Below are positions 1 to 64,000 of a stretch of DNA of 64,000 bases, piece by piece. This DNA comes from a virus. The translations under genes were made by a program, and so were the position numbers. The stretch lies in the IMG/VR virus record IMGVR_UViG_3300035703_000027, positions 1 through 64,000 of that record; one strand, 5' to 3'. Under the pieces are notes generated by a model. That model saw nothing but the letters and a program-made list of their open reading frames with translations, searched no databases and had not been told where the DNA came from. Every line of letters begins with the position of its first letter. Position 1 is the first letter of the stretch.

Positions 1-2
1 GG

Positions 3-233
3 GACTTCCCGACGGTCAACTATGACGGCCCGCTAGAAAGCTGGTGGGAGACAGACTTCCGCGCAACGATGCACGCCGCCCCGCAGCCCCTGAGCCAGGA
101 GGCGCGCGAGAAGCGCAAGCCCCTGCCACCCGACGTGCTGGTGGGCGGCAGCGCCGAGCCTGTCGAGTCGGTGGGCCCGCCGCCCCAGGGGCGTGCGGCG
201 CGGACTGTGCGCAACGCAAAGAGGAGGGAGTGA
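3..233 (+). CDS. 3' end of a gene truncated by the window edge (hypothetical; position compatible with terminase small subunit)
   Basis: Open frame DFPTVNYDG...NAKRRE, stop TGA 231-233 overlapping the next ATG; not in the ORF track because its start is outside the window. Confidence 0.45.
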   Translation, partial: DFPTVNYDGPLESWWETDFRATMHAAPQPLSQEAREKRKPLPPDVLVGGSAEPVESVGPPPQGRAARTVRNAKRRE

Positions 234-535
234 TGGGCGTGCCCCTGGAGGCCCTCGCGGGCATCGGCAAGGCGTTCAAGCGCGCAGGGGTGGAAACCTG
301 CGACTGTGACGACCTCAACCGCCTGATTGCGGTGCTGTCGCCCCTGTTCGCGCCCGGGTACGACGGCCAGGTGGCCGCCCATGAGCGGACGGGCGAATCC
401 ACCCGGGTGCCGGCGTCGGTGTTCACGGCCGTGCTGCGGGCGATCGAGCGGCACGGGGTGACGGTCATCCACGCGGACGACTGCCACGCCATCCTGGTGG
501 CCCTCACGCCGATGTGCCAGCAGGCGGCGCGATGA
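233..535 (+). CDS. Hypothetical protein (100 aa)
   Basis: GAGGAGGGAG RBS, TGATG overlap upstream and ATGA overlap with terL. Confidence 0.6.
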   Translation: MGVPLEALAGIGKAFKRAGVETCDCDDLNRLIAVLSPLFAPGYDGQVAAHERTGESTRVPASVFTAVLRAIERHGVTVIHADDCHAILVALTPMCQQAAR

Positions 536-2571
536 AGTCCCGTTACCCCAAGGGCCCCGCCGGCTGGGGCTCGTCCGAGGCCTATGCCGAGCTTTACGCC
601 CGCCTCTCCGCCGGGTCGGACCTCCGCGGCGAGGTGGTGCCGCTTCCCACGTTCATGGAGGATGCGGGCTGGGCGGACTTGCCCCTGCGCCCGCGCCAGC
701 GGCTGCTGCTCAAGGTGGCCGACAACGCCATCCACGGGCGCGAGCTGGACGAGGGGCTCGCCCTGGTGCCCCTCGTCGGGGCGCACGCCGTCGATACGGA
801 GGACGACCCCGAGGTGTCCACCCGGCTGGCCCGGCTACACGACCACGCGGTGGCCTTCGACGCGGCCCTCGGGGCCTACGTGTACGACGAGGTGGCGGAC
901 TGGGCCTACCTGCTCGCCGGCCACAACCAGTACGCGCGGGTGCTCTCGACCTACCAGCCCGGCAACCGCGGCTCTGAACCCCTGACGCTGGTGTTCATCA
1001 TGGGCCGCGGCAGCTCCAAGACCACCTACCTCAGCGCGGGCATCTCCGCCTGGGCGACCTACCGGATCCTGTCGAGCGCGAGCCCGCACGGGATGTTCGG
1101 CCTGGCGCCCGTGAAGCCGCTGCGCGTGCAGAACGTCGCGACCAGCGCGGTGCAGGCGGGCGAGTTCTTCGATTCGTTCCGCACCATCCTGGAGCGCACG
1201 CCCTGGTTCGCCGGGCGCCACGAGCCGCCCGGCGCCGGGCTCATCAAGTTCGAGCCGCACCTGTACGTCGAGAAAACCAGCTCCAACAGCCGCTCCAGCC
1301 GCGGCCGTGACACGGTGGTGTACGTGCACGACGAGATCGCGTTCGCGGACAAGACGCAGGGGCCGCGGAGCGACCGCAAGCTGTATGACGCCATTCGCAA
1401 GGCGGTCAAGACCCGCGCGCGCGGGCAGGGGCTCGTGGTGGTGGTCAGCAGCCCGGCCGAGGCCGACGGCGTGCTCTACGAGCTGTACTCGCAGGCGGAG
1501 GCCGGCACCCTCGCGCAGGCGATCGTGGTGCAGATGGCGACATGGGAGTCCATCCCCGGCCAGTCGAAGGCGGACTATGCCGCCGAGTACACCGCCGACG
1601 GCGACGTGGCGGATATGGAGTACGGCGCGCAGTTCTACAGCGGGGCCAGCAACCTGCTGCCCGCCATCGCGGGGCGCATCCCCGGGATGGAGGAGACGTA
1701 CAAGACCGTCACGGGGCTGCCCGGCCCGATGCCGCTGGAGCCGCTGCGGGACGCGAACGAGGAGGTGGCGTGGAAGCAGGCCCAGCGGCGCTACCCGCGG
1801 GTGGCGCACGTGGACACCAGCGCGGGGGGCGACCGCACGGTGCTGGTGCTCGCGCATGTGCGGGACCGCCGGGTGGTGGTGGACCTCGTGCGCGCCTGGG
1901 ATCGCGAGGTGGCGTTCAGCCGGGAGCTGCTGCCCTTCATCAAGCGGGTGGCGGCCCGGGTGCCGCTCGACCAGGTGACGTTCGACCAGGCGGACAGCTT
2001 GCAGCTCATCCAGGACCTGAACGACGCCGGCATCACGGCCATGAAAACGGCCTTCACCGCGCAGTACAACGACGCGATCGCCCGCAACCTCAAGACCATC
2101 GTGACGGAAGGCCTGCTCGCGCTCTACCCGCTCGCCCCCGAGGTGGGGCTGCACATCGAGCGCCAGCTCGCCACCGGCGCCTGGCAGGACGACCCGGCTC
2201 TGTGGCCGCAGGTGTCGATGGGCATCTTGCACCGCGAGCTGGCCGCCGCCAAGAAAACCGTGCGCGGCGCCTTCCTCGCGGCCGAGGCGCCGACGGCGGG
2301 CCCGGTGCAGACGGACGACTGCCTCGACGCCCTGATGGCCGCCGCCTACCAAGCCATGAAGCTCGTGGGCGGACTCGGGGAGTTCTTCACCGTGGCCCGA
2401 GGCCCCGAGGGGCTACAGGCCTCCGAGCGGCGCGAGCTGGACGGCGCCCCCGTGGCAGACAGCCGGCGCGACGTGCTGTGCCCCCACCACCGCGGCTGGG
2501 TGACGGTGGACGCCCGCGAGCGCATCGTGCCGTGCCCGACGTGCAAGGGGCTGATTCAGGCGCGGCTCTGA
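532..2571 (+). CDS. terL: Terminase large subunit with C-terminal Zn ribbon
   Basis: Walker A FIMGRGSSKT, Walker B VYVHDE, coupling motif VVSSP, RNase H-like nuclease AHVDTSAGGD...FDQ...DDCLDA; C-terminal CPHH...CPTC. Confidence 0.88.
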   Translation: MKSRYPKGPAGWGSSEAYAELYARLSAGSDLRGEVVPLPTFMEDAGWADLPLRPRQRLLLKVADNAIHGRELDEGLALVPLVGAHAVDTEDDPEVSTRLARLHDHAVAFDAALGAYVYDEVADWAYLLAGHNQYARVLSTYQPGNRGSEPLTLVFIMGRGSSKTTYLSAGISAWATYRILSSASPHGMFGLAPVKPLRVQNVATSAVQAGEFFDSFRTILERTPWFAGRHEPPGAGLIKFEPHLYVEKTSSNSRSSRGRDTVVYVHDEIAFADKTQGPRSDRKLYDAIRKAVKTRARGQGLVVVVSSPAEADGVLYELYSQAEAGTLAQAIVVQMATWESIPGQSKADYAAEYTADGDVADMEYGAQFYSGASNLLPAIAGRIPGMEETYKTVTGLPGPMPLEPLRDANEEVAWKQAQRRYPRVAHVDTSAGGDRTVLVLAHVRDRRVVVDLVRAWDREVAFSRELLPFIKRVAARVPLDQVTFDQADSLQLIQDLNDAGITAMKTAFTAQYNDAIARNLKTIVTEGLLALYPLAPEVGLHIERQLATGAWQDDPALWPQVSMGILHRELAAAKKTVRGAFLAAEAPTAGPVQTDDCLDALMAAAYQAMKLVGGLGEFFTVARGPEGLQASERRELDGAPVADSRRDVLCPHHRGWVTVDARERIVPCPTCKGLIQARL

Positions 2572-2578
2572 GGGGCCC

Positions 2579-2640
2579 GCATAAATCCGCCGGGGTGCGG
2601 ATAGGGGAGGGCAGACACCCCCACCCCCGCCCCGAAAGGA
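2579..2640 (+). promoter_or_regulatory. Class A promoter-like motif GCATA-N15-GGATAG with downstream G/C-rich leader and RBS
   Basis: GCATA 2579-2583, GGATAG 2599-2604, then GGGGAGGGCAGACACCCC...CCCGAAAGGA; one of 10 copies. Confidence 0.75.
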
Positions 2641-2647
2641 ATCCACC

Positions 2648-2830
2648 ATGACGATCGTGACGCTGCACGACCTCGCTGCCCACATCGAGGCCCTGCTGGG
2701 CCCCGAGGGCACGCCGGAGCTGGCCCGCCGAATCGCCGGCTGGCTGTGGGGCTGGGCGCCCATCGCCACGCCCATCACCCCGGAGTGGGTGGCGACGTTC
2801 GACCTGGCCGAGCTGGCCATCAAGCTGTAG
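2648..2830 (+). CDS. Hypothetical protein (60 aa)
   Basis: AAAGGA RBS, directly after class A motif. Confidence 0.65.
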   Translation: MTIVTLHDLAAHIEALLGPEGTPELARRIAGWLWGWAPIATPITPEWVATFDLAELAIKL

Positions 2831-2839
2831 GAGGAAACC

Positions 2840-3031
2840 ATGCCCAAGTGTCCCTGGTGCGCCAAGGCAATCGGCGCAGACTACTCGCAGGTAGGCCGTG
2901 GCGGCCGGAAGTACCACCCGGCCTGCCGTGAGGCCAAGGAGAACGGCGAGAAGGCGCCCGCGAAGCCGCCGAGCAAGCCTCGCAAGACTGATGGCTTCGA
3001 GAACAGCCTGGCGCGTTTCCTGGGCCTGTAG
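2840..3031 (+). CDS. Small Zn-finger protein (CPWC...YHPAC)
   Basis: AGGAGG RBS; C2HC metal-binding pattern. Confidence 0.65.
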   Translation: MPKCPWCAKAIGADYSQVGRGGRKYHPACREAKENGEKAPAKPPSKPRKTDGFENSLARFLGL

Positions 3032-3036
3032 TCCCC

Positions 3037-3068
3037 ACACCCCGAGCCGGGCGGGCAATCCCGGCGCG
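3037..3068 (+). repeat. 32-bp identical direct repeat, copy 1 (copy 2 at 3484-3515)
   Basis: ACACCCCGAGCCGGGCGGGCAATCCCGGCGCG precedes both tandem paralogues. Confidence 0.85.
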
Positions 3069-3081
3069 AAGGAGAACCCCC

Positions 3082-3432
3082 ATGACCAATCAGCAAGAGG
3101 ATCCCCGTGTCGAGGTGCGCGAGGTCGGGATCACCGACCCGCAGGGGCGCGCGGTCGCCCTCCGGGTGCACTACCGCACCGTGACCGTCACCGAGGGCGA
3201 ACGCGGCCGGGCGCCCGGCACCTACTTCCGGTGGCTGGTGGAGGAGGTGCGCATCACCGGGCGGCGCACCAGCCGCGTGGGCAAGGGTTTCAGCGGCGGC
3301 GGCACCTGCGCCACCCCCGAGGAGCGCGAGCAGGCCGTGGCGGCCTGCGTGGTGCACCGCCGGCGCCTGCGGGCGGACCAGTTCGCCCGGGGCCTCAAGC
3401 GCGTGCGAGGCCTGCCGTTGGTGGCCTATTGA
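3082..3432 (+). CDS. Hypothetical protein, tandem paralogue 1
   Basis: Shares REVG.DPQG..VALRVHYR...GGGTCATPEEREQAVAACVV with 3528-3893. Confidence 0.75.
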   Translation: MTNQQEDPRVEVREVGITDPQGRAVALRVHYRTVTVTEGERGRAPGTYFRWLVEEVRITGRRTSRVGKGFSGGGTCATPEEREQAVAACVVHRRRLRADQFARGLKRVRGLPLVAY

Positions 3433-3483
3433 GGCGGGTATGAGCCCCGTGCACCTGGGCGGCCCACAAGTTCCTGAGCAGAA

Positions 3484-3515
3484 ACACCCCGAGCCGGGCG
3501 GGCAATCCCGGCGCG
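3484..3515 (+). repeat. 32-bp identical direct repeat, copy 2
   Basis: Identical to 3037-3068. Confidence 0.85.
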
Positions 3516-3527
3516 CAGGAGGAAACC

Positions 3528-3893
3528 GTGCACGAGCACGAGCAGGAACGCTACGACGTTGAGCGCCCCACCGAAATGCGTGAGGTGGGGCTCAAGGACC
3601 CCCAGGGGTGCGAGGTCGCCCTCCGGGTGCACTACCGCATCGTGACCGTCTCCGAGGGCCATCCCGACCGGGCGCCCGGCACGTACTACCGCTGGCTGGT
3701 GGAGGAATGGCGGATCGGGCAGCGGGGCCAACGCCGCGTGGGCAAGGGCTGGAGCGGGGGCGGCACCTGCGCCACCCCCGAGGAACGCGAGCAGGCCGTG
3801 GCGGCTTGCGTGGTGGAGCGGCGGATGTTGCGGTGGTATCAGTTCACGCTTGGCCTCAAGCGTCTCGGCAGCCTGCCCAAGCCGAACCCATAG
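3528..3893 (+). CDS. Hypothetical protein, tandem paralogue 2
   Basis: GTG start after AGGAGG; high similarity to 3082-3432. Confidence 0.75.
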   Translation: MHEHEQERYDVERPTEMREVGLKDPQGCEVALRVHYRIVTVSEGHPDRAPGTYYRWLVEEWRIGQRGQRRVGKGWSGGGTCATPEEREQAVAACVVERRMLRWYQFTLGLKRLGSLPKPNP

Positions 3894-3921
3894 GCCGGAC
3901 TACCAGGGCAAGGAGCAGACC

Positions 3922-4311
3922 ATGGCGTTTCCACACCGGCTCACGGCCAGCGGCGACTACTGCTACGCCTGCAAGGGCCTCGGCACCTTCGGGCGATCGC
4001 AGGACCCCTGCCGGCGCTGCAAGGGGACAGGCAAGGGCATCACCTGGCGGTTCGAGGACGCCGACGGCGACGCGCGGCGCGAAAGCGCCACGTGCCCCGG
4101 GCTGTCCCTGCACCAGGGGCCGGTGTACGCCCGGTTCTACTTCAACGGAGCCGCGATCTACGACTGGGAGATCAACCTGGCGTGCTCGCCCCGCCTGGAG
4201 GACTTCGGGTACATCGTGCCCGTCGGGCGGCAGCAAGCGGTGATCGCCGCCATCCGCGCCTACGGGGCCGCGGTCAAGGCGCGCATGCGCGCGGCGCAGC
4301 AGGGCCTGTAG
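3922..4311 (+). CDS. Hypothetical protein with DnaJ-type Zn-finger repeats
   Basis: CYACKGLG and CRRCKGTG (CxxCxGxG); AAGGAG RBS. Confidence 0.65.
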   Translation: MAFPHRLTASGDYCYACKGLGTFGRSQDPCRRCKGTGKGITWRFEDADGDARRESATCPGLSLHQGPVYARFYFNGAAIYDWEINLACSPRLEDFGYIVPVGRQQAVIAAIRAYGAAVKARMRAAQQGL

Positions 4312-4338
4312 GCCGGCGCGGGCCCCTTCCCGGGCCGC

Positions 4339-4388
4339 GCATAAACCCGGCGGGGTGCGGATAGGGGTGGGCAGACAGCCCACCCCCA
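4339..4388 (+). promoter_or_regulatory. Class A promoter-like motif with 8-bp leader hairpin
   Basis: GCATA-N15-GGATAG, then GGGGTGGG CAGACAG CCCACCCC. Confidence 0.75.
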
Positions 4389-4406
4389 TCCCGTCAGGAG
4401 CCCCCG

Positions 4407-5498
4407 ATGCGCACCGTTTACCTCGCCGGAGCGAACCGCAGCACCTTGCCCGCCGTCGCCGGCAAGCACGTGCTGATCTCGTATCACGGCGAGGCGATGA
4501 GCCAGCGCGCCCTGCTCGCGGCCCGCGCGGCCCGCAAGGTGGCCGGCCTCATCCTGGATTGCGGCGCGTTCACCGCCTGGTCGAAGGGCCAGCCGGTGGA
4601 CCTCGCGGGCTACATCGCCTTCGTGCGCGAGGCGATCGCCGCCGGGCAGCTCGACCACGCGATCGCCCTCGACGTGATCCCCGGCGCCCCGGGCCGCGCG
4701 CCCTCGGCGGACGAGGTGGCGGCGGCCAAGGCCGAAACCTTCGCCAACCTCGACGCGATGCGCGCGGCCGGCATCCCCACGGCGCGCCTGCTGCCCGTCG
4801 CGACGCTGCACGACGCCGACTGGCAGGGCACCATCGGCGCCTACCTGGCGATGGGCTTCACGTACATCGCGCTGGGCGGCTGCGCCAAGGCCGGCAAGGC
4901 GGAGGCACAGGCCTGGCTCGACGCCGTGTTCGCCGCCTTCCCTGGCGTGGACTTCCACCTGCTGGGCATCACCCGGGCGTGGGCGGACCACTACCCTGCC
5001 CGGTCGGCGGACTCGACGAGCTGGCTTCAGCTCGCGAAGAACCGCCACGCGGAGGGCGGGCGCGGCCTCGCGGCCAACGCCTACGTCGCCAAGGGCCTCT
5101 CGACGGCCGACTACCTGCGGCACCGCCCGACGGCCGAGGTGGCCTGCGGCGGCGGCGCCGACCTGTCGGACGCGACCCTGCGCGCGGTGGGCGCCTTCGG
5201 GATGACCCGCAAGGCGGCCGGCGGCGCCGGGGCGTTCCTGCCGACGGCCGCCAAGGCGATCGACGGGGCGATCCTGGACCTGGTGGCACGCCACGGCTAC
5301 GGCGACGGCGAGGAAATCGACCTCGGCCTGATGGCCGAGTTCGTGGCGGACGAGGTGGCCCGCGGGGCGGCGGTGGCGCCCGCGTTCGCGTGGACCGCGG
5401 CGGACGCGGCCACCAACCGCGCCTTCCGCGCGCGCTTCGCCCCCGCGGTCGTCGTGACCGAGGGCGGCCAGCTCGCTTGGGACTTCCTGGCGGTCTGA
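4407..5498 (+). CDS. tRNA-guanine transglycosylase-like (TGT/DpdA-like) protein, candidate deazaguanine DNA-modification enzyme
   Basis: LILDCGAFTAWSKG, ALDVIPG, YIALGG, FHLLG, SADSTSW motifs typical of phage TGT-fold proteins. Confidence 0.65.
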   Translation: MRTVYLAGANRSTLPAVAGKHVLISYHGEAMSQRALLAARAARKVAGLILDCGAFTAWSKGQPVDLAGYIAFVREAIAAGQLDHAIALDVIPGAPGRAPSADEVAAAKAETFANLDAMRAAGIPTARLLPVATLHDADWQGTIGAYLAMGFTYIALGGCAKAGKAEAQAWLDAVFAAFPGVDFHLLGITRAWADHYPARSADSTSWLQLAKNRHAEGGRGLAANAYVAKGLSTADYLRHRPTAEVACGGGADLSDATLRAVGAFGMTRKAAGGAGAFLPTAAKAIDGAILDLVARHGYGDGEEIDLGLMAEFVADEVARGAAVAPAFAWTAADAATNRAFRARFAPAVVVTEGGQLAWDFLAV

Positions 5499-5505
5499 GC
5501 CCGGC

Positions 5506-5531
5506 GCATAAACCCGGCGGGCCGCGGATAG
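5506..5531 (+). promoter_or_regulatory. Class A promoter-like motif
   Basis: GCATA-AACCCGGCGGGCCGC-GGATAG. Confidence 0.75.
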
Positions 5532-5575
5532 GGGCAGGCGGACACCCTCACCCCCGACCCCGAAAGGACCCCCCG

Positions 5576-6010
5576 ATGCGCATCGTTCTCGTGGCCTGTG
5601 CGGCCAGCAAGGTGGAGCACGCCGCGCCCGCGGCCGAGCTGTACACGAGCGACCTGTTCACCAAGTCGCGCGCCTGGGCCGAGCGCGAGGTCGCCGCCGG
5701 CCGCGCGGACGCCTGGTTCATCCTGAGCGCCGAGCACGGCCTGGTGGCGCCCCGGCAGGTGCTCGCGCCCTACAACACGACCCTGAACGCGATGTCGCCC
5801 GCCGAGCGGCGCGCCTGGGCCGCCCGGGTGTGGGCGGTGCTGGGCCAGGCGTTCGTGGCGCCCGGCTCGCTGGTGTTCCTGGCGGGCGAGCACTACCGCG
5901 CGGCGCTGTCCGCCGCGGCTGCCGCGGAGGGGCACGCGATCGAGGTGCCGATGGCGGGCCTGGGCATCGGGCGGCAAAAAGCCTGGCTCAAGTCCGCGCT
6001 CGCGGCATGA
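5576..6010 (+). CDS. DUF6884-like (YaaA/TGT-associated fold) protein
   Basis: LVACAASK...PAAELYTSDLF...WFILSAEHGLV...PYNTTL...FLAGEHY...GLGIGRQKAWL; start 5576 after AAAGGA (track ORF 4355-6010 is over-extended). Confidence 0.7.
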   Translation: MRIVLVACAASKVEHAAPAAELYTSDLFTKSRAWAEREVAAGRADAWFILSAEHGLVAPRQVLAPYNTTLNAMSPAERRAWAARVWAVLGQAFVAPGSLVFLAGEHYRAALSAAAAAEGHAIEVPMAGLGIGRQKAWLKSALAA

Positions 6011-6021
6011 TGGAGGGCGCC

Positions 6022-8565
6022 ATGAATCCCATCCTTCAGACCACCCTGACCCTCGCGCTGCGGCAGGCCATGGATCCGCTCCAGCGGGACGAAGCCGGGT
6101 TCAGCAACTCCGACTTCGGGCTCGGCTTCCACCTCGCCGCGTCCGGCGACGTGCAGGGGGCCGCGGCGCTGCTGCTGCTCTACCCCCGGCAGTGCGGCAT
6201 CCCCCGGGAGGAGCTGCTCGCGCACCTGGAGCCCGAGGCGCGCGAGGTGGCGTTCACGCGCCAGGTGGCGCGCGAGGCCCTCGCCAAGAAGCGCGAGGCC
6301 TGCCGCGGCAAGCTCGCCTGGCTCGAAGCCGACGGCGTGGTGGCCTTCGTGGGCCTCGGCGCCCCCCCGGCCACGCTGCGCGTGCTGCGGGTGTTCGGCG
6401 AGCGCGGCGCCGGCGGCTACCGCGTGCCGGTGGGCCGCCTGCACCGCCTGCTGCCGCTGCTGGGGTCCGTGGAGCGCCGCGACGAGCTGGCGGCCCTCGC
6501 GGCAGCCAGCGCCCACCTCGACGACGGCTTCGGCGCCGCCCCGACCCCCGTCAGCCGGGAGCCCCGGGACACCGTGGCGCACGTGTCGGTGGCCGAGCGG
6601 GGCGACGGGACGGCCGCGGTCGCCTGGGCCGCGCCCTTCGGGCCGGGCGGCACCGCGGTGCGCGAGGCCGTCAAGCGATTCGGCGGCCGGTGGAACCCCG
6701 AGCACCTGCTCTGGCTGCTGCCGGTGGACCACCTCGGCGGGCTCGCGCGGGCGCTCGCCGACGCCCCCGACGTGGACGCCGCGGCGCTGGAGCCCTACGC
6801 GGACCAGCCCGAGCCGGACCTGACCCCCCGGGCGACGGTGGTGGCCCGCACCGACCGCCACGTGACCTTCACCATGTCGCAGCGCTGCGACGCCGTGTGG
6901 CACGCCGCCAAGGCGCAGGGCGCGCGCTGGGAGCCCAGCATCCGGGGCATCGTGCTGCCGCTCGATCGGCTGGAGGCCTACATGGCGGCCTGCGAGGTGC
7001 AGGCCGCCGAGGCGGACCTGACGGCGCTGCTGGCCGTGTGGCGCGCGCAGCTCGCGGCCCGGGCGGCGACCTTGCAGGCCCGGCTTCAGGTGAGGGCCCC
7101 CGAGGCCGCGCCCAACGGGGTGACGCTGTTCGCGCACCAGCGCGAGGGGATCCGGTTCCTGCTGTCCGCGGGCTGGGACGACCCCGGCATCAAGGGGGCC
7201 ATCCTGGCCGACGACATGGGCCTCGGCAAGACGGTCCAGACCATCCTGGCGGCGCGCCTCAAGGCGCCCACCGGCCGGGTGCTCGTGGTGTGCCCGGCCA
7301 GCCTCAAGGGCAACTGGCGCAACGAGATCCTGTTCTGGCTGGGCGAGGGCGAGCGGGTGCAGGTGCTCAAGGGCAAGCGGGACGTGATCGACCCGGAGGC
7401 CCGCTGGGTGATCGTCAACTACGACATCGTGGGCGCGCACCAGGCCGCGATCGCCAAGGGCGGGTTCGCGGTGGCGGCGCTCGACGAGGCGCACTACTGC
7501 AAGAACCCGGACGCGCAGCGCACGCAGGCGCTCATCGGAGTGGCGCGCAAGGGGCGCAGGGCGCCCGGCCTGCTCGACGCCATCCCGACGGTCTGGGCCC
7601 TGACGGGCACGCCCATCCTCAACCGCCCGGCGGAGCTGTGGCCGTTGCTCAAGGCTATCGGGCACAAGCACGGCGCCTCGTTCTGGCGCTTTGCTATCGC
7701 CTACTGCAACGCCCACCAGACCGAGTGGGGCTGGGAGCTGGGCGGGGCGTCCAACCTCGACGAGCTGGGGGCGGAGATGCGCACGGCCTACCTGCGGCGC
7801 GTCAAGGACGAGGTGCTCGACCTCCCGCCCAAGATCCAGCAGAGCGTGGCCGTGGCGCTGGAGCCGGCCGACCGCAAGGCCTACGAGGCGGCCGTCAAGG
7901 CCATGCTGACGCGCGGCAAGGATCCCGAGGCCCTCGACGACGAGGTGCACGTGCTCGCCGAGCTGAACGCCCTCAAGCTCCAGACGGCCCTCGCGAAGAT
8001 CCCCGCGGCGATCGAGCTGGCGGAGCAGCTCGTGGAGGCCGGCCGCAAGGTCGTCATCTTCACCAACTACACCGAGGTGCTGGACCGCCTCCAGGCCCGG
8101 TTCGGGGCCTCCGCCGTGCGCATCGACGGCAGCGTGGCGGCCGAGAAGCGCACCGCGATCGTCACCCGGTTCCAGCAGGACCCCGGCACCCGCGTGTTCC
8201 TCGGCAACATCCAGGCCGCCGGCGTGGGCCTCACGCTGACGGCCGCGCAGGACGTGCTGTTCGTGGACATGCCCTGGACCCCGGCCCTGCTCGACCAGGC
8301 CGCGGATCGCTGCTACCGCATCGGCCAGACCGGCACGGTCAACGTCCGCTACCTCGAAGCCGAGGGCACCTTCGACGCCGCCCTGACGGCCGCCCTGTCG
8401 GCCAAGCGCGACACGATCGCCTGGTTCGAGGACGCCGCCGCCGGCGAGGCCGAGGGCGACGGCCCCAGGCGCGCCCGCGGCGTGCTGGACGCCGTGCTCG
8501 GCGCCCTGAAGCGGGCCGAGCGCAAGGCTGCCCGGGCAGCGAAGAAGGCCGCCGCAAGCGCCTGA
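6022..8565 (+). CDS. SNF2/SMARCAL1-like helicase with N-terminal HARP-like domains
   Basis: ILADDMGLGKT, VVCPASLK, LDEAHYCKN, LTGTPILNRP, GVGLTLTAA, QAADRCYRIGQ; GGRWNPEHLLW-type HARP-like repeats. Confidence 0.88.
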   Translation: MNPILQTTLTLALRQAMDPLQRDEAGFSNSDFGLGFHLAASGDVQGAAALLLLYPRQCGIPREELLAHLEPEAREVAFTRQVAREALAKKREACRGKLAWLEADGVVAFVGLGAPPATLRVLRVFGERGAGGYRVPVGRLHRLLPLLGSVERRDELAALAAASAHLDDGFGAAPTPVSREPRDTVAHVSVAERGDGTAAVAWAAPFGPGGTAVREAVKRFGGRWNPEHLLWLLPVDHLGGLARALADAPDVDAAALEPYADQPEPDLTPRATVVARTDRHVTFTMSQRCDAVWHAAKAQGARWEPSIRGIVLPLDRLEAYMAACEVQAAEADLTALLAVWRAQLAARAATLQARLQVRAPEAAPNGVTLFAHQREGIRFLLSAGWDDPGIKGAILADDMGLGKTVQTILAARLKAPTGRVLVVCPASLKGNWRNEILFWLGEGERVQVLKGKRDVIDPEARWVIVNYDIVGAHQAAIAKGGFAVAALDEAHYCKNPDAQRTQALIGVARKGRRAPGLLDAIPTVWALTGTPILNRPAELWPLLKAIGHKHGASFWRFAIAYCNAHQTEWGWELGGASNLDELGAEMRTAYLRRVKDEVLDLPPKIQQSVAVALEPADRKAYEAAVKAMLTRGKDPEALDDEVHVLAELNALKLQTALAKIPAAIELAEQLVEAGRKVVIFTNYTEVLDRLQARFGASAVRIDGSVAAEKRTAIVTRFQQDPGTRVFLGNIQAAGVGLTLTAAQDVLFVDMPWTPALLDQAADRCYRIGQTGTVNVRYLEAEGTFDAALTAALSAKRDTIAWFEDAAAGEAEGDGPRRARGVLDAVLGALKRAERKAARAAKKAAASA

Positions 8566-8588
8566 CCCGGCCACGCCCGGGGCGGCTT

Positions 8589-8614
8589 GCATAAACCCGC
8601 TGGCGTGCGGATGG
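8589..8614 (+). promoter_or_regulatory. Class A promoter-like motif
   Basis: GCATA-N15-GGATGG. Confidence 0.65.
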
Positions 8615-8733
8615 GGTCGGGAAGATACCCTGCCCCACCCCGAGCGGGCGCCGCATCCACTTGTTGCCTTTCGGGTACACAACCCCATACCCCGCCGGAT
8701 CTTGCCGGTCGGGCCCATCGAGAGGACATCGCC

Positions 8734-9696
8734 ATGACCACCCGCACCCTGTTGCTCGCCGCGCTTACCCTGACCGGGTGCACGGCCAACACCACCCTCA
8801 ACGTCGCCGCCCCGGTCACGATCGCGGCGCCCGTGAGCGTCACCGCGGCGACGCAGGTGAGCGTCGCCAGCAACACCCTGGCGATCGCCCCGGCGGCGCT
8901 GGCGACGCCGGCCCCGACGCCCTTGCCGACGGCCACCCCCTCGCCGGCGCCCACGCCCACGGCGACGCCGACACCCGTCCGCAAGAGCGGCGGCGGTGGG
9001 AGCGGCGGAGGCGGAGGCGGTCGCAGCGCGCCCGCCCCGGTGCCCGCTCCGACACCCGTGCCGACGCCCACGCCCACGCCACGGCCCGTCGCCTACGCGC
9101 CGAGCAGCCCCACGGGCGCCGGCACGGCCGACGCCGCGCACCTGCTGACGGGCGACACCAGCATATCGAGCGGCAACGGCACCAGCTACGCCCAGACCTT
9201 CAAGGCCACGCGTGACGGCCGGCTCGCGGCGCTCGCGGTGTACTGTTTGGCGGGCGGGCCCGAGTTCAACATCGCCATCCAGGGCGTGGACGCGCAGGGC
9301 CGGCCCGTCGGGCCGGACCTCGGCACCACGGTGCTGGACGGGTCGCAGATGTGGCGGCCCACCCCGCCCTTCAACCCGGACGACGTGTGGCCCGCTGTCA
9401 CGCCCGCGATCGTGCGCTTCGACCCGCCGGTGCCCGTGACAGCCGGGGCCACCTACGCCTGGGTGGCGACCCCGACGGAGGGCAGCCAGCATGCCAAGTG
9501 GGTGGGCACGATGGCCGACGGCTACGCCGACGGCAAGGCGTTCATCCGACTCAGCACGACGTGGAAGCCCATCACGCCCGGCGGGCTCGCGCCGACCGAC
9601 TACAACTTCGAGACGTTCCTGCTGGCGCCCGAGCAGCCGCCCGAAGCCTCCGGCGCGATCGCGGCGACGCCCGAGGCCTCCGGCACGGCCGAGTAG
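8734..9696 (+). CDS. Lipoprotein with Pro/Thr-rich stalk and beta-rich C-terminal domain
   Basis: MTTRTLLLAALTLTGC lipobox; PT repeats and Gly run. Confidence 0.75.
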   Translation: MTTRTLLLAALTLTGCTANTTLNVAAPVTIAAPVSVTAATQVSVASNTLAIAPAALATPAPTPLPTATPSPAPTPTATPTPVRKSGGGGSGGGGGGRSAPAPVPAPTPVPTPTPTPRPVAYAPSSPTGAGTADAAHLLTGDTSISSGNGTSYAQTFKATRDGRLAALAVYCLAGGPEFNIAIQGVDAQGRPVGPDLGTTVLDGSQMWRPTPPFNPDDVWPAVTPAIVRFDPPVPVTAGATYAWVATPTEGSQHAKWVGTMADGYADGKAFIRLSTTWKPITPGGLAPTDYNFETFLLAPEQPPEASGAIAATPEASGTAE

Positions 9697-9703
9697 GGGC
9701 GGC

Positions 9704-9729
9704 GCACAAAACCGGCCGGGTGCGGATAG
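9704..9729 (+). promoter_or_regulatory. Class A promoter-like motif (GCACA variant)
   Basis: GCACA-N15-GGATAG. Confidence 0.6.
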
Positions 9730-9767
9730 GGGGCTGCGTTCCCCTTCCCACCCGGCCGGAGGCCTTT

Positions 9768-10481
9768 ATGGACACGCTGACCCTCTGCATCCCCTGCGGT
9801 GACGTGTGGGAGGCCTCGCTGGAGGCCACCTGCCCCCACTGCGGCGAGGCCTTCGCCCGCGTCGGCTTCGACGAGCTGCCGGTGCTGGAGGACGCCTGGC
9901 TGGAGGGCCGGGTGGACGACCTCACCTACGAGCGGGTGTGCGCCGCCTTCGCCGATGCGATCGCGGCGGAGAACCGGGCGGCCCGGGCGCGGGAGGCGGC
10001 GGCCCGCCGGGCCGGCAAGTCGTACATGGCGCTGCGGCTGCGGGCGGTGCGCTTCGCCGAGGCCTGCGCGTTCATCGACGCGCACCACCGGCACCACCGG
10101 CGCCCGCAGGGCTGGAAGTTCGGGCTAGGGCTGGAGGGCCCGGACGGCGCGCTGCGGGGCGTGCTGGTGGTCGGGCGTCCCGTCGCCCGGATGATCGCGA
10201 CGCGGGACGCCGGGGCGCTGGAGGTGACACGCTGCTGCGTGCTGCCGGACACCCCCAACGGCGCCTCGATGCTCTACGGCGCCGCCTGGCGCGCCGCGCG
10301 GCGGCTCGGCTGCAAGCGGCTCATCACCTACGTGCTCGACAGCGAGTCGGGCGTGAGCCTCAAGGCGGCCGGCTGGGGGCGGGTGGCGCCCTCGCGCGGC
10401 GGGAGCTGGAGCCGGCCCTCGCGCGGCCGGGTGGACGCCGCCCCCACCTGTGCCAAGTGGCGCTGGGAGCGGGTGGCCTGA
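9768..10481 (+). CDS. XF1762-family (Mom-related GNAT-like) protein with N-terminal Zn ribbon
   Basis: EACAFIDAHHRHHRRPQGWKF, VGRPVAR, LEVTRCC, SMLYGAAWRAA, LITY...ESGVSLKAAGW. Confidence 0.75.
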   Translation: MDTLTLCIPCGDVWEASLEATCPHCGEAFARVGFDELPVLEDAWLEGRVDDLTYERVCAAFADAIAAENRAARAREAAARRAGKSYMALRLRAVRFAEACAFIDAHHRHHRRPQGWKFGLGLEGPDGALRGVLVVGRPVARMIATRDAGALEVTRCCVLPDTPNGASMLYGAAWRAARRLGCKRLITYVLDSESGVSLKAAGWGRVAPSRGGSWSRPSRGRVDAAPTCAKWRWERVA

Positions 10482-10519
10482 CGGTTGCCCCGGGCCGCGG
10501 GTGGTGGAAACCCGCCCGC

Positions 10520-11083
10520 ATGACGACACGCGAGAGCTTCCACTTTTCCACCGGCACGCACGAGCACCAGGTCGGCGCGGTGCACGAGGCCTGCGACGGC
10601 CCCCGCCGGGCCGGGTACTTCCTGGTCCCGGCGCGCGGGCCGTTCGTGCCCGTCGAGCACCTGGTGCCCGGGCTGGTTACGTCCGCGGCGGACCACTTCC
10701 GCGACGCGGCCGGCCTGGTGTGGCCCCGGGAGCGCCGGGCCTGCTACGGCGGGCCGCTGCTGCCGCCGCATGTCGAGCTGGCGGACCCCGCCGTGCAGGC
10801 GTGGCGGGCCGCCCGTGCCGCCGGGCCGGGCCTCGCGCTGGTGGACGCCGCGCGGGGCCGGGTCGCCACGATGCTGGACGATCGCGGGGAGCGCCGGTGG
10901 TTCCGGGTGCAGACCGAGCGTGGGTTCACGACGGAGCACCACGACGTGCACATGGCCGTCTCGGGCGCGGCGCGCAACGTCGGGGGCATCGGGAGCCACG
11001 GCCGGGTGTGGTGCAGCGGGGTGTCGCGCGACGTGGTGGTGGCGGTGCTCGCGCTGTTCGGCTTGCGGGTGCCTGCCGCCTGA
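10520..11083 (+). CDS. Hypothetical protein (187 aa)
   Basis: Coding-like frame between genes; start chosen at MTTRES. Confidence 0.55.
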   Translation: MTTRESFHFSTGTHEHQVGAVHEACDGPRRAGYFLVPARGPFVPVEHLVPGLVTSAADHFRDAAGLVWPRERRACYGGPLLPPHVELADPAVQAWRAARAAGPGLALVDAARGRVATMLDDRGERRWFRVQTERGFTTEHHDVHMAVSGAARNVGGIGSHGRVWCSGVSRDVVVAVLALFGLRVPAA

Positions 11084-11147
11084 CCGGGTGGCAGATTCGC
11101 CGCCGGGGCGCGCGCGAGCTGCTACAACGGGCCCGGGAGGGCGAGGC

Positions 11148-11354
11148 ATGCGGCGACTGGTGGTGGCGTGCCCGGACTGCGGCGACGTGCACTGGCACGA
11201 GCGCGGGCCGGTGGCGCGGTGCGCTGGGTGTGGCCGGGCCCCCTGGGTGGTCGCCCGGGCGTGGCTGCACGCGGTGGAGGACGCCTGGCTCGACGACCAG
11301 GTGGACGACACGACCTTCGCGCGCATCCGGGAGGCCGTGGGGGCCCTCGCATAA
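11148..11354 (+). CDS. Small Zn-ribbon protein homologous to the N-terminus of 9768-10481
   Basis: CPDCGDV...CAGC...VEDAWLDDQVDDTTFARI vs CIPCGDV...CPHC...LEDAWLEGRVDDLTYERV. Confidence 0.65.
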   Translation: MRRLVVACPDCGDVHWHERGPVARCAGCGRAPWVVARAWLHAVEDAWLDDQVDDTTFARIREAVGALA

Positions 11355-11374
11355 ATCCGGCGGGCCGCGGATAG
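11349..11374 (+). promoter_or_regulatory. Class A promoter-like motif overlapping the upstream TAA stop
   Basis: GCATA-N15-GGATAG. Confidence 0.75.
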
Positions 11375-11417
11375 GGGCGGGCAGACACCCTACCCCCGAC
11401 TCCGAAAGGACCCCCCG

Positions 11418-11732
11418 ATGCCCACGACCCACCTCGACGCCGGCACCCTGCTGGCCCAGCTCGGCGGCAACAAGTTCCTCGCCATGACCGGCGCGAAGAA
11501 CCTGCTCAAGGGCTACGACTTCCTCCAGATGGACCTCCCCGCGTCGCTGGTGAAGGACCGGGCGAACCGGCTCACGGTCCGCCTCAACGGGCTGGACCTG
11601 TACGACCTGGAGCTGACCCGCGTGACGAAGCGCGGGATGGAAATCCGCACCGTCGCCGAGGTGTGCAACGTGCCCGCCGAGGCGATCCGCCGCGTGTTCA
11701 CGGGCCTGACGGGCCTTGACACCCACCTGTGA
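11418..11732 (+). CDS. Conserved phage/MGE hypothetical protein
   Basis: QLGGNKFLAMTGAKN...DLYDLE...VFTGLTGLDTHL, a pattern I recognise from mobile elements; function unknown. Confidence 0.75.
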   Translation: MPTTHLDAGTLLAQLGGNKFLAMTGAKNLLKGYDFLQMDLPASLVKDRANRLTVRLNGLDLYDLELTRVTKRGMEIRTVAEVCNVPAEAIRRVFTGLTGLDTHL

Positions 11733-11746
11733 GAGAGGAGCCGACC

Positions 11747-12070
11747 GTGACGACCACAGACAACCGCTTCGACGCCGCCCTCGCCCTGGCCGAGGGGCTG
11801 GCCCTTCAGGTGCACCGCTTCGATGCCGGGTGGCTGGCCATCCAGCGCGAGGTGTTCGGCTGCGGAGCCGACGAGCAAGCCGTCATCGGCCTGGCGGCCG
11901 GGGAGGACAGCGCGGTGTTCGCCACTCTGTCCCGGGAGGGCGGCCGGCTGCGCCTGGAGCGCGGGGGCGTCTGCCACTGCGGGATGTGGGAGCACATCAA
12001 GGCAGGGTTGGCGCCGGTGCTGGCTGCGGGCGACGTGGTGGAGGGCGGCGCGCATGCTGGGCGTTACTGA
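11747..12070 (+). CDS. Hypothetical protein
   Basis: GTG start after GAGGAG. Confidence 0.6.
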   Translation: MTTTDNRFDAALALAEGLALQVHRFDAGWLAIQREVFGCGADEQAVIGLAAGEDSAVFATLSREGGRLRLERGGVCHCGMWEHIKAGLAPVLAAGDVVEGGAHAGRY

Positions 12071-12359
12071 TCGCGCCCTCGCCGCCACCGCGGCGCTGGA
12101 GGCGTCCGGCTACGTGCTGGAGGCGGCGAGCGCCTCCGGGCGGGCTGCCTGGGGCTCCGATCTGTTCCCGGTCACGACGCCCTACCGGCGCATCGTGCAG
12201 GACGGGGCATCGGTGGGTTTCCTGCTCGTGGCCCTGGGGCCCGACGAGCCGGGTCGCCTGGTGTTCGAGCGCGCCGGCGGGGCGTCGTTCGCCACGTGGG
12301 AGAGCGTGTACGCGCTGGTGGTGGATCACCTCGCGCCCGGGGACGCCTTCTACGTCTGA
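12054..12359 (+). CDS. Hypothetical protein
   Basis: ATG after GGAGG, short overlap with the previous gene. Confidence 0.55.
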   Translation: MLGVTDRALAATAALEASGYVLEAASASGRAAWGSDLFPVTTPYRRIVQDGASVGFLLVALGPDEPGRLVFERAGGASFATWESVYALVVDHLAPGDAFYV

Positions 12360-12461
12360 AGTGTGGTGGTGGCAATTTTTCGGCTCATCTGGCCCGGGTG
12401 CGGTTCACTAGAATCACCCGGGCCGTTGTGTTGTGTGGGCCCGGATTGAGGGGAGGCCATC

Positions 12462-13451
12462 GTGCAAGGTCAGGTGATCGAGGGGATCGGGGCTGTCGCG
12501 TGCTCGCCGCGTCGCGCGGCGCTCATCCGGGTGTGGGCCGCGATGTTCCGCGGGGCGCGCCGGTACGTCGAGGCACAGGGCTTCGTGGGCGTGCACAACC
12601 TGCCCGAGTTGGTGGGCGTGACGGGTGCGTGCGAGAACGTGGACACGCTGTTCAGGGTGGATTTTTTCGGGCGCCCGGCCTACCTGGCGCAAAGCGACCA
12701 GCTCTACTTGGAGCTGCTGACGCCGGTGCTCGGCAAGGTCTACGCGGAGATCCAGTCGTTTCGGATGGAGCCGGAGGCGGATGAACGGCACCTGTGCCAG
12801 TTCGCGCTTTTCGAGATCGAGCACCAGGGCGGGCTCGACGAGCTGATCAAGCACCTGTCCGGGATCGTGCAGCACGCCGTGACGGAGGTCTTGAACACCT
12901 GCGCTGACGACCTCGCGACCCACTTCGGTCGTGACCTTCGGCAGCTTCGCGACCTCAGCTTCAAGCGCATCACCTACACGGAGGCTGTCGAGCGCTTGCA
13001 AGCCGACTTCCCGGACCTCGCGTGGGGCGACGACCTCAAGGCGAACCACGAGCGGCGCCTGACGGAGCTGTTCGGGCCGTGCTTCCTGACGCACTACCCG
13101 CTGCCCATCAAGTTCTTCAACATGAAGCAGAACGCGGAGGATCCGCGCGTGGTGAACTCGACGGACATGCTGCTGCCGTTCTCCGGCGAGTCTGCCGGGG
13201 CCGCGGAGCGCGAGCACGACCACGCCACCATCGAGCGGCGCTTGAAGTCGAGCGCCATGTACGAGCGCCTGATCGCCCTTGGTGGCAAGGACGAGGACTT
13301 CGCCTGGTATCTGGACGCCCACAAGGGCCGGGAGATCCCGCTGCACTCGGGCGCCGGCGTGGGGATGGCGCGGGTGGCGCAGTACATCCTGGGGGTCGGC
13401 GACATCCGGGAGGCGGTGCCGTTCGTGATCAACCGCGAGAACCTGCTGTGA
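12462..13451 (+). CDS. Asp/Asn-tRNA-synthetase catalytic-domain paralogue lacking the anticodon OB-fold (archaeal AsnA-like)
   Basis: Class IIb motif 2 YLAQSDQLYLE...SFRMEPEADERHLCQF, motif 3 HSGAGVGMARV..ILGVGDIREAVPF; only 329 aa. Confidence 0.8.
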   Translation: MQGQVIEGIGAVACSPRRAALIRVWAAMFRGARRYVEAQGFVGVHNLPELVGVTGACENVDTLFRVDFFGRPAYLAQSDQLYLELLTPVLGKVYAEIQSFRMEPEADERHLCQFALFEIEHQGGLDELIKHLSGIVQHAVTEVLNTCADDLATHFGRDLRQLRDLSFKRITYTEAVERLQADFPDLAWGDDLKANHERRLTELFGPCFLTHYPLPIKFFNMKQNAEDPRVVNSTDMLLPFSGESAGAAEREHDHATIERRLKSSAMYERLIALGGKDEDFAWYLDAHKGREIPLHSGAGVGMARVAQYILGVGDIREAVPFVINRENLL

Positions 13452-13669
13452 TGGCTGGCGGCGAGGCTGTTCCTTCGGGGCGTTGCATGGTGTGCCGGGC
13501 GGCGTTCGGGCCGTGCCGGCGCTGCGCAGGCCAGGCGCGAGCGCGCAAGGCCGAGGCGACCATGCGGGCGAACGGCACCTGGTACACCAAGACCCGTGGC
13601 GTCGAGATCGACTTCCGGCGCGATCCTGCCAAGTTCAAGCACGAGGTGGACCCCCACGGCAGCGGATAG
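13451..13669 (+). CDS. Small Cys-rich hypothetical protein
   Basis: TGATG overlap; CMVC...CRRC. Confidence 0.5.
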   Translation: MAGGEAVPSGRCMVCRAAFGPCRRCAGQARARKAEATMRANGTWYTKTRGVEIDFRRDPAKFKHEVDPHGSG

Positions 13670-13680
13670 CGGGGGCGGGC

Positions 13681-13719
13681 GGCAAAACGCGGGGCGGATG
13701 TGCGCGCCGGTGCTACGCT
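13681..13719 (+). promoter_or_regulatory. Class B (late-type) promoter-like motif GGCAA-N28-TACGCT
   Basis: Directly upstream of portal; one of 12 copies. Confidence 0.65.
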
Positions 13720-13746
13720 CAAAAGGCGCGCATCCGCTGAGGAACC

Positions 13747-15387
13747 ATGGCCAAGCAGAACCGCTCTTACGCCAAGGCGCCAGAGGCCAAGCCGGGCAAC
13801 TCGAAGCCCCTGCGGTCCTACCTGGTTGACCCCAACGTCCTCAACCTGTCGCACCTCGGCACCCGCCCGCAGGACGTGCGGCATGTGGGGTTCTACACGC
13901 TGCGCGAGATGGCGCGGGTGACGCAGCCCGTCACGGCCATCATCCGCACGCGCCAGAACCAGGTGGCGCGGTTCGCCAAGCTGCCGCGCTACCAGGGCGA
14001 CATCGGGGTGCAGGTGCGCATGCGCGACCCCGAGGCCAAGCCGACGAAGGCGGACAAAAAGCGCATGCGCGAGCTGGAGGACATCGTGCTGCGGTGCGGC
14101 GTGGCGCCCGACCCGGGGCGGCTGCGGCGGCCGGGGCTCGACCCGTTGCTGCGCATGATGGTCGAGGACAGCCTCACGCTGGACGCGATGGCGCTGGAGC
14201 TGCGGTACGACCGCAAGGACCGGCTGTTTGATTGGTGGGCCGTGGACGGGGCGACGGTGCGGCTGACGGTGCCGAGCTACACGGGCGGGCACACGTCGCA
14301 GACGGGCCCGGGCATCTACGGGCTGGTGGGCGAGGGGTACGGCGGGGTGGGGCAGGCGCGCGACGCCGTGATCCAGTACGTGCAGCTCTGGCAGGGCGCG
14401 CCGGTGGCGGAGTACACGGCGGACGAGATGGCCTACTGGGTGCGCAACCCGCGCACGGCGCTGGAGTCCAACGGGTACGGTCAGGCGGAGCTGGAGAGCC
14501 TGATCGAGGTGGTGGTCGGCTACCTGAACGCGATGCTCTACAACCAGCGCTACTTCACGCACAGCAGCATCCCCGAGGGCGTGCTGAGCGTGACGGGGCA
14601 GTACACGGCGGAGAACCTCGACGACTTCCGGCGCTACTGGAACGCGATGGTGTCGGGCGTGAACAACGCCTGGCGGGTGCCCATCCTGGCGAGCAAGGAC
14701 GGCAAGGGCGTCACGTGGACGGCGCTCAAGGGCAACAACAAGGAGATGCAGTTCCACGAGTGGCTCGACTTCCTGACGACGATCGCCTGTGCGGTGTTTC
14801 AGATCGACCGGGAGGAGCTGGGGCTGTCGGGCCGCGGGGCGGGGGACGGCGGGGCGTCGCTTTCCGAGGGCGGCAACGGCGCGACGCTGGCGCACAGCAT
14901 GAGCAAGGGCCTGCACCCGCTGCTGACGCGCATCGAGAGCGGCATCAACGACGACCTGTTCCCGCGGCTGGAGCACACCGAGGACTTCCTGTTCACCTGG
15001 GCGGGGCTGGACCCCGACCAGGAGGACAAGCGGATCGAGCGGGAGACGAAGCTGTTGCAGGCGGGGGTGATGACCGTGAACGAGATCCGGGCGGGGCGGG
15101 ACCTGAAGGGGATCGAGTCGGCGCTGCTGTGGGGCGACGCGCCGGCCAACACGACGCTGTACCAGGCCTGGGCGATGGGCATGCAGGCGAAGATGCAGGC
15201 TGAGGGCCAGGGCGGCGGCGACGACGCGGGCGATGGCGGGGACGGCGACGCGCCGGCCGACGGCCAGGCGCCGGGTGGTGACGGCCAGCCGGGTGCCGAC
15301 GCAAAGGGCGGCCCGCCGGCGGCGCTGCCCAAGGTGAACCCGGACGGCTCCGAGGAGCCCGACGACGAAGCCGGTGGTGGGTCGTGA
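13747..15387 (+). CDS. Portal protein
   Basis: GQAELESL, HSSIPEGVL, LDDFRRYWNAMVSG..NAWRVPIL, EMQFHEW, GVMTVNEIRAGRDL; acidic low-complexity tail. Confidence 0.88.
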   Translation: MAKQNRSYAKAPEAKPGNSKPLRSYLVDPNVLNLSHLGTRPQDVRHVGFYTLREMARVTQPVTAIIRTRQNQVARFAKLPRYQGDIGVQVRMRDPEAKPTKADKKRMRELEDIVLRCGVAPDPGRLRRPGLDPLLRMMVEDSLTLDAMALELRYDRKDRLFDWWAVDGATVRLTVPSYTGGHTSQTGPGIYGLVGEGYGGVGQARDAVIQYVQLWQGAPVAEYTADEMAYWVRNPRTALESNGYGQAELESLIEVVVGYLNAMLYNQRYFTHSSIPEGVLSVTGQYTAENLDDFRRYWNAMVSGVNNAWRVPILASKDGKGVTWTALKGNNKEMQFHEWLDFLTTIACAVFQIDREELGLSGRGAGDGGASLSEGGNGATLAHSMSKGLHPLLTRIESGINDDLFPRLEHTEDFLFTWAGLDPDQEDKRIERETKLLQAGVMTVNEIRAGRDLKGIESALLWGDAPANTTLYQAWAMGMQAKMQAEGQGGGDDAGDGGDGDAPADGQAPGGDGQPGADAKGGPPAALPKVNPDGSEEPDDEAGGGS

Positions 15388-15433
15388 GGGCGCAGTGGTT
15401 CGGCGACGAGCTGGTTGCCGAGAAGGGGGAGAC

Positions 15434-15574
15434 ATGCACAAGTGGGACCTGGTAAAGGGCCTGTCGGATGACGCCGAGGTGCCCGGGCTGGCGCTCGACA
15501 TGATCAAGGGCAAGGCCTCGGAGCAGGAGCCGGAGGGCGCGCCCGAGGCGGAGCCCGCGGCCCCCGAGGCCTGA
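15434..15574 (+). CDS. Small acidic protein with two hydrophobic-x-KG motifs
   Basis: AAGGGGGAG RBS; DLVKG, DMIKG. Confidence 0.5.
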   Translation: MHKWDLVKGLSDDAEVPGLALDMIKGKASEQEPEGAPEAEPAAPEA

Positions 15575-15575
15575 C

Positions 15576-15983
15576 GTGCCGGCGGCGATCGCCGCCCGGG
15601 TGGTGCTGCTCGACGGCGACGGGCGGGTGCTGCTGGTGCGGCGGCCCGACACGGCGGCGCTGCACCCGGGCTGCTGGTGCCTGCCGGGTGGGGCGATCGA
15701 CCCATGGGAGACGCCCGAGCAGACAGCCGAGCGCGAGCTGCGCGAGGAGGTGGGCCTCACGGCGACCCTCGTGCCCGGGCAGGTGGCGCCGTTCTTTCAC
15801 GAGGGCGGGCACAGCGTGGGGATGCTGGCGCGCGACCCGGTGGGGTCGCTGCGGCTGTCGCGGCGCGAGGTGGCGGAGGCCTGCTGGGTGGCGCCCGGTG
15901 CGTTGCCGGCGCCGATGATGCCGGGGCATCCCGAGGTGATCGCGCTGCTGGCGCGGCAGGGGCAAGGGGGGGACTTGGCATGA
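15576..15983 (+). CDS. Nudix hydrolase
   Basis: Nudix box GGAIDPWETPEQTAERELREEVGL. Confidence 0.88.
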   Translation: MPAAIAARVVLLDGDGRVLLVRRPDTAALHPGCWCLPGGAIDPWETPEQTAERELREEVGLTATLVPGQVAPFFHEGGHSVGMLARDPVGSLRLSRREVAEACWVAPGALPAPMMPGHPEVIALLARQGQGGDLA

Positions 15984-17875
15984 GGGCGGGGATCGACATG
16001 CTGCGCAAGGCGGTGGCGGGCGGCGGCACGCCGGATGCCGCGCGCGAGGCGCTGCTGCGGGAGATCGCGAAGCGTCGCAACCGGGTGAACGGCAAGTTCG
16101 CTTCGGGCAAGGTGACGGGGGATGAGCCGGCCAAGGGGCGCCGGCGGGCGGCGGCGAAGGCCCCGGGGGCACCGCAGGGCGCCGCGGAGGCGAGCCAGGC
16201 CCAAGGCCGGCCCCCCGAGCACCTGCACGAGGCGGCGCAGGGGGCGCTCGCGAAGCTGCGGAAGCTGAAGCCCGGCAGCGAGGAGCACGCGCACCTTCTG
16301 CGGCAGTACGAGGTGCTGCGGACGGCCATCAAGGGGTTCAACGCGCCGGCGCCGGCCGCGGGGCGATCGCGCCGGGAGGCCGGGCCGCGCACGCCGCGGC
16401 AGTTTGAACTCGCGGCGCTCAAGGCGGGCTCGCGCGGGGAGATGGAGCAGCTCGCGGAGCGGTTCGAGGCGGCGACGCAGGAGCCCGGCAACACGGGGCC
16501 GGCGTGGGATGCGGCGTGGAAGGAGATCAAGGGGGCGCTCAAGGGCCAGGCGAAGGCCGAAGGGGCCGAGACGGGTCCGCGCGAGCAGAAGCGCGGCGGC
16601 AAGAAGCGCCGGGCGGACGGGCGCGCGCCCGAGGCCCCGCAAGACGCGGCGGCGTCCGAGGAGGCACAGCCCGGGGAGGGGGGCGCCGACCAGCAAGCCC
16701 CCGGGGAGCGCCGGGGCGGCAAGCGGAAGGCGCCCGCGAAAGACGCACCCGAGGCAGCCCCGGAGAAGGCCGAGCCCGCAGAGGCCCCCGCGAAGGACGA
16801 GCCAGCCGAGGACCCGGAGAAGGCCGAGCCCACTGAGGCAGCCCCGGAGAAAGACGAACCCGCCGAGGCCCCCGCGAAAGACGAGCCAACCGAGGCCGAC
16901 GACGAGCCGGGGCCCGGGCGTAAGCTCAAGACCAACCCGGACGATCTCACGCCCGTGAAGGCGCGGGTGAACTACTGGGGCAAGCTGCTGCCGTTGACCG
17001 AGGACGAGGCCCTCACGCATGTCGGGCACGACTTCGAGGGGGGCGCGCCGAGCGAGGCCCATGCCGCGGCGGCGCGCGAGCTGGCCGACCTCGACGAGCA
17101 TGGCCGGGAGCGGGGTGAGGAAGGCAGGGAGGAGCGGCTGCGGGCGGCCTACGCCAAGCATCGCGTCTCCATCGAGGGGGAGGGTGACGCCGACCCCGAC
17201 CCGGCGCCCGTGAGCGACGCCGAGGTGATCGCCGGCGCGCGCAGCCGGGGCAGCACGCGGCCCGCGCCGCAGGCTTCCCGCATCCCGGCGGACCAGCTCG
17301 ACGGCCTTGCTGACCTCTACAGGTTATCCGGCAACACCTCGCTGCCGCTTGACGCGCAGGTGCAGGTGGGCCGGGAGCTGAAGGCGCGGCTGGAGGAGGT
17401 GTCCCGGGCGACGGGCCACGACGTGGAGGCGCTGGAGGCAGACCTCCGGCGGGCGGTGCTGGAGCGCGACTTCGGCCCGACAGAGGGCCGCGAGACGGCC
17501 GGCGGCCTGAAGGAGCCGTTGCCGGACCCGGCGCCCGAGCAGCCCGTGACGCCACAGCCGGCGACGCCGCAGCCCGTGACGCCGGACGCGGCTGCGGCGC
17601 AGGCCGCGGAGGTGCAGGCCCGCACGGAGGAGGCCCTCAAGGCGGCGGGGATGGCCCCACCGGCGGAGGGCCGCAAGGGGCGCACACGGCTCGGCCAGGC
17701 CGCGGCGGGTGGTCCGGCGGGAGGCGAGGCTTCCCGGTCCGGGGCGTCGCGGTCCGGGGCCGCCCAGTCCGAGCGGGCACGGCGCGGCCATGGGGGTCGC
17801 GAGGTGCTGCGCCGGGTGTCGGACGTGCTGAGCACGGTGATGGCGGAGCGCAACCAGGAGCACCTCGAAACCTGA
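15980..17875 (+). CDS. Low-complexity, probably virion-associated protein with internal EAAPEKAEP/AEAPAKDEP repeats
   Basis: In the portal operon; N-terminal DMLRKA motif; 9-aa repeats at about 16740-16890. Confidence 0.65.
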   Translation: MRAGIDMLRKAVAGGGTPDAAREALLREIAKRRNRVNGKFASGKVTGDEPAKGRRRAAAKAPGAPQGAAEASQAQGRPPEHLHEAAQGALAKLRKLKPGSEEHAHLLRQYEVLRTAIKGFNAPAPAAGRSRREAGPRTPRQFELAALKAGSRGEMEQLAERFEAATQEPGNTGPAWDAAWKEIKGALKGQAKAEGAETGPREQKRGGKKRRADGRAPEAPQDAAASEEAQPGEGGADQQAPGERRGGKRKAPAKDAPEAAPEKAEPAEAPAKDEPAEDPEKAEPTEAAPEKDEPAEAPAKDEPTEADDEPGPGRKLKTNPDDLTPVKARVNYWGKLLPLTEDEALTHVGHDFEGGAPSEAHAAAARELADLDEHGRERGEEGREERLRAAYAKHRVSIEGEGDADPDPAPVSDAEVIAGARSRGSTRPAPQASRIPADQLDGLADLYRLSGNTSLPLDAQVQVGRELKARLEEVSRATGHDVEALEADLRRAVLERDFGPTEGRETAGGLKEPLPDPAPEQPVTPQPATPQPVTPDAAAAQAAEVQARTEEALKAAGMAPPAEGRKGRTRLGQAAAGGPAGGEASRSGASRSGAAQSERARRGHGGREVLRRVSDVLSTVMAERNQEHLET

Positions 17876-17886
17876 GCGCGTGGAGC

Positions 17887-17926
17887 GGCAAACGGGCGCC
17901 CCGCGTGCACACGGCGGGGCTACGAT
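17887..17926 (+). promoter_or_regulatory. Class B promoter-like motif
   Basis: GGCAA-N29-TACGAT. Confidence 0.72.
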
Positions 17927-17967
17927 GGGCCTGGCGGAGCGCCAGCTAGTACCCGGGAGAGTCCCTG

Positions 17968-20520
17968 ATGCCGTACCGTGACATGCCCATCGAGCCCTGG
18001 ATGATCGACCTGATCAAGGCATTGATTCAGGTGCGCCAGCACACCCGCAAGGATGGCACGATGGTGCGGGCCCACCAGCGGAACATCCTGACGCACGGGG
18101 AAAAGAAAGACCTCGTTGGCAAGATGGCGGCGGCGCTGCGGGCACACGGCAAGCTGGACGTGTCCGAGCACAGCGCGCACCACGTGCACAAGGCTGCGGT
18201 CGAGGTCGCGCGGAAACTTAAGCGGCACGTGATGATACACCGCGACGCGGACGGCAAGCTGTACGTGCAGCACAATCACCCAGGCAACACGCCGCACATG
18301 ATGGTGTACCCCGACCTCATGACGGCTGTGCGGGACGGCAAGGGCGGCTCGCAGGAGGTTTACCACGAAGATGCCCAGCGCGCCCTGCGGGCCAAGAAGG
18401 GCAAGCAGATAGCGGCTGAGGGCAAGCCGGCAGAGAAGAAGGCCGTGGAGGCGACGAAGCCCGCCGAGCCCGAGCACCCCGGCATGCTGGCTGACAAGCA
18501 CCTGATGACCTACGCGCAGTACCGGCAGAGCGCGTGGGGCGACCTCACGGGCCCGACCACGGTGTCGTCGCACAAGAACGCCATTCGCGAGGCGCTGAAG
18601 GCCGGCAAGGAAGTGCCCGCGCACGTGATGAACGAGCACGAGGGGTACGGCCACCAGGCGAAGAAGGAGATCGCGGAGAGCCGCGAACGGGTGAAGAACT
18701 CGGAGCGCATCGCCAAGGAGCGCGGCTGGACCACCGACTCGGACTACGCGGGCGAGAAGAAGATGGCCCGGGACGAGGCGAAGCGGGAGAAGGCGGCGGC
18801 GAAGGGCCAGAAGCCCGCGGCGCCCGAAAGCCCTATTGGGCCTGCTACCCCCGAGAGTGTGCGCCCTGGCGACGTTATCCAGCACGCGAGCAGTGGCCAT
18901 AAGTACACCGTGGTGAACCCGGGCACTGGCGATCAGTCGGCACTGGTGTATGACCACCAGGCCAAGCGCCTGACGCCTCGTTCTTTCAATAAGATGAGCC
19001 ATACCGGAGAAGTCAGAAAAGACCACCTCGGCGTCCTGGCGAACTACAAGCCCAAGCCGGCCTCATCGGGCAAAACGGGTGCAGCCACGCTGGGAAATAC
19101 CAAGCCGGGCGACTGGGTTGTGGATGGGAATGGAACACCGCGGCAGGTGGTGGAGGTTGAACCCGAATGGGAGGGTTCGCGCGGTGGTCGCATCACCACG
19201 TACAACCAGGAACTGAATCACCCCAGCGACCATTTCTTCGGCAATCATGACGAAGAAGATGAAAGCCCTTTGCGTCATTATGGGCCGGAAAAAAAGAGCC
19301 GCAAGCCTAGTCCGGCCGCGTTCGGCAACCCCACGCACGCTCTTTTGCAGCTCATCGCGGACCACCCGCGCACGGTGAAGAAGCCGGGGCTCGACTTGGA
19401 CGGTGCGGCAGCCGTTCTTGGCGGGAGCCCCGCGAGCTTCCACCCCAAGATGGGAAAGGAGCGGGCCAGAGCGCTCAAAAACCACCCTGCGTTTGGGGTG
19501 GATAGACCATCGAAAGCCCTCGACACCGTGAAGGACGCGATGGGTCAGGGCCTGCTGCAACGGGTTTCGGGGGGGGTTGCTGTCCGGGGCCTCAGCCTGA
19601 CCGAAAAGGGCAAGGCGCGCCTGGCGGAAATGTCGGATGCCGCAAGCAAAGCGGGGCCGAAGCCTGCGCCCAAGAAGATCCACACCTACGGCCTGCAACC
19701 CGATAGCCTGGTCCGGGACCACCTGCCGCCGGGGCGTGTCGGCGTGAGCCCACACCCGGTGTTTGCCCATGGCGCTGTCGAGTACGATCGCGAGCTGACG
19801 CCCGAGGAGGTCAGCCATTATGGGCTGGACCGCCTGACCAGCAAGGGGCGGTCGGAAATCCGCGAGGATCGGAAGGCTGCGGAGGTGCTGGGCAACGAGC
19901 CGAAGGACATCAACGCGGAGTACCTGCACGCCACCCTGGACATGTCGAAGGAGGACCACCCGGCGGAGTTTGCCGAGGCCCTCGAACACCTGAAGGAGCG
20001 CCGGCCCGACCTTGCCGACTCGATCGCCGCGTGGGAACAGCGAACGGGCGGCAGTGAAGCCAAGCCTGAGCCGGCAACCAAAAAGGCCGGCCCCGCCTCG
20101 TTCAGTAGCCCGACCCACGCCATGTTGCAGCTCATCGCCGACCACCCGCAAACGGCACAAAAGTCGGGGCTCAGCCCGCTCATGGTCGAATACGCCATGC
20201 GGGGCGAGCACATCGGGCGTTCCCAGGTGAAGGGCGTCGGGGAGCATCCGGCGTTCGGGCACCTCAAAGACGGAGGCGCGGGCGAGGCGGCTGACCTCGT
20301 GAGCCGCGCGCTGAGCGAGGGCCTCGTGGCTCCCAAGGCGGGCCTTTACCCAGGCCTCGGTCTTACCACTAAGGGCCAGGCGCGCCTCGCCGAGTTGGGC
20401 GGCACGCCTGCGCCACGGGCCAAGCGCGCGCCGGAGCCGGCGCCCAAGGCGGACCCGGCGTCCAGCCTCGCCAAGTCGTGGCGGTTCGCCGGGGGCGGTG
20501 CCGGCGGCGGCGACGCCTGA
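17968..20520 (+). CDS. Leader-cargo protein 1: two RQC-like winged helices and a DarA_C-like domain
   Basis: LIKALIQVRQHTRKDG leader; HPAFG...GL.LT.KG.ARL twice; YGLQP...HGAVEYDRELTPEEV. Confidence 0.75.
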   Translation: MPYRDMPIEPWMIDLIKALIQVRQHTRKDGTMVRAHQRNILTHGEKKDLVGKMAAALRAHGKLDVSEHSAHHVHKAAVEVARKLKRHVMIHRDADGKLYVQHNHPGNTPHMMVYPDLMTAVRDGKGGSQEVYHEDAQRALRAKKGKQIAAEGKPAEKKAVEATKPAEPEHPGMLADKHLMTYAQYRQSAWGDLTGPTTVSSHKNAIREALKAGKEVPAHVMNEHEGYGHQAKKEIAESRERVKNSERIAKERGWTTDSDYAGEKKMARDEAKREKAAAKGQKPAAPESPIGPATPESVRPGDVIQHASSGHKYTVVNPGTGDQSALVYDHQAKRLTPRSFNKMSHTGEVRKDHLGVLANYKPKPASSGKTGAATLGNTKPGDWVVDGNGTPRQVVEVEPEWEGSRGGRITTYNQELNHPSDHFFGNHDEEDESPLRHYGPEKKSRKPSPAAFGNPTHALLQLIADHPRTVKKPGLDLDGAAAVLGGSPASFHPKMGKERARALKNHPAFGVDRPSKALDTVKDAMGQGLLQRVSGGVAVRGLSLTEKGKARLAEMSDAASKAGPKPAPKKIHTYGLQPDSLVRDHLPPGRVGVSPHPVFAHGAVEYDRELTPEEVSHYGLDRLTSKGRSEIREDRKAAEVLGNEPKDINAEYLHATLDMSKEDHPAEFAEALEHLKERRPDLADSIAAWEQRTGGSEAKPEPATKKAGPASFSSPTHAMLQLIADHPQTAQKSGLSPLMVEYAMRGEHIGRSQVKGVGEHPAFGHLKDGGAGEAADLVSRALSEGLVAPKAGLYPGLGLTTKGQARLAELGGTPAPRAKRAPEPAPKADPASSLAKSWRFAGGGAGGGDA

Positions 20521-20536
20521 ACCCCTGCGCACGGCC

Positions 20537-21790
20537 ATGAGGCGTCACCCCACCCCCGCCGCCCCCTCCCCGGGGGTGGCGGACCTGGAGGCCCTGTTCA
20601 AGGCGATCGTCCAGGTGCGGGCGCACACCCGCAAGGACGGCTCGCAGGTGCGGGCCCACACCCGCACCATCGCGGACACGGCCGCCATCGTCGAGGGCCT
20701 CGCGCAGCGCCTGAAACACGGCGAGGCGATCGCGCACGCGACGGCGGGCTCGGCCCTCACGCTGGCGCGGCACGCGTCCACGGCCAACGAGAGGCCGGCG
20801 TTCGCCTACCGGCACCCCGCCGGGCACTGGGTCGCCACCCACGACCACCGGCACCTGCCCCACGCCCACCACCGGATCGTGGCGTCGGGGGGCAAGGCCA
20901 CGCTGACCCGCCCGGGCCAGCCGCCCAAGCCCCTGCCGGAGACGCCCCCCGAGGTGGCGCCGCTCGACCACGCCCCGCCGGCGCACGTGCACCGCGAGCT
21001 GGTGGGCAGCGGCAGCACGGGCGAGGTGTACCGCGAGGGCCAGGAGGTCGTGAAGCAGGCGCAGATGGCGTGGGGCGCCAAGGACGGCGTGAGCGTCGAG
21101 GGCCAGGTCTATGCGGCCCTGGCGGGCACGCCCGGCATCGCCGCCGGGCGGCAGGAGGGGAACCAGATTCGCCTGCCGTGGTATCCCGCCATTGTCAGCG
21201 TGGACGCCGTGAAGCCGGGCGATCGCGCGCAGTTCGCGGCGGTCGTCCGGCCCAACGTGGCGCGCATCAACCAGGCCGTCAGCGCCCTGTCCGAGCGCGG
21301 GTACTACTACGCCGACCCCCTCCAGTTCGGCATGCGCGACGGCCACATGGATCTGCTCGACTTCAGCAACGTGCACGAGAAGCCGGTGGACAGCCCCACG
21401 GACGATCCCCGGAGCCTGAACCTAACCCTGCTGGGGATGTTCTACAAGGAGTTCGGGCTGCCCGACGAGGCCAAGAAGGTCGGCGTGGCAGGGCGGGCCC
21501 GGAAGGCGGTCATGTACTTCGTGTGGAACAAGGGACGCGACCTCCACGACCTGATGGTGCAGGTGCACGGAGGGCCCATCAAGGGCCAGCACGAGCGCCT
21601 GCTCGACGAGCTGCAAGGCGAGCCGCCGCGCTGCGTCTACTACGGCGACGCCGCGCCCGAGGGGCTGCCAGCGGGCGCCGCGCACGTCGAGGTGGACGGC
21701 GTGCACGTGGTGCTGTCGGGCAAACCGCTGCCACCCGAGGCGATCGCGCGGGGCGGGCTGACGCCGCTGGTGCACCCGACCAAGGCGTAG
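20537..21790 (+). CDS. Leader-cargo protein 2: protein-kinase-like domain
   Basis: LFKAIVQVRAHTRKDG leader; GSGSTGEVY, VVK, YYADP, LLDFS. Confidence 0.7.
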   Translation: MRRHPTPAAPSPGVADLEALFKAIVQVRAHTRKDGSQVRAHTRTIADTAAIVEGLAQRLKHGEAIAHATAGSALTLARHASTANERPAFAYRHPAGHWVATHDHRHLPHAHHRIVASGGKATLTRPGQPPKPLPETPPEVAPLDHAPPAHVHRELVGSGSTGEVYREGQEVVKQAQMAWGAKDGVSVEGQVYAALAGTPGIAAGRQEGNQIRLPWYPAIVSVDAVKPGDRAQFAAVVRPNVARINQAVSALSERGYYYADPLQFGMRDGHMDLLDFSNVHEKPVDSPTDDPRSLNLTLLGMFYKEFGLPDEAKKVGVAGRARKAVMYFVWNKGRDLHDLMVQVHGGPIKGQHERLLDELQGEPPRCVYYGDAAPEGLPAGAAHVEVDGVHVVLSGKPLPPEAIARGGLTPLVHPTKA

Positions 21791-21798
21791 GGCGCCCT

Positions 21799-21838
21799 GG
21801 CAAACCGTGGCCGCGGGGCGCCGGCCCGGGGCTACGAT
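21799..21838 (+). promoter_or_regulatory. Class B promoter-like motif
   Basis: GGCAA-N29-TACGAT. Confidence 0.75.
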
Positions 21839-21856
21839 GGGGCCGGAGGATTCCCC

Positions 21857-23584
21857 ATGCTGCTCGTCCCCGTGCGCGCGTCGCTGCCCCTGCCGGCGTT
21901 CTTCGACCTGTGGAAGGCCATGATCCAGGTCAAGGCCCACACCCGCCGGGACGGCACCCAGGTGCGGGCGCACACCCGTAACATCCAGTCCCATGCGGAG
22001 CGCAAAGAGCTGGTGACGGCCCTCGCGCGCAAGATGGCCGCGGGCGAGCACACGCGGCACGCCACCCTGGCGTCCGCGGTGGGGGCCGCGCGGCACGCGT
22101 CCAAGGTCAACGGGAAGGCCGTGCACGTGTACGAACACCCGGAAGGTGGCTGGGTGGCGACGCACGACGAGACGCACACGGAGGGCCACGACGAGCGCAT
22201 CGTCGCGCACAAGGGCAAGGCGCGCCTGCACCGGCGCGGCGAGGCCTCGCTCGGGCTTGCGCACCTCAAGGGGCCCATCGCGGAGCACGTCGAGAAGCCC
22301 GCGCCGGCGCCCAAGGTGAAGAAGCCACGGCCCAAGGCCGCCCCCAGGCAGCGCCCGGAGGCCGCCGCGAAGCAGACGCCTGCGGTCAACCCCAAGCTCG
22401 CGGGCCTCGACAACGTGCTGCACCACGTCGAGGGCAGCCACACCGTGGCCGCCATCCACCCGTCAAAGATCCAGGTGGACGCCAACGCCTACCAGTTCAA
22501 GGGCGGCGGAGACTCCCACGGCGTGACGGACCGGCTGCGGAGCGTCCAGAAGTGGGACTACATGGCAGGCGCCATGAACCCGGTCATGGTGCACAAGCGC
22601 AACGACGGCAGCATGTACGTGGTGGACGGCCACCAGCGCACCGGACTTGCCCGGCGCCTGCTGGCCGAGGGGCACGACGTGCCGGCGCTGAACGCCGTGG
22701 TGTTCCACGAGGCCGACGGCTACACCGTGGGCGAGATGAAGCGCATGGGGGCGCTCGCCAACATCCAGCAGGGCACGGGCACGGCGGTGGACGTTGCCAA
22801 GGTGCTGCGGGAGCGCCCGCTGTCCGAGGCGGAGCGCGCCACCATCCCGGCGGGGTCGAACGAGGCGTTCAAGGACGGCGAGGATCTCGCGCGGCTGTCG
22901 GACGAGGCCTTCACCTACGTGGCGAACCAGAAGCTGCACCACGACCCCAAGAAGAACGCCGCGTTCGGCGCCATCGTCGCGCGGGCCTTCAGTGAGCCCG
23001 GGCAGCAGCTCGCGGCGCTGCAAGAGCTGGCGAAGGACAGGCCGGCCGGACGGCAGGAAGCCGAAGACATGGTGCGGGAGATCAAGGCGGCGGGGTTCGC
23101 GTCGGCAAACCAGGCCACGCTGTTCGGCGTCGAACAGTACCAGGAAACCCTGCACAAGCCCATCGCCAAGATCCTGGGCAACGTGCGCCGGCGCCTGGCC
23201 GACGAGAAAAACGCGCTGGGCAACGCCATCCGCAACCGGGCCCGGCTGGAGGCGCGCGGCAGCCAGATTGACGCCGGCCAGGCCGCCGAAGGCAAGCAGC
23301 AGGCGGACGCGTTGGTGGGCGTGCTGAATGTGGTACACGACAAGTCGGGCGCGTTCCGCGAGGCGCTCAAGGCGTCCGCGCGCGGCCTGAAGGAGGGAGC
23401 GTTCAATGAGCGACAAGCAACCGATGCCGTCATCAGCGCCCTCGAACGAGAGTTCGAGCAGCTCAAACCGGGTGGTGCAGGGCCTTCAGATTTACCAGGC
23501 GGTGGGCGAGGCGATGAAGAAGGTCGCGAAGAAGGCCCGCGGCCGGTCGTCATAGACCCCGGCCAGGCGTCCATGTTCGGCTGA
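21857..23584 (+). CDS. Leader-cargo protein 3: ParB/Srx-like domain
   Basis: LWKAMIQVKAHTRRDG leader; IQVDANAYQFK...KWD...MYVVDGHQRTG. Confidence 0.75.
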   Translation: MLLVPVRASLPLPAFFDLWKAMIQVKAHTRRDGTQVRAHTRNIQSHAERKELVTALARKMAAGEHTRHATLASAVGAARHASKVNGKAVHVYEHPEGGWVATHDETHTEGHDERIVAHKGKARLHRRGEASLGLAHLKGPIAEHVEKPAPAPKVKKPRPKAAPRQRPEAAAKQTPAVNPKLAGLDNVLHHVEGSHTVAAIHPSKIQVDANAYQFKGGGDSHGVTDRLRSVQKWDYMAGAMNPVMVHKRNDGSMYVVDGHQRTGLARRLLAEGHDVPALNAVVFHEADGYTVGEMKRMGALANIQQGTGTAVDVAKVLRERPLSEAERATIPAGSNEAFKDGEDLARLSDEAFTYVANQKLHHDPKKNAAFGAIVARAFSEPGQQLAALQELAKDRPAGRQEAEDMVREIKAAGFASANQATLFGVEQYQETLHKPIAKILGNVRRRLADEKNALGNAIRNRARLEARGSQIDAGQAAEGKQQADALVGVLNVVHDKSGAFREALKASARGLKEGAFNERQATDAVISALEREFEQLKPGGAGPSDLPGGGRGDEEGREEGPRPVVIDPGQASMFG

Positions 23585-23605
23585 GCGCCAGCCGCTTCCG
23601 GGCGT

Positions 23606-23645
23606 GGCAAAACGCGACCGCGGGGCGCCACGCCGGGGCTACGAT
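23606..23645 (+). promoter_or_regulatory. Class B promoter-like motif
   Basis: GGCAA-N29-TACGAT. Confidence 0.75.
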
Positions 23646-23664
23646 GGGGCCGGAGGATTGCCCC

Positions 23665-25467
23665 ATGCTGCTCGTCCCCGCGCGCCCGTCGCTGTCTTTG
23701 CTGGCCTTCTTCGACCTCTGGAAGGCCATGATCCAGGTCAAGGCGCACACGCGCAAGGACGGGACCCAGGTCAAGGCGCATACGCGCAACATCCAGTCGC
23801 GCGCCGAGCGCAAGGAGCTGGTGGCGGCCCTCGCGCGCAAGATGGCGGACGGCGCGCACACGCGCCACGCCACGCTGGCGTCGGCCGTCGGGGCAGCCCG
23901 GTACGCCTCGAAGGCGAACGGCAAGGCCGTGCACGTGTACGAGCATGCCGAGGGCGGGTGGGTCGCGACCCATGACGCCAGCCACACCGAGGGCCACGAC
24001 GAGAAGATTGTGGCCCACAAGGGCAAGGCGCGCCTGCATCGGGCCGGCGAGGCCTCGCGCAGCCTGGCGCACCTCAAGGGACCGATCGCGGAGCACGTCG
24101 CAAAGCCGGCGCCCGCGCCCAAGGTGAAGCCGGCCCGGCCCAAGGCGGAGAAGAAACCCGCCCCGGAGGCCACGCCCAAGCGCTACACCTACGGCCTCCA
24201 GATGCGGCCCCCGTCGATCGGGGCGGTGCCGAAGGACTACGTGGGGCTGGAGCCGCCCAACGAGCACTTCCGGCACGGCCTCATTCACTACGATCGCGAG
24301 CTGACGCCCGAGGAGGTCAAGAGCTACGAACTGGACCACCTCACGAGCAAGGGGCGCTCGCAGGCGCGCGAGGACATGAAGGCCTCGAACGTGTTCCTCG
24401 GCACGGAGCCGATGAAGATCACGGCCGAGCACCTGGACGCCACCCTCGACATGGCGAAGGAGGACAATCCGGGCGCGTTCGACGAGGCCCTGGAGCACCT
24501 CAAGGAACGCCGGCCGGACCTCGCCGGGGCGATCGCGGCGTGGGAGAAGAAAGCGGGCGGGGCGCCGGAGCCCGCGCAAGGCGACGCGCCTGCCGAGACG
24601 GCTATGGCCCGGGGCTGGCCCGGCGCGGCTGCGCAGGACAACGGCAAGGCCGGGAAGCCGGTGCACCCGAGCACCTTGGCGGCGGGCGACATGCTGATGG
24701 GACAGCACCCGGGTGGTCAATTCCAGACCCTGGTGGTGCTGGCAGACCCCACCGTGAAGCCCGAAGGCCAGTTCGTGATCGAGAATGAGGACGGCCGTCA
24801 GCTCAGGGTGGACGGCGGGTTTTTCAAGCGGCCTGGCATATCCTGGACGCACGCCGGCCAGGCCTACCCCGAGGCCACGCCGCAGGCCGCGGGGCAGGAC
24901 TCCCAGGTGCGCGCCATCGTCGAGCGGAGCGGCGGCACGCTGCTGTCCGGCCCCTCGCCCAAGGTGCGCACCCCCAAGTACGACAAGCTTGCGACCGACA
25001 AGTCCGGCCGCTTCCACATCTACGACCAGCGGCTCGCGCTCGTGGGGCGGGAAAGGCCCAACCTGCTGTCCAAGAAGGCCGAGGCCTTCGGCAGTGCCGA
25101 TGTCCCCTACGTCAAGGCCGACCCCAAGGCGATGCGGATGGTCAGCGAGGTCGCGTTCTTCCCTGCGACAGCATCCGACAAGGCGCACAAGCTTCAGGGG
25201 ATCACGGCGCTGTCAGACGGCACCATGGTCAACACCGGCCACTTGCAAGCGCTGCGCAGCGCGTTCCCCGACGCCACGCTGCACGTGCTGCCGCCAGGCG
25301 ACCCGCTGGCCGGCAACGCCTACACCACGATGGTGTATGCCATCGGGAGGATGGGCGAACTGGTCGGGTTTATGGGGTCGGTGGGCGCGGAGGAGCCGCA
25401 CCTGCGACAGTTGAGCGCCGCCCTCAAGGGAGCGACCACCAGCCGCCCCGCGCCCGTCGCACGCTGA
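23665..25467 (+). CDS. Leader-cargo protein 4: DarA_C-like domain and unknown C-terminal domain
   Basis: Leader; YTYGLQMRPPSIGAVPK...RHGLIHYDRELTPEEVKSYEL. Confidence 0.75.
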   Translation: MLLVPARPSLSLLAFFDLWKAMIQVKAHTRKDGTQVKAHTRNIQSRAERKELVAALARKMADGAHTRHATLASAVGAARYASKANGKAVHVYEHAEGGWVATHDASHTEGHDEKIVAHKGKARLHRAGEASRSLAHLKGPIAEHVAKPAPAPKVKPARPKAEKKPAPEATPKRYTYGLQMRPPSIGAVPKDYVGLEPPNEHFRHGLIHYDRELTPEEVKSYELDHLTSKGRSQAREDMKASNVFLGTEPMKITAEHLDATLDMAKEDNPGAFDEALEHLKERRPDLAGAIAAWEKKAGGAPEPAQGDAPAETAMARGWPGAAAQDNGKAGKPVHPSTLAAGDMLMGQHPGGQFQTLVVLADPTVKPEGQFVIENEDGRQLRVDGGFFKRPGISWTHAGQAYPEATPQAAGQDSQVRAIVERSGGTLLSGPSPKVRTPKYDKLATDKSGRFHIYDQRLALVGRERPNLLSKKAEAFGSADVPYVKADPKAMRMVSEVAFFPATASDKAHKLQGITALSDGTMVNTGHLQALRSAFPDATLHVLPPGDPLAGNAYTTMVYAIGRMGELVGFMGSVGAEEPHLRQLSAALKGATTSRPAPVAR

Positions 25468-25471
25468 CGCC

Positions 25472-28400
25472 ATGACCCGCATCCACCTGCCCCTCATCGC
25501 CAACCCCGATCGCCGCCTGGCCCTGCTCAAGGCCATGGTGCAAGTCCGCACGCACACGCGGGCGGACGGCGCCACGGTGCAGGGCTACACCCGCGAGCAG
25601 CAGACCGCCCCGGAGCGCGCCGAGCTGGTGGACCACCTCGCGCGGACCCTCAAGGCCGGCGGCCGGGAGGCCGTGCAGGTGCTCGGGCCCGCGGACGCCC
25701 ACCGCACCGCCGTCGCGATCGCCCGCAAGAACCGCAAGCCGGTGCACCTGCACCACGCCCGGGACGCGTGGCGCTTCAGCCACCGCAAGCCGCCCGGGCG
25801 GGCCTGCCACGAGGTGCACCGCCACCACACGGTGGCCCACGCGGCCGGCGAGGCCCCGCGCAAGCTGACGCACCGCCAGGCGCGCGAGGCCCTCAAGGCC
25901 GCGCACCAGCCACCGCCGGCCCCGGTGCCGGGGGCGGAGACGACCCGGCTGGCGCACGTGTACCACCACGTCCCCGGCTCGCACACCCTCGCGGCGGTGG
26001 AGCCCGGGCGCATCGAGGTGGACCCGGGCGCCTACCAGCACCGCGCGGGCGCCAACGCCCGCGGGGAGGTGCGCGCCTGGGACGGCCCCGAGGCATGGGA
26101 TCCGGCGCACAGCTACAAGCCCGTGCTGCTGCACCGGCGCCGGAACGGCAAGCTCTACATGGTGGACGGCCACCACCGCCTCGCGCAGGCCCACCGGCTG
26201 CTCAAGGCCGGGCACGCCCTGCCGCCCATGAACGCCGTCATCCTGAGCGAGAAGGACGGTTACACCCCCGCGCACATGCGCGCCATCAACGCGCTGGCGG
26301 CCCAGAGGAGCGACGACGATGCCCAAACAACCCCACCCCAAGGTCCAGCAGGGGCTGGCAATCTACCAGCAGGTGCAGGCGGCCCTGACACCCAAGCCGG
26401 CTGGCAGCCCGTCGGCGCCGGCAACACCGGCACGGTCTACCGGGACGGCGCCGAGGTCGTAAAGCGCACCGTGACCACGGACGGCGCCCGGACGGCCGAG
26501 GGCGACGTGTACGACGCCCTGCGGGGCACCCCGGGCATCGCCCCGGGCTACCGGGACGGCGACGCCATCCGGCTGCCCCACTACCCCACGATCCTGAGCA
26601 CGGACGCCGTGCCGGCCGAGGCGCGCGCGCGGCACGCCGCGGCCCTACGGGCGAACGCCCCGCGCCTCAACGCGGCGGTTCATGCCCTCTCCGAGGCCGG
26701 CTACAACTACGCGGACCCGTTGCAGGCCGGGCTCGACGCCGACGGCACGCTGCACCTGCTCGACTTCAGCAACGCGCACCGGCGCGGCCCCGCGGACCTG
26801 ACGCACGCCGACAACAACGGCTACCTCCAGGCCTACTACCGGGCCTTCGGGCTCGACGACCTCGCGGCGCAGGTGGGCGCCGCCCACCACGCCCGGCGCG
26901 CCATGGGGGCGATCGCCGGGGCGGAGCGGGAGCTGGCGGACGTGGGACTCTCCGAGGACGAGCTGGCGGCGGAGCGGGACCTCACGGCGCAGATGCACGG
27001 GGCGCACATCCACGCCCACCACGACCGGATGCGGCGCGAGTTGGCGGGCGAGCCGCGTTACAGTTACGTGGGCACGGCGCACCCGGGCAAGCTGCCCATC
27101 GGGACCACGCACGTCGAGGCCCCGGGCGGGCACCACGTCGTGCTGGCCGCGCACCCGCTGGACGCGGAGGCGATCGCGCGGCATGGGTTGCTGCCGGTGG
27201 AACATCCGGCCGTGACGCCCGAGGGGGGCGCGGCCGACGCCATGGCCCTCGCGCGCCTGGAGGCCCTGCACCAGGCCGAGCAGGGGCAGGCGGCGCCGGT
27301 GGCCGACGCGCTGGAGAAGGGCGGGCTCGGAGCCGACGCGCGCGGCCTGAGCGTGGACGCGCTGCTGGACATGCTCAAGGCCTTGATTCAGGTGAAGGCC
27401 CACACCCGCCGGGACGGGACGCAGGTGCGGGCCCACACGCGCAACATCCAGTCGCGGGCGGAGCGTCAGGAGCTGGTGGACGCGCTGGCGCGCCGGATGG
27501 CCGAAGGGGATCACACGCGGCACGCCACGCTGGCGTCAGCCGTCGGGGCGGCCCGGCACGCGTCGAAGGTCAACGGGAAGGCCGTGCACGTGTACGAACA
27601 CGCCGAGGGCGGCTGGGTCGCGACGCACGACGCCAGCCACACCGAGGGCCACGACGAGCGGATCGTGGCGGTGAAGGGCCGGGCGCGGCTGCACCGGGCG
27701 GGCGAGGCATCGCGAAGCCTGGCGCACCTCAAGGGGCCCATCGCCGAGCACGTCGAGAAGCCCGCGCCCGAGCCGAGGGTCAAGAAGCCCCGGCCGAAGG
27801 TGGAGAAGAAGCCCGCCCTGCCGGATACGCCAGCGGGCCGGCTCGCTGGCGCGTACTTGGCGACCGCCCACGAGAGCCGGCGCGAGGCGGAAAGCCGCTT
27901 CTACGAGCTGCTTGAGAAGCGCGAGGCGAGTGGCGAGAAGGTGCCTACCACGGGTGGCCTGCCCACCTACTACAACGACGCCACGGGGCAGTTCCTGGAG
28001 GCGCTTGAGGCGGACATGGAGGCGCATGGCGGTGAGGTGTCGCGCCATGTTGAGGCAGCGGGGTTCCGCCTGCTGGATCGCGACGAGGCGAGCCGATTGG
28101 CCCAGGCCTACGACCAGTCGCAGCAAGAGCGGGCGTGGGAGTCGGAGATGGCCCGGTACACGCCGCAAAGCCTAGCAGACGAGTACGAGGCCCACGCAGG
28201 TGCAACCGACGCCGAGGCCCGGGAGAACTACAGTGCCCAAGAGGCGCGTCGCGCTGAACAGGGCGCGCAGATGAAAGGGGCCAAGCTGGAGTTCATGCAC
28301 GCCGAAACCGGGCGCGCCATGTATGTGGCAGATGAGGACAGCAAGCGCATGGGCGACGAGCTGCTGCGCAGGGGCTGGCGTCCAATTTCATGGGAGGAGA

Positions 28401-30025
28401 AGGCCGCACTCAGCCAAGCCAAGCGCGAGGAACGCAAGGCCGCATGGACAGCTTCCACGCTGGACGAGGTGATGTCCGGCAGGCCGGGCCGGTACAGCCT
28501 GTGGCGCGGCCAGGCGGACAAGCGCGAGGGGGCGCCCCTTGGGGCTGACGAGGCCAACCACCGGCACCTTAACATTCTCACCACGTCGTACACGGCAAGC
28601 GGACAGCACGCCGGCAAACCGGTCGCCGAAGAACGGCTGTTTACGGTGGGGGGGCGCGTCTCAAAGATGGACGTGGAGCTGCGGCGCCCCTTCGTGGGGG
28701 ACGCTGCCGGCCTTGAATCGCTGCGAGCGAAGTACCTCGCGACCAATTCGGAGATCGAAAAACTCCAGAAGGAGGGCGTCGTGGCGCTGCCGGCGTGGCT
28801 GCTGGCGGTCTTGAAGCGTGATGGCTTCGACGCGTTCGTAATGGGCAAAAAGGATGGCGCCGAGATGGCGGTGTTCCCGGACAAGCCGAGCACGGCCTTC
28901 GACCGCGTGGATGACTTCAAGCCCCCGGCTGCCGTTAAACTGTTTACGGGGCTCGGGCTTCGGATTACGCCCCAGGAGGCAGAGCTGGCCGGGCTTGCGT
29001 CACCTATTACGATGACCGCCACGGAGTGGGGCAAGCACCTGGGGGTCAAGCTCGGCAGTCCCCGATGGGGCACCGTGATGCGCGTGCATCGTGATGCCGT
29101 TGTGGAGGCGGTCAAGTCGGGCGCGGAGGTGCCGCGCCGGGTCAAGCGGTCGGTTTTCCGTTACGCTGGCGACGATCGCCCGGTGGGGCTCCCTGCGGGC
29201 GAAGTGCGCACCCGCCTGACTGAATTGCAGAAGCAGCAACAGGCAGAGCGGTCCGAACTAGAGCGGCGCCGCAAAGAACTGGGCAATCAGATTCTGGCCC
29301 ACAAGGGCGGCGCCATGCACAGCGATCCAGGAACCAAGTGGGACGACACGTATCGCAACTTGGTTGAGCGGGAAACCGAGATGTGTCGGGAAAGTTCCCG
29401 CATGTACCGCAAGCATAAAGAGGAGCAACGGGAGGCGGTGATGTGTCCCGAGAAGCTGGAAATGGTCGTCAGCTATGACGATCACCCGGAGGCTCGGCCG
29501 CACCACGAGACGTGGAGGCAAGCAGTAAACCAGTTTGCGCGCATGGTTGGCCCCCGTCCCGGGGTTCACTGCGTGCAGATGCGGTATGACGAAAGCTCTT
29601 TCTGGGGCGACCGCGCAAGCTATAGCGATCACGGCCTGTGCGTGAACCTCAAGGGCGCTGATGGCGACATAGATGGAACCATCGTGCATGAGCTTGGGCA
29701 CTGGTTTGAGGTCAACGCCCCCGAAGTCCTTGAAAAGGCCATCGCGTTCCATCGCCGGCGGACGGAAGGCGAAAAGTGGGTGACGATGAACGAGGCCGAA
29801 CCCGGCGCCAACTACCATGAAACCGAGCACACCAAGGTGGACAATTTTTTCCGCCCCTACGTGGGTAAGCTGTATGGCGACTACCTGAAAGACGATGGAA
29901 AGATTACGGCCACCGAGATCGTCTCGATGGGCATCGAGCTGATGTGGCGCAGCCCGTCTTACTTCGCCGAAACCGATCCCGATTACTTCGACTTTATCTG
30001 GGGCCTGCTGCGGAGGACGAAATGA
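25472..30025 (+). CDS. Leader-cargo polyprotein 5: leader, ParB-like, kinase-like, second leader, ART-like, zincin peptidase
   Basis: Leader at N-terminus and again at about 27370; VDGHHR; GAGNTGTVY...LLDFS; LWRGQ...GFDAFV; HELGH...EIVSMG. Confidence 0.78.
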   Translation: MTRIHLPLIANPDRRLALLKAMVQVRTHTRADGATVQGYTREQQTAPERAELVDHLARTLKAGGREAVQVLGPADAHRTAVAIARKNRKPVHLHHARDAWRFSHRKPPGRACHEVHRHHTVAHAAGEAPRKLTHRQAREALKAAHQPPPAPVPGAETTRLAHVYHHVPGSHTLAAVEPGRIEVDPGAYQHRAGANARGEVRAWDGPEAWDPAHSYKPVLLHRRRNGKLYMVDGHHRLAQAHRLLKAGHALPPMNAVILSEKDGYTPAHMRAINALAAQRSDDDAQTTPPQGPAGAGNLPAGAGGPDTQAGWQPVGAGNTGTVYRDGAEVVKRTVTTDGARTAEGDVYDALRGTPGIAPGYRDGDAIRLPHYPTILSTDAVPAEARARHAAALRANAPRLNAAVHALSEAGYNYADPLQAGLDADGTLHLLDFSNAHRRGPADLTHADNNGYLQAYYRAFGLDDLAAQVGAAHHARRAMGAIAGAERELADVGLSEDELAAERDLTAQMHGAHIHAHHDRMRRELAGEPRYSYVGTAHPGKLPIGTTHVEAPGGHHVVLAAHPLDAEAIARHGLLPVEHPAVTPEGGAADAMALARLEALHQAEQGQAAPVADALEKGGLGADARGLSVDALLDMLKALIQVKAHTRRDGTQVRAHTRNIQSRAERQELVDALARRMAEGDHTRHATLASAVGAARHASKVNGKAVHVYEHAEGGWVATHDASHTEGHDERIVAVKGRARLHRAGEASRSLAHLKGPIAEHVEKPAPEPRVKKPRPKVEKKPALPDTPAGRLAGAYLATAHESRREAESRFYELLEKREASGEKVPTTGGLPTYYNDATGQFLEALEADMEAHGGEVSRHVEAAGFRLLDRDEASRLAQAYDQSQQERAWESEMARYTPQSLADEYEAHAGATDAEARENYSAQEARRAEQGAQMKGAKLEFMHAETGRAMYVADEDSKRMGDELLRRGWRPISWEEKAALSQAKREERKAAWTASTLDEVMSGRPGRYSLWRGQADKREGAPLGADEANHRHLNILTTSYTASGQHAGKPVAEERLFTVGGRVSKMDVELRRPFVGDAAGLESLRAKYLATNSEIEKLQKEGVVALPAWLLAVLKRDGFDAFVMGKKDGAEMAVFPDKPSTAFDRVDDFKPPAAVKLFTGLGLRITPQEAELAGLASPITMTATEWGKHLGVKLGSPRWGTVMRVHRDAVVEAVKSGAEVPRRVKRSVFRYAGDDRPVGLPAGEVRTRLTELQKQQQAERSELERRRKELGNQILAHKGGAMHSDPGTKWDDTYRNLVERETEMCRESSRMYRKHKEEQREAVMCPEKLEMVVSYDDHPEARPHHETWRQAVNQFARMVGPRPGVHCVQMRYDESSFWGDRASYSDHGLCVNLKGADGDIDGTIVHELGHWFEVNAPEVLEKAIAFHRRRTEGEKWVTMNEAEPGANYHETEHTKVDNFFRPYVGKLYGDYLKDDGKITATEIVSMGIELMWRSPSYFAETDPDYFDFIWGLLRRTK

Positions 30026-30291
30026 TCGTTGTGGCGCTCGACGGGACCGAATACCGGCTCAGGGACGGCAAGTGGCTGGGGCTGCCGGGGCGCACCCTCA
30101 AGCTGCTGGAATCCACCCGCGACCTGTGGCAGCTCGACATGCCGGAAGGGACCGGGCCGGGCGTGCTGCCAACCCAGCGGGATCGCGACAGGGCGTGGGC
30201 GAAGTGGGTGGTGCGCCACTACGGCGGCGCCCTGGTGCACGAGTCCCCCCTTCCGCCCCACGCCCCGGAGCGCCCCGGCGTCGTTTACTGA
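30022..30291 (+). CDS. Small partner protein after zincin 1 (immunity-like position)
   Basis: ATGA overlap with polyprotein 5; ends PERPGVVY. Confidence 0.7.
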   Translation: MIVVALDGTEYRLRDGKWLGLPGRTLKLLESTRDLWQLDMPEGTGPGVLPTQRDRDRAWAKWVVRHYGGALVHESPLPPHAPERPGVVY

Positions 30292-30304
30292 CGCGGGCGG
30301 CCCT

Positions 30305-30344
30305 GGCAATTCCTGACCTCGTGTCAGCAGCCCGGGGCTAGGAT
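30305..30344 (+). promoter_or_regulatory. Class B promoter-like motif
   Basis: GGCAA-N29-TAGGAT. Confidence 0.72.
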
Positions 30345-30361
30345 GTGGGGGGAGCACCCCC

Positions 30362-33271
30362 ATGTCTGAACGCCGTTTCCCCGTCCCCGAGGCCGTCCGC
30401 GCCGCCTTCCGGCGCGGGCTCGCGTTGCACGCCGACGGGCGCAGCGGCGACGGCCTGGTGCCGGCCACCGTCGGCTGGGCCCGGCGCCTCGCGGCGGGTG
30501 CGCCCGTCAGCGAGCGCAAGCTGCGCAAGATGGCCGCCTGGCACGCCCGCCACGCCGTCGATCGCCGGCCGGGCTGGAGCAAGCGCGGGCACGAAACCCC
30601 GGGCTACGTCGCCTTCCTGCTGTGGGGTGGCGCGAGCGGGCGATCGTTCGCCAACCGGATGGTGCGCAAGCTCGACCGGCTGGAGAAGGGCGGCCCGGCG
30701 CCGCTGCTGCTGCTGCCCGCCCGGCGCGGGCTGTCGCTGCGGGCCCTGCTGACGCTGTGGAAGGCCCTCATCCAGGTGCGGGCCCACACCCGCAAGGACG
30801 GCACGCAGGTGCGGGCCCACACGCGGAACATCCAGACCCGGGCGGAGCGTCAGGAGCTGGTGAACGCCCTCGCGCGCAAGATGGCCGAGGGCGAGCACAC
30901 GCGGCACAAGACCCTCGCCTCGGCGCTCGGCGCGGCCCGGCACGCGTCGAAGGTCAACGGCAAGGCCGCCGCGGTGTACGAGCACCCCGACGGGGGCTGG
31001 GTGGCGACGCACGCCACGGAGCACCACGCCGACCACCCGGAGCGCATCGAGGTCAAGCAGGGGCGGGCGCACCTGGTGCGCGCGGGCGGCAAGCCGCAGA
31101 GCCTGAAGCACATCAAGGGGGCGATCGAGGAGGGGGCGCCGGCGGCGGTGGTGCCCAAGGTCAAGCCGGCCCGGCCCAAGGCGGAGAAGGCCGAGAATCC
31201 TGCGCCGGAGAAACCGGCAGAGCCCGAGCAGGCCGAGCCGCCCAAGCCGGAGGAGCCCGGCCTGCCCCCGCTGGACGAGCGGCACAAGGCGCTGCTGGAT
31301 GGGCTGCTGGCGGCGGCGGTGGCGAGCAAGGACTATGACGGACGCAGCCGGCAGGCGATCGAGGCCAACGGCTTTGTCGATGTGGGTTCAGCGCACTTCG
31401 GCCACGCCGACATGCGCCAGCTCAACGTGCCGCGTGAAGCGCTGGAGGCGCTGGCGCCGCACCTTGCGCAGGCGGGGTTCAAGCACTTAGGGGTCGAGGA
31501 TCATCTCCGGTACTTGGCGCACAACAAAAAACAAGAGCGTGCGGGCTGGTCCGCAAGCAGTCAGCAGCAGATCGACAAGGGCGAGGCGGGCCTGTATCGC
31601 TTCTATCGCGCGGATCGCGAGTACGCGGGAACGGCCGCCCCTGTGATGCTCAAGGCGCCCCAGGCCGGCGATGACTTCATCGCGCTGTACGAACAAAACG
31701 TCGAGCGCCCCCTGCATGCGTGGGATGAGGGCGTGGAGCAGCGCGTGGCGGAGGCGCTGGAGGACCATTACGGATGGGAACGCAAGACCATCAAGGGCAA
31801 GAAAAAACCGGATGGCACGCGGTACACAGACGAATGGGAGGACATGAAGGCCTACGCCGCAGAGCGAGCCAGGAAGATCCTGGCAGGCGGCAAGCCGCTG
31901 GAGAAAGAGCTGATGGCGATCCTTGGCACGTCGCCCCGCAGCCTGGGGGACGCGCTGTTCGTCAGGGTCGGCAAGAAAACCCTGATGTACAACGCCATGC
32001 ACGACGGCGAGCAGCGTGTTTCATCGATCGGCAGCCCGAATGACTTGCGCAAGCACATCCGAGACATGTACTCGGTCGGGCATCCGGTGAGTGAAAACGC
32101 GGCCGTGAACGCGGAGTATTATCCGCACCTTGATGCGGCCGTCAAGGCGATGCAGGCTCCGCACGCCCTTACCAGTGACGCCTACGTGAAGGCTATCGAG
32201 GGCGCCATCGGGAAGCATGAAACCAGCACCGACCTCGGCAAGGCGTTTCACCGGCACCGGGAGGCGATGCGCAAGGCCCTGGCCGACGGCAAGGAGGTGC
32301 CGGCGGCGGTGCGCAGCGAATACTTCGAGTTTGCCGACGGACCCAAGCTCCCCAAGGGGCCCCACACCGACGCCGTGATCGCCGCCGTTGCCGAGGTGAA
32401 GCGCCGCCGGAAAGAGGTCGCGGACCAGATGCAGCTCATGGCCAATCAGCGCATCGAGCGACACGAGGCGTTTGCGGCCAGGTATCCGCTTCTGGGGGCA
32501 GATGGCAAGCCGACAGGAATGATTGACGACAGCGCCGTGCCGCCCGAAGAATTGAAGCAGTACGAGGCGCAGCGGGACGCGGACTGGGAAGCCGTCGAGG
32601 CCATTCAGCAGTCTTACAGCGCGGAGCAGGCCCGGGCCGACGTGGACAAGCTGCTGCGGGGAGCCGGCAAGGCCCGGTACACGGCGCACTTCGACCCCGA
32701 AGTCAGCGACGAGCACAGGGCGGCCTACCAGAAGGCCCTGGACTACTACGCCGAGCTGGCGGGTGCTCGCGCCGGGCACCGTCACGTGGTGGTGCGCTAC
32801 GTCGCCGACGGCGAGCACGGCCTGGAGGATCGCGCCTTTTACCGGAACCCTGAGATGACGATCGCCATGGGCAAGAGCCTTCCCAGGTGGCATGTTGGGC
32901 AGGTTGTGGTGCACGAAATGGCGCACGGCCTGGAGTACGAGCACCCGGACAACGCCAAGGCGTCAGCGGCGTTCGTGTTCGAGCACACCGAGGATCGTTA
33001 CGAGAAGCTCAACACGCTCACGAACTCGGACAGGTTCCAGGACTATGAGGTCGCAAGGCCCGCCAAGGCCGACGGCAAGGCGCTCTGGGATCCCTACCTG
33101 GGCAAGGCTTACGGCGCAACAAAGGTCGCCCCGGGCACCATCGACGACGTGCGCGCCACAGAGCTGGTCAGCATGGGGATGGATAGACTCTATGAGGACC
33201 CCATCGCCTTCATCTCCGATCACCCCGAGCACTTCCGCGTGCTTTGGGGCATGCTGCGGTCACAGGAGTAA
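30362..33271 (+). CDS. Leader-cargo protein 6: extra N-terminal phage domain, leader, C-terminal zincin peptidase
   Basis: RRGL...WARRLA...HARH...FLLWGG module; LWKALIQVRAHTRKDG; VHEMAHGLE...ELVSMG. Confidence 0.78.
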   Translation: MSERRFPVPEAVRAAFRRGLALHADGRSGDGLVPATVGWARRLAAGAPVSERKLRKMAAWHARHAVDRRPGWSKRGHETPGYVAFLLWGGASGRSFANRMVRKLDRLEKGGPAPLLLLPARRGLSLRALLTLWKALIQVRAHTRKDGTQVRAHTRNIQTRAERQELVNALARKMAEGEHTRHKTLASALGAARHASKVNGKAAAVYEHPDGGWVATHATEHHADHPERIEVKQGRAHLVRAGGKPQSLKHIKGAIEEGAPAAVVPKVKPARPKAEKAENPAPEKPAEPEQAEPPKPEEPGLPPLDERHKALLDGLLAAAVASKDYDGRSRQAIEANGFVDVGSAHFGHADMRQLNVPREALEALAPHLAQAGFKHLGVEDHLRYLAHNKKQERAGWSASSQQQIDKGEAGLYRFYRADREYAGTAAPVMLKAPQAGDDFIALYEQNVERPLHAWDEGVEQRVAEALEDHYGWERKTIKGKKKPDGTRYTDEWEDMKAYAAERARKILAGGKPLEKELMAILGTSPRSLGDALFVRVGKKTLMYNAMHDGEQRVSSIGSPNDLRKHIRDMYSVGHPVSENAAVNAEYYPHLDAAVKAMQAPHALTSDAYVKAIEGAIGKHETSTDLGKAFHRHREAMRKALADGKEVPAAVRSEYFEFADGPKLPKGPHTDAVIAAVAEVKRRRKEVADQMQLMANQRIERHEAFAARYPLLGADGKPTGMIDDSAVPPEELKQYEAQRDADWEAVEAIQQSYSAEQARADVDKLLRGAGKARYTAHFDPEVSDEHRAAYQKALDYYAELAGARAGHRHVVVRYVADGEHGLEDRAFYRNPEMTIAMGKSLPRWHVGQVVVHEMAHGLEYEHPDNAKASAAFVFEHTEDRYEKLNTLTNSDRFQDYEVARPAKADGKALWDPYLGKAYGATKVAPGTIDDVRATELVSMGMDRLYEDPIAFISDHPEHFRVLWGMLRSQE

Positions 33272-33274
33272 CCG

Positions 33275-33547
33275 ATGCGCATCCACCTGAGCGACGGCCT
33301 GGACACGGCCGTGCTGGACGACAGCGGACCCGAGCTGCGCTGGGAGTCCGACCGCCCGAGGCTGCGGGCTGCGCTTGATGCCTGCGTGCCCCGCTGGCGC
33401 AGCCGGGTCCAACCCCACCCCGACGACGGCACGATGCAGATCGCGAAGATGGCCGCGGCCGACTTTGCGCTGACCATCGTGAAGGTCGAAGGGGCGCGCA
33501 AGCGCCGCGCAGGGGCCGAGCCGCCCCCGCCCGGCACGGTGCTGTAG
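33275..33547 (+). CDS. Small partner protein after zincin 2 (immunity-like position)
   Basis: Starts 4 nt after the stop of 30362-33271; ends PPPPGTVL. Confidence 0.7.
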   Translation: MRIHLSDGLDTAVLDDSGPELRWESDRPRLRAALDACVPRWRSRVQPHPDDGTMQIAKMAAADFALTIVKVEGARKRRAGAEPPPPGTVL

Positions 33548-33637
33548 GCCCCCCGGGAGCCGCACGCGCCGGCTCGCCTCGGCCGTTGTTTCCCCGCTGG
33601 CGCATAAGGGGTACAATCGAGGCCCGAGGAGAACGCC

Positions 33638-34498
33638 ATGGAAGCCCGACCCCCCGCGCTGTTCGGCCGCGCCGCCTTGCTGGTGGCGGCGGTGCTGTCC
33701 CTGTCATGTGCCGTCGCGGTGCCCGCGGAGGTGCTCGCGCCGCTGGCGGCGGCGTCGCCTGGCGCGTCCCCGGTGGCGGTGCCGAGCGCGGCGCCAACCG
33801 CCCCGGGCGAGGCCGCGCCGGTGCCGGCCCCCGAGGGGGGCTACCCCACGCCGGACCCGGGCGCGCGGCAGCTCCAGGTGGCGCGCGTGGTGGACGGCGA
33901 CACGATCCAGCTCGTGGAGGGCGGCAAGCGCTTTTCGGTGCGCCTCATCGGGATCGACACGCCGGAGACGGTGCACCCGAGCAAGGGCGTGGAGTGCTAC
34001 GGGCCGGAGGCGTCGGCGTTCGTGAAGGGCCTGCTGACGGGCAAGGTGGTGGCCTACGGGACGGACCCGACGCAGGGCGAGACGGACAAGTACGGGCGCG
34101 GCCTGGGCTACGTCTGGTACGAGGGGCGGCTGGTGAACCAGGAGATCGTGCAGCGGGGGCTCGGGCGCGAGTACACCTACGCGAAGCCCTACCGCTACCA
34201 GCGGGAGTTCCGGGCCGTCGAGGCCAGCGCCCGCGCGGCCGGGCTGGGCCTCTGGGGTGGGGCCTGCCCGCAGACGTTCGAGTTCAGGACCCGCACCGAG
34301 CCGCTGGACGGGCCGGCCCTGGTCGATGTGGACAGCCTCCCCGACGCGCCGGAGTACGTCGCGCCTTCGATCGCGGTGAGCCTCCCCGCCGTGGCAAGCC
34401 CGGAGCCGTACAACCCCTGCGGCCCGGGGATGGTCTGGGTGGACGGCTACACGCGCAAGGATGGCCGATCCGTGAAGGGCTACTGCCGGCGCAAGTGA
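33638..34498 (+). CDS. Thermonuclease (SNase-like) with N-terminal hydrophobic signal and C-terminal VDGYTRKDG motif
   Basis: VVDGDTI, VRLIGIDTPET, DKYGR.LGYV, LVNQEIVQRGLG, ARAAGLGLWG. Confidence 0.88.
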   Translation: MEARPPALFGRAALLVAAVLSLSCAVAVPAEVLAPLAAASPGASPVAVPSAAPTAPGEAAPVPAPEGGYPTPDPGARQLQVARVVDGDTIQLVEGGKRFSVRLIGIDTPETVHPSKGVECYGPEASAFVKGLLTGKVVAYGTDPTQGETDKYGRGLGYVWYEGRLVNQEIVQRGLGREYTYAKPYRYQREFRAVEASARAAGLGLWGGACPQTFEFRTRTEPLDGPALVDVDSLPDAPEYVAPSIAVSLPAVASPEPYNPCGPGMVWVDGYTRKDGRSVKGYCRRK

Positions 34499-34522
34499 CG
34501 CGCTTGGCCCGCTGCCGCAGGC

Positions 34523-34834
34523 CTACCAGTCCGGCTCGACCGAGGTCGTCTCGATGCCGCCGCCGGCCGGCATCACCGTGTAGAGGCGGTTCTCGACCCG
34601 GTAGACGCACTCGCCCGTCCACGTGTCGAGCCGCACGTTGCGGTGGTTGAAGCTGGCGTAGCGGCCCGGGAAGGGCATGTCGAACGCCACGATCGCGAGG
34701 TACAGCCCCGCGGCCGTGAGCAGCGCGACCTGGAGCCGTGACAGCGGGGCCTCGCGGGCGCGCCGGTAGCACTCGGGGCACACCGTGGTCGCACGGGGCG
34801 GCGTCTCGGGGCTGGGTGGCGGGGTGGTCGTCAT
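34523..34834 (-). CDS. Small membrane protein with CPEC motif
   Basis: AGGAGG RBS; one hydrophobic segment. Confidence 0.55.
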   Translation of the reverse strand: MTTTPPPSPETPPRATTVCPECYRRAREAPLSRLQVALLTAAGLYLAIVAFDMPFPGRYASFNHRNVRLDTWTGECVYRVENRLYTVMPAGGGIETTSVEPDW

Positions 34835-34912
34835 GGTGGGGCCCTCCTGACCACAGCCATACCCCGCCGCCGGGCGGACCACGCCGGCCCCGGAGCGATG
34901 CGCCCGCGTCGT

Positions 34913-34952
34913 GGCAATCAGGCGATCGCCCGGGCGCCAACGGTGGCACGCT
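34913..34952 (+). promoter_or_regulatory. Class B promoter-like motif (variant -10 CACGCT)
   Basis: GGCAA-N29-CACGCT. Confidence 0.55.
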
Positions 34953-34973
34953 AGAGGCTGCCCGGAGGTAGCC

Positions 34974-37900
34974 ATGGCCCTGACGTTGCGTGTCCCGACC
35001 CGCCTGCTGAACCGCGACGAGCTGCTCTCGCTGCTCAAGTCGCTCAGCCACACCCGCGCGCACACGCGCCAGACGAAGTACGGCGCGCAGTGGGTGCACG
35101 ACTACTTCCGGCAGAGCAAGGAGGAGCGGGCGGCCCTGGTGGGCAAGCTCGCCAGGAAGCTCGCCCGGGGCGACCACCACGAGGCCATCGGCACGCTCGC
35201 GCAGGCCACGCTGGTGGCGAAGCGCATCAGCCGGCAGGCGCCCATCGACGTGCACGTGACGCAGGACGCGGACGGGCGCTACGGGGTGACGGCGAAGCCG
35301 AAGGCGACGCTCGCCATGCCGGTGGTGGCGTCGGCCGGCAAGGCCTACGTGGAGCACCCGGTGGCCGGCCGCGTCGAGATGAACGCGGTGCTCGCGGGCC
35401 GGGGGCTGCACCAGGTCGGGCGCAAGACGCTGGAGAAGCACGCGCACGTCGTGGCGACGATCGACGGGACGGACCACGCCACGGCGCTTGCCAAGCTGCA
35501 CGGCCAGCAGCGCGAGGCGATCGCCGCCCGGCTGGCGGCCGGCAAGACGGTGGCGGCCCGGGTGGTGGCGCCCCACGATTCTGCGTTGCACGCGCAGCTC
35601 GCCGGGGTGAAGGCGGAGCGGGCCCGCAAGGCGGAGCAGCGTCAGGCGGTCCGGCTGGCGCGCCAGGCGGAGCGCGAGGCGCGCGCGCAGCGCAACCTGG
35701 CGCGCGAGCAGCAGCGCACGGTGCGCAGGGCCGAGCAGAACCGGGCGCGCGCCGAGAAGCGGCGCACGGGCACAGGCCGCAAGCCCGGCGCGCAGCCGGG
35801 GAACGACAACGCCCAGGGTGCGCACGAAGTGCCCGCCTGGGCGCAGGGCGAGCGTACGCTGCCCACCTGGTCCTTCGGGGACGGCGGGGCGCGGCACGTC
35901 GCGGGGCTCGTCAAGGACGCGCTGGGCGAGCACGCGTTCCCGCAGACCACTGCATCGGCACCGGGCGCCATGGCCTATGTTTCGTGGCCGATGGGCGGCT
36001 ACAGCTACAACCTGGAGGTACGCCCCACCGCCGGCAACGTCATGGTGGCCTCGCTGGTGGCGCAGGACGGCAAGGGCCAGCAGGCGACGGTGTGGGAGCG
36101 GGCGGTGGACGGCACGCGTGACGACACCGAGGCCGCCCTGAAGGAGGGCGCCGGGGTGGCGCTGGTGCATGCGGGCCTGAAGGCCGGCACCCTGCCGCCC
36201 CTGCCCGAGCGCTGGTGGGCGCCGAAGCCGCCCGAGGTGGCGCCCACGCCCGAGGTGAAGCCGGCGGCCGAGAAGAAGCCGCGCGTCCGCAGCGGCAAGA
36301 AGGCCGGCGCGCAGCCCGGGAACGACAACGCCAAGGGGCCGCACGACGTGGAGCCGGCCGCCGAGGTGGCGAACCTGCACGCGCACCGGCACGACCTCGC
36401 GGAGCTGGTCAAGGCTGCGCTGGGGCCGGCCGGGGCGCGGCTGCGGGTGCAGGACTTCGCCCCGCGCGGACAGGGGGGCGTGCGGTCGATCATGGGACTT
36501 TCGGGCGCGGACCGGAAGGCGGCTATCGACGGGGTGGTGGGCCCCGGCAGTGCCCTGGAGATCGTAAGCGGCGAGCAGGGCGGGCCGGTCGAGCTGAGCT
36601 GGAGCATGCGGGGGGTCGCAGGGGTCGAGGAGAGCTACAGCCTGAAGGCCACGCCGGGTGGCGAGGTCGAGCTGGGGATGTGGCGCACCGACTACGACAA
36701 CCCGGACGCCAGCGGCTACGTGCCGCTGTGGCGCCAGCCGGCGGGGGCCTCGCTCGCGGAGGTGCAGGCCGCCCTTGCGGCGGGTGCCGAGGCAGCCCTG
36801 GTGCACGCCGGCGAGCGGGGGGACCAGGAGCTGCCGCCGCTGGGCGACGACACGGGCCGCAAGCCCGGCGCGCAGCCCGGGAACGACAACGCCAAGGGCA
36901 CCCGCGGCAAGAAGAAGGAGCGCGCGCCTCTGGCGACCCGGGACATCGCCGGCATGTCGCTGGAGGAGGTCAAGGCGCTCGTCGAGGACACCGCGTCCAT
37001 GCTGGATGGCAACACCGTCTACGACGGCGTGGTGATGGTCCAGGACGGCGCCGGGTTCAACGCGACGGACCACCACGCGGCGCTGCGCTGGCTGGGGCAG
37101 CACTACAAGACGGACCTCGACTACGTGCTGATGGCGCAGTCGCTCATCAAGTACAAGGGGCAGTACCTCGACGATCGCGCGGAGGTGTTCAAGGCGCTGG
37201 TGCGGGCGGCGGCCCCCGAGGACGGTGGTTCCGGGCCGCGCTTCAAGTGGAACATCAAGGCGGCGGGCTGGGTGCTCGGCAACGGGGACGTGCAGGGTGA
37301 GCGCCCGCCCATGTGCGTCTACGCCAAGGGCGAGGGCCAGTACGGGGTGCAGTTCAAGTACAACGCCGACTTCGTGGACGGCATCAAGCGGCTGGTGCCG
37401 CCAGGTCAGCGCACGTGGGACTCCGCCCGCAAGGAGTGGACCGTCAGCGCCCTGGGGGCGAACAAGCTGCTTGGGGAGTTTGGGCACCGGGTCGGGATCG
37501 ACTTCGAGGGGCACCAGGCCCTCGCGGCGGCGATGGAGTCCGAGGCGGGTGAAGCCGCCAAGAAGGAAGCCGCCGAGGCCGAGAAGCGCGCGGCCGAGCT
37601 GGCGGAGGCGCGGGTGCTGATGGGCGACGAGGTGCCGCAGGACGGAGAGTACGTGCTGCGGGGGCTCAAGGTCATCAAGGCGGCGCCTTACGTCACGCTG
37701 GAGGCGGTGCCGGGCTACGCGACCAACTACCAGGTGGCAGTGAAGTTCAACCAGTTCGACCCCGAGTTCAAGGATCGGCTCAAGGGGGCGGTGCGGGCGC
37801 GCTGGGAGCCTGCTTACAAGTCGTGGCTGGTGGACGCCCGCGAGGTGCGGGAGGTGCTCGCGCTGTTCCCGGGGGCCGGCATGGACGCCGCGGTGTACGA

Positions 37901-40460
37901 GGCCCACGGAGCCCTGCTTTCGGAGTCCGACGACGACCTCCGGCGGGCGCTGGGCATGTTCCCGGTCGTGAGCAAGGAGAACACCGACTTCCAGGAGCCG
38001 GCGGGCTGGTCCACGCACACGATGCACGACTACCAGCGCAAGGGTGCCAACTGGCTGCTGGAGACGAAGAAGGGGATCCTGGGGTTCGGGGTGGGGCTCG
38101 GCAAGTGCCTGGGGCACGGGACGCCGGTCATGATGGCCGACGGGAGCATCAAGCCGGTGCAGGACATCGTGAATGGCGATCGCGTGATGGGGCCGGACTC
38201 GGCGCCGCGGACCGTCATGGGGGTCAACCGGGGCCGCGGGCCGCTCTACCGCATCGAGCCCGTGAAGGGCGACGCCTGGGTCTGCAACGACGTGCACGTG
38301 CTGACGCTGCGCCAGAGCGTGGGCGGGGCGGTGTTCGACATTCCGCTGGACCAGTACCTCGCGCACAAGGACACGCGGGCGCTACGCGACGCCAAGCTGT
38401 TCCGGGTGCCGGTGGAGTTCCCGGCCCGGGCGACGGCGCTCGACCCCTACATCCTCGGGGTGTGGCTCGGGGATGGAAACTCGCACCGGCCGAACATCCA
38501 CACGGTGGACGAGCCGGTGATCGAGTACCTGGTGCGCGAGGCGCCGAAGTACGGCGTGGAGGCGAAGGTAAGCCCGCAGCGGACGTGCACGGACGTGTAC
38601 ATGACGACGGCACGGGGCAGTCGGCAGCGCAACGTGGTGCTGGAGGAGGTCCGGCGCTGCTGGGTGGGCGAGGAGAAGCGCATCCCGGCGGACTATCTGC
38701 GCAACGGGCGCGAGGCACGGCTGTTGCTGCTCGCCGGGCTTATCGACACGGACGGCCACCTGACGGGCGGGTGTTACGAGGTCATCACCAAGTTCCCCGG
38801 GTTGCGGGACGACGTGCTCTACCTGGCGCGCAGCCTCGGCTTCGCGGCGTATGCCTCACGGAAGGTGGCGACCATCAAGGCGACCGGCTTCGAGGGGGTG
38901 TACTGGCGCGTCGTCATCAGCGGCGAGCTGGATCAGGTGCCGTGCCGGGTGGCGCGCAAGCAGGCCCCGCCGCGGCGCAGCAAGAAGCTCGTGACCAACA
39001 CGGGGTTCACGGCGGTGCCGCTCGGGGAGGGCGACTACTACGGCTTCACGCTGGACGGTGATGGCCGGTTTTTGCTCGGGGACTTCACGGTCACGCACAA
39101 CACCAACATCAGCATCGCGGCGGCCTGCAAGGCGCAGGAAGAGCACCCGGGCCGGCCTGCTATCTGCGTGGTGCCCGGCAAGCGCCTGTATGGCTGGAAG
39201 GCGGACATCGAGGCGGCGATGCCGGGCAAAAAGGTGTTCGTGTTCGACCAGGGCACCTCAGAGCGCGAGCAGATCAAGAAGGCGGGCGACCTGAGCCAGT
39301 ACGACTTCATCGTCGTGACCTACCGGATGCAGACGATCGAGAAGGACCACCTGGTGGGCCTGAAGCCCAGCGTGGTCATCTACGACGAGGCGCACAAGCT
39401 CAAGAACAAGAAGGCCCAGCAGTCGCAGGCAGCGGCGGAGCTGTCGGCGGCGGCGCCCTATGTGTGGGACCTGACGGCCACGCCGATGCCCAACCGGCCG
39501 GACGAGCTGATGGCCCTCATTCAGCGCAACCACGGCAAGAAGGCCATCCCGTCCAAGGACCTGTGGAACCGCTACTACAAGGTCGAAAAGAGCCGGTTCG
39601 GCTCGAAGGTGGTGGGCATCAAGGATCCCGAGGGCCTTAAGCAGGCGATCGCGCCGTTCGTGTTCATGAAGCGGGGCGACGACGCGGACGTGAACCTCAA
39701 TCTGCCGCCGCTGCGCAAGGGGCGCACGGTGCTGGAGCAGACGCAGTTCGAGCCGGATCAGCGCAGGGCGTACAACAGCGCTGCCGCGAACGTCCTGGCC
39801 TACATCAAGAGCATCGGGGGCAACCCGACGGCGGCGCAGCGGGCGGAGGCGCTGGTGCGCATGGGCAAGCTGGAGCAGATTGCCATCACGCCGGAGCTGG
39901 TGGATCCGACCTACAGCAAGCGGACGCCGAAGATACAGGAGATGCTCGACGAGATCGAGAACCGGGAGGGCGAGTTCCCGGGCAAGGGCCACGTGGTGTT
40001 CTGCCGGTTCGCGCAGGCCCTCCAGATTGCGAAGCGCGAGGCCCTCGCGGACGGGATGTTCAGGCCGGATGAGATCGCCATCATCGACGGGGCCACGTCC
40101 AAGCCGGACGTGCAGCGCATCCAGGACGCCCTGAACGCGGGCCGGCTGAAGCTGGTGCTGTGCTCGGATGCGGCGATGGAGGGCCTGAACTTCCAGCGGG
40201 GCTCGAATCACATGGTGCACCTCGACACCCCGTGGAGCCCGTACATGCAAGAGCAGCGCGACGGCCGGGTGTACCGGCAGGGCCAGCAGGAGCCGGTGCG
40301 CATCCAGACCATCGCGCAGGGCCCGATCGACCAGCATAAGGACACCCTGTCGATGCGCAAGGAGCGCATGAACGCGCAACTGTTCGGCAAGCAAGACGAG
40401 GAGGCCGCGGCCGCCGCCGTGACGGTGGCCGACCTCATGACGATGGCCCGGGAGGTGTAG
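34974..40460 (+). CDS. Leader-cargo protein 7: intein-containing SNF2 helicase (DarB-like in concept)
   Basis: Divergent leader LLKSLSHTRAHTR; GILGFGVGLGK[intein]T, YDEAHKLKN, LTATPMPNRP, EGLNFQ, QRDGRVYRQGQ; three G(A)QPGNDNA repeats. Confidence 0.85.
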   Translation: MALTLRVPTRLLNRDELLSLLKSLSHTRAHTRQTKYGAQWVHDYFRQSKEERAALVGKLARKLARGDHHEAIGTLAQATLVAKRISRQAPIDVHVTQDADGRYGVTAKPKATLAMPVVASAGKAYVEHPVAGRVEMNAVLAGRGLHQVGRKTLEKHAHVVATIDGTDHATALAKLHGQQREAIAARLAAGKTVAARVVAPHDSALHAQLAGVKAERARKAEQRQAVRLARQAEREARAQRNLAREQQRTVRRAEQNRARAEKRRTGTGRKPGAQPGNDNAQGAHEVPAWAQGERTLPTWSFGDGGARHVAGLVKDALGEHAFPQTTASAPGAMAYVSWPMGGYSYNLEVRPTAGNVMVASLVAQDGKGQQATVWERAVDGTRDDTEAALKEGAGVALVHAGLKAGTLPPLPERWWAPKPPEVAPTPEVKPAAEKKPRVRSGKKAGAQPGNDNAKGPHDVEPAAEVANLHAHRHDLAELVKAALGPAGARLRVQDFAPRGQGGVRSIMGLSGADRKAAIDGVVGPGSALEIVSGEQGGPVELSWSMRGVAGVEESYSLKATPGGEVELGMWRTDYDNPDASGYVPLWRQPAGASLAEVQAALAAGAEAALVHAGERGDQELPPLGDDTGRKPGAQPGNDNAKGTRGKKKERAPLATRDIAGMSLEEVKALVEDTASMLDGNTVYDGVVMVQDGAGFNATDHHAALRWLGQHYKTDLDYVLMAQSLIKYKGQYLDDRAEVFKALVRAAAPEDGGSGPRFKWNIKAAGWVLGNGDVQGERPPMCVYAKGEGQYGVQFKYNADFVDGIKRLVPPGQRTWDSARKEWTVSALGANKLLGEFGHRVGIDFEGHQALAAAMESEAGEAAKKEAAEAEKRAAELAEARVLMGDEVPQDGEYVLRGLKVIKAAPYVTLEAVPGYATNYQVAVKFNQFDPEFKDRLKGAVRARWEPAYKSWLVDAREVREVLALFPGAGMDAAVYEAHGALLSESDDDLRRALGMFPVVSKENTDFQEPAGWSTHTMHDYQRKGANWLLETKKGILGFGVGLGKCLGHGTPVMMADGSIKPVQDIVNGDRVMGPDSAPRTVMGVNRGRGPLYRIEPVKGDAWVCNDVHVLTLRQSVGGAVFDIPLDQYLAHKDTRALRDAKLFRVPVEFPARATALDPYILGVWLGDGNSHRPNIHTVDEPVIEYLVREAPKYGVEAKVSPQRTCTDVYMTTARGSRQRNVVLEEVRRCWVGEEKRIPADYLRNGREARLLLLAGLIDTDGHLTGGCYEVITKFPGLRDDVLYLARSLGFAAYASRKVATIKATGFEGVYWRVVISGELDQVPCRVARKQAPPRRSKKLVTNTGFTAVPLGEGDYYGFTLDGDGRFLLGDFTVTHNTNISIAAACKAQEEHPGRPAICVVPGKRLYGWKADIEAAMPGKKVFVFDQGTSEREQIKKAGDLSQYDFIVVTYRMQTIEKDHLVGLKPSVVIYDEAHKLKNKKAQQSQAAAELSAAAPYVWDLTATPMPNRPDELMALIQRNHGKKAIPSKDLWNRYYKVEKSRFGSKVVGIKDPEGLKQAIAPFVFMKRGDDADVNLNLPPLRKGRTVLEQTQFEPDQRRAYNSAAANVLAYIKSIGGNPTAAQRAEALVRMGKLEQIAITPELVDPTYSKRTPKIQEMLDEIENREGEFPGKGHVVFCRFAQALQIAKREALADGMFRPDEIAIIDGATSKPDVQRIQDALNAGRLKLVLCSDAAMEGLNFQRGSNHMVHLDTPWSPYMQEQRDGRVYRQGQQEPVRIQTIAQGPIDQHKDTLSMRKERMNAQLFGKQDEEAAAAAVTVADLMTMAREV
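38106..39101 (+). mobile_element. Intein (332 aa) with LAGLIDADG homing endonuclease, inserted in Walker A
   Basis: Starts CLGHGTPVMMADG, contains LAGLIDTDG, ends TVTHN followed by Thr (+1 nucleophile). Confidence 0.93.
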
Positions 40461-40462
40461 CC

Positions 40463-40711
40463 GTGGCGCTGCTTTCAAAAGACGTGATCCTGCACATGCT
40501 CTACTGGGGCCAGAGCACGGCCCACCGGCTGGCCTACTTCGAGCCCGAGGCCTATGCCGACCTGAAGGAGAGCCTCGCGGCGCTGGGGCTGGCTGCCGAG
40601 GCCCCGCCGTGGATCGACGAGCCGGCCGACGCCGGGTACGCGGCGCAGCGTGCCGCGCGTCTCGCGGCGCTGGAGCGTGACGAGGACGACGGGGGCGCCG
40701 ACGGGGAGTAG
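40463..40711 (+). CDS. Small acidic protein coupled to the SNF2 cargo gene
   Basis: GTG start 3 nt after the upstream stop, GGAGG RBS. Confidence 0.6.
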   Translation: MALLSKDVILHMLYWGQSTAHRLAYFEPEAYADLKESLAALGLAAEAPPWIDEPADAGYAAQRAARLAALERDEDDGGADGE

Positions 40712-40713
40712 CT

Positions 40714-40753
40714 GGCAAACACCCGGCCCCCGTGGCGCGCGCTGCGCTACGCT
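40714..40753 (+). promoter_or_regulatory. Class B promoter-like motif
   Basis: GGCAA-N29-TACGCT. Confidence 0.72.
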
Positions 40754-40772
40754 GGGGCCGGAGGGTGTCGCC

Positions 40773-43598
40773 ATGCGGTTGTTTGCTGCCATCTACCTGG
40801 ACCTGTTGAAGGCCCTGATTCAGGTCAAGGCCCACACCCGGAAGGACGGCACCCAGGTGCGGGCGCACACCCGCAACATCCAGTCCCGGGCCGAGCGCAA
40901 GGAGCTGGTGGCGGCCCTCGCGCGCAAGATGGCGGACGGCGCGCGCACGCGCCACGCCACCCTGGCGTCGGCCGTCGGGGCCGCCCGGTACGCGTCGAAG
41001 GTCAACGGCAAGGCCGTGCACGTGTACGAGCACCCGGAAGGCGGCTGGGTCGCGACCCATGACGAGACGCACACGGAGGGGCACCCCGAGAAGATCGTCG
41101 CCCTGAAGGGCCGGGCGCGGCTGCACCGGGCGGGCGAGGCCTCGCGCAGCCTGGCGCACCTCAAGGGGCCCATCCTGGAGCACGTCGAGAAGCCGGCGCC
41201 CGCACCCAAGGTGAAGCCGGCCCGGCCCAAGCGGGAGAAGCAGCCGGAGCCGGTGGCGACGCCCGAGCCGGCCGCGAACGACGCGGAGGGGCTGCGCGCG
41301 CAGGCGGAGGCGCTGGGGATCCGGCTGTCGGCGGTGGAGAAGCGGGCGCTGGCGAACGGCAACCGGGTCGTGATGGGCTGGCTGCGCAAGCAGATCGAGA
41401 AGCGGCAGGGCAAGCCCGCGGCGCCCAAGCCGGCGCCCGTGGCGCCCGAGGTGGAGCAGGTGGCGCCCGAGCCTGACGCGCCCAAGCCGGAAGAGAAGCC
41501 CGCCGAACGGAAGCCCCGGGCGGAGAAGCCCAAGGCCCCCGCGCCGGAGAAGGCGGCCGACGCGGAACCCAAGGGGCCGCGCGGTGAACGCGAGTACGAG
41601 GACGTGGGCGAGAAGATCGGGGGGGCGCGCAAGGACCTCGCGGCAGCGTTCGCCCGGGGCGAAAAGAGCTTCGAGAACATCGACTGGTCCGAGATGCAGG
41701 AACTCCCCGAGACGGCGGCCAAGGTCATCATCAAGGCCAACCTGATTGGGCACCTGACACCAGAGCACCTCAAGAGCTTGGGGATGGACGCCCGCGCCGC
41801 GTACATGCTGGATCACATCCTCGGGACCATCGTGCGGGCTCCCAAAGACAGCAACTTGGAGCGTTATCGCTATGCGCGGGCGCTGGACCGCATCGCCAGG
41901 GCGGTGCGTAACGTCAAAACGCTGGACGACCTGCACGGCATGCTGCGAGATATGCACGACGAAGCCGCTGGCGTTTACGGCGACGCCGAGGATCTTGCCC
42001 CCCTGCAACTGCTACAGGCCAAAAAGGCCGTGGTCAGCAAGCGAATCCAGGACCTATATGCCGCTGGCATCCACCCGTCTGGAGACAACGCAGAACTCAA
42101 CAACCTGTTGGCGGAACGCAACAACCTGTGGGACGAGATGAGCACGCAGCTCGACAAGGTGCGCGCCAAGTCACGCAGCACGCCACACCCCTGGGGTGCA
42201 TGCTACGGCGCACTCGGTGCGAACTTCGCCAAAGGCCTGGACAAGCTCGGCTACCAGGTCAGCGATTTTGGGATCCCGTCAGACACCAAGACGATCATGA
42301 ACCTGCCCCGCGGCACCTACAAGACCTCGTGGAGTGACGCCCTGAGCAAGGCGCGCGGCATGAAGGCCGACGACTGGAGCTGGTCCGAAAAGGCGTCAGA
42401 GGGCTCTACGGCCCCGAAGGAAAAGGCAGCCAAGGGAGCAAAGCCGACGGGCGAGATTCGCCTGCCGGACTGGAAGCGCAAGACCCCCGAGCAGTACGAG
42501 CGCACGGGCGGCAAGACGGTGGACTTCGGCGCCCTCTCGAAAGACGGCAAGATCAAGCCGGAGGGCATTATGCAGGCGTTCAAGCTGCGAGGTGTCGAGT
42601 ACGGCAACTGGGTCACGCAGGCCGAGGCGGCCCACCACACGCAGCGCGCCGGCGAGGCCCTGCAAGACCTCGCGACAATTCTGGGGGTCACGCCAGAGCA
42701 TGTCAGCTATGGCGGACGGCTGGCCCTGGCGTTTGGGGCGCGGGGTTCGGGGAAAGCTTTGGCGCACTACGAGTCCGAACGTAAGGTCATCAACCTGACC
42801 AAGCACGCTGGTGGCGGCACGCTGGCCCACGAGTGGGCCCACTTCCTCGACAACATCGTGGCAAACGTCTCGCAGCCGACAACGGGTGAGGTGCAGGACG
42901 CGACGCGTTACATGTCTCACTGGGACGAGAAGGGGGTGCCCGGCCAGGCGCACCCACGCGTCGCACAGGCGATCGCGGGCGTCCTCAAGGCCATGCACGA
43001 GGGCGGCGTTCCCCAGCTTGAATCAGTCAAGCCGCCAAAAAACCCGGCCCCGCTCTACTACAGATACGCCGACCTGGACCAGTTTGTCGCCGAGCACGGC
43101 CCGCAAGAAGGCTTCAACAAGTACATCGAGGGCAAGCGTCAGACCGCGCGGTGGCAGATGCGCACGAGCACCGTGCGCGACTATGCCAAGTACGTCGCGG
43201 CGAAAACGGGGACCATCATCCACTATGACGTGGGGACGCAGAACAGCGATTTTTACACGACGGCCATCACGCAGGACATGGGCTCACCAAAATACTGGGC
43301 AACGCCCCACGAAATGTTTGCGCGGGCGTTCGAGGCCTACGTGCAGGACAAGGGCGCAGAGAAGGGCATCACCAACAACTACCTGGTGGACGGAACCAGG
43401 GTGCCCTCGGACCTCACATACCGGCACCCCACGGCAGGAGAGCGCCCCTTCGCGGTGTACCCGGTGGGCGAGGAGCGCAAGCGCATCAACGCCGCGATGG
43501 ACGACCTGATGGCCGCCCTGCGGGAGACGGACACCCTGAAGAAGGCCCTGGCGCTCGCGGGCCCGTCGAGCGGGATGCTGTTCCGGCGCTGGTGGTAG
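40773..43598 (+). CDS. Leader-cargo protein 8: LPD5-like and LPD1-like polyvalent domains
   Basis: Leader; EDVGEKIGGARKD; GVEYGNWV...LAFGARG...INLTK..GGGTLAHEWAHFLDN...YWATPHEMFARAFEAYV...EERKRIN. Confidence 0.82.
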   Translation: MRLFAAIYLDLLKALIQVKAHTRKDGTQVRAHTRNIQSRAERKELVAALARKMADGARTRHATLASAVGAARYASKVNGKAVHVYEHPEGGWVATHDETHTEGHPEKIVALKGRARLHRAGEASRSLAHLKGPILEHVEKPAPAPKVKPARPKREKQPEPVATPEPAANDAEGLRAQAEALGIRLSAVEKRALANGNRVVMGWLRKQIEKRQGKPAAPKPAPVAPEVEQVAPEPDAPKPEEKPAERKPRAEKPKAPAPEKAADAEPKGPRGEREYEDVGEKIGGARKDLAAAFARGEKSFENIDWSEMQELPETAAKVIIKANLIGHLTPEHLKSLGMDARAAYMLDHILGTIVRAPKDSNLERYRYARALDRIARAVRNVKTLDDLHGMLRDMHDEAAGVYGDAEDLAPLQLLQAKKAVVSKRIQDLYAAGIHPSGDNAELNNLLAERNNLWDEMSTQLDKVRAKSRSTPHPWGACYGALGANFAKGLDKLGYQVSDFGIPSDTKTIMNLPRGTYKTSWSDALSKARGMKADDWSWSEKASEGSTAPKEKAAKGAKPTGEIRLPDWKRKTPEQYERTGGKTVDFGALSKDGKIKPEGIMQAFKLRGVEYGNWVTQAEAAHHTQRAGEALQDLATILGVTPEHVSYGGRLALAFGARGSGKALAHYESERKVINLTKHAGGGTLAHEWAHFLDNIVANVSQPTTGEVQDATRYMSHWDEKGVPGQAHPRVAQAIAGVLKAMHEGGVPQLESVKPPKNPAPLYYRYADLDQFVAEHGPQEGFNKYIEGKRQTARWQMRTSTVRDYAKYVAAKTGTIIHYDVGTQNSDFYTTAITQDMGSPKYWATPHEMFARAFEAYVQDKGAEKGITNNYLVDGTRVPSDLTYRHPTAGERPFAVYPVGEERKRINAAMDDLMAALRETDTLKKALALAGPSSGMLFRRWW

Positions 43599-43599
43599 C

Positions 43600-43639
43600 G
43601 GCAAGGGGGAGCCTCACGGGGCGCCCCCGCCCTTACGAT
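43600..43639 (+). promoter_or_regulatory. Class B promoter-like motif
   Basis: GGCAA-N29-TACGAT. Confidence 0.72.
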
Positions 43640-43657
43640 GGGGGCGGAGGACACCCC

Positions 43658-45529
43658 ATGCGTTCGATGTCGCACAGGCCTGGCCTGGCGTTGCTCAAGG
43701 CCCTCATCCAGGTGCGCCAGCACACCCGGAAGGACGGCACGACCGTGCGGGCCCACACGCGCAACGTGCAGACCCGGGGCGAGCGGCGCGCGCTGGTGGC
43801 GACGATGGCGGAGCGCATGGCCGGCGGTGCGCCCGTGCGGCACGCGAGCCTCGGGTCCGCCCTCGGGGCGGCCCGGCACGCGTCCAAGGTCAACGGCAGG
43901 GCCGCGCACGTGTACGAGCACCCGGAGGGGGGCTGGGTATCGACGCACGACGGCAGCCACACGGAGGGCCACGACGAGAAGATCGTGGCGGTGAAGGGCC
44001 GGGCGCGCCTGCACCGTGCGGGCGAGGCATCGCGCAGCCTGGCGCACCTCAAGGGGCCCATCGCGGAGCACGTCGAGAAGCCCGCGCCCGCGCCCGCGCC
44101 CAAGGTGAAGCCGGCCCGCCCCAAGGCCCCGCCGCCCGCGGCCGAGCCGGTGCCCGCCGCCCCGGCCGCGGACGCGGCGGCGGCGCGGCAGCGCGAGGCG
44201 GTCCTGCCCGCGGAGCGGCTGACCTACCCGGGGGCGCCGGAGGCGGTGGTGTACCACGACGCCAACAACCACTCGGTCGTGATCAGCTTCCGCGGCGGGG
44301 TGTCCACGGCGGCGACCCGCGAGGCCCTCAAAGCCCGGGGGTTCCGCTACAACGAGGTCGGCAACGACTGGTACGCGCCCCACACGCCCGAGGCCGTGCG
44401 CCTGGCGAACTACACGCGCCGGCGCTACAACGGCCTGACGCCCGAAGAGCACGCCCAGCGGGAGGCCTGGGACACCCTGACGCCCGCGAAGCGCCACGCG
44501 ATCGCCTACGAGCCGCTGACGCAGCTCGGGGGCGCCGGCCCGCAGCACGACAACCGCCCGCACGGGTTGCTGGCGCGCGCCCGGGGCCTCGACCTTCCCG
44601 TGTCGCCGGAGATGGCGCAGGCGGTGCAGGCGCACGACCACCTGGCCATGGTGCAACTGCACGGCGCGGTGCATGCCGCCGAGGGGCGGCGGGGCCGGGA
44701 GGAGGAGCTGCACGACGGCGTGGACCCCCACCCGATGGCGCTGCTGAAAGCGGCGTCCGAGGCCGGGCTGACGTTTGCCCCCGACGAGGTGCAAGCCCTC
44801 GTGGCGCGGCAGCGGCCCGCCCTGCTGGCGGCGCAGACGCGGGTGGCCGAGGCGCAGGTACAGGCCAAGCGCCGCCGGGCGCTGGACAACGCGGGCCTGA
44901 CGGGCGGCGCGCAGCCGCGCGCGTCCTTCACCGCCCCCATCCAGGTGCGGCGGCCCGGCGGGGGCGTCGCGGCGGTGTCCCACACCTTCGAGACCGGCCA
45001 GCGGGTGCTCTGGTCGCGCAAGGGGCAAGCGGTCCCCGTGACGCTCGCCGGCATCATGCAGAAGCCCGGCCAGGCGCCTACCTTCCAGGTGTTCAGCGAT
45101 GACGGGCAGCCGTTCAACGTGCCGGTGGCCGCCATCGCCGGGGCCCCGACCTACGACGCCCCGCCGGCGCAGGGCCCGGCCGACGGGCCCAGGTTCGTGG
45201 ACGCCTACACCGCCAACATCGAGGTCTGGGAGAAGCGGGGCGACGGGGCGGCAGGGGTGCGCAGGCCGCACACCTTCCGGCCCGGCCAGCGCGTCCGCTT
45301 TGCGGACGGCCGCGGCTTCTCCACCGGCGTGCTGCTGTTCATCTACCAGGAGGCCGGCAAGCGCCAGCCGACGTTCCGCGTGGTGAACGATCACACCGGC
45401 GAGGTGCATGCCGTGGTGGCCGACAACATGGTGCGGCGCGTGACCTACAGCCGGCCGCCGGCGCAGGCGGACGAGCTGCGCAAGGCCCTGGAGGGCCCGT
45501 CGAGCCGGCTGCTGGTCGCGCGCTTGTAG
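43658..45529 (+). CDS. Leader-cargo protein 9 (HARP-like plus SH3/KOW-like domains)
   Basis: LLKALIQVRQHTRKDG leader; REALKARGFRY...WY; HTF..GQRV twice. Confidence 0.72.
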   Translation: MRSMSHRPGLALLKALIQVRQHTRKDGTTVRAHTRNVQTRGERRALVATMAERMAGGAPVRHASLGSALGAARHASKVNGRAAHVYEHPEGGWVSTHDGSHTEGHDEKIVAVKGRARLHRAGEASRSLAHLKGPIAEHVEKPAPAPAPKVKPARPKAPPPAAEPVPAAPAADAAAARQREAVLPAERLTYPGAPEAVVYHDANNHSVVISFRGGVSTAATREALKARGFRYNEVGNDWYAPHTPEAVRLANYTRRRYNGLTPEEHAQREAWDTLTPAKRHAIAYEPLTQLGGAGPQHDNRPHGLLARARGLDLPVSPEMAQAVQAHDHLAMVQLHGAVHAAEGRRGREEELHDGVDPHPMALLKAASEAGLTFAPDEVQALVARQRPALLAAQTRVAEAQVQAKRRRALDNAGLTGGAQPRASFTAPIQVRRPGGGVAAVSHTFETGQRVLWSRKGQAVPVTLAGIMQKPGQAPTFQVFSDDGQPFNVPVAAIAGAPTYDAPPAQGPADGPRFVDAYTANIEVWEKRGDGAAGVRRPHTFRPGQRVRFADGRGFSTGVLLFIYQEAGKRQPTFRVVNDHTGEVHAVVADNMVRRVTYSRPPAQADELRKALEGPSSRLLVARL

Positions 45530-45532
45530 GGT

Positions 45533-45572
45533 GGCAACTCGGGGCCCGGGCAGCCGCTTCCGGCCCTACGAT
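45533..45572 (+). promoter_or_regulatory. Class B promoter-like motif
   Basis: GGCAA-N29-TACGAT. Confidence 0.75.
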
Positions 45573-45590
45573 GGGGCAGGAGGCACCGCC

Positions 45591-47297
45591 ATGCGCTCGT
45601 ACTTCGTCGGCCCGGGGCTGCAAGCCCTGGAGAAGGCCCTCATCCAGGTGCGCCAGCACACCCGGAAGGATGGTACGGTCGTGCGGGCCCACACCCGCAA
45701 CGTCCAGTCCCGCTCCGAGCGGCACGACATGGTGGCGGCCCTGTCGCGCCGGATGGCGGGCGGGGAGCACGTGCGGCACGCCACGCTGGCCTCCGCCCTG
45801 GGGGGCGCCCGGCACGCCTCGAAGGCGAACGGCAAGGCGGCCCACGTGTACGAGCACGCCGACGGCGGCTGGGTGGTGACGCACGACGCCAGCCACACCG
45901 AGGGCCACAAAGAGCGCATCGTGGCGGTGAAGGGCAAGGCGCGCCTGCACCGGGCGAAGGGACCCTCGCGCAGCCTGGCGCACCTCAAGGGCCCCATCGC
46001 GGAGCACACGCCCAAGCCGTTCGTGCCCAAGGTGAAGCCGGCCCGGCCGAAGAAGCAGCCACCGGCCCCCGTGGTGGCGCCGCTGGACGCGCATGGGGCC
46101 AAGCAGCGCGACCGGGTGCTGCCGCCGCAGCGCATCGCGCTGGAGGAGCGCCCCACGGTGCTTGCCGCGCGCGACATGACGGCGCGCAAGGTCGTCATCA
46201 AGTTCAAGGGGGCGCTCCCGAGCCTCAAGACGGCGGAGGTGTTGCGGGCGCGCGGGTTCGAGCCGCAGCCGGGCGACCAGGTGTGGCTCGCCCCGCTTTC
46301 GCGGCGGGCGGTCCAGCTCGCGAACTACACGCGCCGGCGCTACAACGGGCTGTCGCCCGAGGAGCAGGCCGCCTGGGAGCGCTGGCCCGAGCTGCACCCG
46401 CACGAGCGGGAGCTGCTGGCTGCCGCCCCCCTGCCGCGCATCCGGGAGCGGCCCAAAGACTACCTGGTGCCTAACGACCTCACGGAGCGGGCGCGGGCCG
46501 CGGGCGCGGCCTACGGCATCGACCCGCAGTTCTGGCGCAAGGCCCAGGAGTCGCCCGCGTGGCAGCGGCACCTGGAGCGCCGGGTGGCGATCGCCGAGGC
46601 GGCGATCGACCCCGGGCAGCAGGAGCCCGACGACACCCCGCACGGCCTGCTGCTGCGGGCGCACCGCCTCGCCTTGCCGGTGGCGCAAGACCTCGCCGAT
46701 GCGGCCGTGAAGCTGGACCATGCCGCCCTCGCGAACCTCGCCGGCCAGGTCGAAGCGGCCGAACGGTCCGCGGGCGTGGCCCCCGCCTGGGAGCCTGCCG
46801 ACGATCGCAACGTGCGGCACGAGCCCGTTTCCCCGGGCGAGCTGATTCAGCGCGCGCACCGGGCGGGCCTCACGCTGCCGCGCGAGAGCCTGCAAGTGCT
46901 GCTGGCGGAGAAGCCCGACGAGACGGCGGAGGCCCTGCGGCGCGTCAAGGCGGCGGAGGCCGCGCAGTCCGGGACGGGCAGCTTCACGGCCACGCTGCGC
47001 ACGCCCACGGGGCCGGTGTCCCACACCTTCCGGCCCGGCCAGCGCGTGCTCTACCGGACGCCGTGGGGGCGTGTCGAGGAGGCCACCTTGCAGTCGATCG
47101 ACCTGGAGAAGCGCCGCGTCGGGCTGGTGACGTGGCGCGGTGCGAGCGTCGAGGCCCCGATCCTCGACATCACGCAGCCGATGTACCGGGTCATGCCCAA
47201 GGACCCCCCGACGGGCCTGCCCATGGCCAAGGCGCTGGGCCTGCCGCCCCGGGCCCGGCCCGTCAGCTCGCGGCTGTTTGCACGCTTCCTCGGCTGA
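45591..47297 (+). CDS. Leader-cargo protein 10, paralogue of protein 9
   Basis: LEKALIQVRQHTRKDG leader; shared LANYTRRRYNGL.PEE and HTFRPGQRVL. Confidence 0.72.
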   Translation: MRSYFVGPGLQALEKALIQVRQHTRKDGTVVRAHTRNVQSRSERHDMVAALSRRMAGGEHVRHATLASALGGARHASKANGKAAHVYEHADGGWVVTHDASHTEGHKERIVAVKGKARLHRAKGPSRSLAHLKGPIAEHTPKPFVPKVKPARPKKQPPAPVVAPLDAHGAKQRDRVLPPQRIALEERPTVLAARDMTARKVVIKFKGALPSLKTAEVLRARGFEPQPGDQVWLAPLSRRAVQLANYTRRRYNGLSPEEQAAWERWPELHPHERELLAAAPLPRIRERPKDYLVPNDLTERARAAGAAYGIDPQFWRKAQESPAWQRHLERRVAIAEAAIDPGQQEPDDTPHGLLLRAHRLALPVAQDLADAAVKLDHAALANLAGQVEAAERSAGVAPAWEPADDRNVRHEPVSPGELIQRAHRAGLTLPRESLQVLLAEKPDETAEALRRVKAAEAAQSGTGSFTATLRTPTGPVSHTFRPGQRVLYRTPWGRVEEATLQSIDLEKRRVGLVTWRGASVEAPILDITQPMYRVMPKDPPTGLPMAKALGLPPRARPVSSRLFARFLG

Positions 47298-48126
47298 CGG
47301 CGGCCACCTCGGCCGGGTCGAAGCCGTGCTGCAAGGGGTCGAGGCCCACGCGCAGCGCTTCCTGGATGGCGGCGAGGCGCACCGGGGCCAGCCGGCTCCG
47401 GGCGCGGCGAGACAGCGTGCCCTGCACGGTTTCGCGGCTCGCCAGGCGCGCCGGCTCCGCGGGCGTCACCACCCGCTCGGGCGGGGCGGCCACCGCCACC
47501 GCCGCCCGGGCGATCGCCTGGTGGTCGGCGTCGGGGCCGGCGGCAGCCACCAGGGCCGTCGCCATCGTCGCGGCCTCGGCCCGCTCGCGGGCCCGGTGCG
47601 CCTCGCCCTCCACCAGTCCGGCGGGCTTCGTCCACATCGGGCGCCAGTCGCCCAGGATGGCGAGCCGCAGGTAGTGCCCGGGCGCCACGGGCTGCCCCTT
47701 GAGCCGGAAGGTCCAGCCCGCGGCCTTGCGCTCCGCGTGGTAGCCGAGCTGGCGCTCCACCCGCTCCCGGCCGTGCTCCCGAATCAGGTTGACCGCCGCC
47801 CCCGGGTAGATGCCCTCGGCCCGCAGGGCCTGCACCAGCGGGTCGTCGTCCGTCAGCGCAGCCCCCTGCGCAGCATCCTGCGCCGATCCTCTCTCTGTCC
47901 CATGCTCGATCTTACGATCGTCATGCGAAGAATCCTGCGCAGGGACGACGCCGACCTCCCGGACAGCCTTCAGCCCCCCCTCGATGGTGCGCACCGAGCA
48001 GCCCCATGCCTCCGCCCACCGGCCCTTCGGGCAGGGGCCGTCGGTTTCGAGCGACAGCGCGACCAGCACCTGCATGGGGTTCAGGCCGGCGGCAAACAAA
48101 GCGGTGATGCGGTTGTGCAGCGACAT
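47263..48126 (-). CDS. Replication-initiator-like protein (N-terminal HTH, C-terminal helical domain)
   Basis: RWAEAWGCSVRTIEGGLKAVREVG HTH; PGHYLRLAILGDW resembles the NPxGxLxxAIxxDW pattern of Rep C-termini; AAAGGA RBS. Confidence 0.5.
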   Translation of the reverse strand: MSLHNRITALFAAGLNPMQVLVALSLETDGPCPKGRWAEAWGCSVRTIEGGLKAVREVGVVPAQDSSHDDRKIEHGTERGSAQDAAQGAALTDDDPLVQALRAEGIYPGAAVNLIREHGRERVERQLGYHAERKAAGWTFRLKGQPVAPGHYLRLAILGDWRPMWTKPAGLVEGEAHRARERAEAATMATALVAAAGPDADHQAIARAAVAVAAPPERVVTPAEPARLASRETVQGTLSRRARSRLAPVRLAAIQEALRVGLDPLQHGFDPAEVAAVSRGSVQTAAS

Positions 48127-48173
48127 GGGCAATCCTTTCAAGGGGTCCGGCGAAAACACGCCGGGGGGAGCCC

Positions 48174-48202
48174 TTGACACCTGGATCGCGCTGCCATACG
48201 CT
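48174..48202 (+). promoter_or_regulatory. Near-consensus sigma70 promoter, antisense to the rep leader
   Basis: TTGACA-N17-TACGCT. Confidence 0.7.
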
Positions 48203-48208
48203 GGATCT

Positions 48209-48377
48209 GCTCTTGATCTTGTATGGCTTTTTGCGCGGTTTTGGGTGTCAGGGGCGGCGGCTCTAGGGCGGCGGCTTAGGAAACCAACTCCGACGGGTTA
48301 GATGCTTCGGTGTCTGACTGGGCTATCTCGATCCTCGTAACCACCTCCGTGTTCACGCACGGGGGTGGTTATGTTTT
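48209..48377 (+). ncRNA. Candidate ~170-nt antisense (countertranscript) RNA
   Basis: Bounded by the sigma70 promoter and a strong hairpin plus T-rich tract; no convincing ORF. Confidence 0.4.
48338..48377 (+). terminator. Stem-loop with T-rich tail
   Basis: TAACCACCTCCGTG ... CACGGGGGTGGTTA then TGTTTT. Confidence 0.6.
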
Positions 48378-48404
48378 ATAGGGGCTCGCTCGGTTGGATC
48401 GCAA
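48375..48404 (-). promoter_or_regulatory. Candidate sigma70 promoter for the rep-like gene
   Basis: TTGCGA-N18-TATAAA on the minus strand. Confidence 0.4.
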
Positions 48405-48429
48405 GGTCGGCGATCGCAGACGGGACCGG

Positions 48430-48469
48430 GGCAATCCGCCGCGAAGCGCGCACGGGGCCGTGTTACGGT
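48430..48469 (+). promoter_or_regulatory. Class B promoter-like motif upstream of the sigma gene
   Basis: GGCAA-N29-TACGGT. Confidence 0.68.
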
Positions 48470-48489
48470 GGATCCACGGAGGTCCCCCC

Positions 48490-50334
48490 ATGCCCCACCT
48501 GCTGCGATCCGTTGCCGATCACCTCGCCGGGTCCACCCCGCTCCAACGGGTCGCCGGCGCGCTGGCCGGCCCCCTCGAAAAGGGCCTCGTCCACACCTAC
48601 ACGCGCCACATGCACGGCGTCGCCCAGGTGGTGCCCGAGCACATGCGCGCGGACCCCGCCGCCATCATCGGGATGCTTGCCAAGCGGCACCACCACCAGC
48701 TCAGCTTCGACCTGTTCGGCGGTGGCGGCGGCGGGGCGCCCCCGGCCGTCCAGCCCCACGGCGCCGGCAACGGTGGCACGGTGCAGCGCGACAGCATGTA
48801 CCGGGTGCAGGACCAGGAGCCGGCCGTCGGCAGCATCGCGCAGGCCACCTTCAAGCCCGAGCCCGCGCCCCCGGCCACGCAGACGCACCGTCCGCGCGTG
48901 CCCCAGGGGCTGCACCTGCCGGCGGAGAAGGCCGAGGCCCGCAAGGTGCTGGAGGGGGCGCACCGGGACCTGGTGACGGCCCGCCAGCTCGAAGAGGACG
49001 CCAAGCTGGAGCCCGGCCGCCGCGAGGCGCTGCTCGCGCGCGCCACCACGCTGCGCGCGCGGCTCGCCGACGCGGCCGGCCCGGACTACGAGCGCGCCGT
49101 CGAGGGCAAGCTCGTGGCGAACTACGCCCCGGAGATTGGCGGCGTGGTGGCCGACTGGGCCCACAAGGTGGGCGTGCCCGTCGAGCGGGACGCGCACGGC
49201 CGGCCGTCGGGGAACTTCGGCCTGCTGCATGCCGAGGCGCTCGACGCCGCCTACCAGGCGGTGCACCGCTACCGCACCCACAACCGCACCGGCCTGCTGA
49301 AGCTCGTGAAGGGCCAGGTGGAGCAGCGCCTGTTCCGGCACTGGAAGCGGGCCGTCGGCAAGGGCGCGTTCAACATGGGCCAGAACGAGGCCGAGGACGC
49401 GAGCAAGGTCGCACGCTACACCAGCGCGCACGCGTCGGCCTACGGCGAGCAGCCCACGGACGAGCAGGTGGCGGAGGCCCTCGGGATGACGCCCAAGCGG
49501 GTCGCCGACATCAAGCGGCAGGCGATCGCCGCGCTCGGGGACAGCCTGAACCAGACCAGCGAGGACGGCAGCGAGCTGGGAGAGCGGGTGGGCAGCAGCC
49601 GCCAGGACCCGGCCCGGCGGGCGGAGGCCGACGAACTGTCCGACGCCGTGCATACCGCGCTTGCGGAGCTGGATCCGCTGAAGCGCGCCACGGTCCGGGT
49701 GGCGCACGGCATGGGGCTCGACGCGGACACGGCCGCGCACCTCGCCGCGCACACGCAGCTCGACGACCTCGCGGCGGCCTTGCAGGACCACGCCCACCTC
49801 GCCGAGCCCGACGCCCGCGCGACGGCCGCGGTGGGGGCGGTCCAGTGGCGCGCCCCGGGGGACGCGGCGCTGCGGGTGCGGGCGGCGCTGCACCTGCTGG
49901 ACCACGGCGCGGACCCGGTGCAGGCCTTGCAGGCGCCCGAGCAGCGGGAGGATGGGGACAAGCACGACATTTCCGTCTCCGAGGTCTACCGGCGCGTCGG
50001 GCTGAAGCCGGCCAACAGCGGCAGCGTGCTGCGGTCTGCTGAGCAGGCGCTGGCCCGGCACCCGGCGCTGGTCGGCTTCCGGGACGCGCTGCACAAAAGC
50101 TTGTTCGCGCCCATTGGCACGCCGTGGGGGTCGCTGCTCGCGGCGATCGCCCCTGCGGCCCTCCTTGCGAGCCTGCCGGCGCCCTTGGCAGCCCTCGCGC
50201 CCTCGCTCCTCGAAGATGATCGGCACGGCTGGGCGCTGGTGCGGGAGGATCGCGCCGCGGAGGCTGCCATTCTGGCGGCGGCGGCCCAGGGGGGTGGGGA
50301 TGAAACGGTTCACGGTGACGGCGCGGGGCGTTAG
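48490..50334 (+). CDS. Leader-cargo protein 11: sigma70-family (group-3-like) sigma factor with divergent leader
   Basis: LEKGLVHTYTRH..G..VVPEHMR leader; region 2 LHAEALDAAYQAVHRY; region 3 GEQPTDEQVAEALGMTPKRV...SLNQ; region 4 AVHTALAELDPLKRATVRVAHGM, then an insertion, then ISVSEVYRRVG...AEQALARH. Confidence 0.72.
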   Translation: MPHLLRSVADHLAGSTPLQRVAGALAGPLEKGLVHTYTRHMHGVAQVVPEHMRADPAAIIGMLAKRHHHQLSFDLFGGGGGGAPPAVQPHGAGNGGTVQRDSMYRVQDQEPAVGSIAQATFKPEPAPPATQTHRPRVPQGLHLPAEKAEARKVLEGAHRDLVTARQLEEDAKLEPGRREALLARATTLRARLADAAGPDYERAVEGKLVANYAPEIGGVVADWAHKVGVPVERDAHGRPSGNFGLLHAEALDAAYQAVHRYRTHNRTGLLKLVKGQVEQRLFRHWKRAVGKGAFNMGQNEAEDASKVARYTSAHASAYGEQPTDEQVAEALGMTPKRVADIKRQAIAALGDSLNQTSEDGSELGERVGSSRQDPARRAEADELSDAVHTALAELDPLKRATVRVAHGMGLDADTAAHLAAHTQLDDLAAALQDHAHLAEPDARATAAVGAVQWRAPGDAALRVRAALHLLDHGADPVQALQAPEQREDGDKHDISVSEVYRRVGLKPANSGSVLRSAEQALARHPALVGFRDALHKSLFAPIGTPWGSLLAAIAPAALLASLPAPLAALAPSLLEDDRHGWALVREDRAAEAAILAAAAQGGGDETVHGDGAGR

Positions 50335-50506
50335 GTTCAAGAGCGCCAGCCGCGGGGGTCTGGTGGACCCCAAACACAAGCAACCGACGAACATCAGCTA
50401 CACCATCCTGGCAGAGGACATGGAAGCCGCCGCGGACCAGATCGAGTGGGTGATGCGGGCGGAGGACTTCGTGTTCCAGGATCTGCTCGTCACGGGCCCC
50501 CTGTGA
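50300..50506 (+). CDS. Hypothetical protein (68 aa)
   Basis: GGGGA RBS; overlaps the sigma gene end. Confidence 0.5.
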   Translation: MKRFTVTARGVRFKSASRGGLVDPKHKQPTNISYTILAEDMEAAADQIEWVMRAEDFVFQDLLVTGPL

Positions 50507-50574
50507 CGTGCAGCGCCCGTGCTGCGGGCGTGCAGCACGGGCGCTGTGCGGGGGCTGCGTGCGCGCGGCGCGCC

Positions 50575-50886
50575 CTAGACGGGGGCCTCGTCCGCGCTCG
50601 CGGCGCTCGATGGGGGCGCGGGGGCGGCCGGGGCGGTGGGGGGTGCGGCCGGCGGGTGCACGCGGGTGCCCTCGGGGCGGCCGGGAGGCGGCGGGGTGAC
50701 GGGGTCGCACGTCGGGCAGGCCGCGGCGCGCCGCACCGGCACCTTGATCATGGCGGCGAGCGCGTCGGCGTAGCGCTGGGCGTCCGGCTCGGCCCACGCG
50801 TTCGTGAGGTTGAGCCGCTCCCCGTCGCCCACGAGGTCCACGGCCAGGAAGCGGCCGGGGTAGTGCATGTGGAGTTCGATGTGCAT
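50575..50886 (-). CDS. Hypothetical protein
   Basis: GGAGG RBS; CPTC and Pro-rich tail. Confidence 0.55.
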   Translation of the reverse strand: MHIELHMHYPGRFLAVDLVGDGERLNLTNAWAEPDAQRYADALAAMIKVPVRRAAACPTCDPVTPPPPGRPEGTRVHPPAAPPTAPAAPAPPSSAASADEAPV

Positions 50887-50944
50887 GGGGCCTCCATGAG
50901 GAAGGGCCGCGCAGCGGGTGCCGCGCGGCCCGGGGCGGGGCGGT

Positions 50945-51874
50945 TCAGAAGGGCAGCTCGGCGTCGTCGGCCGCGTCCGCGTCGGGCGCCTCGGCCGCCG
51001 GGGCGTCCTGCGCCGCCTTGGCGGCCTTGGCCCGCAGGGCGAGCGCCAGCGCCCGGAGCTGGGCGGGCGTCAGCTTGGTGAAGCCGGCGTACCCGGGGAT
51101 GGTGTCCCGGCAGAACTGCGAGAGCGCCGCCTTGTCGAGCCCGGCGGCCTCGGCCGCGGCCTTGACGGCCGCCAGCGCGTCGCCGTCGGGCCCCTCGGGC
51201 TGCGCGGGCGCTGCGGGCACGCTGCGCACGGGCGGCATGGGCGCAACGGGCGTGTTGCGCATCGGCGGCTCGGCCGCCGCCACCGGGTTCTGGGCCTGGT
51301 CCATCTCCTCGGAGACGTACACGCCGCTCAGCTCGGACGGGAAGGCCCGCCGCAGCGCGAGGGCCTCGGCCACCTTGCCGATCATGACCTCGGGCATGGC
51401 GGCCCAGAACTTCATCAGGCCCCCGTCGCGCCGGCGGGCGGCGTAGGCGTTGAAGCGCGCCACCCCGTAGAGGGGCTGGGTGAACCCGTGCTTGAGCACG
51501 CCCACGCGGGCGGCGACCGGCGGCGTGTCGTAGGGCCACGCCTCGTGCCAGTTGCCGTCCTTGTCGAGCCAGTGCGGGCCCACCTGCCCGGCGTACCGCC
51601 CCGACCGCTCCGCGATGAGGCGGAAGCCGTCGATCGACACCTGGACCGCCACCACGTCGCGGCCCGCGTCATCGCGGCGCTTGACGTAGAACACCTGCCG
51701 GGCGAACGGGTCGAGCCGCAGGCGATTGGTCATGGCGATCGCCATGTCCACCTGGTCGGCCGGGGCGCCCGCCAGCATGGTGCGCTTGAGCAGCGCGATC
51801 TCTTCCTCGGAAAGGAAGGGGCGCTCGATGCTGACCACCTCGCCGGTGGTGTTGTTCACGTGCTCTGCCGTCAT
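50945..51874 (-). CDS. bet: Single-strand annealing protein, RecT/Bet family
   Basis: LDPFARQVF, QVSIDGFRLIAERSGRYAG, WAAMPEVMIGKVAEALALRRAFP..LSGVY..EEM. Confidence 0.92.
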   Translation of the reverse strand: MTAEHVNNTTGEVVSIERPFLSEEEIALLKRTMLAGAPADQVDMAIAMTNRLRLDPFARQVFYVKRRDDAGRDVVAVQVSIDGFRLIAERSGRYAGQVGPHWLDKDGNWHEAWPYDTPPVAARVGVLKHGFTQPLYGVARFNAYAARRRDGGLMKFWAAMPEVMIGKVAEALALRRAFPSELSGVYVSEEMDQAQNPVAAAEPPMRNTPVAPMPPVRSVPAAPAQPEGPDGDALAAVKAAAEAAGLDKAALSQFCRDTIPGYAGFTKLTPAQLRALALALRAKAAKAAQDAPAAEAPDADAADDAELPF

Positions 51875-51914
51875 GGTTCCTCCTTGGCCGGCTGCCTGCC
51901 GGGCTCAGGGGGGC

Positions 51915-51940
51915 CTATCCGCGCTGTCTGTGATTTATGC
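51915..51940 (-). promoter_or_regulatory. Class A promoter-like motif upstream of bet
   Basis: GCATA-AATCACAGACAGCGC-GGATAG on minus; contains the TAA stop of the upstream gene. Confidence 0.72.
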
Positions 51941-52492
51941 CGCGCCGATCGGGGCGATGGGCATGGCGGCGTCGGCCACCGTGCCCTTGCGCACCTCGAC
52001 GCGGTAGGGCCACAGCAGCGCGTGCTCCAGGATGACGAGCAGGTGCGGGCGCATGTGCATCGGATCGGCGTTCCGGTTGGCGATTGCCTTGGCGCGCAGC
52101 AGATCCGTCACGAGCGCCATGAGGGGGCCGGCCTGCGGCTGAATCTGGAGCCAGTCGTTGTGCACCTGGTAGGTGGGAGAGGGCTGGCGCGTCACCAGCT
52201 CCTCCGCGAGCTGCCCGCGGAAGCGCACGCGCTTGTCGGCGTCTTGCGTGTCCACGCCCGCCCCCGTCTGAAGGGCGGCGAGCATCAGGGCCCCGAGCTG
52301 GAGGCTGTGCGCGAGCGCCACGTCCGAGTCGAGCCCCGGGCCCTCCACGGCCTGCTGGTAGCCCGGCAGCAGCGCGAGCCCGCGGGCGATCGCCTCCTTC
52401 GCGGACACCGGGCGGGACAGCACCGGGTCGTCCGGGTTCTCCACCAGGTTCGCGAACAAACCCATCCAGCGCTTGAGCGCCAACTCTTCCAT
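51935..52492 (-). CDS. Hypothetical protein (185 aa)
   Basis: AAAGGA RBS. Confidence 0.6.
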   Translation of the reverse strand: MEELALKRWMGLFANLVENPDDPVLSRPVSAKEAIARGLALLPGYQQAVEGPGLDSDVALAHSLQLGALMLAALQTGAGVDTQDADKRVRFRGQLAEELVTRQPSPTYQVHNDWLQIQPQAGPLMALVTDLLRAKAIANRNADPMHMRPHLLVILEHALLWPYRVEVRKGTVADAAMPIAPIGAA

Positions 52493-52520
52493 GGCCGTGT
52501 CCTTTCGATGTGGGGGTGGG

Positions 52521-52829
52521 TCAGAGCCCTTCCAGCCAGCCGAGCCGGAACACGTAGCGCACCTGGTGCGCCTCCGCGAGGGCCTCGCCGGCCGTGACCT
52601 GGCGCGTGCCGGCACAGAAGCCCAGGTAGAGGTCAGGGCGCTCCGCCGCCAGGTAGCCCTGCGCGCGCGCCAGCGCCTTGATCGCCACGTAGACCGCCTG
52701 CTGGCCGATCGCCGTGACCTCCAGGTTCAGCTCGCGCCGGAACTCACGCTCCCGCACCGCATGCGCGATGGCGCCGGCGACACGCGCCGGCTGCGACTCG
52801 TTCTTGACCCGGATGGCCGTGGTGCTCAT
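52521..52829 (-). CDS. spoVS: SpoVS-family (Alba-like) protein
   Basis: IRVKNESQPARVAGAIAHAVRE...VTAIGQQAVYVAIKALARAQGYL matches the SpoVS pattern. Confidence 0.8.
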   Translation of the reverse strand: MSTTAIRVKNESQPARVAGAIAHAVREREFRRELNLEVTAIGQQAVYVAIKALARAQGYLAAERPDLYLGFCAGTRQVTAGEALAEAHQVRYVFRLGWLEGL

Positions 52830-52847
52830 GGCCCCACCGTAACACGG

Positions 52848-53108
52848 TCAGAACGGCTCAAAGTCCTCATCTTCCACAGGCTCGTGCAACGCGTCGCGCC
52901 CGCCCGGGCCCGCGTCGCCTGCGCGCAGGTGCGCGCGGCCCGCCACCCAGAACACCGACCGCTTCAGGTAGGGGCCGCGCAGCAGCCCCTCGATGCGCGC
53001 CACGCCGGCCGCCCCCTGGCCGAAGTAGAAGGCCAGCTCCAGCGGCGTCGCCGGCCCAAGGGTCGCGAGCGCGTCGAGCAACGTGAAGATCGTGACGCGC
53101 CGCGGCAT
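52848..53108 (-). CDS. Small putative winged-helix protein
   Basis: LLDALATLGPATPLELAFYFG pattern. Confidence 0.5.
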   Translation of the reverse strand: MPRRVTIFTLLDALATLGPATPLELAFYFGQGAAGVARIEGLLRGPYLKRSVFWVAGRAHLRAGDAGPGGRDALHEPVEDEDFEPF

Positions 53109-53112
53109 CCCT

Positions 53113-53718
53113 TCAGCCCCCGAACAACCGCGCGAGGAACCCCTTGGGCTTCTCGGGGGGCGCCTGCAACGCCGCGAGCTGCTGCTGCGCCGCAAGCAAC
53201 TCGCCCTGCAACCGCACAATCTCCGCCTGCGCGTCCCGGTCCGCCTGCAACTTCTCGACCATCGCGCGCGAGGCCTCGGCGAACTTCTCCAGCCGTGCCT
53301 CGGAGGACTCCGCGATCGCCAGGGCCTGCGCCTGCGTCTCCTGCATCGCCGCCCGCACCGCCTCGGCCACCGCCTGGTGCAGGTCCCGCTGCTCGGGCAG
53401 CGCCGCCGTCAGCCGGTCCAGGCGTTGCAGCACCTCCGCGAGGTCGGGCCCCACGCCCGCGCCCTTGCGGCTCGGGTGCGCCGTCGGGTGCTCCGCCTCG
53501 AACCGCCGCCGAATCTCCTCCCACGGCAGCTCGGGCTTCACCGTCAGCCGCAGCGGCTTGGCGTAGGCCAGCAGCGCCATGTCGTCCGGCGTGAACAGGT
53601 GCGTGTTGCCGGAGGTCAGCTCCGGGTCGAGCTGCAAGCTCGACACCCACGTGCGGAACTGCCCCGGCGTCAGGCCCAGGCGCTCCCGCACCTCGGCGCC
53701 GGTCATCTTCTTCTCCAT
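53113..53718 (-). CDS. MerR-like HTH plus coiled coil plus C-terminal amphipathic helix (TubY/RacA-like architecture)
   Basis: MTGAEVRERLGLTPGQFRTW...HLFTPDDMALL; heptad region; ends KPKGFLARLFGG. Confidence 0.72.
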   Translation of the reverse strand: MEKKMTGAEVRERLGLTPGQFRTWVSSLQLDPELTSGNTHLFTPDDMALLAYAKPLRLTVKPELPWEEIRRRFEAEHPTAHPSRKGAGVGPDLAEVLQRLDRLTAALPEQRDLHQAVAEAVRAAMQETQAQALAIAESSEARLEKFAEASRAMVEKLQADRDAQAEIVRLQGELLAAQQQLAALQAPPEKPKGFLARLFGG

Positions 53719-54007
53719 GGTGGCTCCTATGGTCGCGCACGGCCGCCTCGACGCGTGCACGCGACACGCTTGCAGCACGCTTGCGGCAGGCACGCTGCGC
53801 CCGCGCCGCCCGCGGCAGCCGGTAGCCCAGGCGCGCGAGCGCCGCGAGCGTCTCGGGCGAGAGGTGGACCGGGCGACGGTGGCAGCGAAGGGGATACATG
53901 CCGCCAGCGTAGCGCCCGCGCGCCCCGCGGGGAGGTGATGCCCGTCACCAAGCAGCGTGGGTGCTGCAAGCCTGTTGCAGGCACGCTGCACCGGCGCAAC
54001 GCGCGCG

Positions 54008-54036
54008 CCGCTCACGGCTGCCCCAGCCGGGCGGCG
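54008..54036 (+). repeat. 29-bp direct repeat, copy 1 (copy 2 at 54443-54471)
   Basis: CCGCTCACGGCTGCCCCAGCCGGGCGGCG in both places. Confidence 0.8.
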
Positions 54037-54108
54037 GCAAGGCCACCGTCGAGCGTCCAGAACCAGGACGTAGATGGCCCAGCAGGTCGGGCTTTCAGTG
54101 CTTTGCGG

Positions 54109-54378
54109 TCAGGCATCGAGTTTGTCCCACAGCGCCAAGTCCTCCGGCCGCGGGTTGTCTTTTAACGCCTCGCGGTGGGCCACGGCCGCATCGACCAGCG
54201 CCCACATGCGGCGCATCTCGCCCTCGGCACGCAGTCGCAAGGCTTCCAGCTCCTTCACCATCGCGGCGATGTCGGCATGGTCGATGTCTTCCGGCTGCGT
54301 CTTGCGGAAGACGGTCACTATGCGGGGTTCTGACGCCCTGAAGGCGAGCTTTTTCTTGATGGGTTCCAAGTCCAACAT
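54109..54378 (-). CDS. Hypothetical protein in a lower-GC insert
   Basis: AAAGGA RBS, MLDLEPIKKKL. Confidence 0.55.
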   Translation of the reverse strand: MLDLEPIKKKLAFRASEPRIVTVFRKTQPEDIDHADIAAMVKELEALRLRAEGEMRRMWALVDAAVAHREALKDNPRPEDLALWDKLDA

Positions 54379-54442
54379 TGGGCTGTCCTTTCTTTTATCG
54401 GGGTTGGCAGACCTGTCATGCGTTCTCGCAGCGCCACCTGAA

Positions 54443-54471
54443 CCGCTCACGGCTGCCCCAGCCGGGCGGCG
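54443..54471 (+). repeat. 29-bp direct repeat, copy 2
   Basis: Identical to 54008-54036; encodes the end of 54447-54704. Confidence 0.8.
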
Positions 54472-54704
54472 ATCGCGAGGCAGCGTGGGCAATCCGCCGC
54501 GGTGTTCCTGGTTTTCACCTCGGTGCTGAAGTGGTTAGCCAGCACGGCTTCCGGCCGGCACAGCAGTGTCATCGCTGGGCGCTTGATGCGCCCGACGGTC
54601 AGGTCCTCGTCCGTCATCCAATGGACGCGATCCATCAGCTTAAGCTCTATAAGACTACGACGCCCGAATCGGCGCAGGATCATTTGGGCCCTCACCAGTG
54701 CCAT
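54447..54704 (-). CDS. Small Zn-binding hypothetical protein
   Basis: LC.P...ADCPRCLAIAARL shared with 57072-57431; GGAGG RBS. Confidence 0.6.
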   Translation of the reverse strand: MALVRAQMILRRFGRRSLIELKLMDRVHWMTDEDLTVGRIKRPAMTLLCRPEAVLANHFSTEVKTRNTAADCPRCLAIAARLGQP

Positions 54705-54705
54705 G

Positions 54706-55260
54706 TCACACCTCCTCGTCGTGCAGCTCGGCCGCCTGGCGCGCCAGGTAGGCGCTCAGGGCGCCCTCGGCCTCGTAGGGGTCGGCGTAGGCGGGGCTGA
54801 ACGCCCCCTCGCCCCAGGCGTCGCCCTCGTCGCCCGCGCCCTCGAAGTGCCAGCCATCCGGCTGGAGCGTCACGTCGAAGCCGGCCGGACCAGTGACGCG
54901 GCACGGGACGGCCCAGGCGCCGTTCACGTCGGCCACCATCCAGGCCCGGGCCCGGCGGACCGTCGTGCGCTCGATGAACACCACCAGGGTGTCCTCGCGC
55001 TGGCGCAGGGCCTCCAGGTAGGTGGCCTCCACGTCCGGCGGGGGCGGCTCGCCCTCGCCCTCCAGGCGCTGCGCGCGGGCCCACAGGGCCTCGGCCGGGG
55101 TCGCGACCCGGTGCCGGAGGTCGGCCCGGATTTCCTCGGCGAACAGCGCGTCCCAGTCGCCGCCTCGCGCGGCGTGGACCGCCTCGCAGGCGGCCAGCTC
55201 GGACTCGGCCTTCACGACGGCCAGGTCCCGGGTGTTGTCGGTCACGCGGTAGTAGGTCAT
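54706..55260 (-). CDS. Hypothetical protein (internal start of track ORF 54706-55767)
   Basis: AAGGAG RBS and class A motif directly upstream of MTYYRV. Confidence 0.6.
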   Translation of the reverse strand: MTYYRVTDNTRDLAVVKAESELAACEAVHAARGGDWDALFAEEIRADLRHRVATPAEALWARAQRLEGEGEPPPPDVEATYLEALRQREDTLVVFIERTTVRRARAWMVADVNGAWAVPCRVTGPAGFDVTLQPDGWHFEGAGDEGDAWGEGAFSPAYADPYEAEGALSAYLARQAAELHDEEV

Positions 55261-55767
55261 GGTTTGTCTCCTTCTTGGCAGACCCCCATCCGCACCCGCC
55301 CCGGGGCTATGCGGACCCGCCGCCAGCAGCCGCGCGATCGCCGCCTTGCGGGTCGGTGCGGGCTCGCCCGCCCAGAGGCACGGGTCGCCGTCGGGCGCCA
55401 CGGGCACCCACCCGCCGGCCTCGGCGGTCGTCACCCAGCCGCGGAAGCGGCCGTCGGCGTCGTGCACCTCGCGGCACCCATCGAGCCGCGCGTCCCCGAT
55501 CGCCGTGTCGGGCGTCAGGGTCACGGCCCCCGTGCCGGGGCGATCGCCCGGGTGCAGGTGGCAGGGGAGGTCTTGCACGGCCTCGCCGTAGGGCCATGGC
55601 TGGTCGCCCGTGGCAGCGCGCCACACGTCACGATCGCTGTGCGCCCACATGTCCGGCCCGAGGGCCGCGATCGCGGCCTCGACGGCCGCGGCGTCCGCCC
55701 GGGCGCCGCACACGCGGGCCAGGCGCTCCGCCACCAGGGCGCGCTGCAAGGGGGTGGTGGGGGTCAT
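55261..55767 (-). CDS. Hypothetical protein reading in frame into 54706-55260
   Basis: GGAGG RBS at MTPTTP; no stop before the next start. Confidence 0.45.
55286..55312 (-). promoter_or_regulatory. Class A promoter-like motif (N16 variant)
   Basis: GCATA-N16-GGATGG. Confidence 0.55.
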
Positions 55768-56534
55768 GGGGCCTCCGGGTCTGCGCCCGGGTGACGCGAG
55801 CTAGATGAGGGCGGTATGAATCGGGGTCGCATGAACACCTGCCGCTCGGGGTAGCCGAAGTCCACGCCGTCGAGCCACGAACTGCTGGTTTTGCCGGCCA
55901 GGTCGTAGTAGAGGCCGAGCAAGGGGCCTTTCTCCATAGCGCGCAGCGGCTCGTCGGTCTGATGGTCGAAAAGCCACATGGCAAGTTTTCCTGCGGACTT
56001 TTCACGCGCAATACAGGCCTCCAGCGCTTCTTCGGGCAGCTCGAAGGCGCCGCTCAGCCGCCCCTTACCATCCGCCCGTTGGTAGTGCCAGGTGAAATCT
56101 CCATCGCCGTACTGGGCCAGGACCACATAGCCACCGGGCACGTAGGATCGTGCCTCGACGGCATCCACCCAGCCCTCTTTTCCCGAGCCCTCTTCTACGC
56201 CTCGCACCAGCCACACGCGCCCGCCGTAAGCCACAAGCAGGCTGGCGCTATCCGATTTGCAAAACTCCATCCAGGTGGCTGTCAGGGCTGGCGGCACGGA
56301 GAGGCCTCCTCCCTGGTACATCACCTCGGTGTCACCGTCCTGAAGGAAAAAGTTGAACTCTTCGTCCCACGTTTCTCGGCAGGGCAGGTCGCCAGGGATG
56401 GCCTCCACCCCAACGTCCAAGAAAAAGATGTTGTAGGTGTGCACCAGCTCCATGATGTCGTCGCCCGAGTCGTCGTCGTGGACCACCCCGATCGTGCGTC
56501 CGTTCTTCTTCTCGAAAACGTGGTAGTAGGGCAC
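55764..56534 (-). CDS. Acidic hypothetical protein, lower GC
   Basis: GTG start; N-terminus MPYYHV resembles MTYYRV of 55260. Confidence 0.6.
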   Translation of the reverse strand: MPYYHVFEKKNGRTIGVVHDDDSGDDIMELVHTYNIFFLDVGVEAIPGDLPCRETWDEEFNFFLQDGDTEVMYQGGGLSVPPALTATWMEFCKSDSASLLVAYGGRVWLVRGVEEGSGKEGWVDAVEARSYVPGGYVVLAQYGDGDFTWHYQRADGKGRLSGAFELPEEALEACIAREKSAGKLAMWLFDHQTDEPLRAMEKGPLLGLYYDLAGKTSSSWLDGVDFGYPERQVFMRPRFIPPSSSSRHPGADPEAP

Positions 56535-56544
56535 AGCTCCGTCC

Positions 56545-56784
56545 TCACTTCACCGTCACGTGCACGCGACCCTCGACATGGTTGCCGTAGCGGTCGGTGC
56601 GGATCGCCATCCCGATGTAGGCCCCGGGGACCACGCGGTCCGAGGCATCGACCGGCCCGCGCCGGTTCTCCCACTGGACGGTCCAGGCGTCGCCGTCCTT
56701 AAAACCGCACGCGCGCAGCGCGGCCCGGTCGATCCCGTCCGGGGTGCGGGCCTTGGCCGTGGTCTGCCCTTCGATGGTGTACAT
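56545..56784 (-). CDS. Hypothetical protein
   Basis: GGAGG RBS. Confidence 0.6.
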   Translation of the reverse strand: MYTIEGQTTAKARTPDGIDRAALRACGFKDGDAWTVQWENRRGPVDASDRVVPGAYIGMAIRTDRYGNHVEGRVHVTVK

Positions 56785-56793
56785 GGGTGCCTC

Positions 56794-57060
56794 CTACATG
56801 TCGCCGTTGCTAAGGATGTAGCCGAGCGTCTCGCGGTAGCCCCCGAGCGGGGCCTCGATGACCTCGGCCGCCTGCTCCGGGGTGACGCCCTGGTCGTGCA
56901 GCTCCTTCGCCGCCCGCGGCTGGTAGGTCTTGGCCGCGATGTAGCCGCGGATCAAGTCCTCACCGAGCCCCGTCGCGACCCACTCGGCCGCGATGGTTGG
57001 GGCGGGCTCGCCGCCGGTCAGCCAGTCCCCCTGGCTCTCGATGAAGGCAATCAGGTCCAT
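56794..57060 (-). CDS. Hypothetical protein
   Basis: AGGAGG RBS before MDLIAF. Confidence 0.6.
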   Translation of the reverse strand: MDLIAFIESQGDWLTGGEPAPTIAAEWVATGLGEDLIRGYIAAKTYQPRAAKELHDQGVTPEQAAEVIEAPLGGYRETLGYILSNGDM

Positions 57061-57071
57061 GGTAGTTCCTC

Positions 57072-57431
57072 CTAACACTGTGCGCCACTTGCTTCGGGCG
57101 CGGGAAGGGCGAGCCGCTCGGCAATCTCCAGGCACCGCAGGCAGTTGGCCTTGTCGGCATGCCCGGGTTGCAGGCCCCAGAACTTGTGACTTGGCTTGCA
57201 CAGGGCGTCGCCCGCCTTGCGTTTGAGCCGGCCGCTGGCGATCGCCTCGGCCACGACGATGTGGTCGCCGCCGTCATTGGTGGCAGTTTGCGACCAGCCC
57301 ATATAGGCGTGCTTCACGACCGTCGGGAACGGCAGCCGCGCACGGAGCGCTTCGCCGGCCGCCAGGAAACCCTGCTTGGTCGCATCCGCGGCAGCACTGG
57401 CCTCGATCTCGTACTCGGTGATGGTGCTCAT
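57072..57431 (-). CDS. Zn-binding hypothetical protein
   Basis: AAAGGAGG RBS; ALCKP...NCLRCLEIAERL. Confidence 0.65.
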   Translation of the reverse strand: MSTITEYEIEASAAADATKQGFLAAGEALRARLPFPTVVKHAYMGWSQTATNDGGDHIVVAEAIASGRLKRKAGDALCKPSHKFWGLQPGHADKANCLRCLEIAERLALPAPEASGAQC

Positions 57432-57457
57432 GGGGAGCCTCCTTTCGGTGGCCTTCC

Positions 57458-57483
57458 CTATCCACCCGTGCCCGGGTTTATGC
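57458..57483 (-). promoter_or_regulatory. Class A promoter-like motif
   Basis: GCATA-AACCCGGGCACGGGT-GGATAG; its TAG is the upstream stop. Confidence 0.72.
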
Positions 57484-57670
57484 GCAGCCGGTCCGCGGCG
57501 GCACCCATCTTGATGAGGTCCAGCGGCGCGACCCAGCGCCGGACCCCATCGTCGAAGCGCACCTCGACGCCGCGCTCGTCCACGGCCAGGACCACGCCCT
57601 GCCGCAGCCCGCGCTCGTTGGGCACGGGCCGCCCCACGCGCTGCCCGGGCGCGATCGCCTCCGACATCAC
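57458..57670 (-). CDS. Small SH3/KOW-like hypothetical protein
   Basis: PGQRVG...GVVLAVD...VEVRFDDG. Confidence 0.55.
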   Translation of the reverse strand: MMSEAIAPGQRVGRPVPNERGLRQGVVLAVDERGVEVRFDDGVRRWVAPLDLIKMGAAADRLRINPGTGG

Positions 57671-57894
57671 GCCCCCTTGCCGACCGCCAGCGGCAGCGCG
57701 AGTTGGCCCTGCAACGCCGGCAGGCCAAGCCCCCCCGCAAAGCGCTGCAACGCGATACCCGCCTCGCCCCGGGCGACCACCACCGTGATGGCCTCGCCGG
57801 GTGCCTGCGAGACGCTCACGACCTCCAGCGGCAGCCCGCGGGCCTCCAGCGCTGCGACGAGCGCGTGAATGGGTTGCTCCAGTAAATGCTGCAC
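57667..57894 (-). CDS. Hypothetical protein
   Basis: Overlaps the next gene by 4 nt. Confidence 0.5.
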   Translation of the reverse strand: MQHLLEQPIHALVAALEARGLPLEVVSVSQAPGEAITVVVARGEAGIALQRFAGGLGLPALQGQLALPLAVGKGA

Positions 57895-57930
57895 GGTTCC
57901 CTCAGCAGACCAGTTACCCGCCCGCGGGGC

Positions 57931-58500
57931 TCAGGGCACGAGCTTGAACGACTGCACGACCCGTTTCAGGTCGGCCTGGATGCGGGGGACCAGCTCGGCG
58001 TTGGCCGTGTCGTAGGTCGCCAGGATGACGAACAGGTTGTCGGTCACGTAGACGTGGTGGTTCTTCTTCAGCAGCCGGTGCGTGCCCCACGCCTCGCACG
58101 CCTGCCGCTCGCCGATCGTGAGCGTTTCCTGGTTCATCGGTGTGTGCATGTCTTTGAGCACCGCAACCGCCCCGTCGCACAGCTTGGCGGGATCGATGGT
58201 GCTCTCAGCCTGCACCCGCATCACGCTGACAATCAGGTGGATGCCGCGCGCGTACTCGGCGCCAACGCTGACGAGGTTCAGGTCGAGATTGCCGGCCTTG
58301 GGCTTCACCGTCCAGCCTGTCGGGTGCTCCAGCGTGAAGCCGTCCGCGCGGCCGTCATACAGCGCGTAGGCTGCCTGGCCGGAGGCGGCGGGCGCTGCGG
58401 CCAGGGTGTCGGGCGTCGGGGCCGCGGCCGGGGTGGTGGGCGTGGCCTGGCACGCGGCCAGCACGGCGGTCAGGGCGATCGCCAGGACGATGGGCTTCAC
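57931..58500 (-). CDS. Lipoprotein, PsbP/DcrB-like fold candidate
   Basis: MKPIVLAIALTAVLAAC lipobox; FTLEHPTGW...VVQSFKL pattern. Confidence 0.72.
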   Translation of the reverse strand: MKPIVLAIALTAVLAACQATPTTPAAAPTPDTLAAAPAASGQAAYALYDGRADGFTLEHPTGWTVKPKAGNLDLNLVSVGAEYARGIHLIVSVMRVQAESTIDPAKLCDGAVAVLKDMHTPMNQETLTIGERQACEAWGTHRLLKKNHHVYVTDNLFVILATYDTANAELVPRIQADLKRVVQSFKLVP

Positions 58501-58533
58501 GGGGACACCTCGCGTTCGGAAAGGGGGAGCCCC

Positions 58534-58564
58534 ATGGTAGCCCGCCAGTTGTCAGACTTGTCAA
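58534..58564 (-). promoter_or_regulatory. Possible sigma70-like promoter with long spacer
   Basis: TTGACA-N19-TACCAT; TGACAA occurs twice. Confidence 0.35.
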
Positions 58565-58573
58565 CGCCAGTTG

Positions 58574-58605
58574 AAAGCCCTCCCGCCCCGAGGGGCGGAA
58601 GGGCT
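58574..58605 (-). terminator. Putative intrinsic terminator
   Basis: AGCCCTTCCGCCCC..GGGGCGGGAGGGCT stem followed by TT on the minus strand. Confidence 0.5.
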
Positions 58606-58759
58606 CAAGGAGCCGGTGCACCAGCACCTGCATGAACGCGCCGGGGGCAAGCTCCGGCCTGCTCTCCTATTCAAACCAGTTCCAGCCCCCAGGTTGCCCG
58701 ATGCCCCCTCAGCGTAACACGGCGCGCTGCACGCACGCTGCACGTTTGCACCGTGCACG

Positions 58760-59206
58760 CTACCGGGTTCCCCCGCACCACTTTTTTCCGTAGACGCGGC
58801 GCCGGATTCCACGCTCGTCCATCTCCATATTGGTGTGGTTGTAGCCCTCCGCCGTGAAGCCGAACGCCATGTACTCCGCCTCGCTGATGTAGCCGTTCCG
58901 GTTGGCGTCGAGCCGGGCGAAGGCCTCGTCGCACATCGGCGACGGCAGCGGATACGGGAAGCCCTTGGGGTAGAAATCGTAGGGCACCGGCGCCCTGGGG
59001 GTGGGAGTGGGGCTCGGGGCCGGGCTCCGGGTGATGAGCATCGGCCGCCCCAGCGGAGCCGGGGTGCCGCTGGCGGTGGTGCGGGTGCTGGGGGCGGCGG
59101 AGGCGCCGCCGAGGCTGATCAGGGCGGGCACGGGCGTGCCGGCCGGCACCTGAATGACACAGGCACACAGCGCCAGCGCCGCGGTAATCAACAGGGGGAT
59201 GCGCAT
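58760..59206 (-). CDS. Lipoprotein with a single EF-hand
   Basis: MRIPLLITAALALCAC lipobox; DANRNGYISEAE loop. Confidence 0.7.
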   Translation of the reverse strand: MRIPLLITAALALCACVIQVPAGTPVPALISLGGASAAPSTRTTASGTPAPLGRPMLITRSPAPSPTPTPRAPVPYDFYPKGFPYPLPSPMCDEAFARLDANRNGYISEAEYMAFGFTAEGYNHTNMEMDERGIRRRVYGKKWCGGTR

Positions 59207-59286
59207 CGGGTGCTCCTCTCGGGTGGTCCGGCCGTCGTGTTGTCTCATGTGATAAACTTTACCCCGCCGGGCAAGGGCAGGGGTCC

Positions 59287-59312
59287 CCATCCCGGGCGCC
59301 AGAGAATTATGC
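59287..59312 (-). promoter_or_regulatory. Class A promoter-like motif
   Basis: GCATA-ATTCTCTGGCGCCCG-GGATGG. Confidence 0.6.
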
Positions 59313-59336
59313 GGGCCGCGGCCCGGGGGAGGCGTC

Positions 59337-59663
59337 GTGCGCGGGGTAGACCTGTATCCCTGGCTGCGGTTCTACGTGGCTGTGCTGCGGTGCTTCAACG
59401 GGCTGTCGCTGGGCGGCCTGGTGGTGTTCGTGGTCGCCGCCACCTACGGCACCCTGCAACTGCCCCCGCTGTTCGCGGCGCTGGGCACGGCGTGGGCCCT
59501 GCTGGTCGTCGTCGCCCCGTGGCTCATGTCCATCGCGGTGCTGGGGGTGTTCCACGAGGCCGCCGCCGCCCTTGCGGACCTCGCCGAGGCCGCCGCCGAG
59601 GCGGCCCTTCACGCCGGGCGCATCGAGCGGGGGCTTGCAGCGCCCGCGTCGCACGCGTCGTGA
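59337..59663 (+). CDS. Small multi-pass membrane protein
   Basis: Two to three hydrophobic segments; GGAGG RBS. Confidence 0.55.
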   Translation: MRGVDLYPWLRFYVAVLRCFNGLSLGGLVVFVVAATYGTLQLPPLFAALGTAWALLVVVAPWLMSIAVLGVFHEAAAALADLAEAAAEAALHAGRIERGLAAPASHAS

Positions 59664-59693
59664 TCGCACGCTGCGCGCCTGCTGCGTGCAGGC

Positions 59694-59732
59694 GGCAATT
59701 CAGGCGCCGGCGGGCGTGCGGGGCTCTAGAAT
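59694..59732 (+). promoter_or_regulatory. Class B promoter-like motif
   Basis: GGCAA-N28-TAGAAT. Confidence 0.68.
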
Positions 59733-59751
59733 GGGAGCGGAGGAACGCCCC

Positions 59752-62037
59752 ATGCTGCTGGTCCCGGTTCGCTCATCCCTCTCGCTCTCGGCCTACCTGA
59801 CGCTGCTCAAGGCCCTGATCCAGGTCAAGGCCCACACCCGCAAGGATGGGACGCGGGTCCAGGCGCACACGCGCAACATCCAGTCGAGGGCCGAACGCCG
59901 CGAGCTGGTCGAGGCCCTCGCCAAGAAGATGGGGAGCGGCGAGCACACGCGCCACGCCACCCTGGCGTCCGCGGTCGGCGCGGCGCGCTTCGCCTCGCGC
60001 GCCAACGGCAAGGCCGTGCACGTCTACGAGCACGCCGACGGCGGCTGGGTGGCGACGCACGACGAGACGCACACCGAGGGCCACGACGAGAAGATCGTGG
60101 CCCACAAGGGCAAGGCGCGGCTGCACCGGGCGGGCGAGGCCTCGCGCAGCCTGGCGCACCTCAAGGGTCCGATTGCCGAGCACGTCGAGAAGCCGTTTGT
60201 GCCCAAGGTCAAGCCGGCCCGCCCCAAGGCGGAAAAGAAGCCGGCCCCGACGCCCGTGGCCCCCGCCCCGGGCAAGGTGGACTTCGGCGCGGAGAAAACG
60301 GTCAAGGGGGAGACGCACGTCCCCGTGACGGTGGACGGGCAGATGACGCACGCCTTGACGAAGGACCGCCAGACGGGAGTCTGGGCGTTGCAGCGCGTGG
60401 ACGAGCGCGACCACCAGGGGCCGGTCAAGATGACGCTGGTGCGGGAGGGGATGACCCGAAAGGAAGCCCAGCAGTACGCCGCCGCCCTCGCCGGGAACGA
60501 TGCGGGCGAGCTGGCCCGCGTGCACCAGTACGATCGCGGCGTGCCGGTGTCGGAGATGCCGCAACTCAAGCAGATGCGGGATTTCTCCGCACTGCTTACT
60601 GGGCAGGATGGAGAGGGGCGCACCTGGTACACGCAGGGGTACTACCTCTCAACGGCCAATCAGGATGACTACCTCCTGCCAGGCGCCCAAGAGCAACCGA
60701 TGGTGCGCAGTGCCGGTGTGGTGGATGAGTTCATCCCAGCCGCCACCACCCCGGTCCACCCGGTCGCCTTCAAGACCTCGCCGACCAACGGCCGAACAGG
60801 CGCCGTCGTGTTCGACAACGGCGCCGTTGCAAGCGCCGAATACGTCCAGCGGCTGATGAAGCTGCACCCCGGGGCCTCCTGGCACTACGGCACCACCGCG
60901 ACCTCGGTTGCCGGCGTCCCGATCAACGGCGTGGGCGACGGCAGCTTCCCGTTCGTGCTGAAGGACCGCCACGGCGCGAACGTCGCCATGCTGATGCCGC
61001 TGAAAGCAGAGGCCGGCAAGGACGGCCTCAAGGAGCTGGCCGACCAGGTGGCCGCCGGCTACCGCCCGGCCAGCATAAAGCCCGAAAAGCCCGGATATGA
61101 GGGGCCGGAGGGTAAAGATATGACCGACGACAACGCAGCGGAGAGGAAGGCAGGCAGTGACCTCCGGGCCGCCGTGGCGGACAAGAACGGCGCGGTCGCG
61201 AAGGCACGCATCCGCCTGCACGACGACGTGGCGGACATCTACGCCGTCAAGCACCCCGACGGGCACATCACCGCCACCGTGCACTGGGTCGAAGGACAAA
61301 AGGCGCGCACTCAGCCCCACAACAGCTTCAACCTGGAGGGGTTCACGTCCAGCTTCAGCGGACCCAGGAAGTGGGACACCATCACGGCGTTCAAGCGCGA
61401 CCTGGATCGCAAGTTCGGGGGGAAGGGCTACGTTCATCCGAACTGGCGCGACGCCCACTACGAAAGCGAGCTTGAGGTACGCGACTTCAGCGAGGAGCAC
61501 GCCAGGGCCGTCGCGATCAAGGAAAAGCGGCGCAGGGCCGAAGCAGACGCCTACCGAGCAGGTGAGTCGGGTCGCAATCAAAGCCAGCAGTCCCGTCCCG
61601 TCAACTTGGCCGAGGAGTTAGCCAGGCAGGCAGCCGTGGCGACCGGCGATCGCGCGGACCTCAAGCACCCGGCCACGCGCAAGGCCGTGGTGGACGACCT
61701 TAAGAAGCTCGACGTGCACACCCTGGCGCCGCGGGCGCGGTGGAACAACATCGACCCCGACGTGACGGGCAAGCAGCTCACCGCGCGCGTCCAGCTCAAG
61801 CGGGCCGTGCCGCACCAGATGACGTACATCAACCCGAACACGGGCGAGAACCAGGGCCGTCTGGTCGAGCATGACGGCTACGATCTTCAGTGGCACCCCG
61901 ATCGGGGCGTCTCGCTCAAGAACGACGATGGCAAGAAGGTCTGGTCCGACCCGGCGGCCACGAAGGACCCCGTGGCTGCCGTGAAGGCCGCGCTTCAGGC
62001 CGCCAACGCGCTGCCGGATATGACCTACAAGTCCTGA
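59752..62037 (+). CDS. Leader-cargo protein 12 (unassigned cargo; possible clamp-like subdomain)
   Basis: LLKALIQVKAHTRKDG leader followed by lower-GC cargo. Confidence 0.75.
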   Translation: MLLVPVRSSLSLSAYLTLLKALIQVKAHTRKDGTRVQAHTRNIQSRAERRELVEALAKKMGSGEHTRHATLASAVGAARFASRANGKAVHVYEHADGGWVATHDETHTEGHDEKIVAHKGKARLHRAGEASRSLAHLKGPIAEHVEKPFVPKVKPARPKAEKKPAPTPVAPAPGKVDFGAEKTVKGETHVPVTVDGQMTHALTKDRQTGVWALQRVDERDHQGPVKMTLVREGMTRKEAQQYAAALAGNDAGELARVHQYDRGVPVSEMPQLKQMRDFSALLTGQDGEGRTWYTQGYYLSTANQDDYLLPGAQEQPMVRSAGVVDEFIPAATTPVHPVAFKTSPTNGRTGAVVFDNGAVASAEYVQRLMKLHPGASWHYGTTATSVAGVPINGVGDGSFPFVLKDRHGANVAMLMPLKAEAGKDGLKELADQVAAGYRPASIKPEKPGYEGPEGKDMTDDNAAERKAGSDLRAAVADKNGAVAKARIRLHDDVADIYAVKHPDGHITATVHWVEGQKARTQPHNSFNLEGFTSSFSGPRKWDTITAFKRDLDRKFGGKGYVHPNWRDAHYESELEVRDFSEEHARAVAIKEKRRRAEADAYRAGESGRNQSQQSRPVNLAEELARQAAVATGDRADLKHPATRKAVVDDLKKLDVHTLAPRARWNNIDPDVTGKQLTARVQLKRAVPHQMTYINPNTGENQGRLVEHDGYDLQWHPDRGVSLKNDDGKKVWSDPAATKDPVAAVKAALQAANALPDMTYKS

Positions 62038-62089
62038 GCAGCACGGCCGCGGCGCGCGCGCAGCATGCAAGCTGCACGCGCGCCGCGTG

Positions 62090-62755
62090 CTAGAAGCGCA
62101 TCCCCACCCCGACAAAGGGGCCGTGCCCGGCGGGCGCCCAGCTCCCCTGGTAGCCCAGGGCGGCGAACACCTTGTCCCCCGCGGCGATCGCGAGGCCGGC
62201 CTGGTTGAGGTTGGCCTCCACGTCCAGGCTCACCTCCAGCGCGCCGGCCGCCTGGGGCAGCACGTGCCAGTCCGCGAGGGGCCGCAGCGGCGTGCCGCGC
62301 ACGAGCTGCACGTCGAGCGCCACCACGCCCGGGAACGTGCCCGCGAGCACCCCGAGCCGGGCGTGGGCCTCGGGCGCCTGGGGCCCAGCCTGCATGGGCA
62401 TGGCCTGCATCAGCGGGGCCGGGTGCACGGTGGTCCGGGTCTTGGTGACGATCTTGATCACCTCGCCCGCGGGGCCCGGGGGCAGCGTGGGCACCGCGGA
62501 GGGCTCGCCCGGCTGTGCTGGCATCCCGGGCGGGCGCCCCGGCACCGCGGGGGTCGCTGTCGCCACGTGGCCGCCGGCCGGCCGCACGACCACCACCTCC
62601 GTCGTCGTCTGCGTCTCCACCCAGGGCGTCGCCACCGGCGTGGGCTTACCCACCGGCGCCACCGGGGTGGGCTTGTCGCACCCGACGTGCTGGCTGGCCC
62701 ACGTCAGTACGCCCAGGACCACCGCGCCGGCCGCGCCGGCCTTCTTCTTCTCCAT
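62090..62755 (-). CDS. Membrane-anchored Pro-rich protein ending in beta strands and terminal Phe (lysis-accessory/spanin candidate)
   Basis: GAGGAGG RBS, MEKKK plus hydrophobic helix; ends PFVGVGMRF; class B motif upstream. Confidence 0.55.
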   Translation of the reverse strand: MEKKKAGAAGAVVLGVLTWASQHVGCDKPTPVAPVGKPTPVATPWVETQTTTEVVVVRPAGGHVATATPAVPGRPPGMPAQPGEPSAVPTLPPGPAGEVIKIVTKTRTTVHPAPLMQAMPMQAGPQAPEAHARLGVLAGTFPGVVALDVQLVRGTPLRPLADWHVLPQAAGALEVSLDVEANLNQAGLAIAAGDKVFAALGYQGSWAPAGHGPFVGVGMRF

Positions 62756-62781
62756 GACGCCCTCCTCAACGAGACGCCCCC

Positions 62782-62821
62782 AGCATAGGCCCCGCCAGCC
62801 TCGCCGGGCGCCCGCGTTGCC
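62782..62821 (-). promoter_or_regulatory. Class B promoter-like motif
   Basis: GGCAA-N29-TATGCT on the minus strand. Confidence 0.7.
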
Positions 62822-62901
62822 ACCGCGCAGCACGCACGCGGCACTCGCGCTGCATGGTGGCAGCGTGCGCGCAGCGCCAGGGGTGCGCGCACGCTGCGCG
62901 C

Positions 62902-63675
62902 CTATCGGACCGCCTTCAGCTTCGTCTCCAGGCTGGCCGGCAGCCCCTGGGGCTTCGCCTCGCGCAGCGCGAGGGCCTCCGTGCGCGACAGCCGGACCCC
63001 GCCGCGCACGTGCTCCTCCCAGGCCGCCACCGCGGCCGGCACGTGCGGCGTGATGAGGTCCAGCAGCGCCTGCGCGTACACCTGGATCTCCTGCTGCGCG
63101 TGCGCGTCGATCCGCAGGCTGATGAACCGCAGCAGGTTGTGCAGGTCGATCCGCCAGTACCACTCCGTGTAGAGCGACAGCGGCAGCACCAGCCGCGCCA
63201 GCTCGCGCGCGACCCCCGCCTCCAGCAGCCCGTCGTAGGCCGCATAGGCCTCCGCGTTCTGCATGGCGAGGGCCGCGATCGCCTCCTGTGCCACCTCGGG
63301 CGGCAGGGCCTCGCCGCTGCCTTGCCGGTTCACCGGGTCCTGCCCCTGGATGCGCCCGGGTTCGGGCTGGTAGAACACGTCCTTGAGCACGCTGTAGCGC
63401 CCCGACACCTCGTTCACGCTCGCCATCCGGTGCCGCAGCCACTGCCGCGCCACGAACAGCGGCGCCCGCACGTGGAACTTGAACACCACCATCTCCAGCG
63501 GCGTCGTGTGCTGGTTCCGCACCAGGTAGTCGATCAGGCGCGCGTCCTCGCGCACCGTCTTGGTGCCCTCGCCGTAGCTCACCCGCGCCGCCTGCACGAT
63601 CGCGGCGTCGCTCCCCATCACGTCCACGAGCCGCACCAGCCCGTGGTCGAGCACCCGAATCGTCGCCTCGCTCAC
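62902..63675 (-). CDS. thyX: Flavin-dependent thymidylate synthase
   Basis: AARVSY, HTTPLE, ARQWLRHRMASVNEVSGRY (RHRx7SxR); GTG start after GGGAGG. Confidence 0.95.
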   Translation of the reverse strand: MSEATIRVLDHGLVRLVDVMGSDAAIVQAARVSYGEGTKTVREDARLIDYLVRNQHTTPLEMVVFKFHVRAPLFVARQWLRHRMASVNEVSGRYSVLKDVFYQPEPGRIQGQDPVNRQGSGEALPPEVAQEAIAALAMQNAEAYAAYDGLLEAGVARELARLVLPLSLYTEWYWRIDLHNLLRFISLRIDAHAQQEIQVYAQALLDLITPHVPAAVAAWEEHVRGGVRLSRTEALALREAKPQGLPASLETKLKAVR

Positions 63676-63819
63676 AGTGTCTTGCCCTCCCCTGTATGCC
63701 GCCGCCAGGTGGTAAACCCGGCGCATCCCGTCATGCACGATGCCCCATCCCTCGTTTGCTGCGTCCGTGCCGCCCGCGCGCAGCGTGCACGCGACGTGCG
63801 CACGGCGGCCGTGCCGCTT

Positions 63820-63999
63820 TCAGCGCCACCGCGCCCGCAGTCGGTCCAGCGTCTGGCGCGCCAGGCGCCCGCAATCCTGGGCCGGCGCCTGGCTGTAGCC
63901 TCCCTGCTCGTCGCGCGGGCATTTCCAGTTTTCTTCCTTGGCGTAGTGGAGCAGGGCCTCCTTCGCCTCCAGCAGCTCTCGCTCCCGACGCTCCACCGT
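63820..63999 (-). CDS. 3' end of a hypothetical gene truncated by the window edge
   Basis: Open frame TVERRERELLEAKEALLHYA...LRARWR stop. Confidence 0.5.
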   Translation of the reverse strand, partial: TVERRERELLEAKEALLHYAKEENWKCPRDEQGGYSQAPAQDCGRLARQTLDRLRARWR

Positions 64000-64000
64000 C

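Follow-up and report, generated by a model that had tools for sequence, protein, structure and literature searches.

Among the weapons of a phage, the proteins packaged in its head and injected are the earliest to arrive in the host; to our knowledge, how such proteins are selected for packaging has been worked out only for a few models (T4, P1, and the MuF/gp7 type). The locus analyzed here raises the question of whether a single domain, repeated at the front of many otherwise dissimilar proteins, could serve such a choice. The window, a stretch of 64,000 nucleotides, makes up the opening 64 kb of a 121-kb contig (72% GC) of a myophage known from metagenomes alone; genes for TerL, portal, protease, scaffold, capsid protein (MCP), sheath, and baseplate are all present on the contig, those for MCP, scaffold, and protease at contig positions 74582–77689. 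In a preliminary description of the window, 12 genes were proposed to share a leader fused to completely different cargos, the leader being a portable tag that loads enzymes into the phage head.

The leader family was delineated by tblastn and by a profile search that covered every six-frame ORF on the 121-kb contig. The leader domain was found in 12 copies distributed over 11 genes, with profile-search E-values of about 1e-39 to 1e-65, and no copy was detected by the same six-frame profile search in the 64–121 kb part of the contig. Together, the 11 genes account for 28,980 nt: 45% of the window, close to the half estimated earlier, and 24% of the contig. The two leaders previously noticed in g25472 were recovered, beginning at residues ~20 and ~636. 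The twelfth proposed member, the sigma-like gene 48490, has no detectable leader: in comparisons with the leader family, hmmsearch --max gave no match at E<=10 and hhalign a probability of 0.2%, and on these statistics the gene was rejected as a divergent member. Its N-terminal region contains the site PLEK↓GLVHTYTRH... (arrows mark putative cuts, see below).

The block of leader genes follows the portal gene at a distance of 2.6 kb. A small leaderless NUDIX gene is located between the portal gene and the block; relatives have NUDIX as a fused part of leader-bearing or neighboring proteins. Pfam and PHROG searches with the leaderless 627-aa protein encoded at 15992 gave no match, and its N-terminus, MRAGIDMLRK↓AVAGG, carries a protease-type motif. 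The last leader gene, g59752, is separated from the others by 12 kb and lies amid minus-strand, early-looking genes.

Table 1. Features of the leader locus, in window positions; leader coordinates are approximate.
Feature	Coordinates	Strand	Leader	Search match or basis	Promoter motif site
Portal protein gene	13747..15387	+		Pfam Phage_portal E 7e-26; phrog_12 E 6e-48	13681-13719 (GGCAA-N28-TACGCT)
Small NUDIX hydrolase gene, leaderless	15576..15983	+		Pfam NUDIX E 8e-23	
Gene of 627-aa Glu/Ala/Pro/Lys-rich protein, leaderless	15992..17875	+		translation	
Leader gene 1 (g17968)	17968..20520	+	divergent, clade II, ~18016-18420	leader E 4e-46	17887-17926
Leader gene 2 (g20537)	20537..21790	+	~20600-20980	leader E 1e-42	
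Leader gene 3 (g21857)	21857..23584	+	canonical, clade I, ~21914-22342		21799-21838
Leader gene 4 (g23665)	23665..25467	+	canonical, ~23722-24150		23606-23645
Leader gene 5 (g25472), 1517 aa, two leaders	25472..30025	+	copy a, divergent, ~25529-25960; copy b, canonical, ~27377-27805	phrog_33618 E 3e-30	
Leader gene 6 (g30362)	30362..33271	+	internal, canonical, ~30761-31186, from residue ~134		30305-30344
Leader gene 7 (g34974)	34974..40460	+	divergent, clade III, ~35037-35450	leader E 7e-39	
Leader gene 8 (g40773)	40773..43598	+	canonical, ~40809-41237		40714-40753
Leader gene 9 (g43658)	43658..45529	+	canonical, ~43697-44125		43600-43639
Leader gene 10 (g45591)	45591..47297	+	canonical, ~45633-46058		45533-45572
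Gene 48490, sigma-like	48490..50334	+	none detected	Sigma70_r3 24.5 bits, below cut-off; phrog_351 E 6e-6	48430-48469
Leader gene 11 (g59752)	59752..62037	+	canonical, ~59809-60234		59694-59732

The leader comprises ~130–150 residues, is basic (pI 10.1–10.7) and rich in His (7–11%), and opens with a β-hairpin of the consensus (V/I)-x-V-(K/R)-x-H-T-R-K-D-G-T-x-V-x-x-H-x-R. It is followed by a disordered Pro/Ala/Lys linker, past which the nucleotide identity profile shows the sequences to diverge. The copies are 75–95% identical in nucleotides, and the eight close copies have a median dS of 0.51 and a median dN/dS of 0.31. The copies are old and evolve under purifying selection; the leader is a genuine domain maintained by selection.

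The AF2 model of the leader has a mean pLDDT of 77, with values near 90 in the core. Pfam returned no match for the leaders of these proteins at E<=0.01 or for the isolated domain at E<=1, the best match in a PDB sequence profile search had an E-value of 0.31, and a search of the ESM Atlas gave none. Foldseek comparisons of the model with PDB and BFVD yielded only matches with E > 0.1. In a wide VIA-align search, ribosomal protein bL17 scored best (Z 4.6) and R3H/KhpB-type folds reached ~3, all within noise, and neither structural method revealed a resemblance to a known capsid-, portal-, or DNA-binding fold. A literature search with the hairpin motif strings retrieved no papers. Judged by these comparisons, the leader domain is described in no prior family, as had been supposed; the underlying concept, in contrast, is not new, since both targeting signals and effectors of the polyvalent or MuF-fused kind have been described.

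Past the linker the cargos diverge, as claimed in the preliminary description, but they are not completely different, because several modules recur between genes. A DarA_C domain is common to g23665, where it exceeds the 27-bit gathering threshold of PF18789 (36.3 bits), and g17968, where the match is weak and lies under that threshold (21.9 bits). The g23665 product also matches phrog_1926, annotated as 'released from the phage upon host infection' (E 3e-11). A ParB-type polyvalent-protein module is common to g21857 (phrog_10691, E 4e-28; ParB-like phrog_1033) and to the part of g25472 behind leader copy a; the latter part shares a Gly-loop module with g20537, and the zincin module behind copy b recurs in g30362. 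In two sequencing runs, X2 and X3, positions 27883–30100 have next to no cover, and in a third, X4, they have none. HExxH motifs are present in three cargos, including that of g40773, where the motif is accompanied by LPD1 (Pfam, 82 bits). The cargo of g34974 is an SNF2 helicase split by an intein with a homing endonuclease at ~38106–39104 (Pfam SNF2-rel_dom, Helicase_C, Hom_end_hint, and Hom_end; SNF2 E 8e-21); its ortholog P0018 is intein-free. g25472 and g40773 encode several modules each, and most leader genes one or two.

Three cargos are unannotated, and PDB sequence searches with them gave no match. Those of g43658 and g45591 are paralogous. In the AF2 model, the g45591 cargo consists of α/β, helical, and Tudor/SH3-like barrel parts, and the only Foldseek match of the whole model is a weak one to a Tudor/SH3-like barrel (E 0.03). 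The third, the 600-aa cargo of g59752, has a relative, P0006, without cargo residues ~160–435. The cargo assignments made earlier stand for DarA_C, LPD1, SNF2 (with its intein), the ParB-like module, and the HExxH zincin, and weakly for sigma. The RQC-like, ART-like, and LPD5 labels, which found no Pfam match at E<=0.5, may still apply. The kinase-like label refers solely to a GxGxxG...VVK motif (GSGSTGEVY...VVK in g20537). As a set, the cargos carry domains of the kind usually seen in polyvalent proteins that are delivered with the virion.

Full-length leader matches are few: ~25 among 1.84 billion (1.84e9) representative proteins and 13 in a search of 5.8e9 clusters. They come from the present phage, its close relatives, and two distant phages. 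Searches of a phage GenBank collection (DNA and tblastn) and of IMG/VR (leader or portal patterns) found no relatives, in both cases in sets that may exclude the window's own record. Each of the two distant phage contigs (L016 and L018) contains 3–4 leader genes in a single block, with NUDIX, DarA_C, LPD1, and SNF2 among their cargos; the same leader is found on differing cargos in relatives and distant phages alike. The L018 block is downstream of a portal gene and the L016 locus stops short of any; leader genes are therefore portal-adjacent in two of the three lineages, the present contig and L018.

Comparison of leader clades with cargos revealed reshuffling. The ParB cargo follows a clade I leader in g21857 and a clade II leader in P0022, P0025, and copy a of g25472. 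SNF2 is fused to a clade III leader here and a clade I leader in L016, and LPD1 to a clade I leader here and a clade III leader in L018. In P0025, ParB and DarA_C cargos stand behind one leader, whereas here they belong to two leader genes. Among the orthologs recovered are also P0015, of g20537, and P0010 and P0021, of g30362. By these assignments, the subtype of a leader does not predict the type of its cargo from one phage to another; the tree bearing on leader swapping was built on ~150 columns and has a single branch with high support and several long terminal branches. Within a genome, the leaders resemble each other.

The leader genes are linked to the structural module by an upstream motif, (T)GGCAA-N28/29-TAnnnT, for which the contig has 17 sites where 2.0 would be expected. 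Ten leader genes had been placed behind this portal-type motif; we find it ahead of the portal gene, of eight leader genes, and of gene 48490, but g34974 has only a looser variant. As noted before, g20537 and g25472 directly follow the preceding gene. The promoter class is common to portal, sheath, and other structural-module genes. That it is a 'late' promoter is something we infer, because the MCP, protease, and scaffold genes have no strict motif.

A second recurrent signal suggests how the proteins may be processed. The head maturation protease of the phage was identified (phrog_1028, E 9e-33), and one short motif, h-x-K↓(A/S/G), is overrepresented in the acidic scaffold and also occurs in the capsid protein. 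The 252-aa scaffold (pI 4.1) contains seven [LIMV]xK[ASG] sites against 0.59 expected (p 3e-6), and the MCP carries EMRK↓SLATG, in which K↓A/S is kept across the MCP family. All 19 aligned leaders start at an invariant Lys within an h-x-K motif, preceded by a pre-peptide of 12–26 residues that ends at an invariant L-x-K↓A. The pre-peptide is kept even in a distant phage (MLLVPVRSSLSLSAYLTLLK here versus MSLYVPLRSNLSLSELVDLVK in P0023). All three internal leaders have a second site 12–25 residues upstream. One is ALEK↓GG, 20 residues ahead of copy b in g25472; in g30362 the order is an extra N-terminal domain (phrog_2859), RLEK↓GG, a pre-peptide, the leader, and the zincin (HExxH) cargo. At the other end, C-terminal tails of 14–21 residues are delimited by four sites against 0.46 expected (p 0.001): SLAK↓SWRFAGGG... 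in g17968, TLKK↓ALALAGPSSGMLFRRWW in g40773, ELRK↓ALEGPSSRLLVARL in g43658, and PMAK↓ALGLPP...SSRLFARFLG in g45591. The tails are kept in orthologs, one of them in a distant phage. The [LIMV]xK[ASG] pattern is absent between leader and cargo in all 12 copies, and occurs inside the leader in one, as HVHK↓A in g17968.

The placement of the motif is non-random and points to processing of leader starts and tails by the prohead protease, with a specificity that is deduced from motif enrichment and an invariant Lys that could instead be structurally conserved. A literature search for published Lys-specific prohead-protease sites gave no usable match. HK97 gp5 is cut after Lys103.

On balance, we favor the reading that the 11 genes encode head-packaged, injected effectors from which the pre-peptide is removed while the basic domain stays on the cargo. 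It starts from the observed architecture, conservation under selection, leader–cargo reshuffling, and non-random motif placement; from these we infer that the proteins are packaged, cleaved, bound to scaffold or DNA, and injected. The proposed order of each protein is a pre-peptide ending in L-x-K, the compact basic α/β leader, the linker, the cargo, and sometimes a C-terminal tail. The leader genes would be transcribed from the portal/sheath/structural-module promoter class, and the pre-peptide, the basic domain, or both would recruit the protein into the assembling prohead. The scaffold core, which is very acidic and thus opposite in charge to the leaders, is a plausible docking site. The prohead protease, which would also cut scaffold and capsid protein after h-x-K, would then trim the pre-peptide and the tail, and the basic domain, probably remaining on the mature cargo, would sit with the packaged DNA until ejection. 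The earlier notion of a portable tag fits every indirect line of evidence examined here, with the refinement that the putative cut precedes the leader. Because the candidate cleavage site coincides with the first residue of the leader, the cleavable signal that actually does the targeting may be the 12–26-residue pre-peptide, by analogy with T4 and P1.

Such a system would add to the known ones a folded, reusable loading domain placed by one phage on 11 different enzymes. It offers a catalog of candidate anti-defense and takeover effectors, several of them without a known family, together with a predicted protease recognition motif and a tag with which heterologous proteins might be loaded into capsids. 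In a stronger form, which we regard as rather unlikely, the leader would be a new, self-sufficient loading domain of tailed phages, docked basic-on-acidic to the scaffold core and, after degradation of the scaffold, bound to the packaged DNA, and a promoter-plus-leader cassette would acquire and exchange effectors. Anything fused behind the leader would then be encapsidated and co-ejected, amounting to a polymorphic-toxin-like system for internal proteins and to a protein-delivery tag.

The same observations could be accommodated if the two parts of the N-terminus had separate roles, with the pre-peptide alone acting as the capsid-targeting signal and the basic domain acting after injection, for example by binding phage DNA as it enters, the nucleoid of the host, or RNA and so holding the effectors together. 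This division is possible, if doubtful. The position of the putative cleavage site ahead of the domain, with none between leader and cargo, agrees with it, as do the retention of the pre-peptide in a distant phage, the length of the known T4 and P1 signals (10–30 residues; PMC9024508, PMC5694885), and the basic character of the domain (pI ~10.5). The weak structural neighbors of the leader are small RNA-binding α/β folds (bL17, R3H, and KhpB; Z 3–4.6), but these matches are at noise level. Moreover, domain and pre-peptide always occur together, so that their roles are inseparable from sequence alone, and the similarity of leaders within a genome fits a phage-encoded partner as well as a host or DNA target. 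Alternatively, the proteins might never enter the virion and act late inside the infected cell, the leader being a common localization, regulatory, or oligomerization domain that tethers the enzymes, for instance, to replicating phage DNA or to one another. A basic domain could well bind DNA in the cell, and SNF2, ParB-type, and NUDIX enzymes have intracellular roles too. We nevertheless consider this improbable, because it leaves unexplained the protease motif shared with scaffold and MCP and its conserved positions at both protein ends, the adjacency to the portal gene, the phrog_1926 match, and the DarA_C and LPD1 content. Under this alternative, the finding would shrink to a new lineage-restricted basic domain.

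That the leader repeats are assembly chimeras or a very recent, functionless duplication is effectively refuted. Short-read unitigs from the likely source sample (run X1) break inside the leader copies, as repeats would make them do, but the copies differ by 5–25% in nucleotides, with a dS of ~0.5 and a dN/dS of ~0.3. In another study (run X2, ~96% identical), contigs run through complete leader copies into the sequence on either side, one covering 22022–24572 (record 10) and another 25470–27814 (record 9). An independent Logan assembly gives the same order, g30362 – SNase – g34974, and the same architecture is found in the two distant phages.

The favored reading, packaging and injection of leader-bearing effectors, was compared with known systems of internal head proteins. 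In T4, the N-terminal capsid targeting signal (CTS) of IPI–III and Alt is removed by the prohead protease and is portable to foreign cargo (PMC5694885, PMC9024508). The locus may resemble this system in having a short putative cleavage motif that is also present on scaffold and capsid protein. However, the T4 signal has 10–20 residues and is cut after L/I-x-E, whereas the pre-peptide here has L-x-K at its end and in every case precedes a folded basic domain of ~130 residues that appears to stay; there is no sequence similarity between the two. The Dar system of phage P1 (DarB, DarA, Hdf, and DdrB) comprises large anti-restriction enzymes that are carried in a myophage head and loaded by an N-terminal signal, of 30 residues in DarB (PMC9024508), and DarA–Hdf contact both capsid and DNA (PMC9024508, PMC12810830). 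The cargo families DarA_C, DdrB-type ParB, and helicase are common to P1 and the present phage. In P1, loading proceeds stepwise via dedicated helpers and involves no shared folded leader; here, 11 genes repeat one domain.

Polyvalent proteins have been argued to be virion-packaged, and their injection is predicted (Iyer et al. 2017; PMC5512222). As in that system, zincin MPTase-like, DarA_C, LPD1, ParB, SNF2, and NUDIX modules are located here beside the portal–terminase module (PMC5512222). The difference is one of arrangement: polyvalent proteins join 2–15 modules in one giant polypeptide or behind a MuF/portal domain (PMC5512222), whereas the present phage distributes them among 11 genes with their own leader copies, and Pfam detects no Phage_Mu_F domain on the leader proteins. 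The 11 proteins could, somewhat more probably than otherwise, represent an unbundled form of the polyvalent anti-defense and takeover proteins of other phages. Finally, SPN3US and phiKZ have paralog families of head-internal proteins with N-terminal extensions of 111–254 residues that are thought to be targeting elements (PMC10052503, PMC5694885). Their paralogy extends over whole proteins and their extensions are degraded at several A/S/G-x-E sites, whereas here the leader alone is shared and, provided that the motif reflects the true protease specificity, a candidate site within or after the leader is confined to g17968, unlike the fragmented propeptides of those phages.

The genes considered here share a basic, His-rich N-terminal domain, the leader, which precedes a variable cargo. 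Queried with one leader, tblastn located 12 leader domains, spread over 11 ORFs and confined to the window, and profile searching of the ORFs in all six frames gave the same result, upholding the core observation of the preliminary description while revising its count of 12 genes to 12 copies on 11 genes. Together, the 11 genes, named here by their start coordinates, span 28,980 nt. Eight copies are mutually close (61–83% identical to the first sequence) and four (17968, 20537, 25472a, and 34974) are divergent; gene 25472 carries two copies (25472a and 25472b) and gene 30362 an internal one. As had been described, the proteins share the leader and then diverge, in the nucleotide identity profile past a disordered Pro/Ala/Lys linker. 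The sigma-like gene 48490, previously listed as a divergent member, was rejected, as no leader was detectable in it by profile comparisons; as judged by eye, a string reminiscent of a hairpin follows a PLEK↓G site at its N-terminus (the arrow marks a putative protease cut). A conserved stretch of 12–15 residues, SLAHLKGPIAEHVEKP, lies right after the leader fold in the predicted disordered linker. Its conservation is too high for a passive linker, and it does not match the h-x-K↓(A/S/G) motif; it may serve in binding or be cut by another protease.

The leader copies share only 75–95% nucleotide identity. In the run that is the probable source, short-read unitigs end inside the repeats, as repeats would lead one to expect. 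Yet contigs from an unrelated study cover complete leader copies with both flanks, and the gene order g30362–nuclease–g34974 was recovered in an independent Logan assembly. An artefact is thus highly improbable and effectively excluded. Given a median dS of 0.51 and a median dN/dS of 0.31, the copies are therefore old paralogs under purifying selection.

AlphaFold2, supplied with a 19-sequence alignment, predicted a compact α/β leader domain (mean pLDDT 77, core near 90) built from an N-terminal β-hairpin, a pair of helices, and another two hairpins, with a disordered tail behind. Structure searches with this model gave no significant relative. The leader is strongly basic (pI 10.1–10.7) and contains 7–11% His. 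Among 1.84 billion representative proteins, the profile of 12 leaders yielded 25 full-length matches, 11 of them the window's own. The search for the same leader with variable C-termini, proposed earlier, found it in close relatives and two distant phage contigs. The first, L016 (75 kb), contains four consecutive leader genes, with NUDIX, ParB-type, SNF2, and one unannotated cargo, in a locus that stops short of any portal gene; on the second, L018 (97.6 kb), three lie on the downstream side of the portal gene, and their cargos are ParB-type plus DarA_C, zincin-type, and LPD1. A second tier of matches comprises only a hairpin core of ~20 residues, V-x-V-x-(G/A)-(H/Y)-T-R-K-D-G-T-x-V-x-(G/A)-(H/Y)-T-R, which corresponds to no Pfam family and left no trace in the literature searched for the motif. 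Many small bacterial proteins that carry signal peptides and are secreted (P0026–P0040) contain this core in tandem copies.

Profiles support the DarA_C, LPD1, and SNF2 cargos named in the preliminary description, the last with an intein and homing endonuclease. The ParB-type label also stood, its module belonging to the giant polyvalent family phrog_10691, as did the zincin label, with HExxH motifs in three cargos. The kinase-like label reduces to a Gly-loop motif, and Pfam searches for the RQC-like, ART-like, and LPD5 labels yielded no match at E ≤ 0.5. One cargo matches phrog_1926, annotated as 'released from the phage upon host infection'. The intein is absent from P0018, the SNF2 ortholog in a distant phage.

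BLAST comparison of the relatives' proteins with those of the window, combined with a maximum-likelihood tree of leaders, shows that leader subtype (clades I–III) is uncoupled from cargo type across phages, in line with the proposed interchangeability. The ParB-type cargo follows a clade I leader in g21857 and a clade II leader in g25472a and the relatives' proteins P0022 and P0025; the SNF2 leader belongs to clade III in this phage but to clade I in L016, where it groups as sister with the leader of the zincin protein (support 100/99); LPD1 has a clade I leader in this phage but a clade III one in L018. P0025 has one leader ahead of ParB-type and DarA_C cargos, whereas each has its own here, and cargo modules were gained or lost in P0006, P0016, and P0017. 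Eight leaders of this phage resemble one another more than the leaders of their cargo orthologs elsewhere. This suggests gene conversion, or else that the leaders co-evolved with a single common partner. As the leader tree is short, with a single highly supported branch and several long terminal ones, it does not resolve the direction of events. In a ~96%-identical freshwater relative (metagenome run X2), ~1.7 kb after the second leader of the gene 25472 counterpart is unmatched and then followed by another leader-like stretch; this relative may carry a different cargo there.

Each leader is preceded by a short pre-peptide. In scans for [LIMV]-x-K-[ASG], the invariant leader Lys fell within the motif in 19 of 19 aligned sequences, exactly where the disordered pre-peptide meets the first strand in the AlphaFold2 model. 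A second site lies 12–25 residues upstream of all three internal leaders (30362, 25472b, and P0021 of L016). Four cargo proteins have a site 14–21 residues before the C-terminus (0.46 expected, p = 0.001). The tail behind it (..PSS.LL..R.) is conserved and shared by orthologs, among them the LPD1 protein of the distant phage L018. No site occurs between leader and cargo in any of the 12 copies. The scaffold-like 252-aa protein encoded between the protease and major capsid protein (MCP) genes is acidic (pI 4.1, with a long Asp/Glu tract) and has seven h-x-K↓(S/G/A) sites versus 0.59 expected (p = 3e-6), and the MCP contains EMRK↓SLATG ~47–56 residues from its start, with K↓A/S kept across the whole MCP family. 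This pattern suggests that the pre-peptide and C-terminal tail would be cut off and the basic domain retained on the cargo. Because a prohead protease reaches only proteins inside the prohead, the motif pattern is the most specific indirect evidence for head-internal proteins.

From these sequence features, we lean towards the leader proteins being head-packaged, injected effectors. The earlier proposal that the leader loads fused enzymes into the head is plausible in a refined form, with packaging and injection as predictions: the N-terminal module would bring the protein into the head, the prohead protease would remove the pre-peptide and C-terminal tail, and the basic domain would stay, perhaps docked initially on the acidic scaffold and on DNA afterwards. 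Docking on the scaffold is the weakest step. The main alternative, targeting by the pre-peptide alone with the basic domain acting after injection, seems less likely. Non-packaged proteins with an intracellular role are more doubtful still, as this leaves unaccounted for the motif pattern and the position adjoining the portal gene.

The promoter-like motif (T)GGCAA-N28/29-TAnnnT, with an unusually long, fixed spacer, occurs at 17 sites versus 2.0 expected. It precedes the portal gene and eight leader genes, and also the sheath gene, other genes of the structural module, the class II tRNA-synthetase-like gene, and the sigma-like gene 48490, whose product may be the cognate factor.

Four systems have established targeting signals and injected effectors: the T4 CTS, a targeting signal of head-packaged proteins; the 30-residue signal of P1 DarB, with the Dar proteins; MuF- or portal-fused effectors and polyvalent proteins; and the long propeptides and paralog families of SPN3US and phiKZ. 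What sets this phage apart is a folded, basic, previously undescribed domain of ~130 residues that recurs on 11 genes and comes with a pre-peptide and promoter of its own. Whereas polyvalent proteins fuse modules into one giant protein, the polyvalent repertoire is here spread over 11 leader genes.

Features of the window, and of the contig beyond it
Feature	Position	Remark
Large terminase	514–2571	
Queuine tRNA-ribosyltransferase-like gene	4407–5498	phrog_887
Second SNF2 helicase	5830–8565	no leader
Promoter-like motif sites	12371–62821; contig 80743–108102	
Class II aminoacyl-tRNA-synthetase-like gene	12462–13451	
Portal	13747–15387	
627-aa Glu/Ala/Pro/Lys-rich protein	15992–17875	directly after portal and NUDIX genes
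Hairpin core	21929–21985	equivalents in each leader
SLAHLKGPIAEHVEKP stretch	22240–22300	equivalents in other copies
Unmatched in run X2 relative	from 27814 onward	gene 25472
Staphylococcal-nuclease homolog	33638–34498	flanked by two leader genes
Gene with SNF2 cargo	34974–40460	split by intein
Intein, LAGLIDADG-type homing endonuclease	~38106–39104	Hom_end_hint, Hom_end
Head maturation protease, scaffold, SU10-type MCP	contig 74.5–77.7 kb	beyond window
Scaffold-like protein	contig 75433–76191 (L013:11433–12191)	outside window; run of ~40 nearly pure Asp/Glu

The contig (121,189 bp in IMG/VR, ~80% complete by CheckV), whose first 64 kb form the window, also codes for a tail sheath, baseplate proteins, and a tape-measure-like protein with a peptidase domain; with the terminase, portal, and head genes, these identify a large myophage. 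Its GC content of ~72% would suit an actinobacterial host. DNA nearly identical to the window is present in a subsurface metagenome, its probable source, and relatives of ~96% identity in freshwater metagenomes of other studies. The phrog_887 gene possibly encodes a DpdA-type DNA-modification enzyme. The 627-aa protein, for which family searches gave no match, has an MLRK↓AV motif ten residues from its start and may be a further, leaderless internal head protein.

Follow-up and report, generated by a model that had tools for sequence, protein, structure and literature searches.

Two routes of transcriptional takeover are known in phages, namely, injection of a whole RNA polymerase and synthesis of sigma factors or modifiers after entry. 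The locus described here raises the question of whether a sigma factor can itself be carried in the capsid. It lies on a 121-kb contig of an uncultured phage, estimated to be 80% complete, the first 64,000 nt of which form the window analyzed here, and it encodes a sigma-like protein, P0001. An earlier note on this DNA had proposed that the phage makes this protein late, packages it, and injects it to redirect the host core RNA polymerase to a class of phage promoters (class A). As set out below, P0001 is tagged like a probable capsid cargo protein and may enter the host along with the phage DNA and initiate phage transcription. Sigma as capsid cargo, if true, would constitute a third way of takeover, in which only the promoter-selection subunit is delivered, a minimal substitute for a virion RNA polymerase.

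The Sigma-Like Gene and Its Predicted Fold

The GC contents at the three codon positions of the open reading frame (0.80/0.51/0.93) are like those of other real genes, and sequence profiles relate its product (Table 1) to sigma factors. NCBIfam RpoD_Cterm matches residues 302–410 (E = 1e-7), PHROG 351, annotated as "sigma factor," matches with E = 5.5e-6, and Pfam Sigma70_r3 matches residues 304–365 with an E-value of 3e-5, slightly below its curated cut-off. When a profile of the sigma family was compared with PDB sequences, SigB was matched at E = 2.5e-9, sigma factors being the only proteins among the matches listed.

Table 1. Features of the sigma locus, with positions given in the window (↓, candidate cut).
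Feature	Residues	Position	Strand	Basis or remark
Host-type promoter TTGACA-N17-TACGCT		48174..48202	+	Directed toward the sigma gene; overlaps the 5' region of a minus-strand HTH gene
Intrinsic terminator, 17-pair stem followed by TTTTAT		48336..48380	+	Downstream of the host-type promoter, upstream of the class B motif
Class B motif GGCAA-N29-TACGGT		48430..48469	+	21 nt upstream of the ATG
Shine-Dalgarno sequence GGAGG		48478..48482	+	Read from the sequence
CDS, sigma-like protein P0001 (614 aa)	1–614	48490..50334	+	ATG at 48490, stop at 50332-50334
Variable N-terminal peptide ending LEK↓G, candidate propeptide	1–31	48490..48582	+	Comparison with homologues
Basic beta-hairpin and helix (GLVHTYTRH…VVPEHMR…IIGMLAKRHHH)	32–70	48583..48699	+	hhalign against the canonical leader; kept family-wide
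Gly/Pro-rich linker	71–143	48700..48918	+	pLDDT <50, little conserved
Two long helices, then sigma2 (regions 2.1–2.4)	144–296	48919..49377	+	VIA; alignment with ordinary sigmas
sigma3, region 3.0/3.1 HTH GEQPTDEQVAEALGMTPKRV	298–365	49381..49584	+	Profiles, PDB-sequence matches
sigma4	374–530	49609..50079	+	Family alignment; AF2 pLDDT 93–98; VIA
Helical insertion in sigma4, ~80 aa	411–493	49720..49968	+	Between region 4.1 and the 4.2 HTH
LHK↓SL motif, candidate head-protease site (K536↓S537)		50089..50103	+	Resembles capsid and cargo sites
Conserved C-terminal tail (…DRAAEAAIL…)	537–614	50098..50331	+	pLDDT ~70–80
68-aa ORF, conserved downstream partner		50300..50506	+	Overlaps the sigma stop; homologues directly after sigma

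The AF2 model of P0001 is confident over residues 144–600, and chains from RNA polymerase-sigma entries account for nearly all of the 50 Foldseek matches listed. By VIA, residues 146–289 resemble WhiG (Z 10.1, rmsd 3.8 over 111 residues), residues 203–289 the N-domain of SigE (Z 9.5, rmsd 1.4 Å over 74 residues), and residues 147–289 domain 2 of sigmaA (Z 9.3–9.4); the entire core (139–540) aligns to residues ~100–613 of sigma70. Region 2.2 can be aligned with ordinary sigmas, as can the 4.2 HTH once past the insertion. Profile hits cover residues 300–415, and sigma3 and sigma4 follow sigma2 in canonical order with their HTH units. As judged from profiles and modeled structure, P0001 is a complete, highly divergent sigma-70-family protein with its core at residues ~144–540. 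The regions 2, 3, and 4 that had been recognized from the sequence are thus borne out by profiles, AF2, Foldseek, and VIA, and the structure comparison that had been proposed as a check matches the AF2 fold of residues ~144–540 to sigma factors. An insertion before the final HTH had also been described; it is present, separating the second sigma4 helix (…VAHGMGL, ~410) from the HTH ISVSEVYRRVGL at residue 494, although at ~80 aa it is larger than the ~65 aa first estimated.

The N-Terminal Module and Candidate Processing Sites

The N-terminus of P0001 had been described as a degenerate copy of a leader found on other genes of this phage. In hhalign comparisons, the N-termini of the sigma family match the first ~50 residues of the leader (probability 85–89%, P 2.5e-6), with a score of 31 compared to 7.5±1.5 in 200 column shuffles, the maximum of which was 12. 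Plain HMMs are blind to this likeness: that of the 11 canonical leaders scores 159–389 bits on their own genes vs. −1.6 on the sigma ORF, and leader HMMs run in both directions returned nothing significant, the best non-self hit being the leader of gene 34974 (E = 0.05). The resemblance therefore stands at the profile-profile level and is limited to the first ~45 residues, about one third, of the 130-aa leader. The second half of the leader (…HATLASA…GWVATHD…) is absent from P0001, in which the Gly/Pro-rich linker follows residue 70. Outside this phage, the canonical leader occurs in just a few near relatives. A GYTRKDG-type hairpin also terminates a secreted nuclease homologue, and the motif is accordingly not restricted to leader proteins.

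Two candidate processing sites flank the sigma core. In the homologues P0006, P0007, and P0008, which lack the peptide at residues 1–31, the initiating Met is placed directly at the hairpin, and comparison of these sequences suggests that the peptide may be cleaved from P0001. At the other end, the C-terminal LHKS site that had been noticed is indeed present, and K536 is invariant across the sigma family, including its fused members. The LHK↓SL motif resembles …EMRK↓SLATG, the predicted maturation site near the N-terminus of the major capsid protein, as well as the C-terminal x-K↓[AS]-L sites in six cargo proteins. The tail that follows K↓S is 78 aa in P0001 vs. 12–22 aa in the other cargo members. 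The h-x-K-[SAG] motif is a loose one, occurring inside sigma2 as well (LVKG, VGKG), and no head protease was recognized on the contig (est. 80% complete), where Peptidase_S78 was likewise not found.

The Cargo Block and the Class B Motif

In seven related metagenomic contexts (the window, L002, L005, L010, L012, L013, and L014), the sigma gene is the last in a block encoding polyvalent-type proteins (DarA_C, LPD1, NUDIX, and SNF2). Neighboring cargo proteins bear the N-terminal module of sigma in L005, L010, L013, and L014; the sigma N-terminus is nearly identical to those of its neighbors in L013 and L014, and in L005 the module is common to three giant proteins. In two lineages (P0007 and P0010), hairpin, linker, sigma module, and SNF2 are joined in one protein of ~2,150–2,200 aa, the gene for P0007 lying inside a close-packed, same-strand run that starts at the portal gene. 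Region 2.2, the core-docking helix, is nearest to consensus in these fused forms (DLLQEG in P0007).

The class B motif placed upstream of the sigma gene by the earlier note was found, and class B sites number 9 in the window, against 0.18 expected. Both boxes are conserved in L002 and L003, with a variable spacer, and the motif also precedes the sigma gene in L006 and L010/L011, being retained down to relatives with 32–36% protein identity. In L010 and L012, class B is in addition found upstream of SpoVS, and its designation as a late class is therefore based on gene content alone. Because the class B motif and the LHK↓S site both exist and are retained among relatives, the sigma gene is, on sequence grounds, assigned to the cargo set of the phage.

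These features suggest a mechanism in which the class B promoter of the sigma gene would transcribe it along with portal, tail, and cargo genes, the hairpin-helix module would bring the protein into the prohead, and trimming at hydrophobic-x-K↓(G/S) sites would occur after K31 and after K536. Sigma would then exit the capsid with the DNA, bind the host core RNA polymerase, and start transcription at phage-specific promoters, the best candidates being those of class A (GCATA-N15-GGATAG, with a 5' hairpin and GAAAGGA). We infer packaging, cleavage, injection, core binding, and the promoter class read, and we favor the whole, i.e., a leader-tagged sigma that is co-expressed with virion genes, packaged, trimmed, and injected to start transcription from phage promoters, as a tentative explanation that falls somewhat short of an even chance.

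Transcription Signals Upstream of the Sigma Gene

The region upstream of the class B motif raises a different explanation, in which P0001 belongs to an ordinary phage sigma cascade and is not packaged. Host RNA polymerase would start at the promoter at 48174, with some transcripts passing the terminator, or else class B would be an activator-dependent host promoter; sigma would be made in the infected cell and then turn on class A (or class B) genes, in the manner of SPO1 gp28 and gp33/34 and phiEco32 gp36, and the N-terminal module would serve another role, e.g., DNA or partner binding. The 48174 promoter, 280 nt upstream of the sigma gene and in the same orientation, is the sole canonical host-type promoter of the contig, i.e., the only TTGACA(at least 5/6)-N16-18-TAnnnT site in 121 kb. 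It is kept in L002 and L003, has the form TTGACG-N17-TACTAT in L010, and belongs to a promoter-terminator layout that is maintained down to a relative with a 36% identical sigma protein. A minus-strand host-type promoter serves the neighboring HTH gene. With host-type promoters at the sigma locus, early transcription need not depend on an injected factor, and the conservation of the 48174 promoter leaves room for a cascade in which host polymerase makes sigma early. The downstream hexamer of class B, TAnnnT, equals the −10 form of the 48174 promoter, and the phage portal is 33–35% identical to portals of SPO1-like phages, which use a sigma cascade (PMC13401047, PMC12282133). The occurrence of the hairpin in the secreted nuclease homologue likewise favors a role apart from packaging.

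Against the cascade stands the strong, conserved terminator with its 17-pair stem, which lies between the 48174 promoter and the sigma gene and shields the latter from upstream transcription. The 177-nt transcript folds with z = −4.9, the stem is kept in L002 and L003, and L010 has equivalent hairpins with T runs; an Rfam search of 47500-51000 found nothing. Moreover, a cascade does not account for the linker, the invariant K↓S, or an N-terminal module held in common with cargo proteins, nor does it explain why the gene keeps its place as the last of the cargo block and why the sigma module is fused into very large leader-bearing proteins behind the portal gene. Taken as a whole, we consider an ordinary cascade somewhat unlikely. 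Should it prove correct, P0001 would still stand out among sigmas for its divergence, its 80-aa insertion in sigma4, and its lack of the melting aromatics.

Promoter Recognition and Candidate Readers of Class A

The earlier count of ten class A motifs was reproduced as eight exact sites and two with one mismatch, against 0.81 expected. Class A-like promoters, each leading into a 5' hairpin and a GAAAGGA ribosome-binding site, are found again in distant lineages with members of the sigma family. In lineage-specific sequence form, they occur upstream of early-type minus-strand genes three times in L013 (0 expected) and twice in L012 (0.02 expected). Sigma70-type promoters are not enriched (9 vs. 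5.7 expected), which like the class A recurrence favors a phage-encoded specificity factor. A point against an injected sigma is that in L014 and L005, read by eye, TTGTAT/TTGTAA-type promoters apparently lie upstream of early genes. No other sigma or T7-type RNA polymerase of note was found on the contig (est. 80% complete), including with the Sigma70_r2 and r4_2 profiles; a PF00940 search of the contig gave no match, a weak result since control genomes gave none either. The structural matches listed for P0001 itself are to sigma chains only.

Departures from canonical sigma factors bear on how such promoters might be read. The stretch THNRTGLLKLVKGQVEQ, which aligns to KFSTYATWWIRQAITR in region 2.3/2.4 (−10 melting and reading), contains no aromatic residue in any register. 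Group 3 and group 4 sigmas likewise deviate at these aromatics, and their loss in P0001 therefore weakens canonical −10 reading rather than family membership. The 4.2 recognition helix has S/G/S at the positions of sigma70 R584/E585/R586. Given both the missing region 2.3 aromatics and the altered 4.2 contact residues, canonical promoter recognition is not assured. An assignment to group 3, toward which the earlier analogy with sigmaF would point, finds no support: of 8 family members, 6 are matched by the FliA_WhiG model (best E 2.5e-6), RpoD/SigA models reach an equal number with better E-values (1e-9), and WhiG, the best structural match to sigma2, is tied with SigB, SigI, and SigA. As group 1/2 models match the family at least as well as those of group 3, the sigmaF analogy serves just as a lead.

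The same departures would suit a sigma-shaped handle, packaged or not, that docks on the host core without promoter-specific initiation and either shuts off the host by displacing its sigmas or recruits partner modules such as the SNF2 motor to the polymerase. Region 2.2 remains recognizable, whereas neither the melting aromatics nor the −35 contact residues are kept; SNF2, to which the sigma module is fused, is a family that includes the RNA polymerase-recycling RapA (phage helicases are discussed in PMC7824862); and a setting among polyvalent proteins suggests host takeover and counter-defense (PMC5512222). Such a role is nevertheless improbable, in view of the purifying selection on all three sigma domains and both HTH units among relatives that are 25–70% identical, and of the co-occurrence of the sigma family with phage-specific two-box promoters that have no other candidate reader.

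Highly improbable is a sigma that reads class B instead of class A and activates its own gene together with virion genes, the 80-aa insertion letting the HTH reach a TGGCAA box ~12 bp beyond the normal −35: the 29-nt spacer (usually ~17), the large rigid insertion, and the retention of class B upstream of the sigma gene in relatives speak for it, and against it are the start-up problem that arises because the promoter of the sigma gene is itself class B, the resemblance of TAnnnT to a host sigma −10, and the failure of insertion and long spacer to track across lineages, L005 having the insertion (in P0007) without a class B motif in the 22 kb analyzed and P0006 lacking most of the insertion.

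Delivery of sigma with the DNA can also be framed for the group as a whole, namely, an uncultured myovirus clade with SPO1-like portals in which a virion-injected, processed sigma, either free with its tag or fused to SNF2, would be carried by the host core polymerase as it makes the first phage transcripts from class A-type promoters. This broader version we regard as possible, though rather doubtful.

Relation to Known Phage Systems

P0001 resembles SPO1 gp28 and gp33/34, phiEco32 gp36, and T4 gp55 in being encoded by a phage sigma-family gene in a phage with specific, non-sigma70 promoters, and the portal of this phage is a distant relative of SPO1-type portals. Those sigmas are synthesized in the course of infection under early or middle promoters. 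Unlike the P0001 family, they have no capsid-type leader, flanking protease-like motifs, or polyvalent fusion; P0001 further differs in its sigma4 insertion and its long N- and C-terminal extensions.

A second likeness is to the polyvalent proteins of phages and conjugative elements, including the P1 Dar system (PMC5512222): very large multi-module proteins, encoded in blocks adjoining the portal gene, that share DarA_C, LPD1, NUDIX, and SNF2 modules and whose packaging and delivery with the DNA is predicted. Here, in contrast, the modules are distributed over ~12 genes, every one of which has a leader copy and a promoter of its own. The word "sigma" occurs 0 times in the paper on polyvalent proteins (PMC5512222), and if P0001 is indeed delivered, a transcription module would be added to their repertoire.

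The proposed logic of late synthesis, packaging, and injection for early genes is that of N4 gp50 and the phiKZ/AR9 virion RNA polymerases (PMC4496689, PMC5449584). In those phages complete polymerases are delivered, whereas here only a specificity subunit would be, with use of the host core. An N-terminal tag combined with head-protease cleavage is known from the capsid-targeting sequences and internal proteins of T4 (IPI-III, Alt) and from the inner-body propeptides of phiKZ, and T4 Alt acts on host RNA polymerase after injection (summarized in PMC5512222). Unlike in T4 and phiKZ, a basic hairpin with a helix would serve as tag in this phage and, as comparison suggests, stay on the mature protein after a cut immediately ahead of it, and the putative cut motifs are h-x-K↓(S/A/G) rather than the L-x-x-E↓ or S/A/G-x-E↓ of those phages. 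No virion-associated sigma was reported in the literature searched. The sigma of phage SU10 was considered as a precedent and set aside, as a single peptide of it was detected in a particle preparation that also contained many non-structural proteins (PMC4281155). The ~10 diverse family sequences, together with their candidate cognate promoters, constitute a resource that can be tested in vitro without phage culture.

A Small Downstream Partner and Source of the DNA

Homologues of the 68-aa ORF that overlaps the sigma stop adjoin the sigma gene in L002, L003, L005, L006, and L012. AF2 predicts a beta-beta-alpha-beta fold for its product (pLDDT 81), which had no Pfam-type or PHROG match and nothing named in the Atlas. 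Foldseek and VIA matches to eL20/LX and PurS (Z ~6), RNA polymerase epsilon/YkzG (5.7), and T7 Gp2 (5.1) were too unspecific to identify it. Comparison of sigma and leader with 50,697 phage records by tblastn gave zero matches, and scans of IMG/VR with P0001 and P0005 found no relatives. Among the sequencing runs listed as containing this sequence, none was of RNA, and those of DNA came from subsurface and freshwater metagenomes.

Source phage and identity of P0001

The source phage is a myovirus, represented by an IMG/VR virus contig of 121,189 bp (~72% G+C, estimated 80% complete; its first 64 kb form the window) with terminase, portal, head, tail sheath and baseplate genes. Its portal is 33–35% identical to the portals of SPO1-like (Herelleviridae) phages and Aeromonas phage ST4. 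The DNA is present in subsurface and freshwater metagenomes, and none of the sequencing runs matched was RNA. Just upstream of the portal gene, 12462-13451 (+) encodes a 329-aa class II aminoacyl-tRNA-synthetase-like protein (tRNA-synt_2, E 3e-37). Directly downstream lies a NUDIX hydrolase gene, 15576-15983 (+), as in the related loci L005 and L014, where this module is part of giant fusion proteins.

The ORF of the sigma-like protein P0001 has the same GC pattern by codon position as the phage's other real genes. The sigma70 regions 2, 3 and 4 claimed for it in the earlier note were confirmed. P0001 gave profile matches (Pfam Sigma70_r3, residues 304-365, E 3e-5; NCBIfam RpoD_Cterm, residues 302-410, E 1e-7; PHROG 351, E 5.5e-6), and phmmer against PDB sequences returned sigma chains only. 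An eight-member family profile matched SigB in the PDB (E 2.5e-9), with only sigmas among the matches listed. The AF2 model (mean pLDDT 74) is confident over residues 144-600. Nearly all of the 50 Foldseek matches listed are chains of RNAP-sigma entries, with alignments spanning 220-430 columns, mostly 260-300. The structural comparison that the note had proposed also placed P0001 among sigmas: using VIA, residues 146-289 superposed on sigma2 of WhiG (Z 10.1), SigB, SigI and sigmaA, its sigma2 matched the SigE N-terminal domain (Z 9.5, rmsd 1.4 Å, 74 residues), and the entire core, 139-540, aligned with sigma70 residues ~100-613. MAFFT alignment with ordinary sigmas placed regions 2.1, 2.2, 2.4, 3, 4.1 and 4.2 in order. 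P0001 thus very probably belongs to the sigma-70 family.

Regions 2.1 and 2.2 are separated by a 10-aa insert in the MAFFT alignment. The -10-melting stretch of region 2.3 lacks an aromatic residue there, and the sigma70 -35 contacts R584/E585/R586/R588/Q589 are replaced by S/G/S/L/R. The insertion expected before the final helix-turn-helix (HTH) is present, but it measures ~80 aa (residues 411-493, from the second sigma4 helix to the 4.2 HTH; pLDDT 93-98) and not ~65. P0001 was not filed among group 3 sigmas; group 1/2 models match the family no worse than FliA/WhiG or SigB/F/G models, which leaves the group 3 analogy as a lead.

Coordinates of features at the sigma locus, in the phage and in related loci
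Feature	Position	Strand	Remark
Large terminase subunit	514-2571		
Portal	13747-15387		
Host-type promoter	48174-48202	+	TTGACA-N17-TACGCT
Terminator hairpin	48336-48380	+	17 pairs, T run
Class B motif of sigma gene	48430-48469	+	
Ribosome-binding site	48478-48482	+	GGAGG, 5' of ATG 48490
P0001 CDS	48490-50334	+	ATG 48490, 614 aa
68-aa ORF	50300-50506	+	overlaps sigma stop codon in another frame
SpoVS homologue	52521-52829 (window)	-	
Major head protein	76211-77689 (contig)		
SpoVS homologues	L010 16519-16827; L012 6338-6628; L014 17147-17770		
CTACAAA-N10-GCGATAG	L013 11558, 12799, 15358	-	
CCATA-N16-GGAGAG	L012 5481, 7321	-	

Terminal modules and the cargo gene set

The ~130-aa leader of the probable capsid-cargo proteins is common to 11 genes (17968, 20537, 21857, 23665, 25472, 30362, 34974, 40773, 43658, 45591 and 59752), which its HMM scores at 159-389 bits. 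The N-terminus of P0001 had been described as a degenerate copy. A relation to the first ~50 leader residues was upheld by hhalign with the sigma-family N-termini (probability 85–89%, P 2.5e-6; score 31, against 7.5±1.5 and a maximum of 12 in 200 column shuffles), but the leader HMM, full or shortened, did not match P0001, which carries only the first third of the leader, followed by a Gly/Pro-rich linker (residues 71-143, pLDDT <50). Residues 29-70, LEK/GLVHTYTRH.HGVAQVVPEH.R…LAKR.HHQ (the slash marking a candidate cut), are kept in 68%-identical homologues, and all distant family members begin with a variant of this pattern. In other lineages the kinship can be seen by eye: the L013 sigma protein and its adjacent 520-aa protein open alike (K-S-H-V-[KR]-A-…-T-G-K-…-D-S-R-.-K-K-A-P), and large neighbour proteins in L014, L010 and L005 bear the sigma's hairpin-helix module. 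Where a family member has a peptide ahead of the hairpin, h-x-K stands immediately before the hairpin, and members lacking the peptide start with Met exactly there; this pattern suggests a cleavage that leaves the hairpin as the mature N-terminus.

The C-terminal LHKS site reported for P0001 was found as D-A-L-H-K536/S-L, ~12 residues past the 4.2 HTH. K536 is invariant across the family, including two fusions in which more modules come after it. Six canonical cargo proteins have a C-terminal x-K/(A/S)-L followed by 12-22 residues, and the major head protein has …EMRK/SLATG… close to its N-terminus. The motif is loose, as LVKG and VGKG also occur inside P0001 sigma2, and the contig, estimated as 80% complete, yielded no recognisable head protease. 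We hold with high confidence that the P0001 gene belongs to the cargo gene set. Within the cargo block, 33638-34498 (+) encodes a staphylococcal-nuclease homologue with a signal-peptide-like N-terminus; it ends in …VWVDGYTRKDGRSVKGYCRRK, a basic hairpin of the cargo-leader type, here C-terminal. A leader-tagged 1,828-aa SNF2 helicase (34974-40460, +) contains an intein, with a Hint domain at residues 1045-1113 and a homing endonuclease at residues 1246-1316.

Family and genomic context

Searching proteins with P0001 by phmmer gave 23 matches, 8 with E <1e-10, and the remainder were ordinary sigmas matched in regions 3-4. The true family comprises P0002-P0006, P0008, P0009 and two giants, P0007 (2,197 aa) and P0010 (2,148 aa), which are ordered as hairpin, Lys/Ala/Pro-rich linker, sigma module (Pfam r3), middle region and SNF2 helicase. 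The P0007 locus, on a 61.7-kb contig, encodes, in this order, a portal, NUDIX, LPD1 and SNF2 proteins, and the sigma-SNF2 protein. In the window, L002, L010, L012, L013 and L014, the sigma gene ends a plus-strand DarA_C/LPD1/NUDIX/SNF2 block, next to a divergent block with SpoVS, MerR, RecT/ERF or DnaN. Every related contig keeps a SpoVS homologue in its divergent early-type block. The word sigma appears nowhere in the paper defining polyvalent proteins, the very large multi-module proteins predicted to be packaged (PMC5512222), and a virion-borne sigma did not come up in our literature search; the single sigma peptide from a particle preparation of phage SU10 was not accepted as a precedent.

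Promoter classes

The class A motif, GCATA-N15-GGATRG, occurs 40-70 nt upstream of start codons; among the genes served are a DpdA/TGT-like gene, RecT and further genes that are small or act in DNA metabolism. The ten sites noted earlier stand, against 0.81 expected, but only eight are exact and two have one mismatch. After each site come a G-rich/C-rich hairpin and GAAAGGA as ribosome-binding site. Similar layouts occur in L013 (CTACAAA-N10-GCGATAG at three sites where none would be expected, each with a GC hairpin and then GAAAGGAG as ribosome-binding site) and L012 (CCATA-N16-GGAGAG, two sites against 0.02 expected). A two-box promoter drifting between lineages that share the P0001 family is what a phage-encoded reader predicts, with small numbers and hosts that may differ as well. 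Sites of sigma70 type show no enrichment (9, with 5.7 expected). Searches of the contig turned up neither another sigma nor a T7-type polymerase; the RNAP search left control genomes likewise unmatched. One class A site precedes 4407-5498 (+), which encodes a queuine tRNA-ribosyltransferase/DpdA-like protein (phrog_887, E 3e-21). A 7-deazaguanine modification may be present in the DNA of this phage.

Class B, GGCAA-N28/29-TAnnnT, has 18 sites in the contig and nine in the window (0.18 expected), upstream of portal, cargo, baseplate and tail genes. The late-type promoter assigned to the sigma gene is indeed a class B motif; both boxes are kept in L002/L003 with a variable spacer, and class B also lies ahead of the sigma gene in L006, where the sigma is 32% identical, and in L010/L011 (36%). 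The label late, however, rests on gene content, as SpoVS in L010 and L012 also has class B upstream.

Host-type promoters and models of P0001 function

A search of the whole 121 kb for TTGACA-N17 with the -10 element relaxed to TAnnnT found exactly one site, 280 nt upstream of the sigma gene and kept in L002/L003 and L010. Wherever it is kept, the elements downstream of it are, in order, a T-run hairpin and class B. The resulting transcript of 177 nt would be strongly structured (z = -4.9). The conserved segment 48381-48418 reads, by eye, TTGCGA-N18-TATAAA on the minus strand, which would serve an HTH gene at 47263-48126 (-) with its start codon placed at 48126. This promoter and the plus-strand unit face each other (48174-48418) and converge over the long HTH-gene leader, likewise in L010; host-type promoters thus lie at exactly the sigma locus. 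The plus-strand unit may produce RNA antisense to the HTH gene or, alternatively, give early but attenuated access to the sigma gene.

P0001 would be packaged in the capsid as leader-tagged cargo, trimmed at the candidate h-x-K and K536/S cuts, injected with the phage DNA, and would then start transcription at class A promoters. This chain is coherent, and although we infer every step and hold it tentatively, short of an even chance, it accounts for the tag, motifs, position and fusions better than its rivals do. An ordinary cascade, with the sigma made in the infected cell and not packaged, is kept alive by the conserved host-type promoter upstream of the sigma gene; it explains those four features less well and is somewhat unlikely. 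The next reading, that P0001 is an RNAP handle and does not initiate, is improbable. That class B is the target of P0001 is more doubtful still, and both of these last readings overlap partly with the packaging chain and the cascade.

In L002, L003, L005, L006 and L012 the sigma gene is immediately followed by a homologue of the 68-aa ORF. The product of this ORF showed no match to known families, and its predicted fold is a small beta-beta-alpha-beta one, a common arrangement; it might act as a partner, a chaperone or an anti-sigma.
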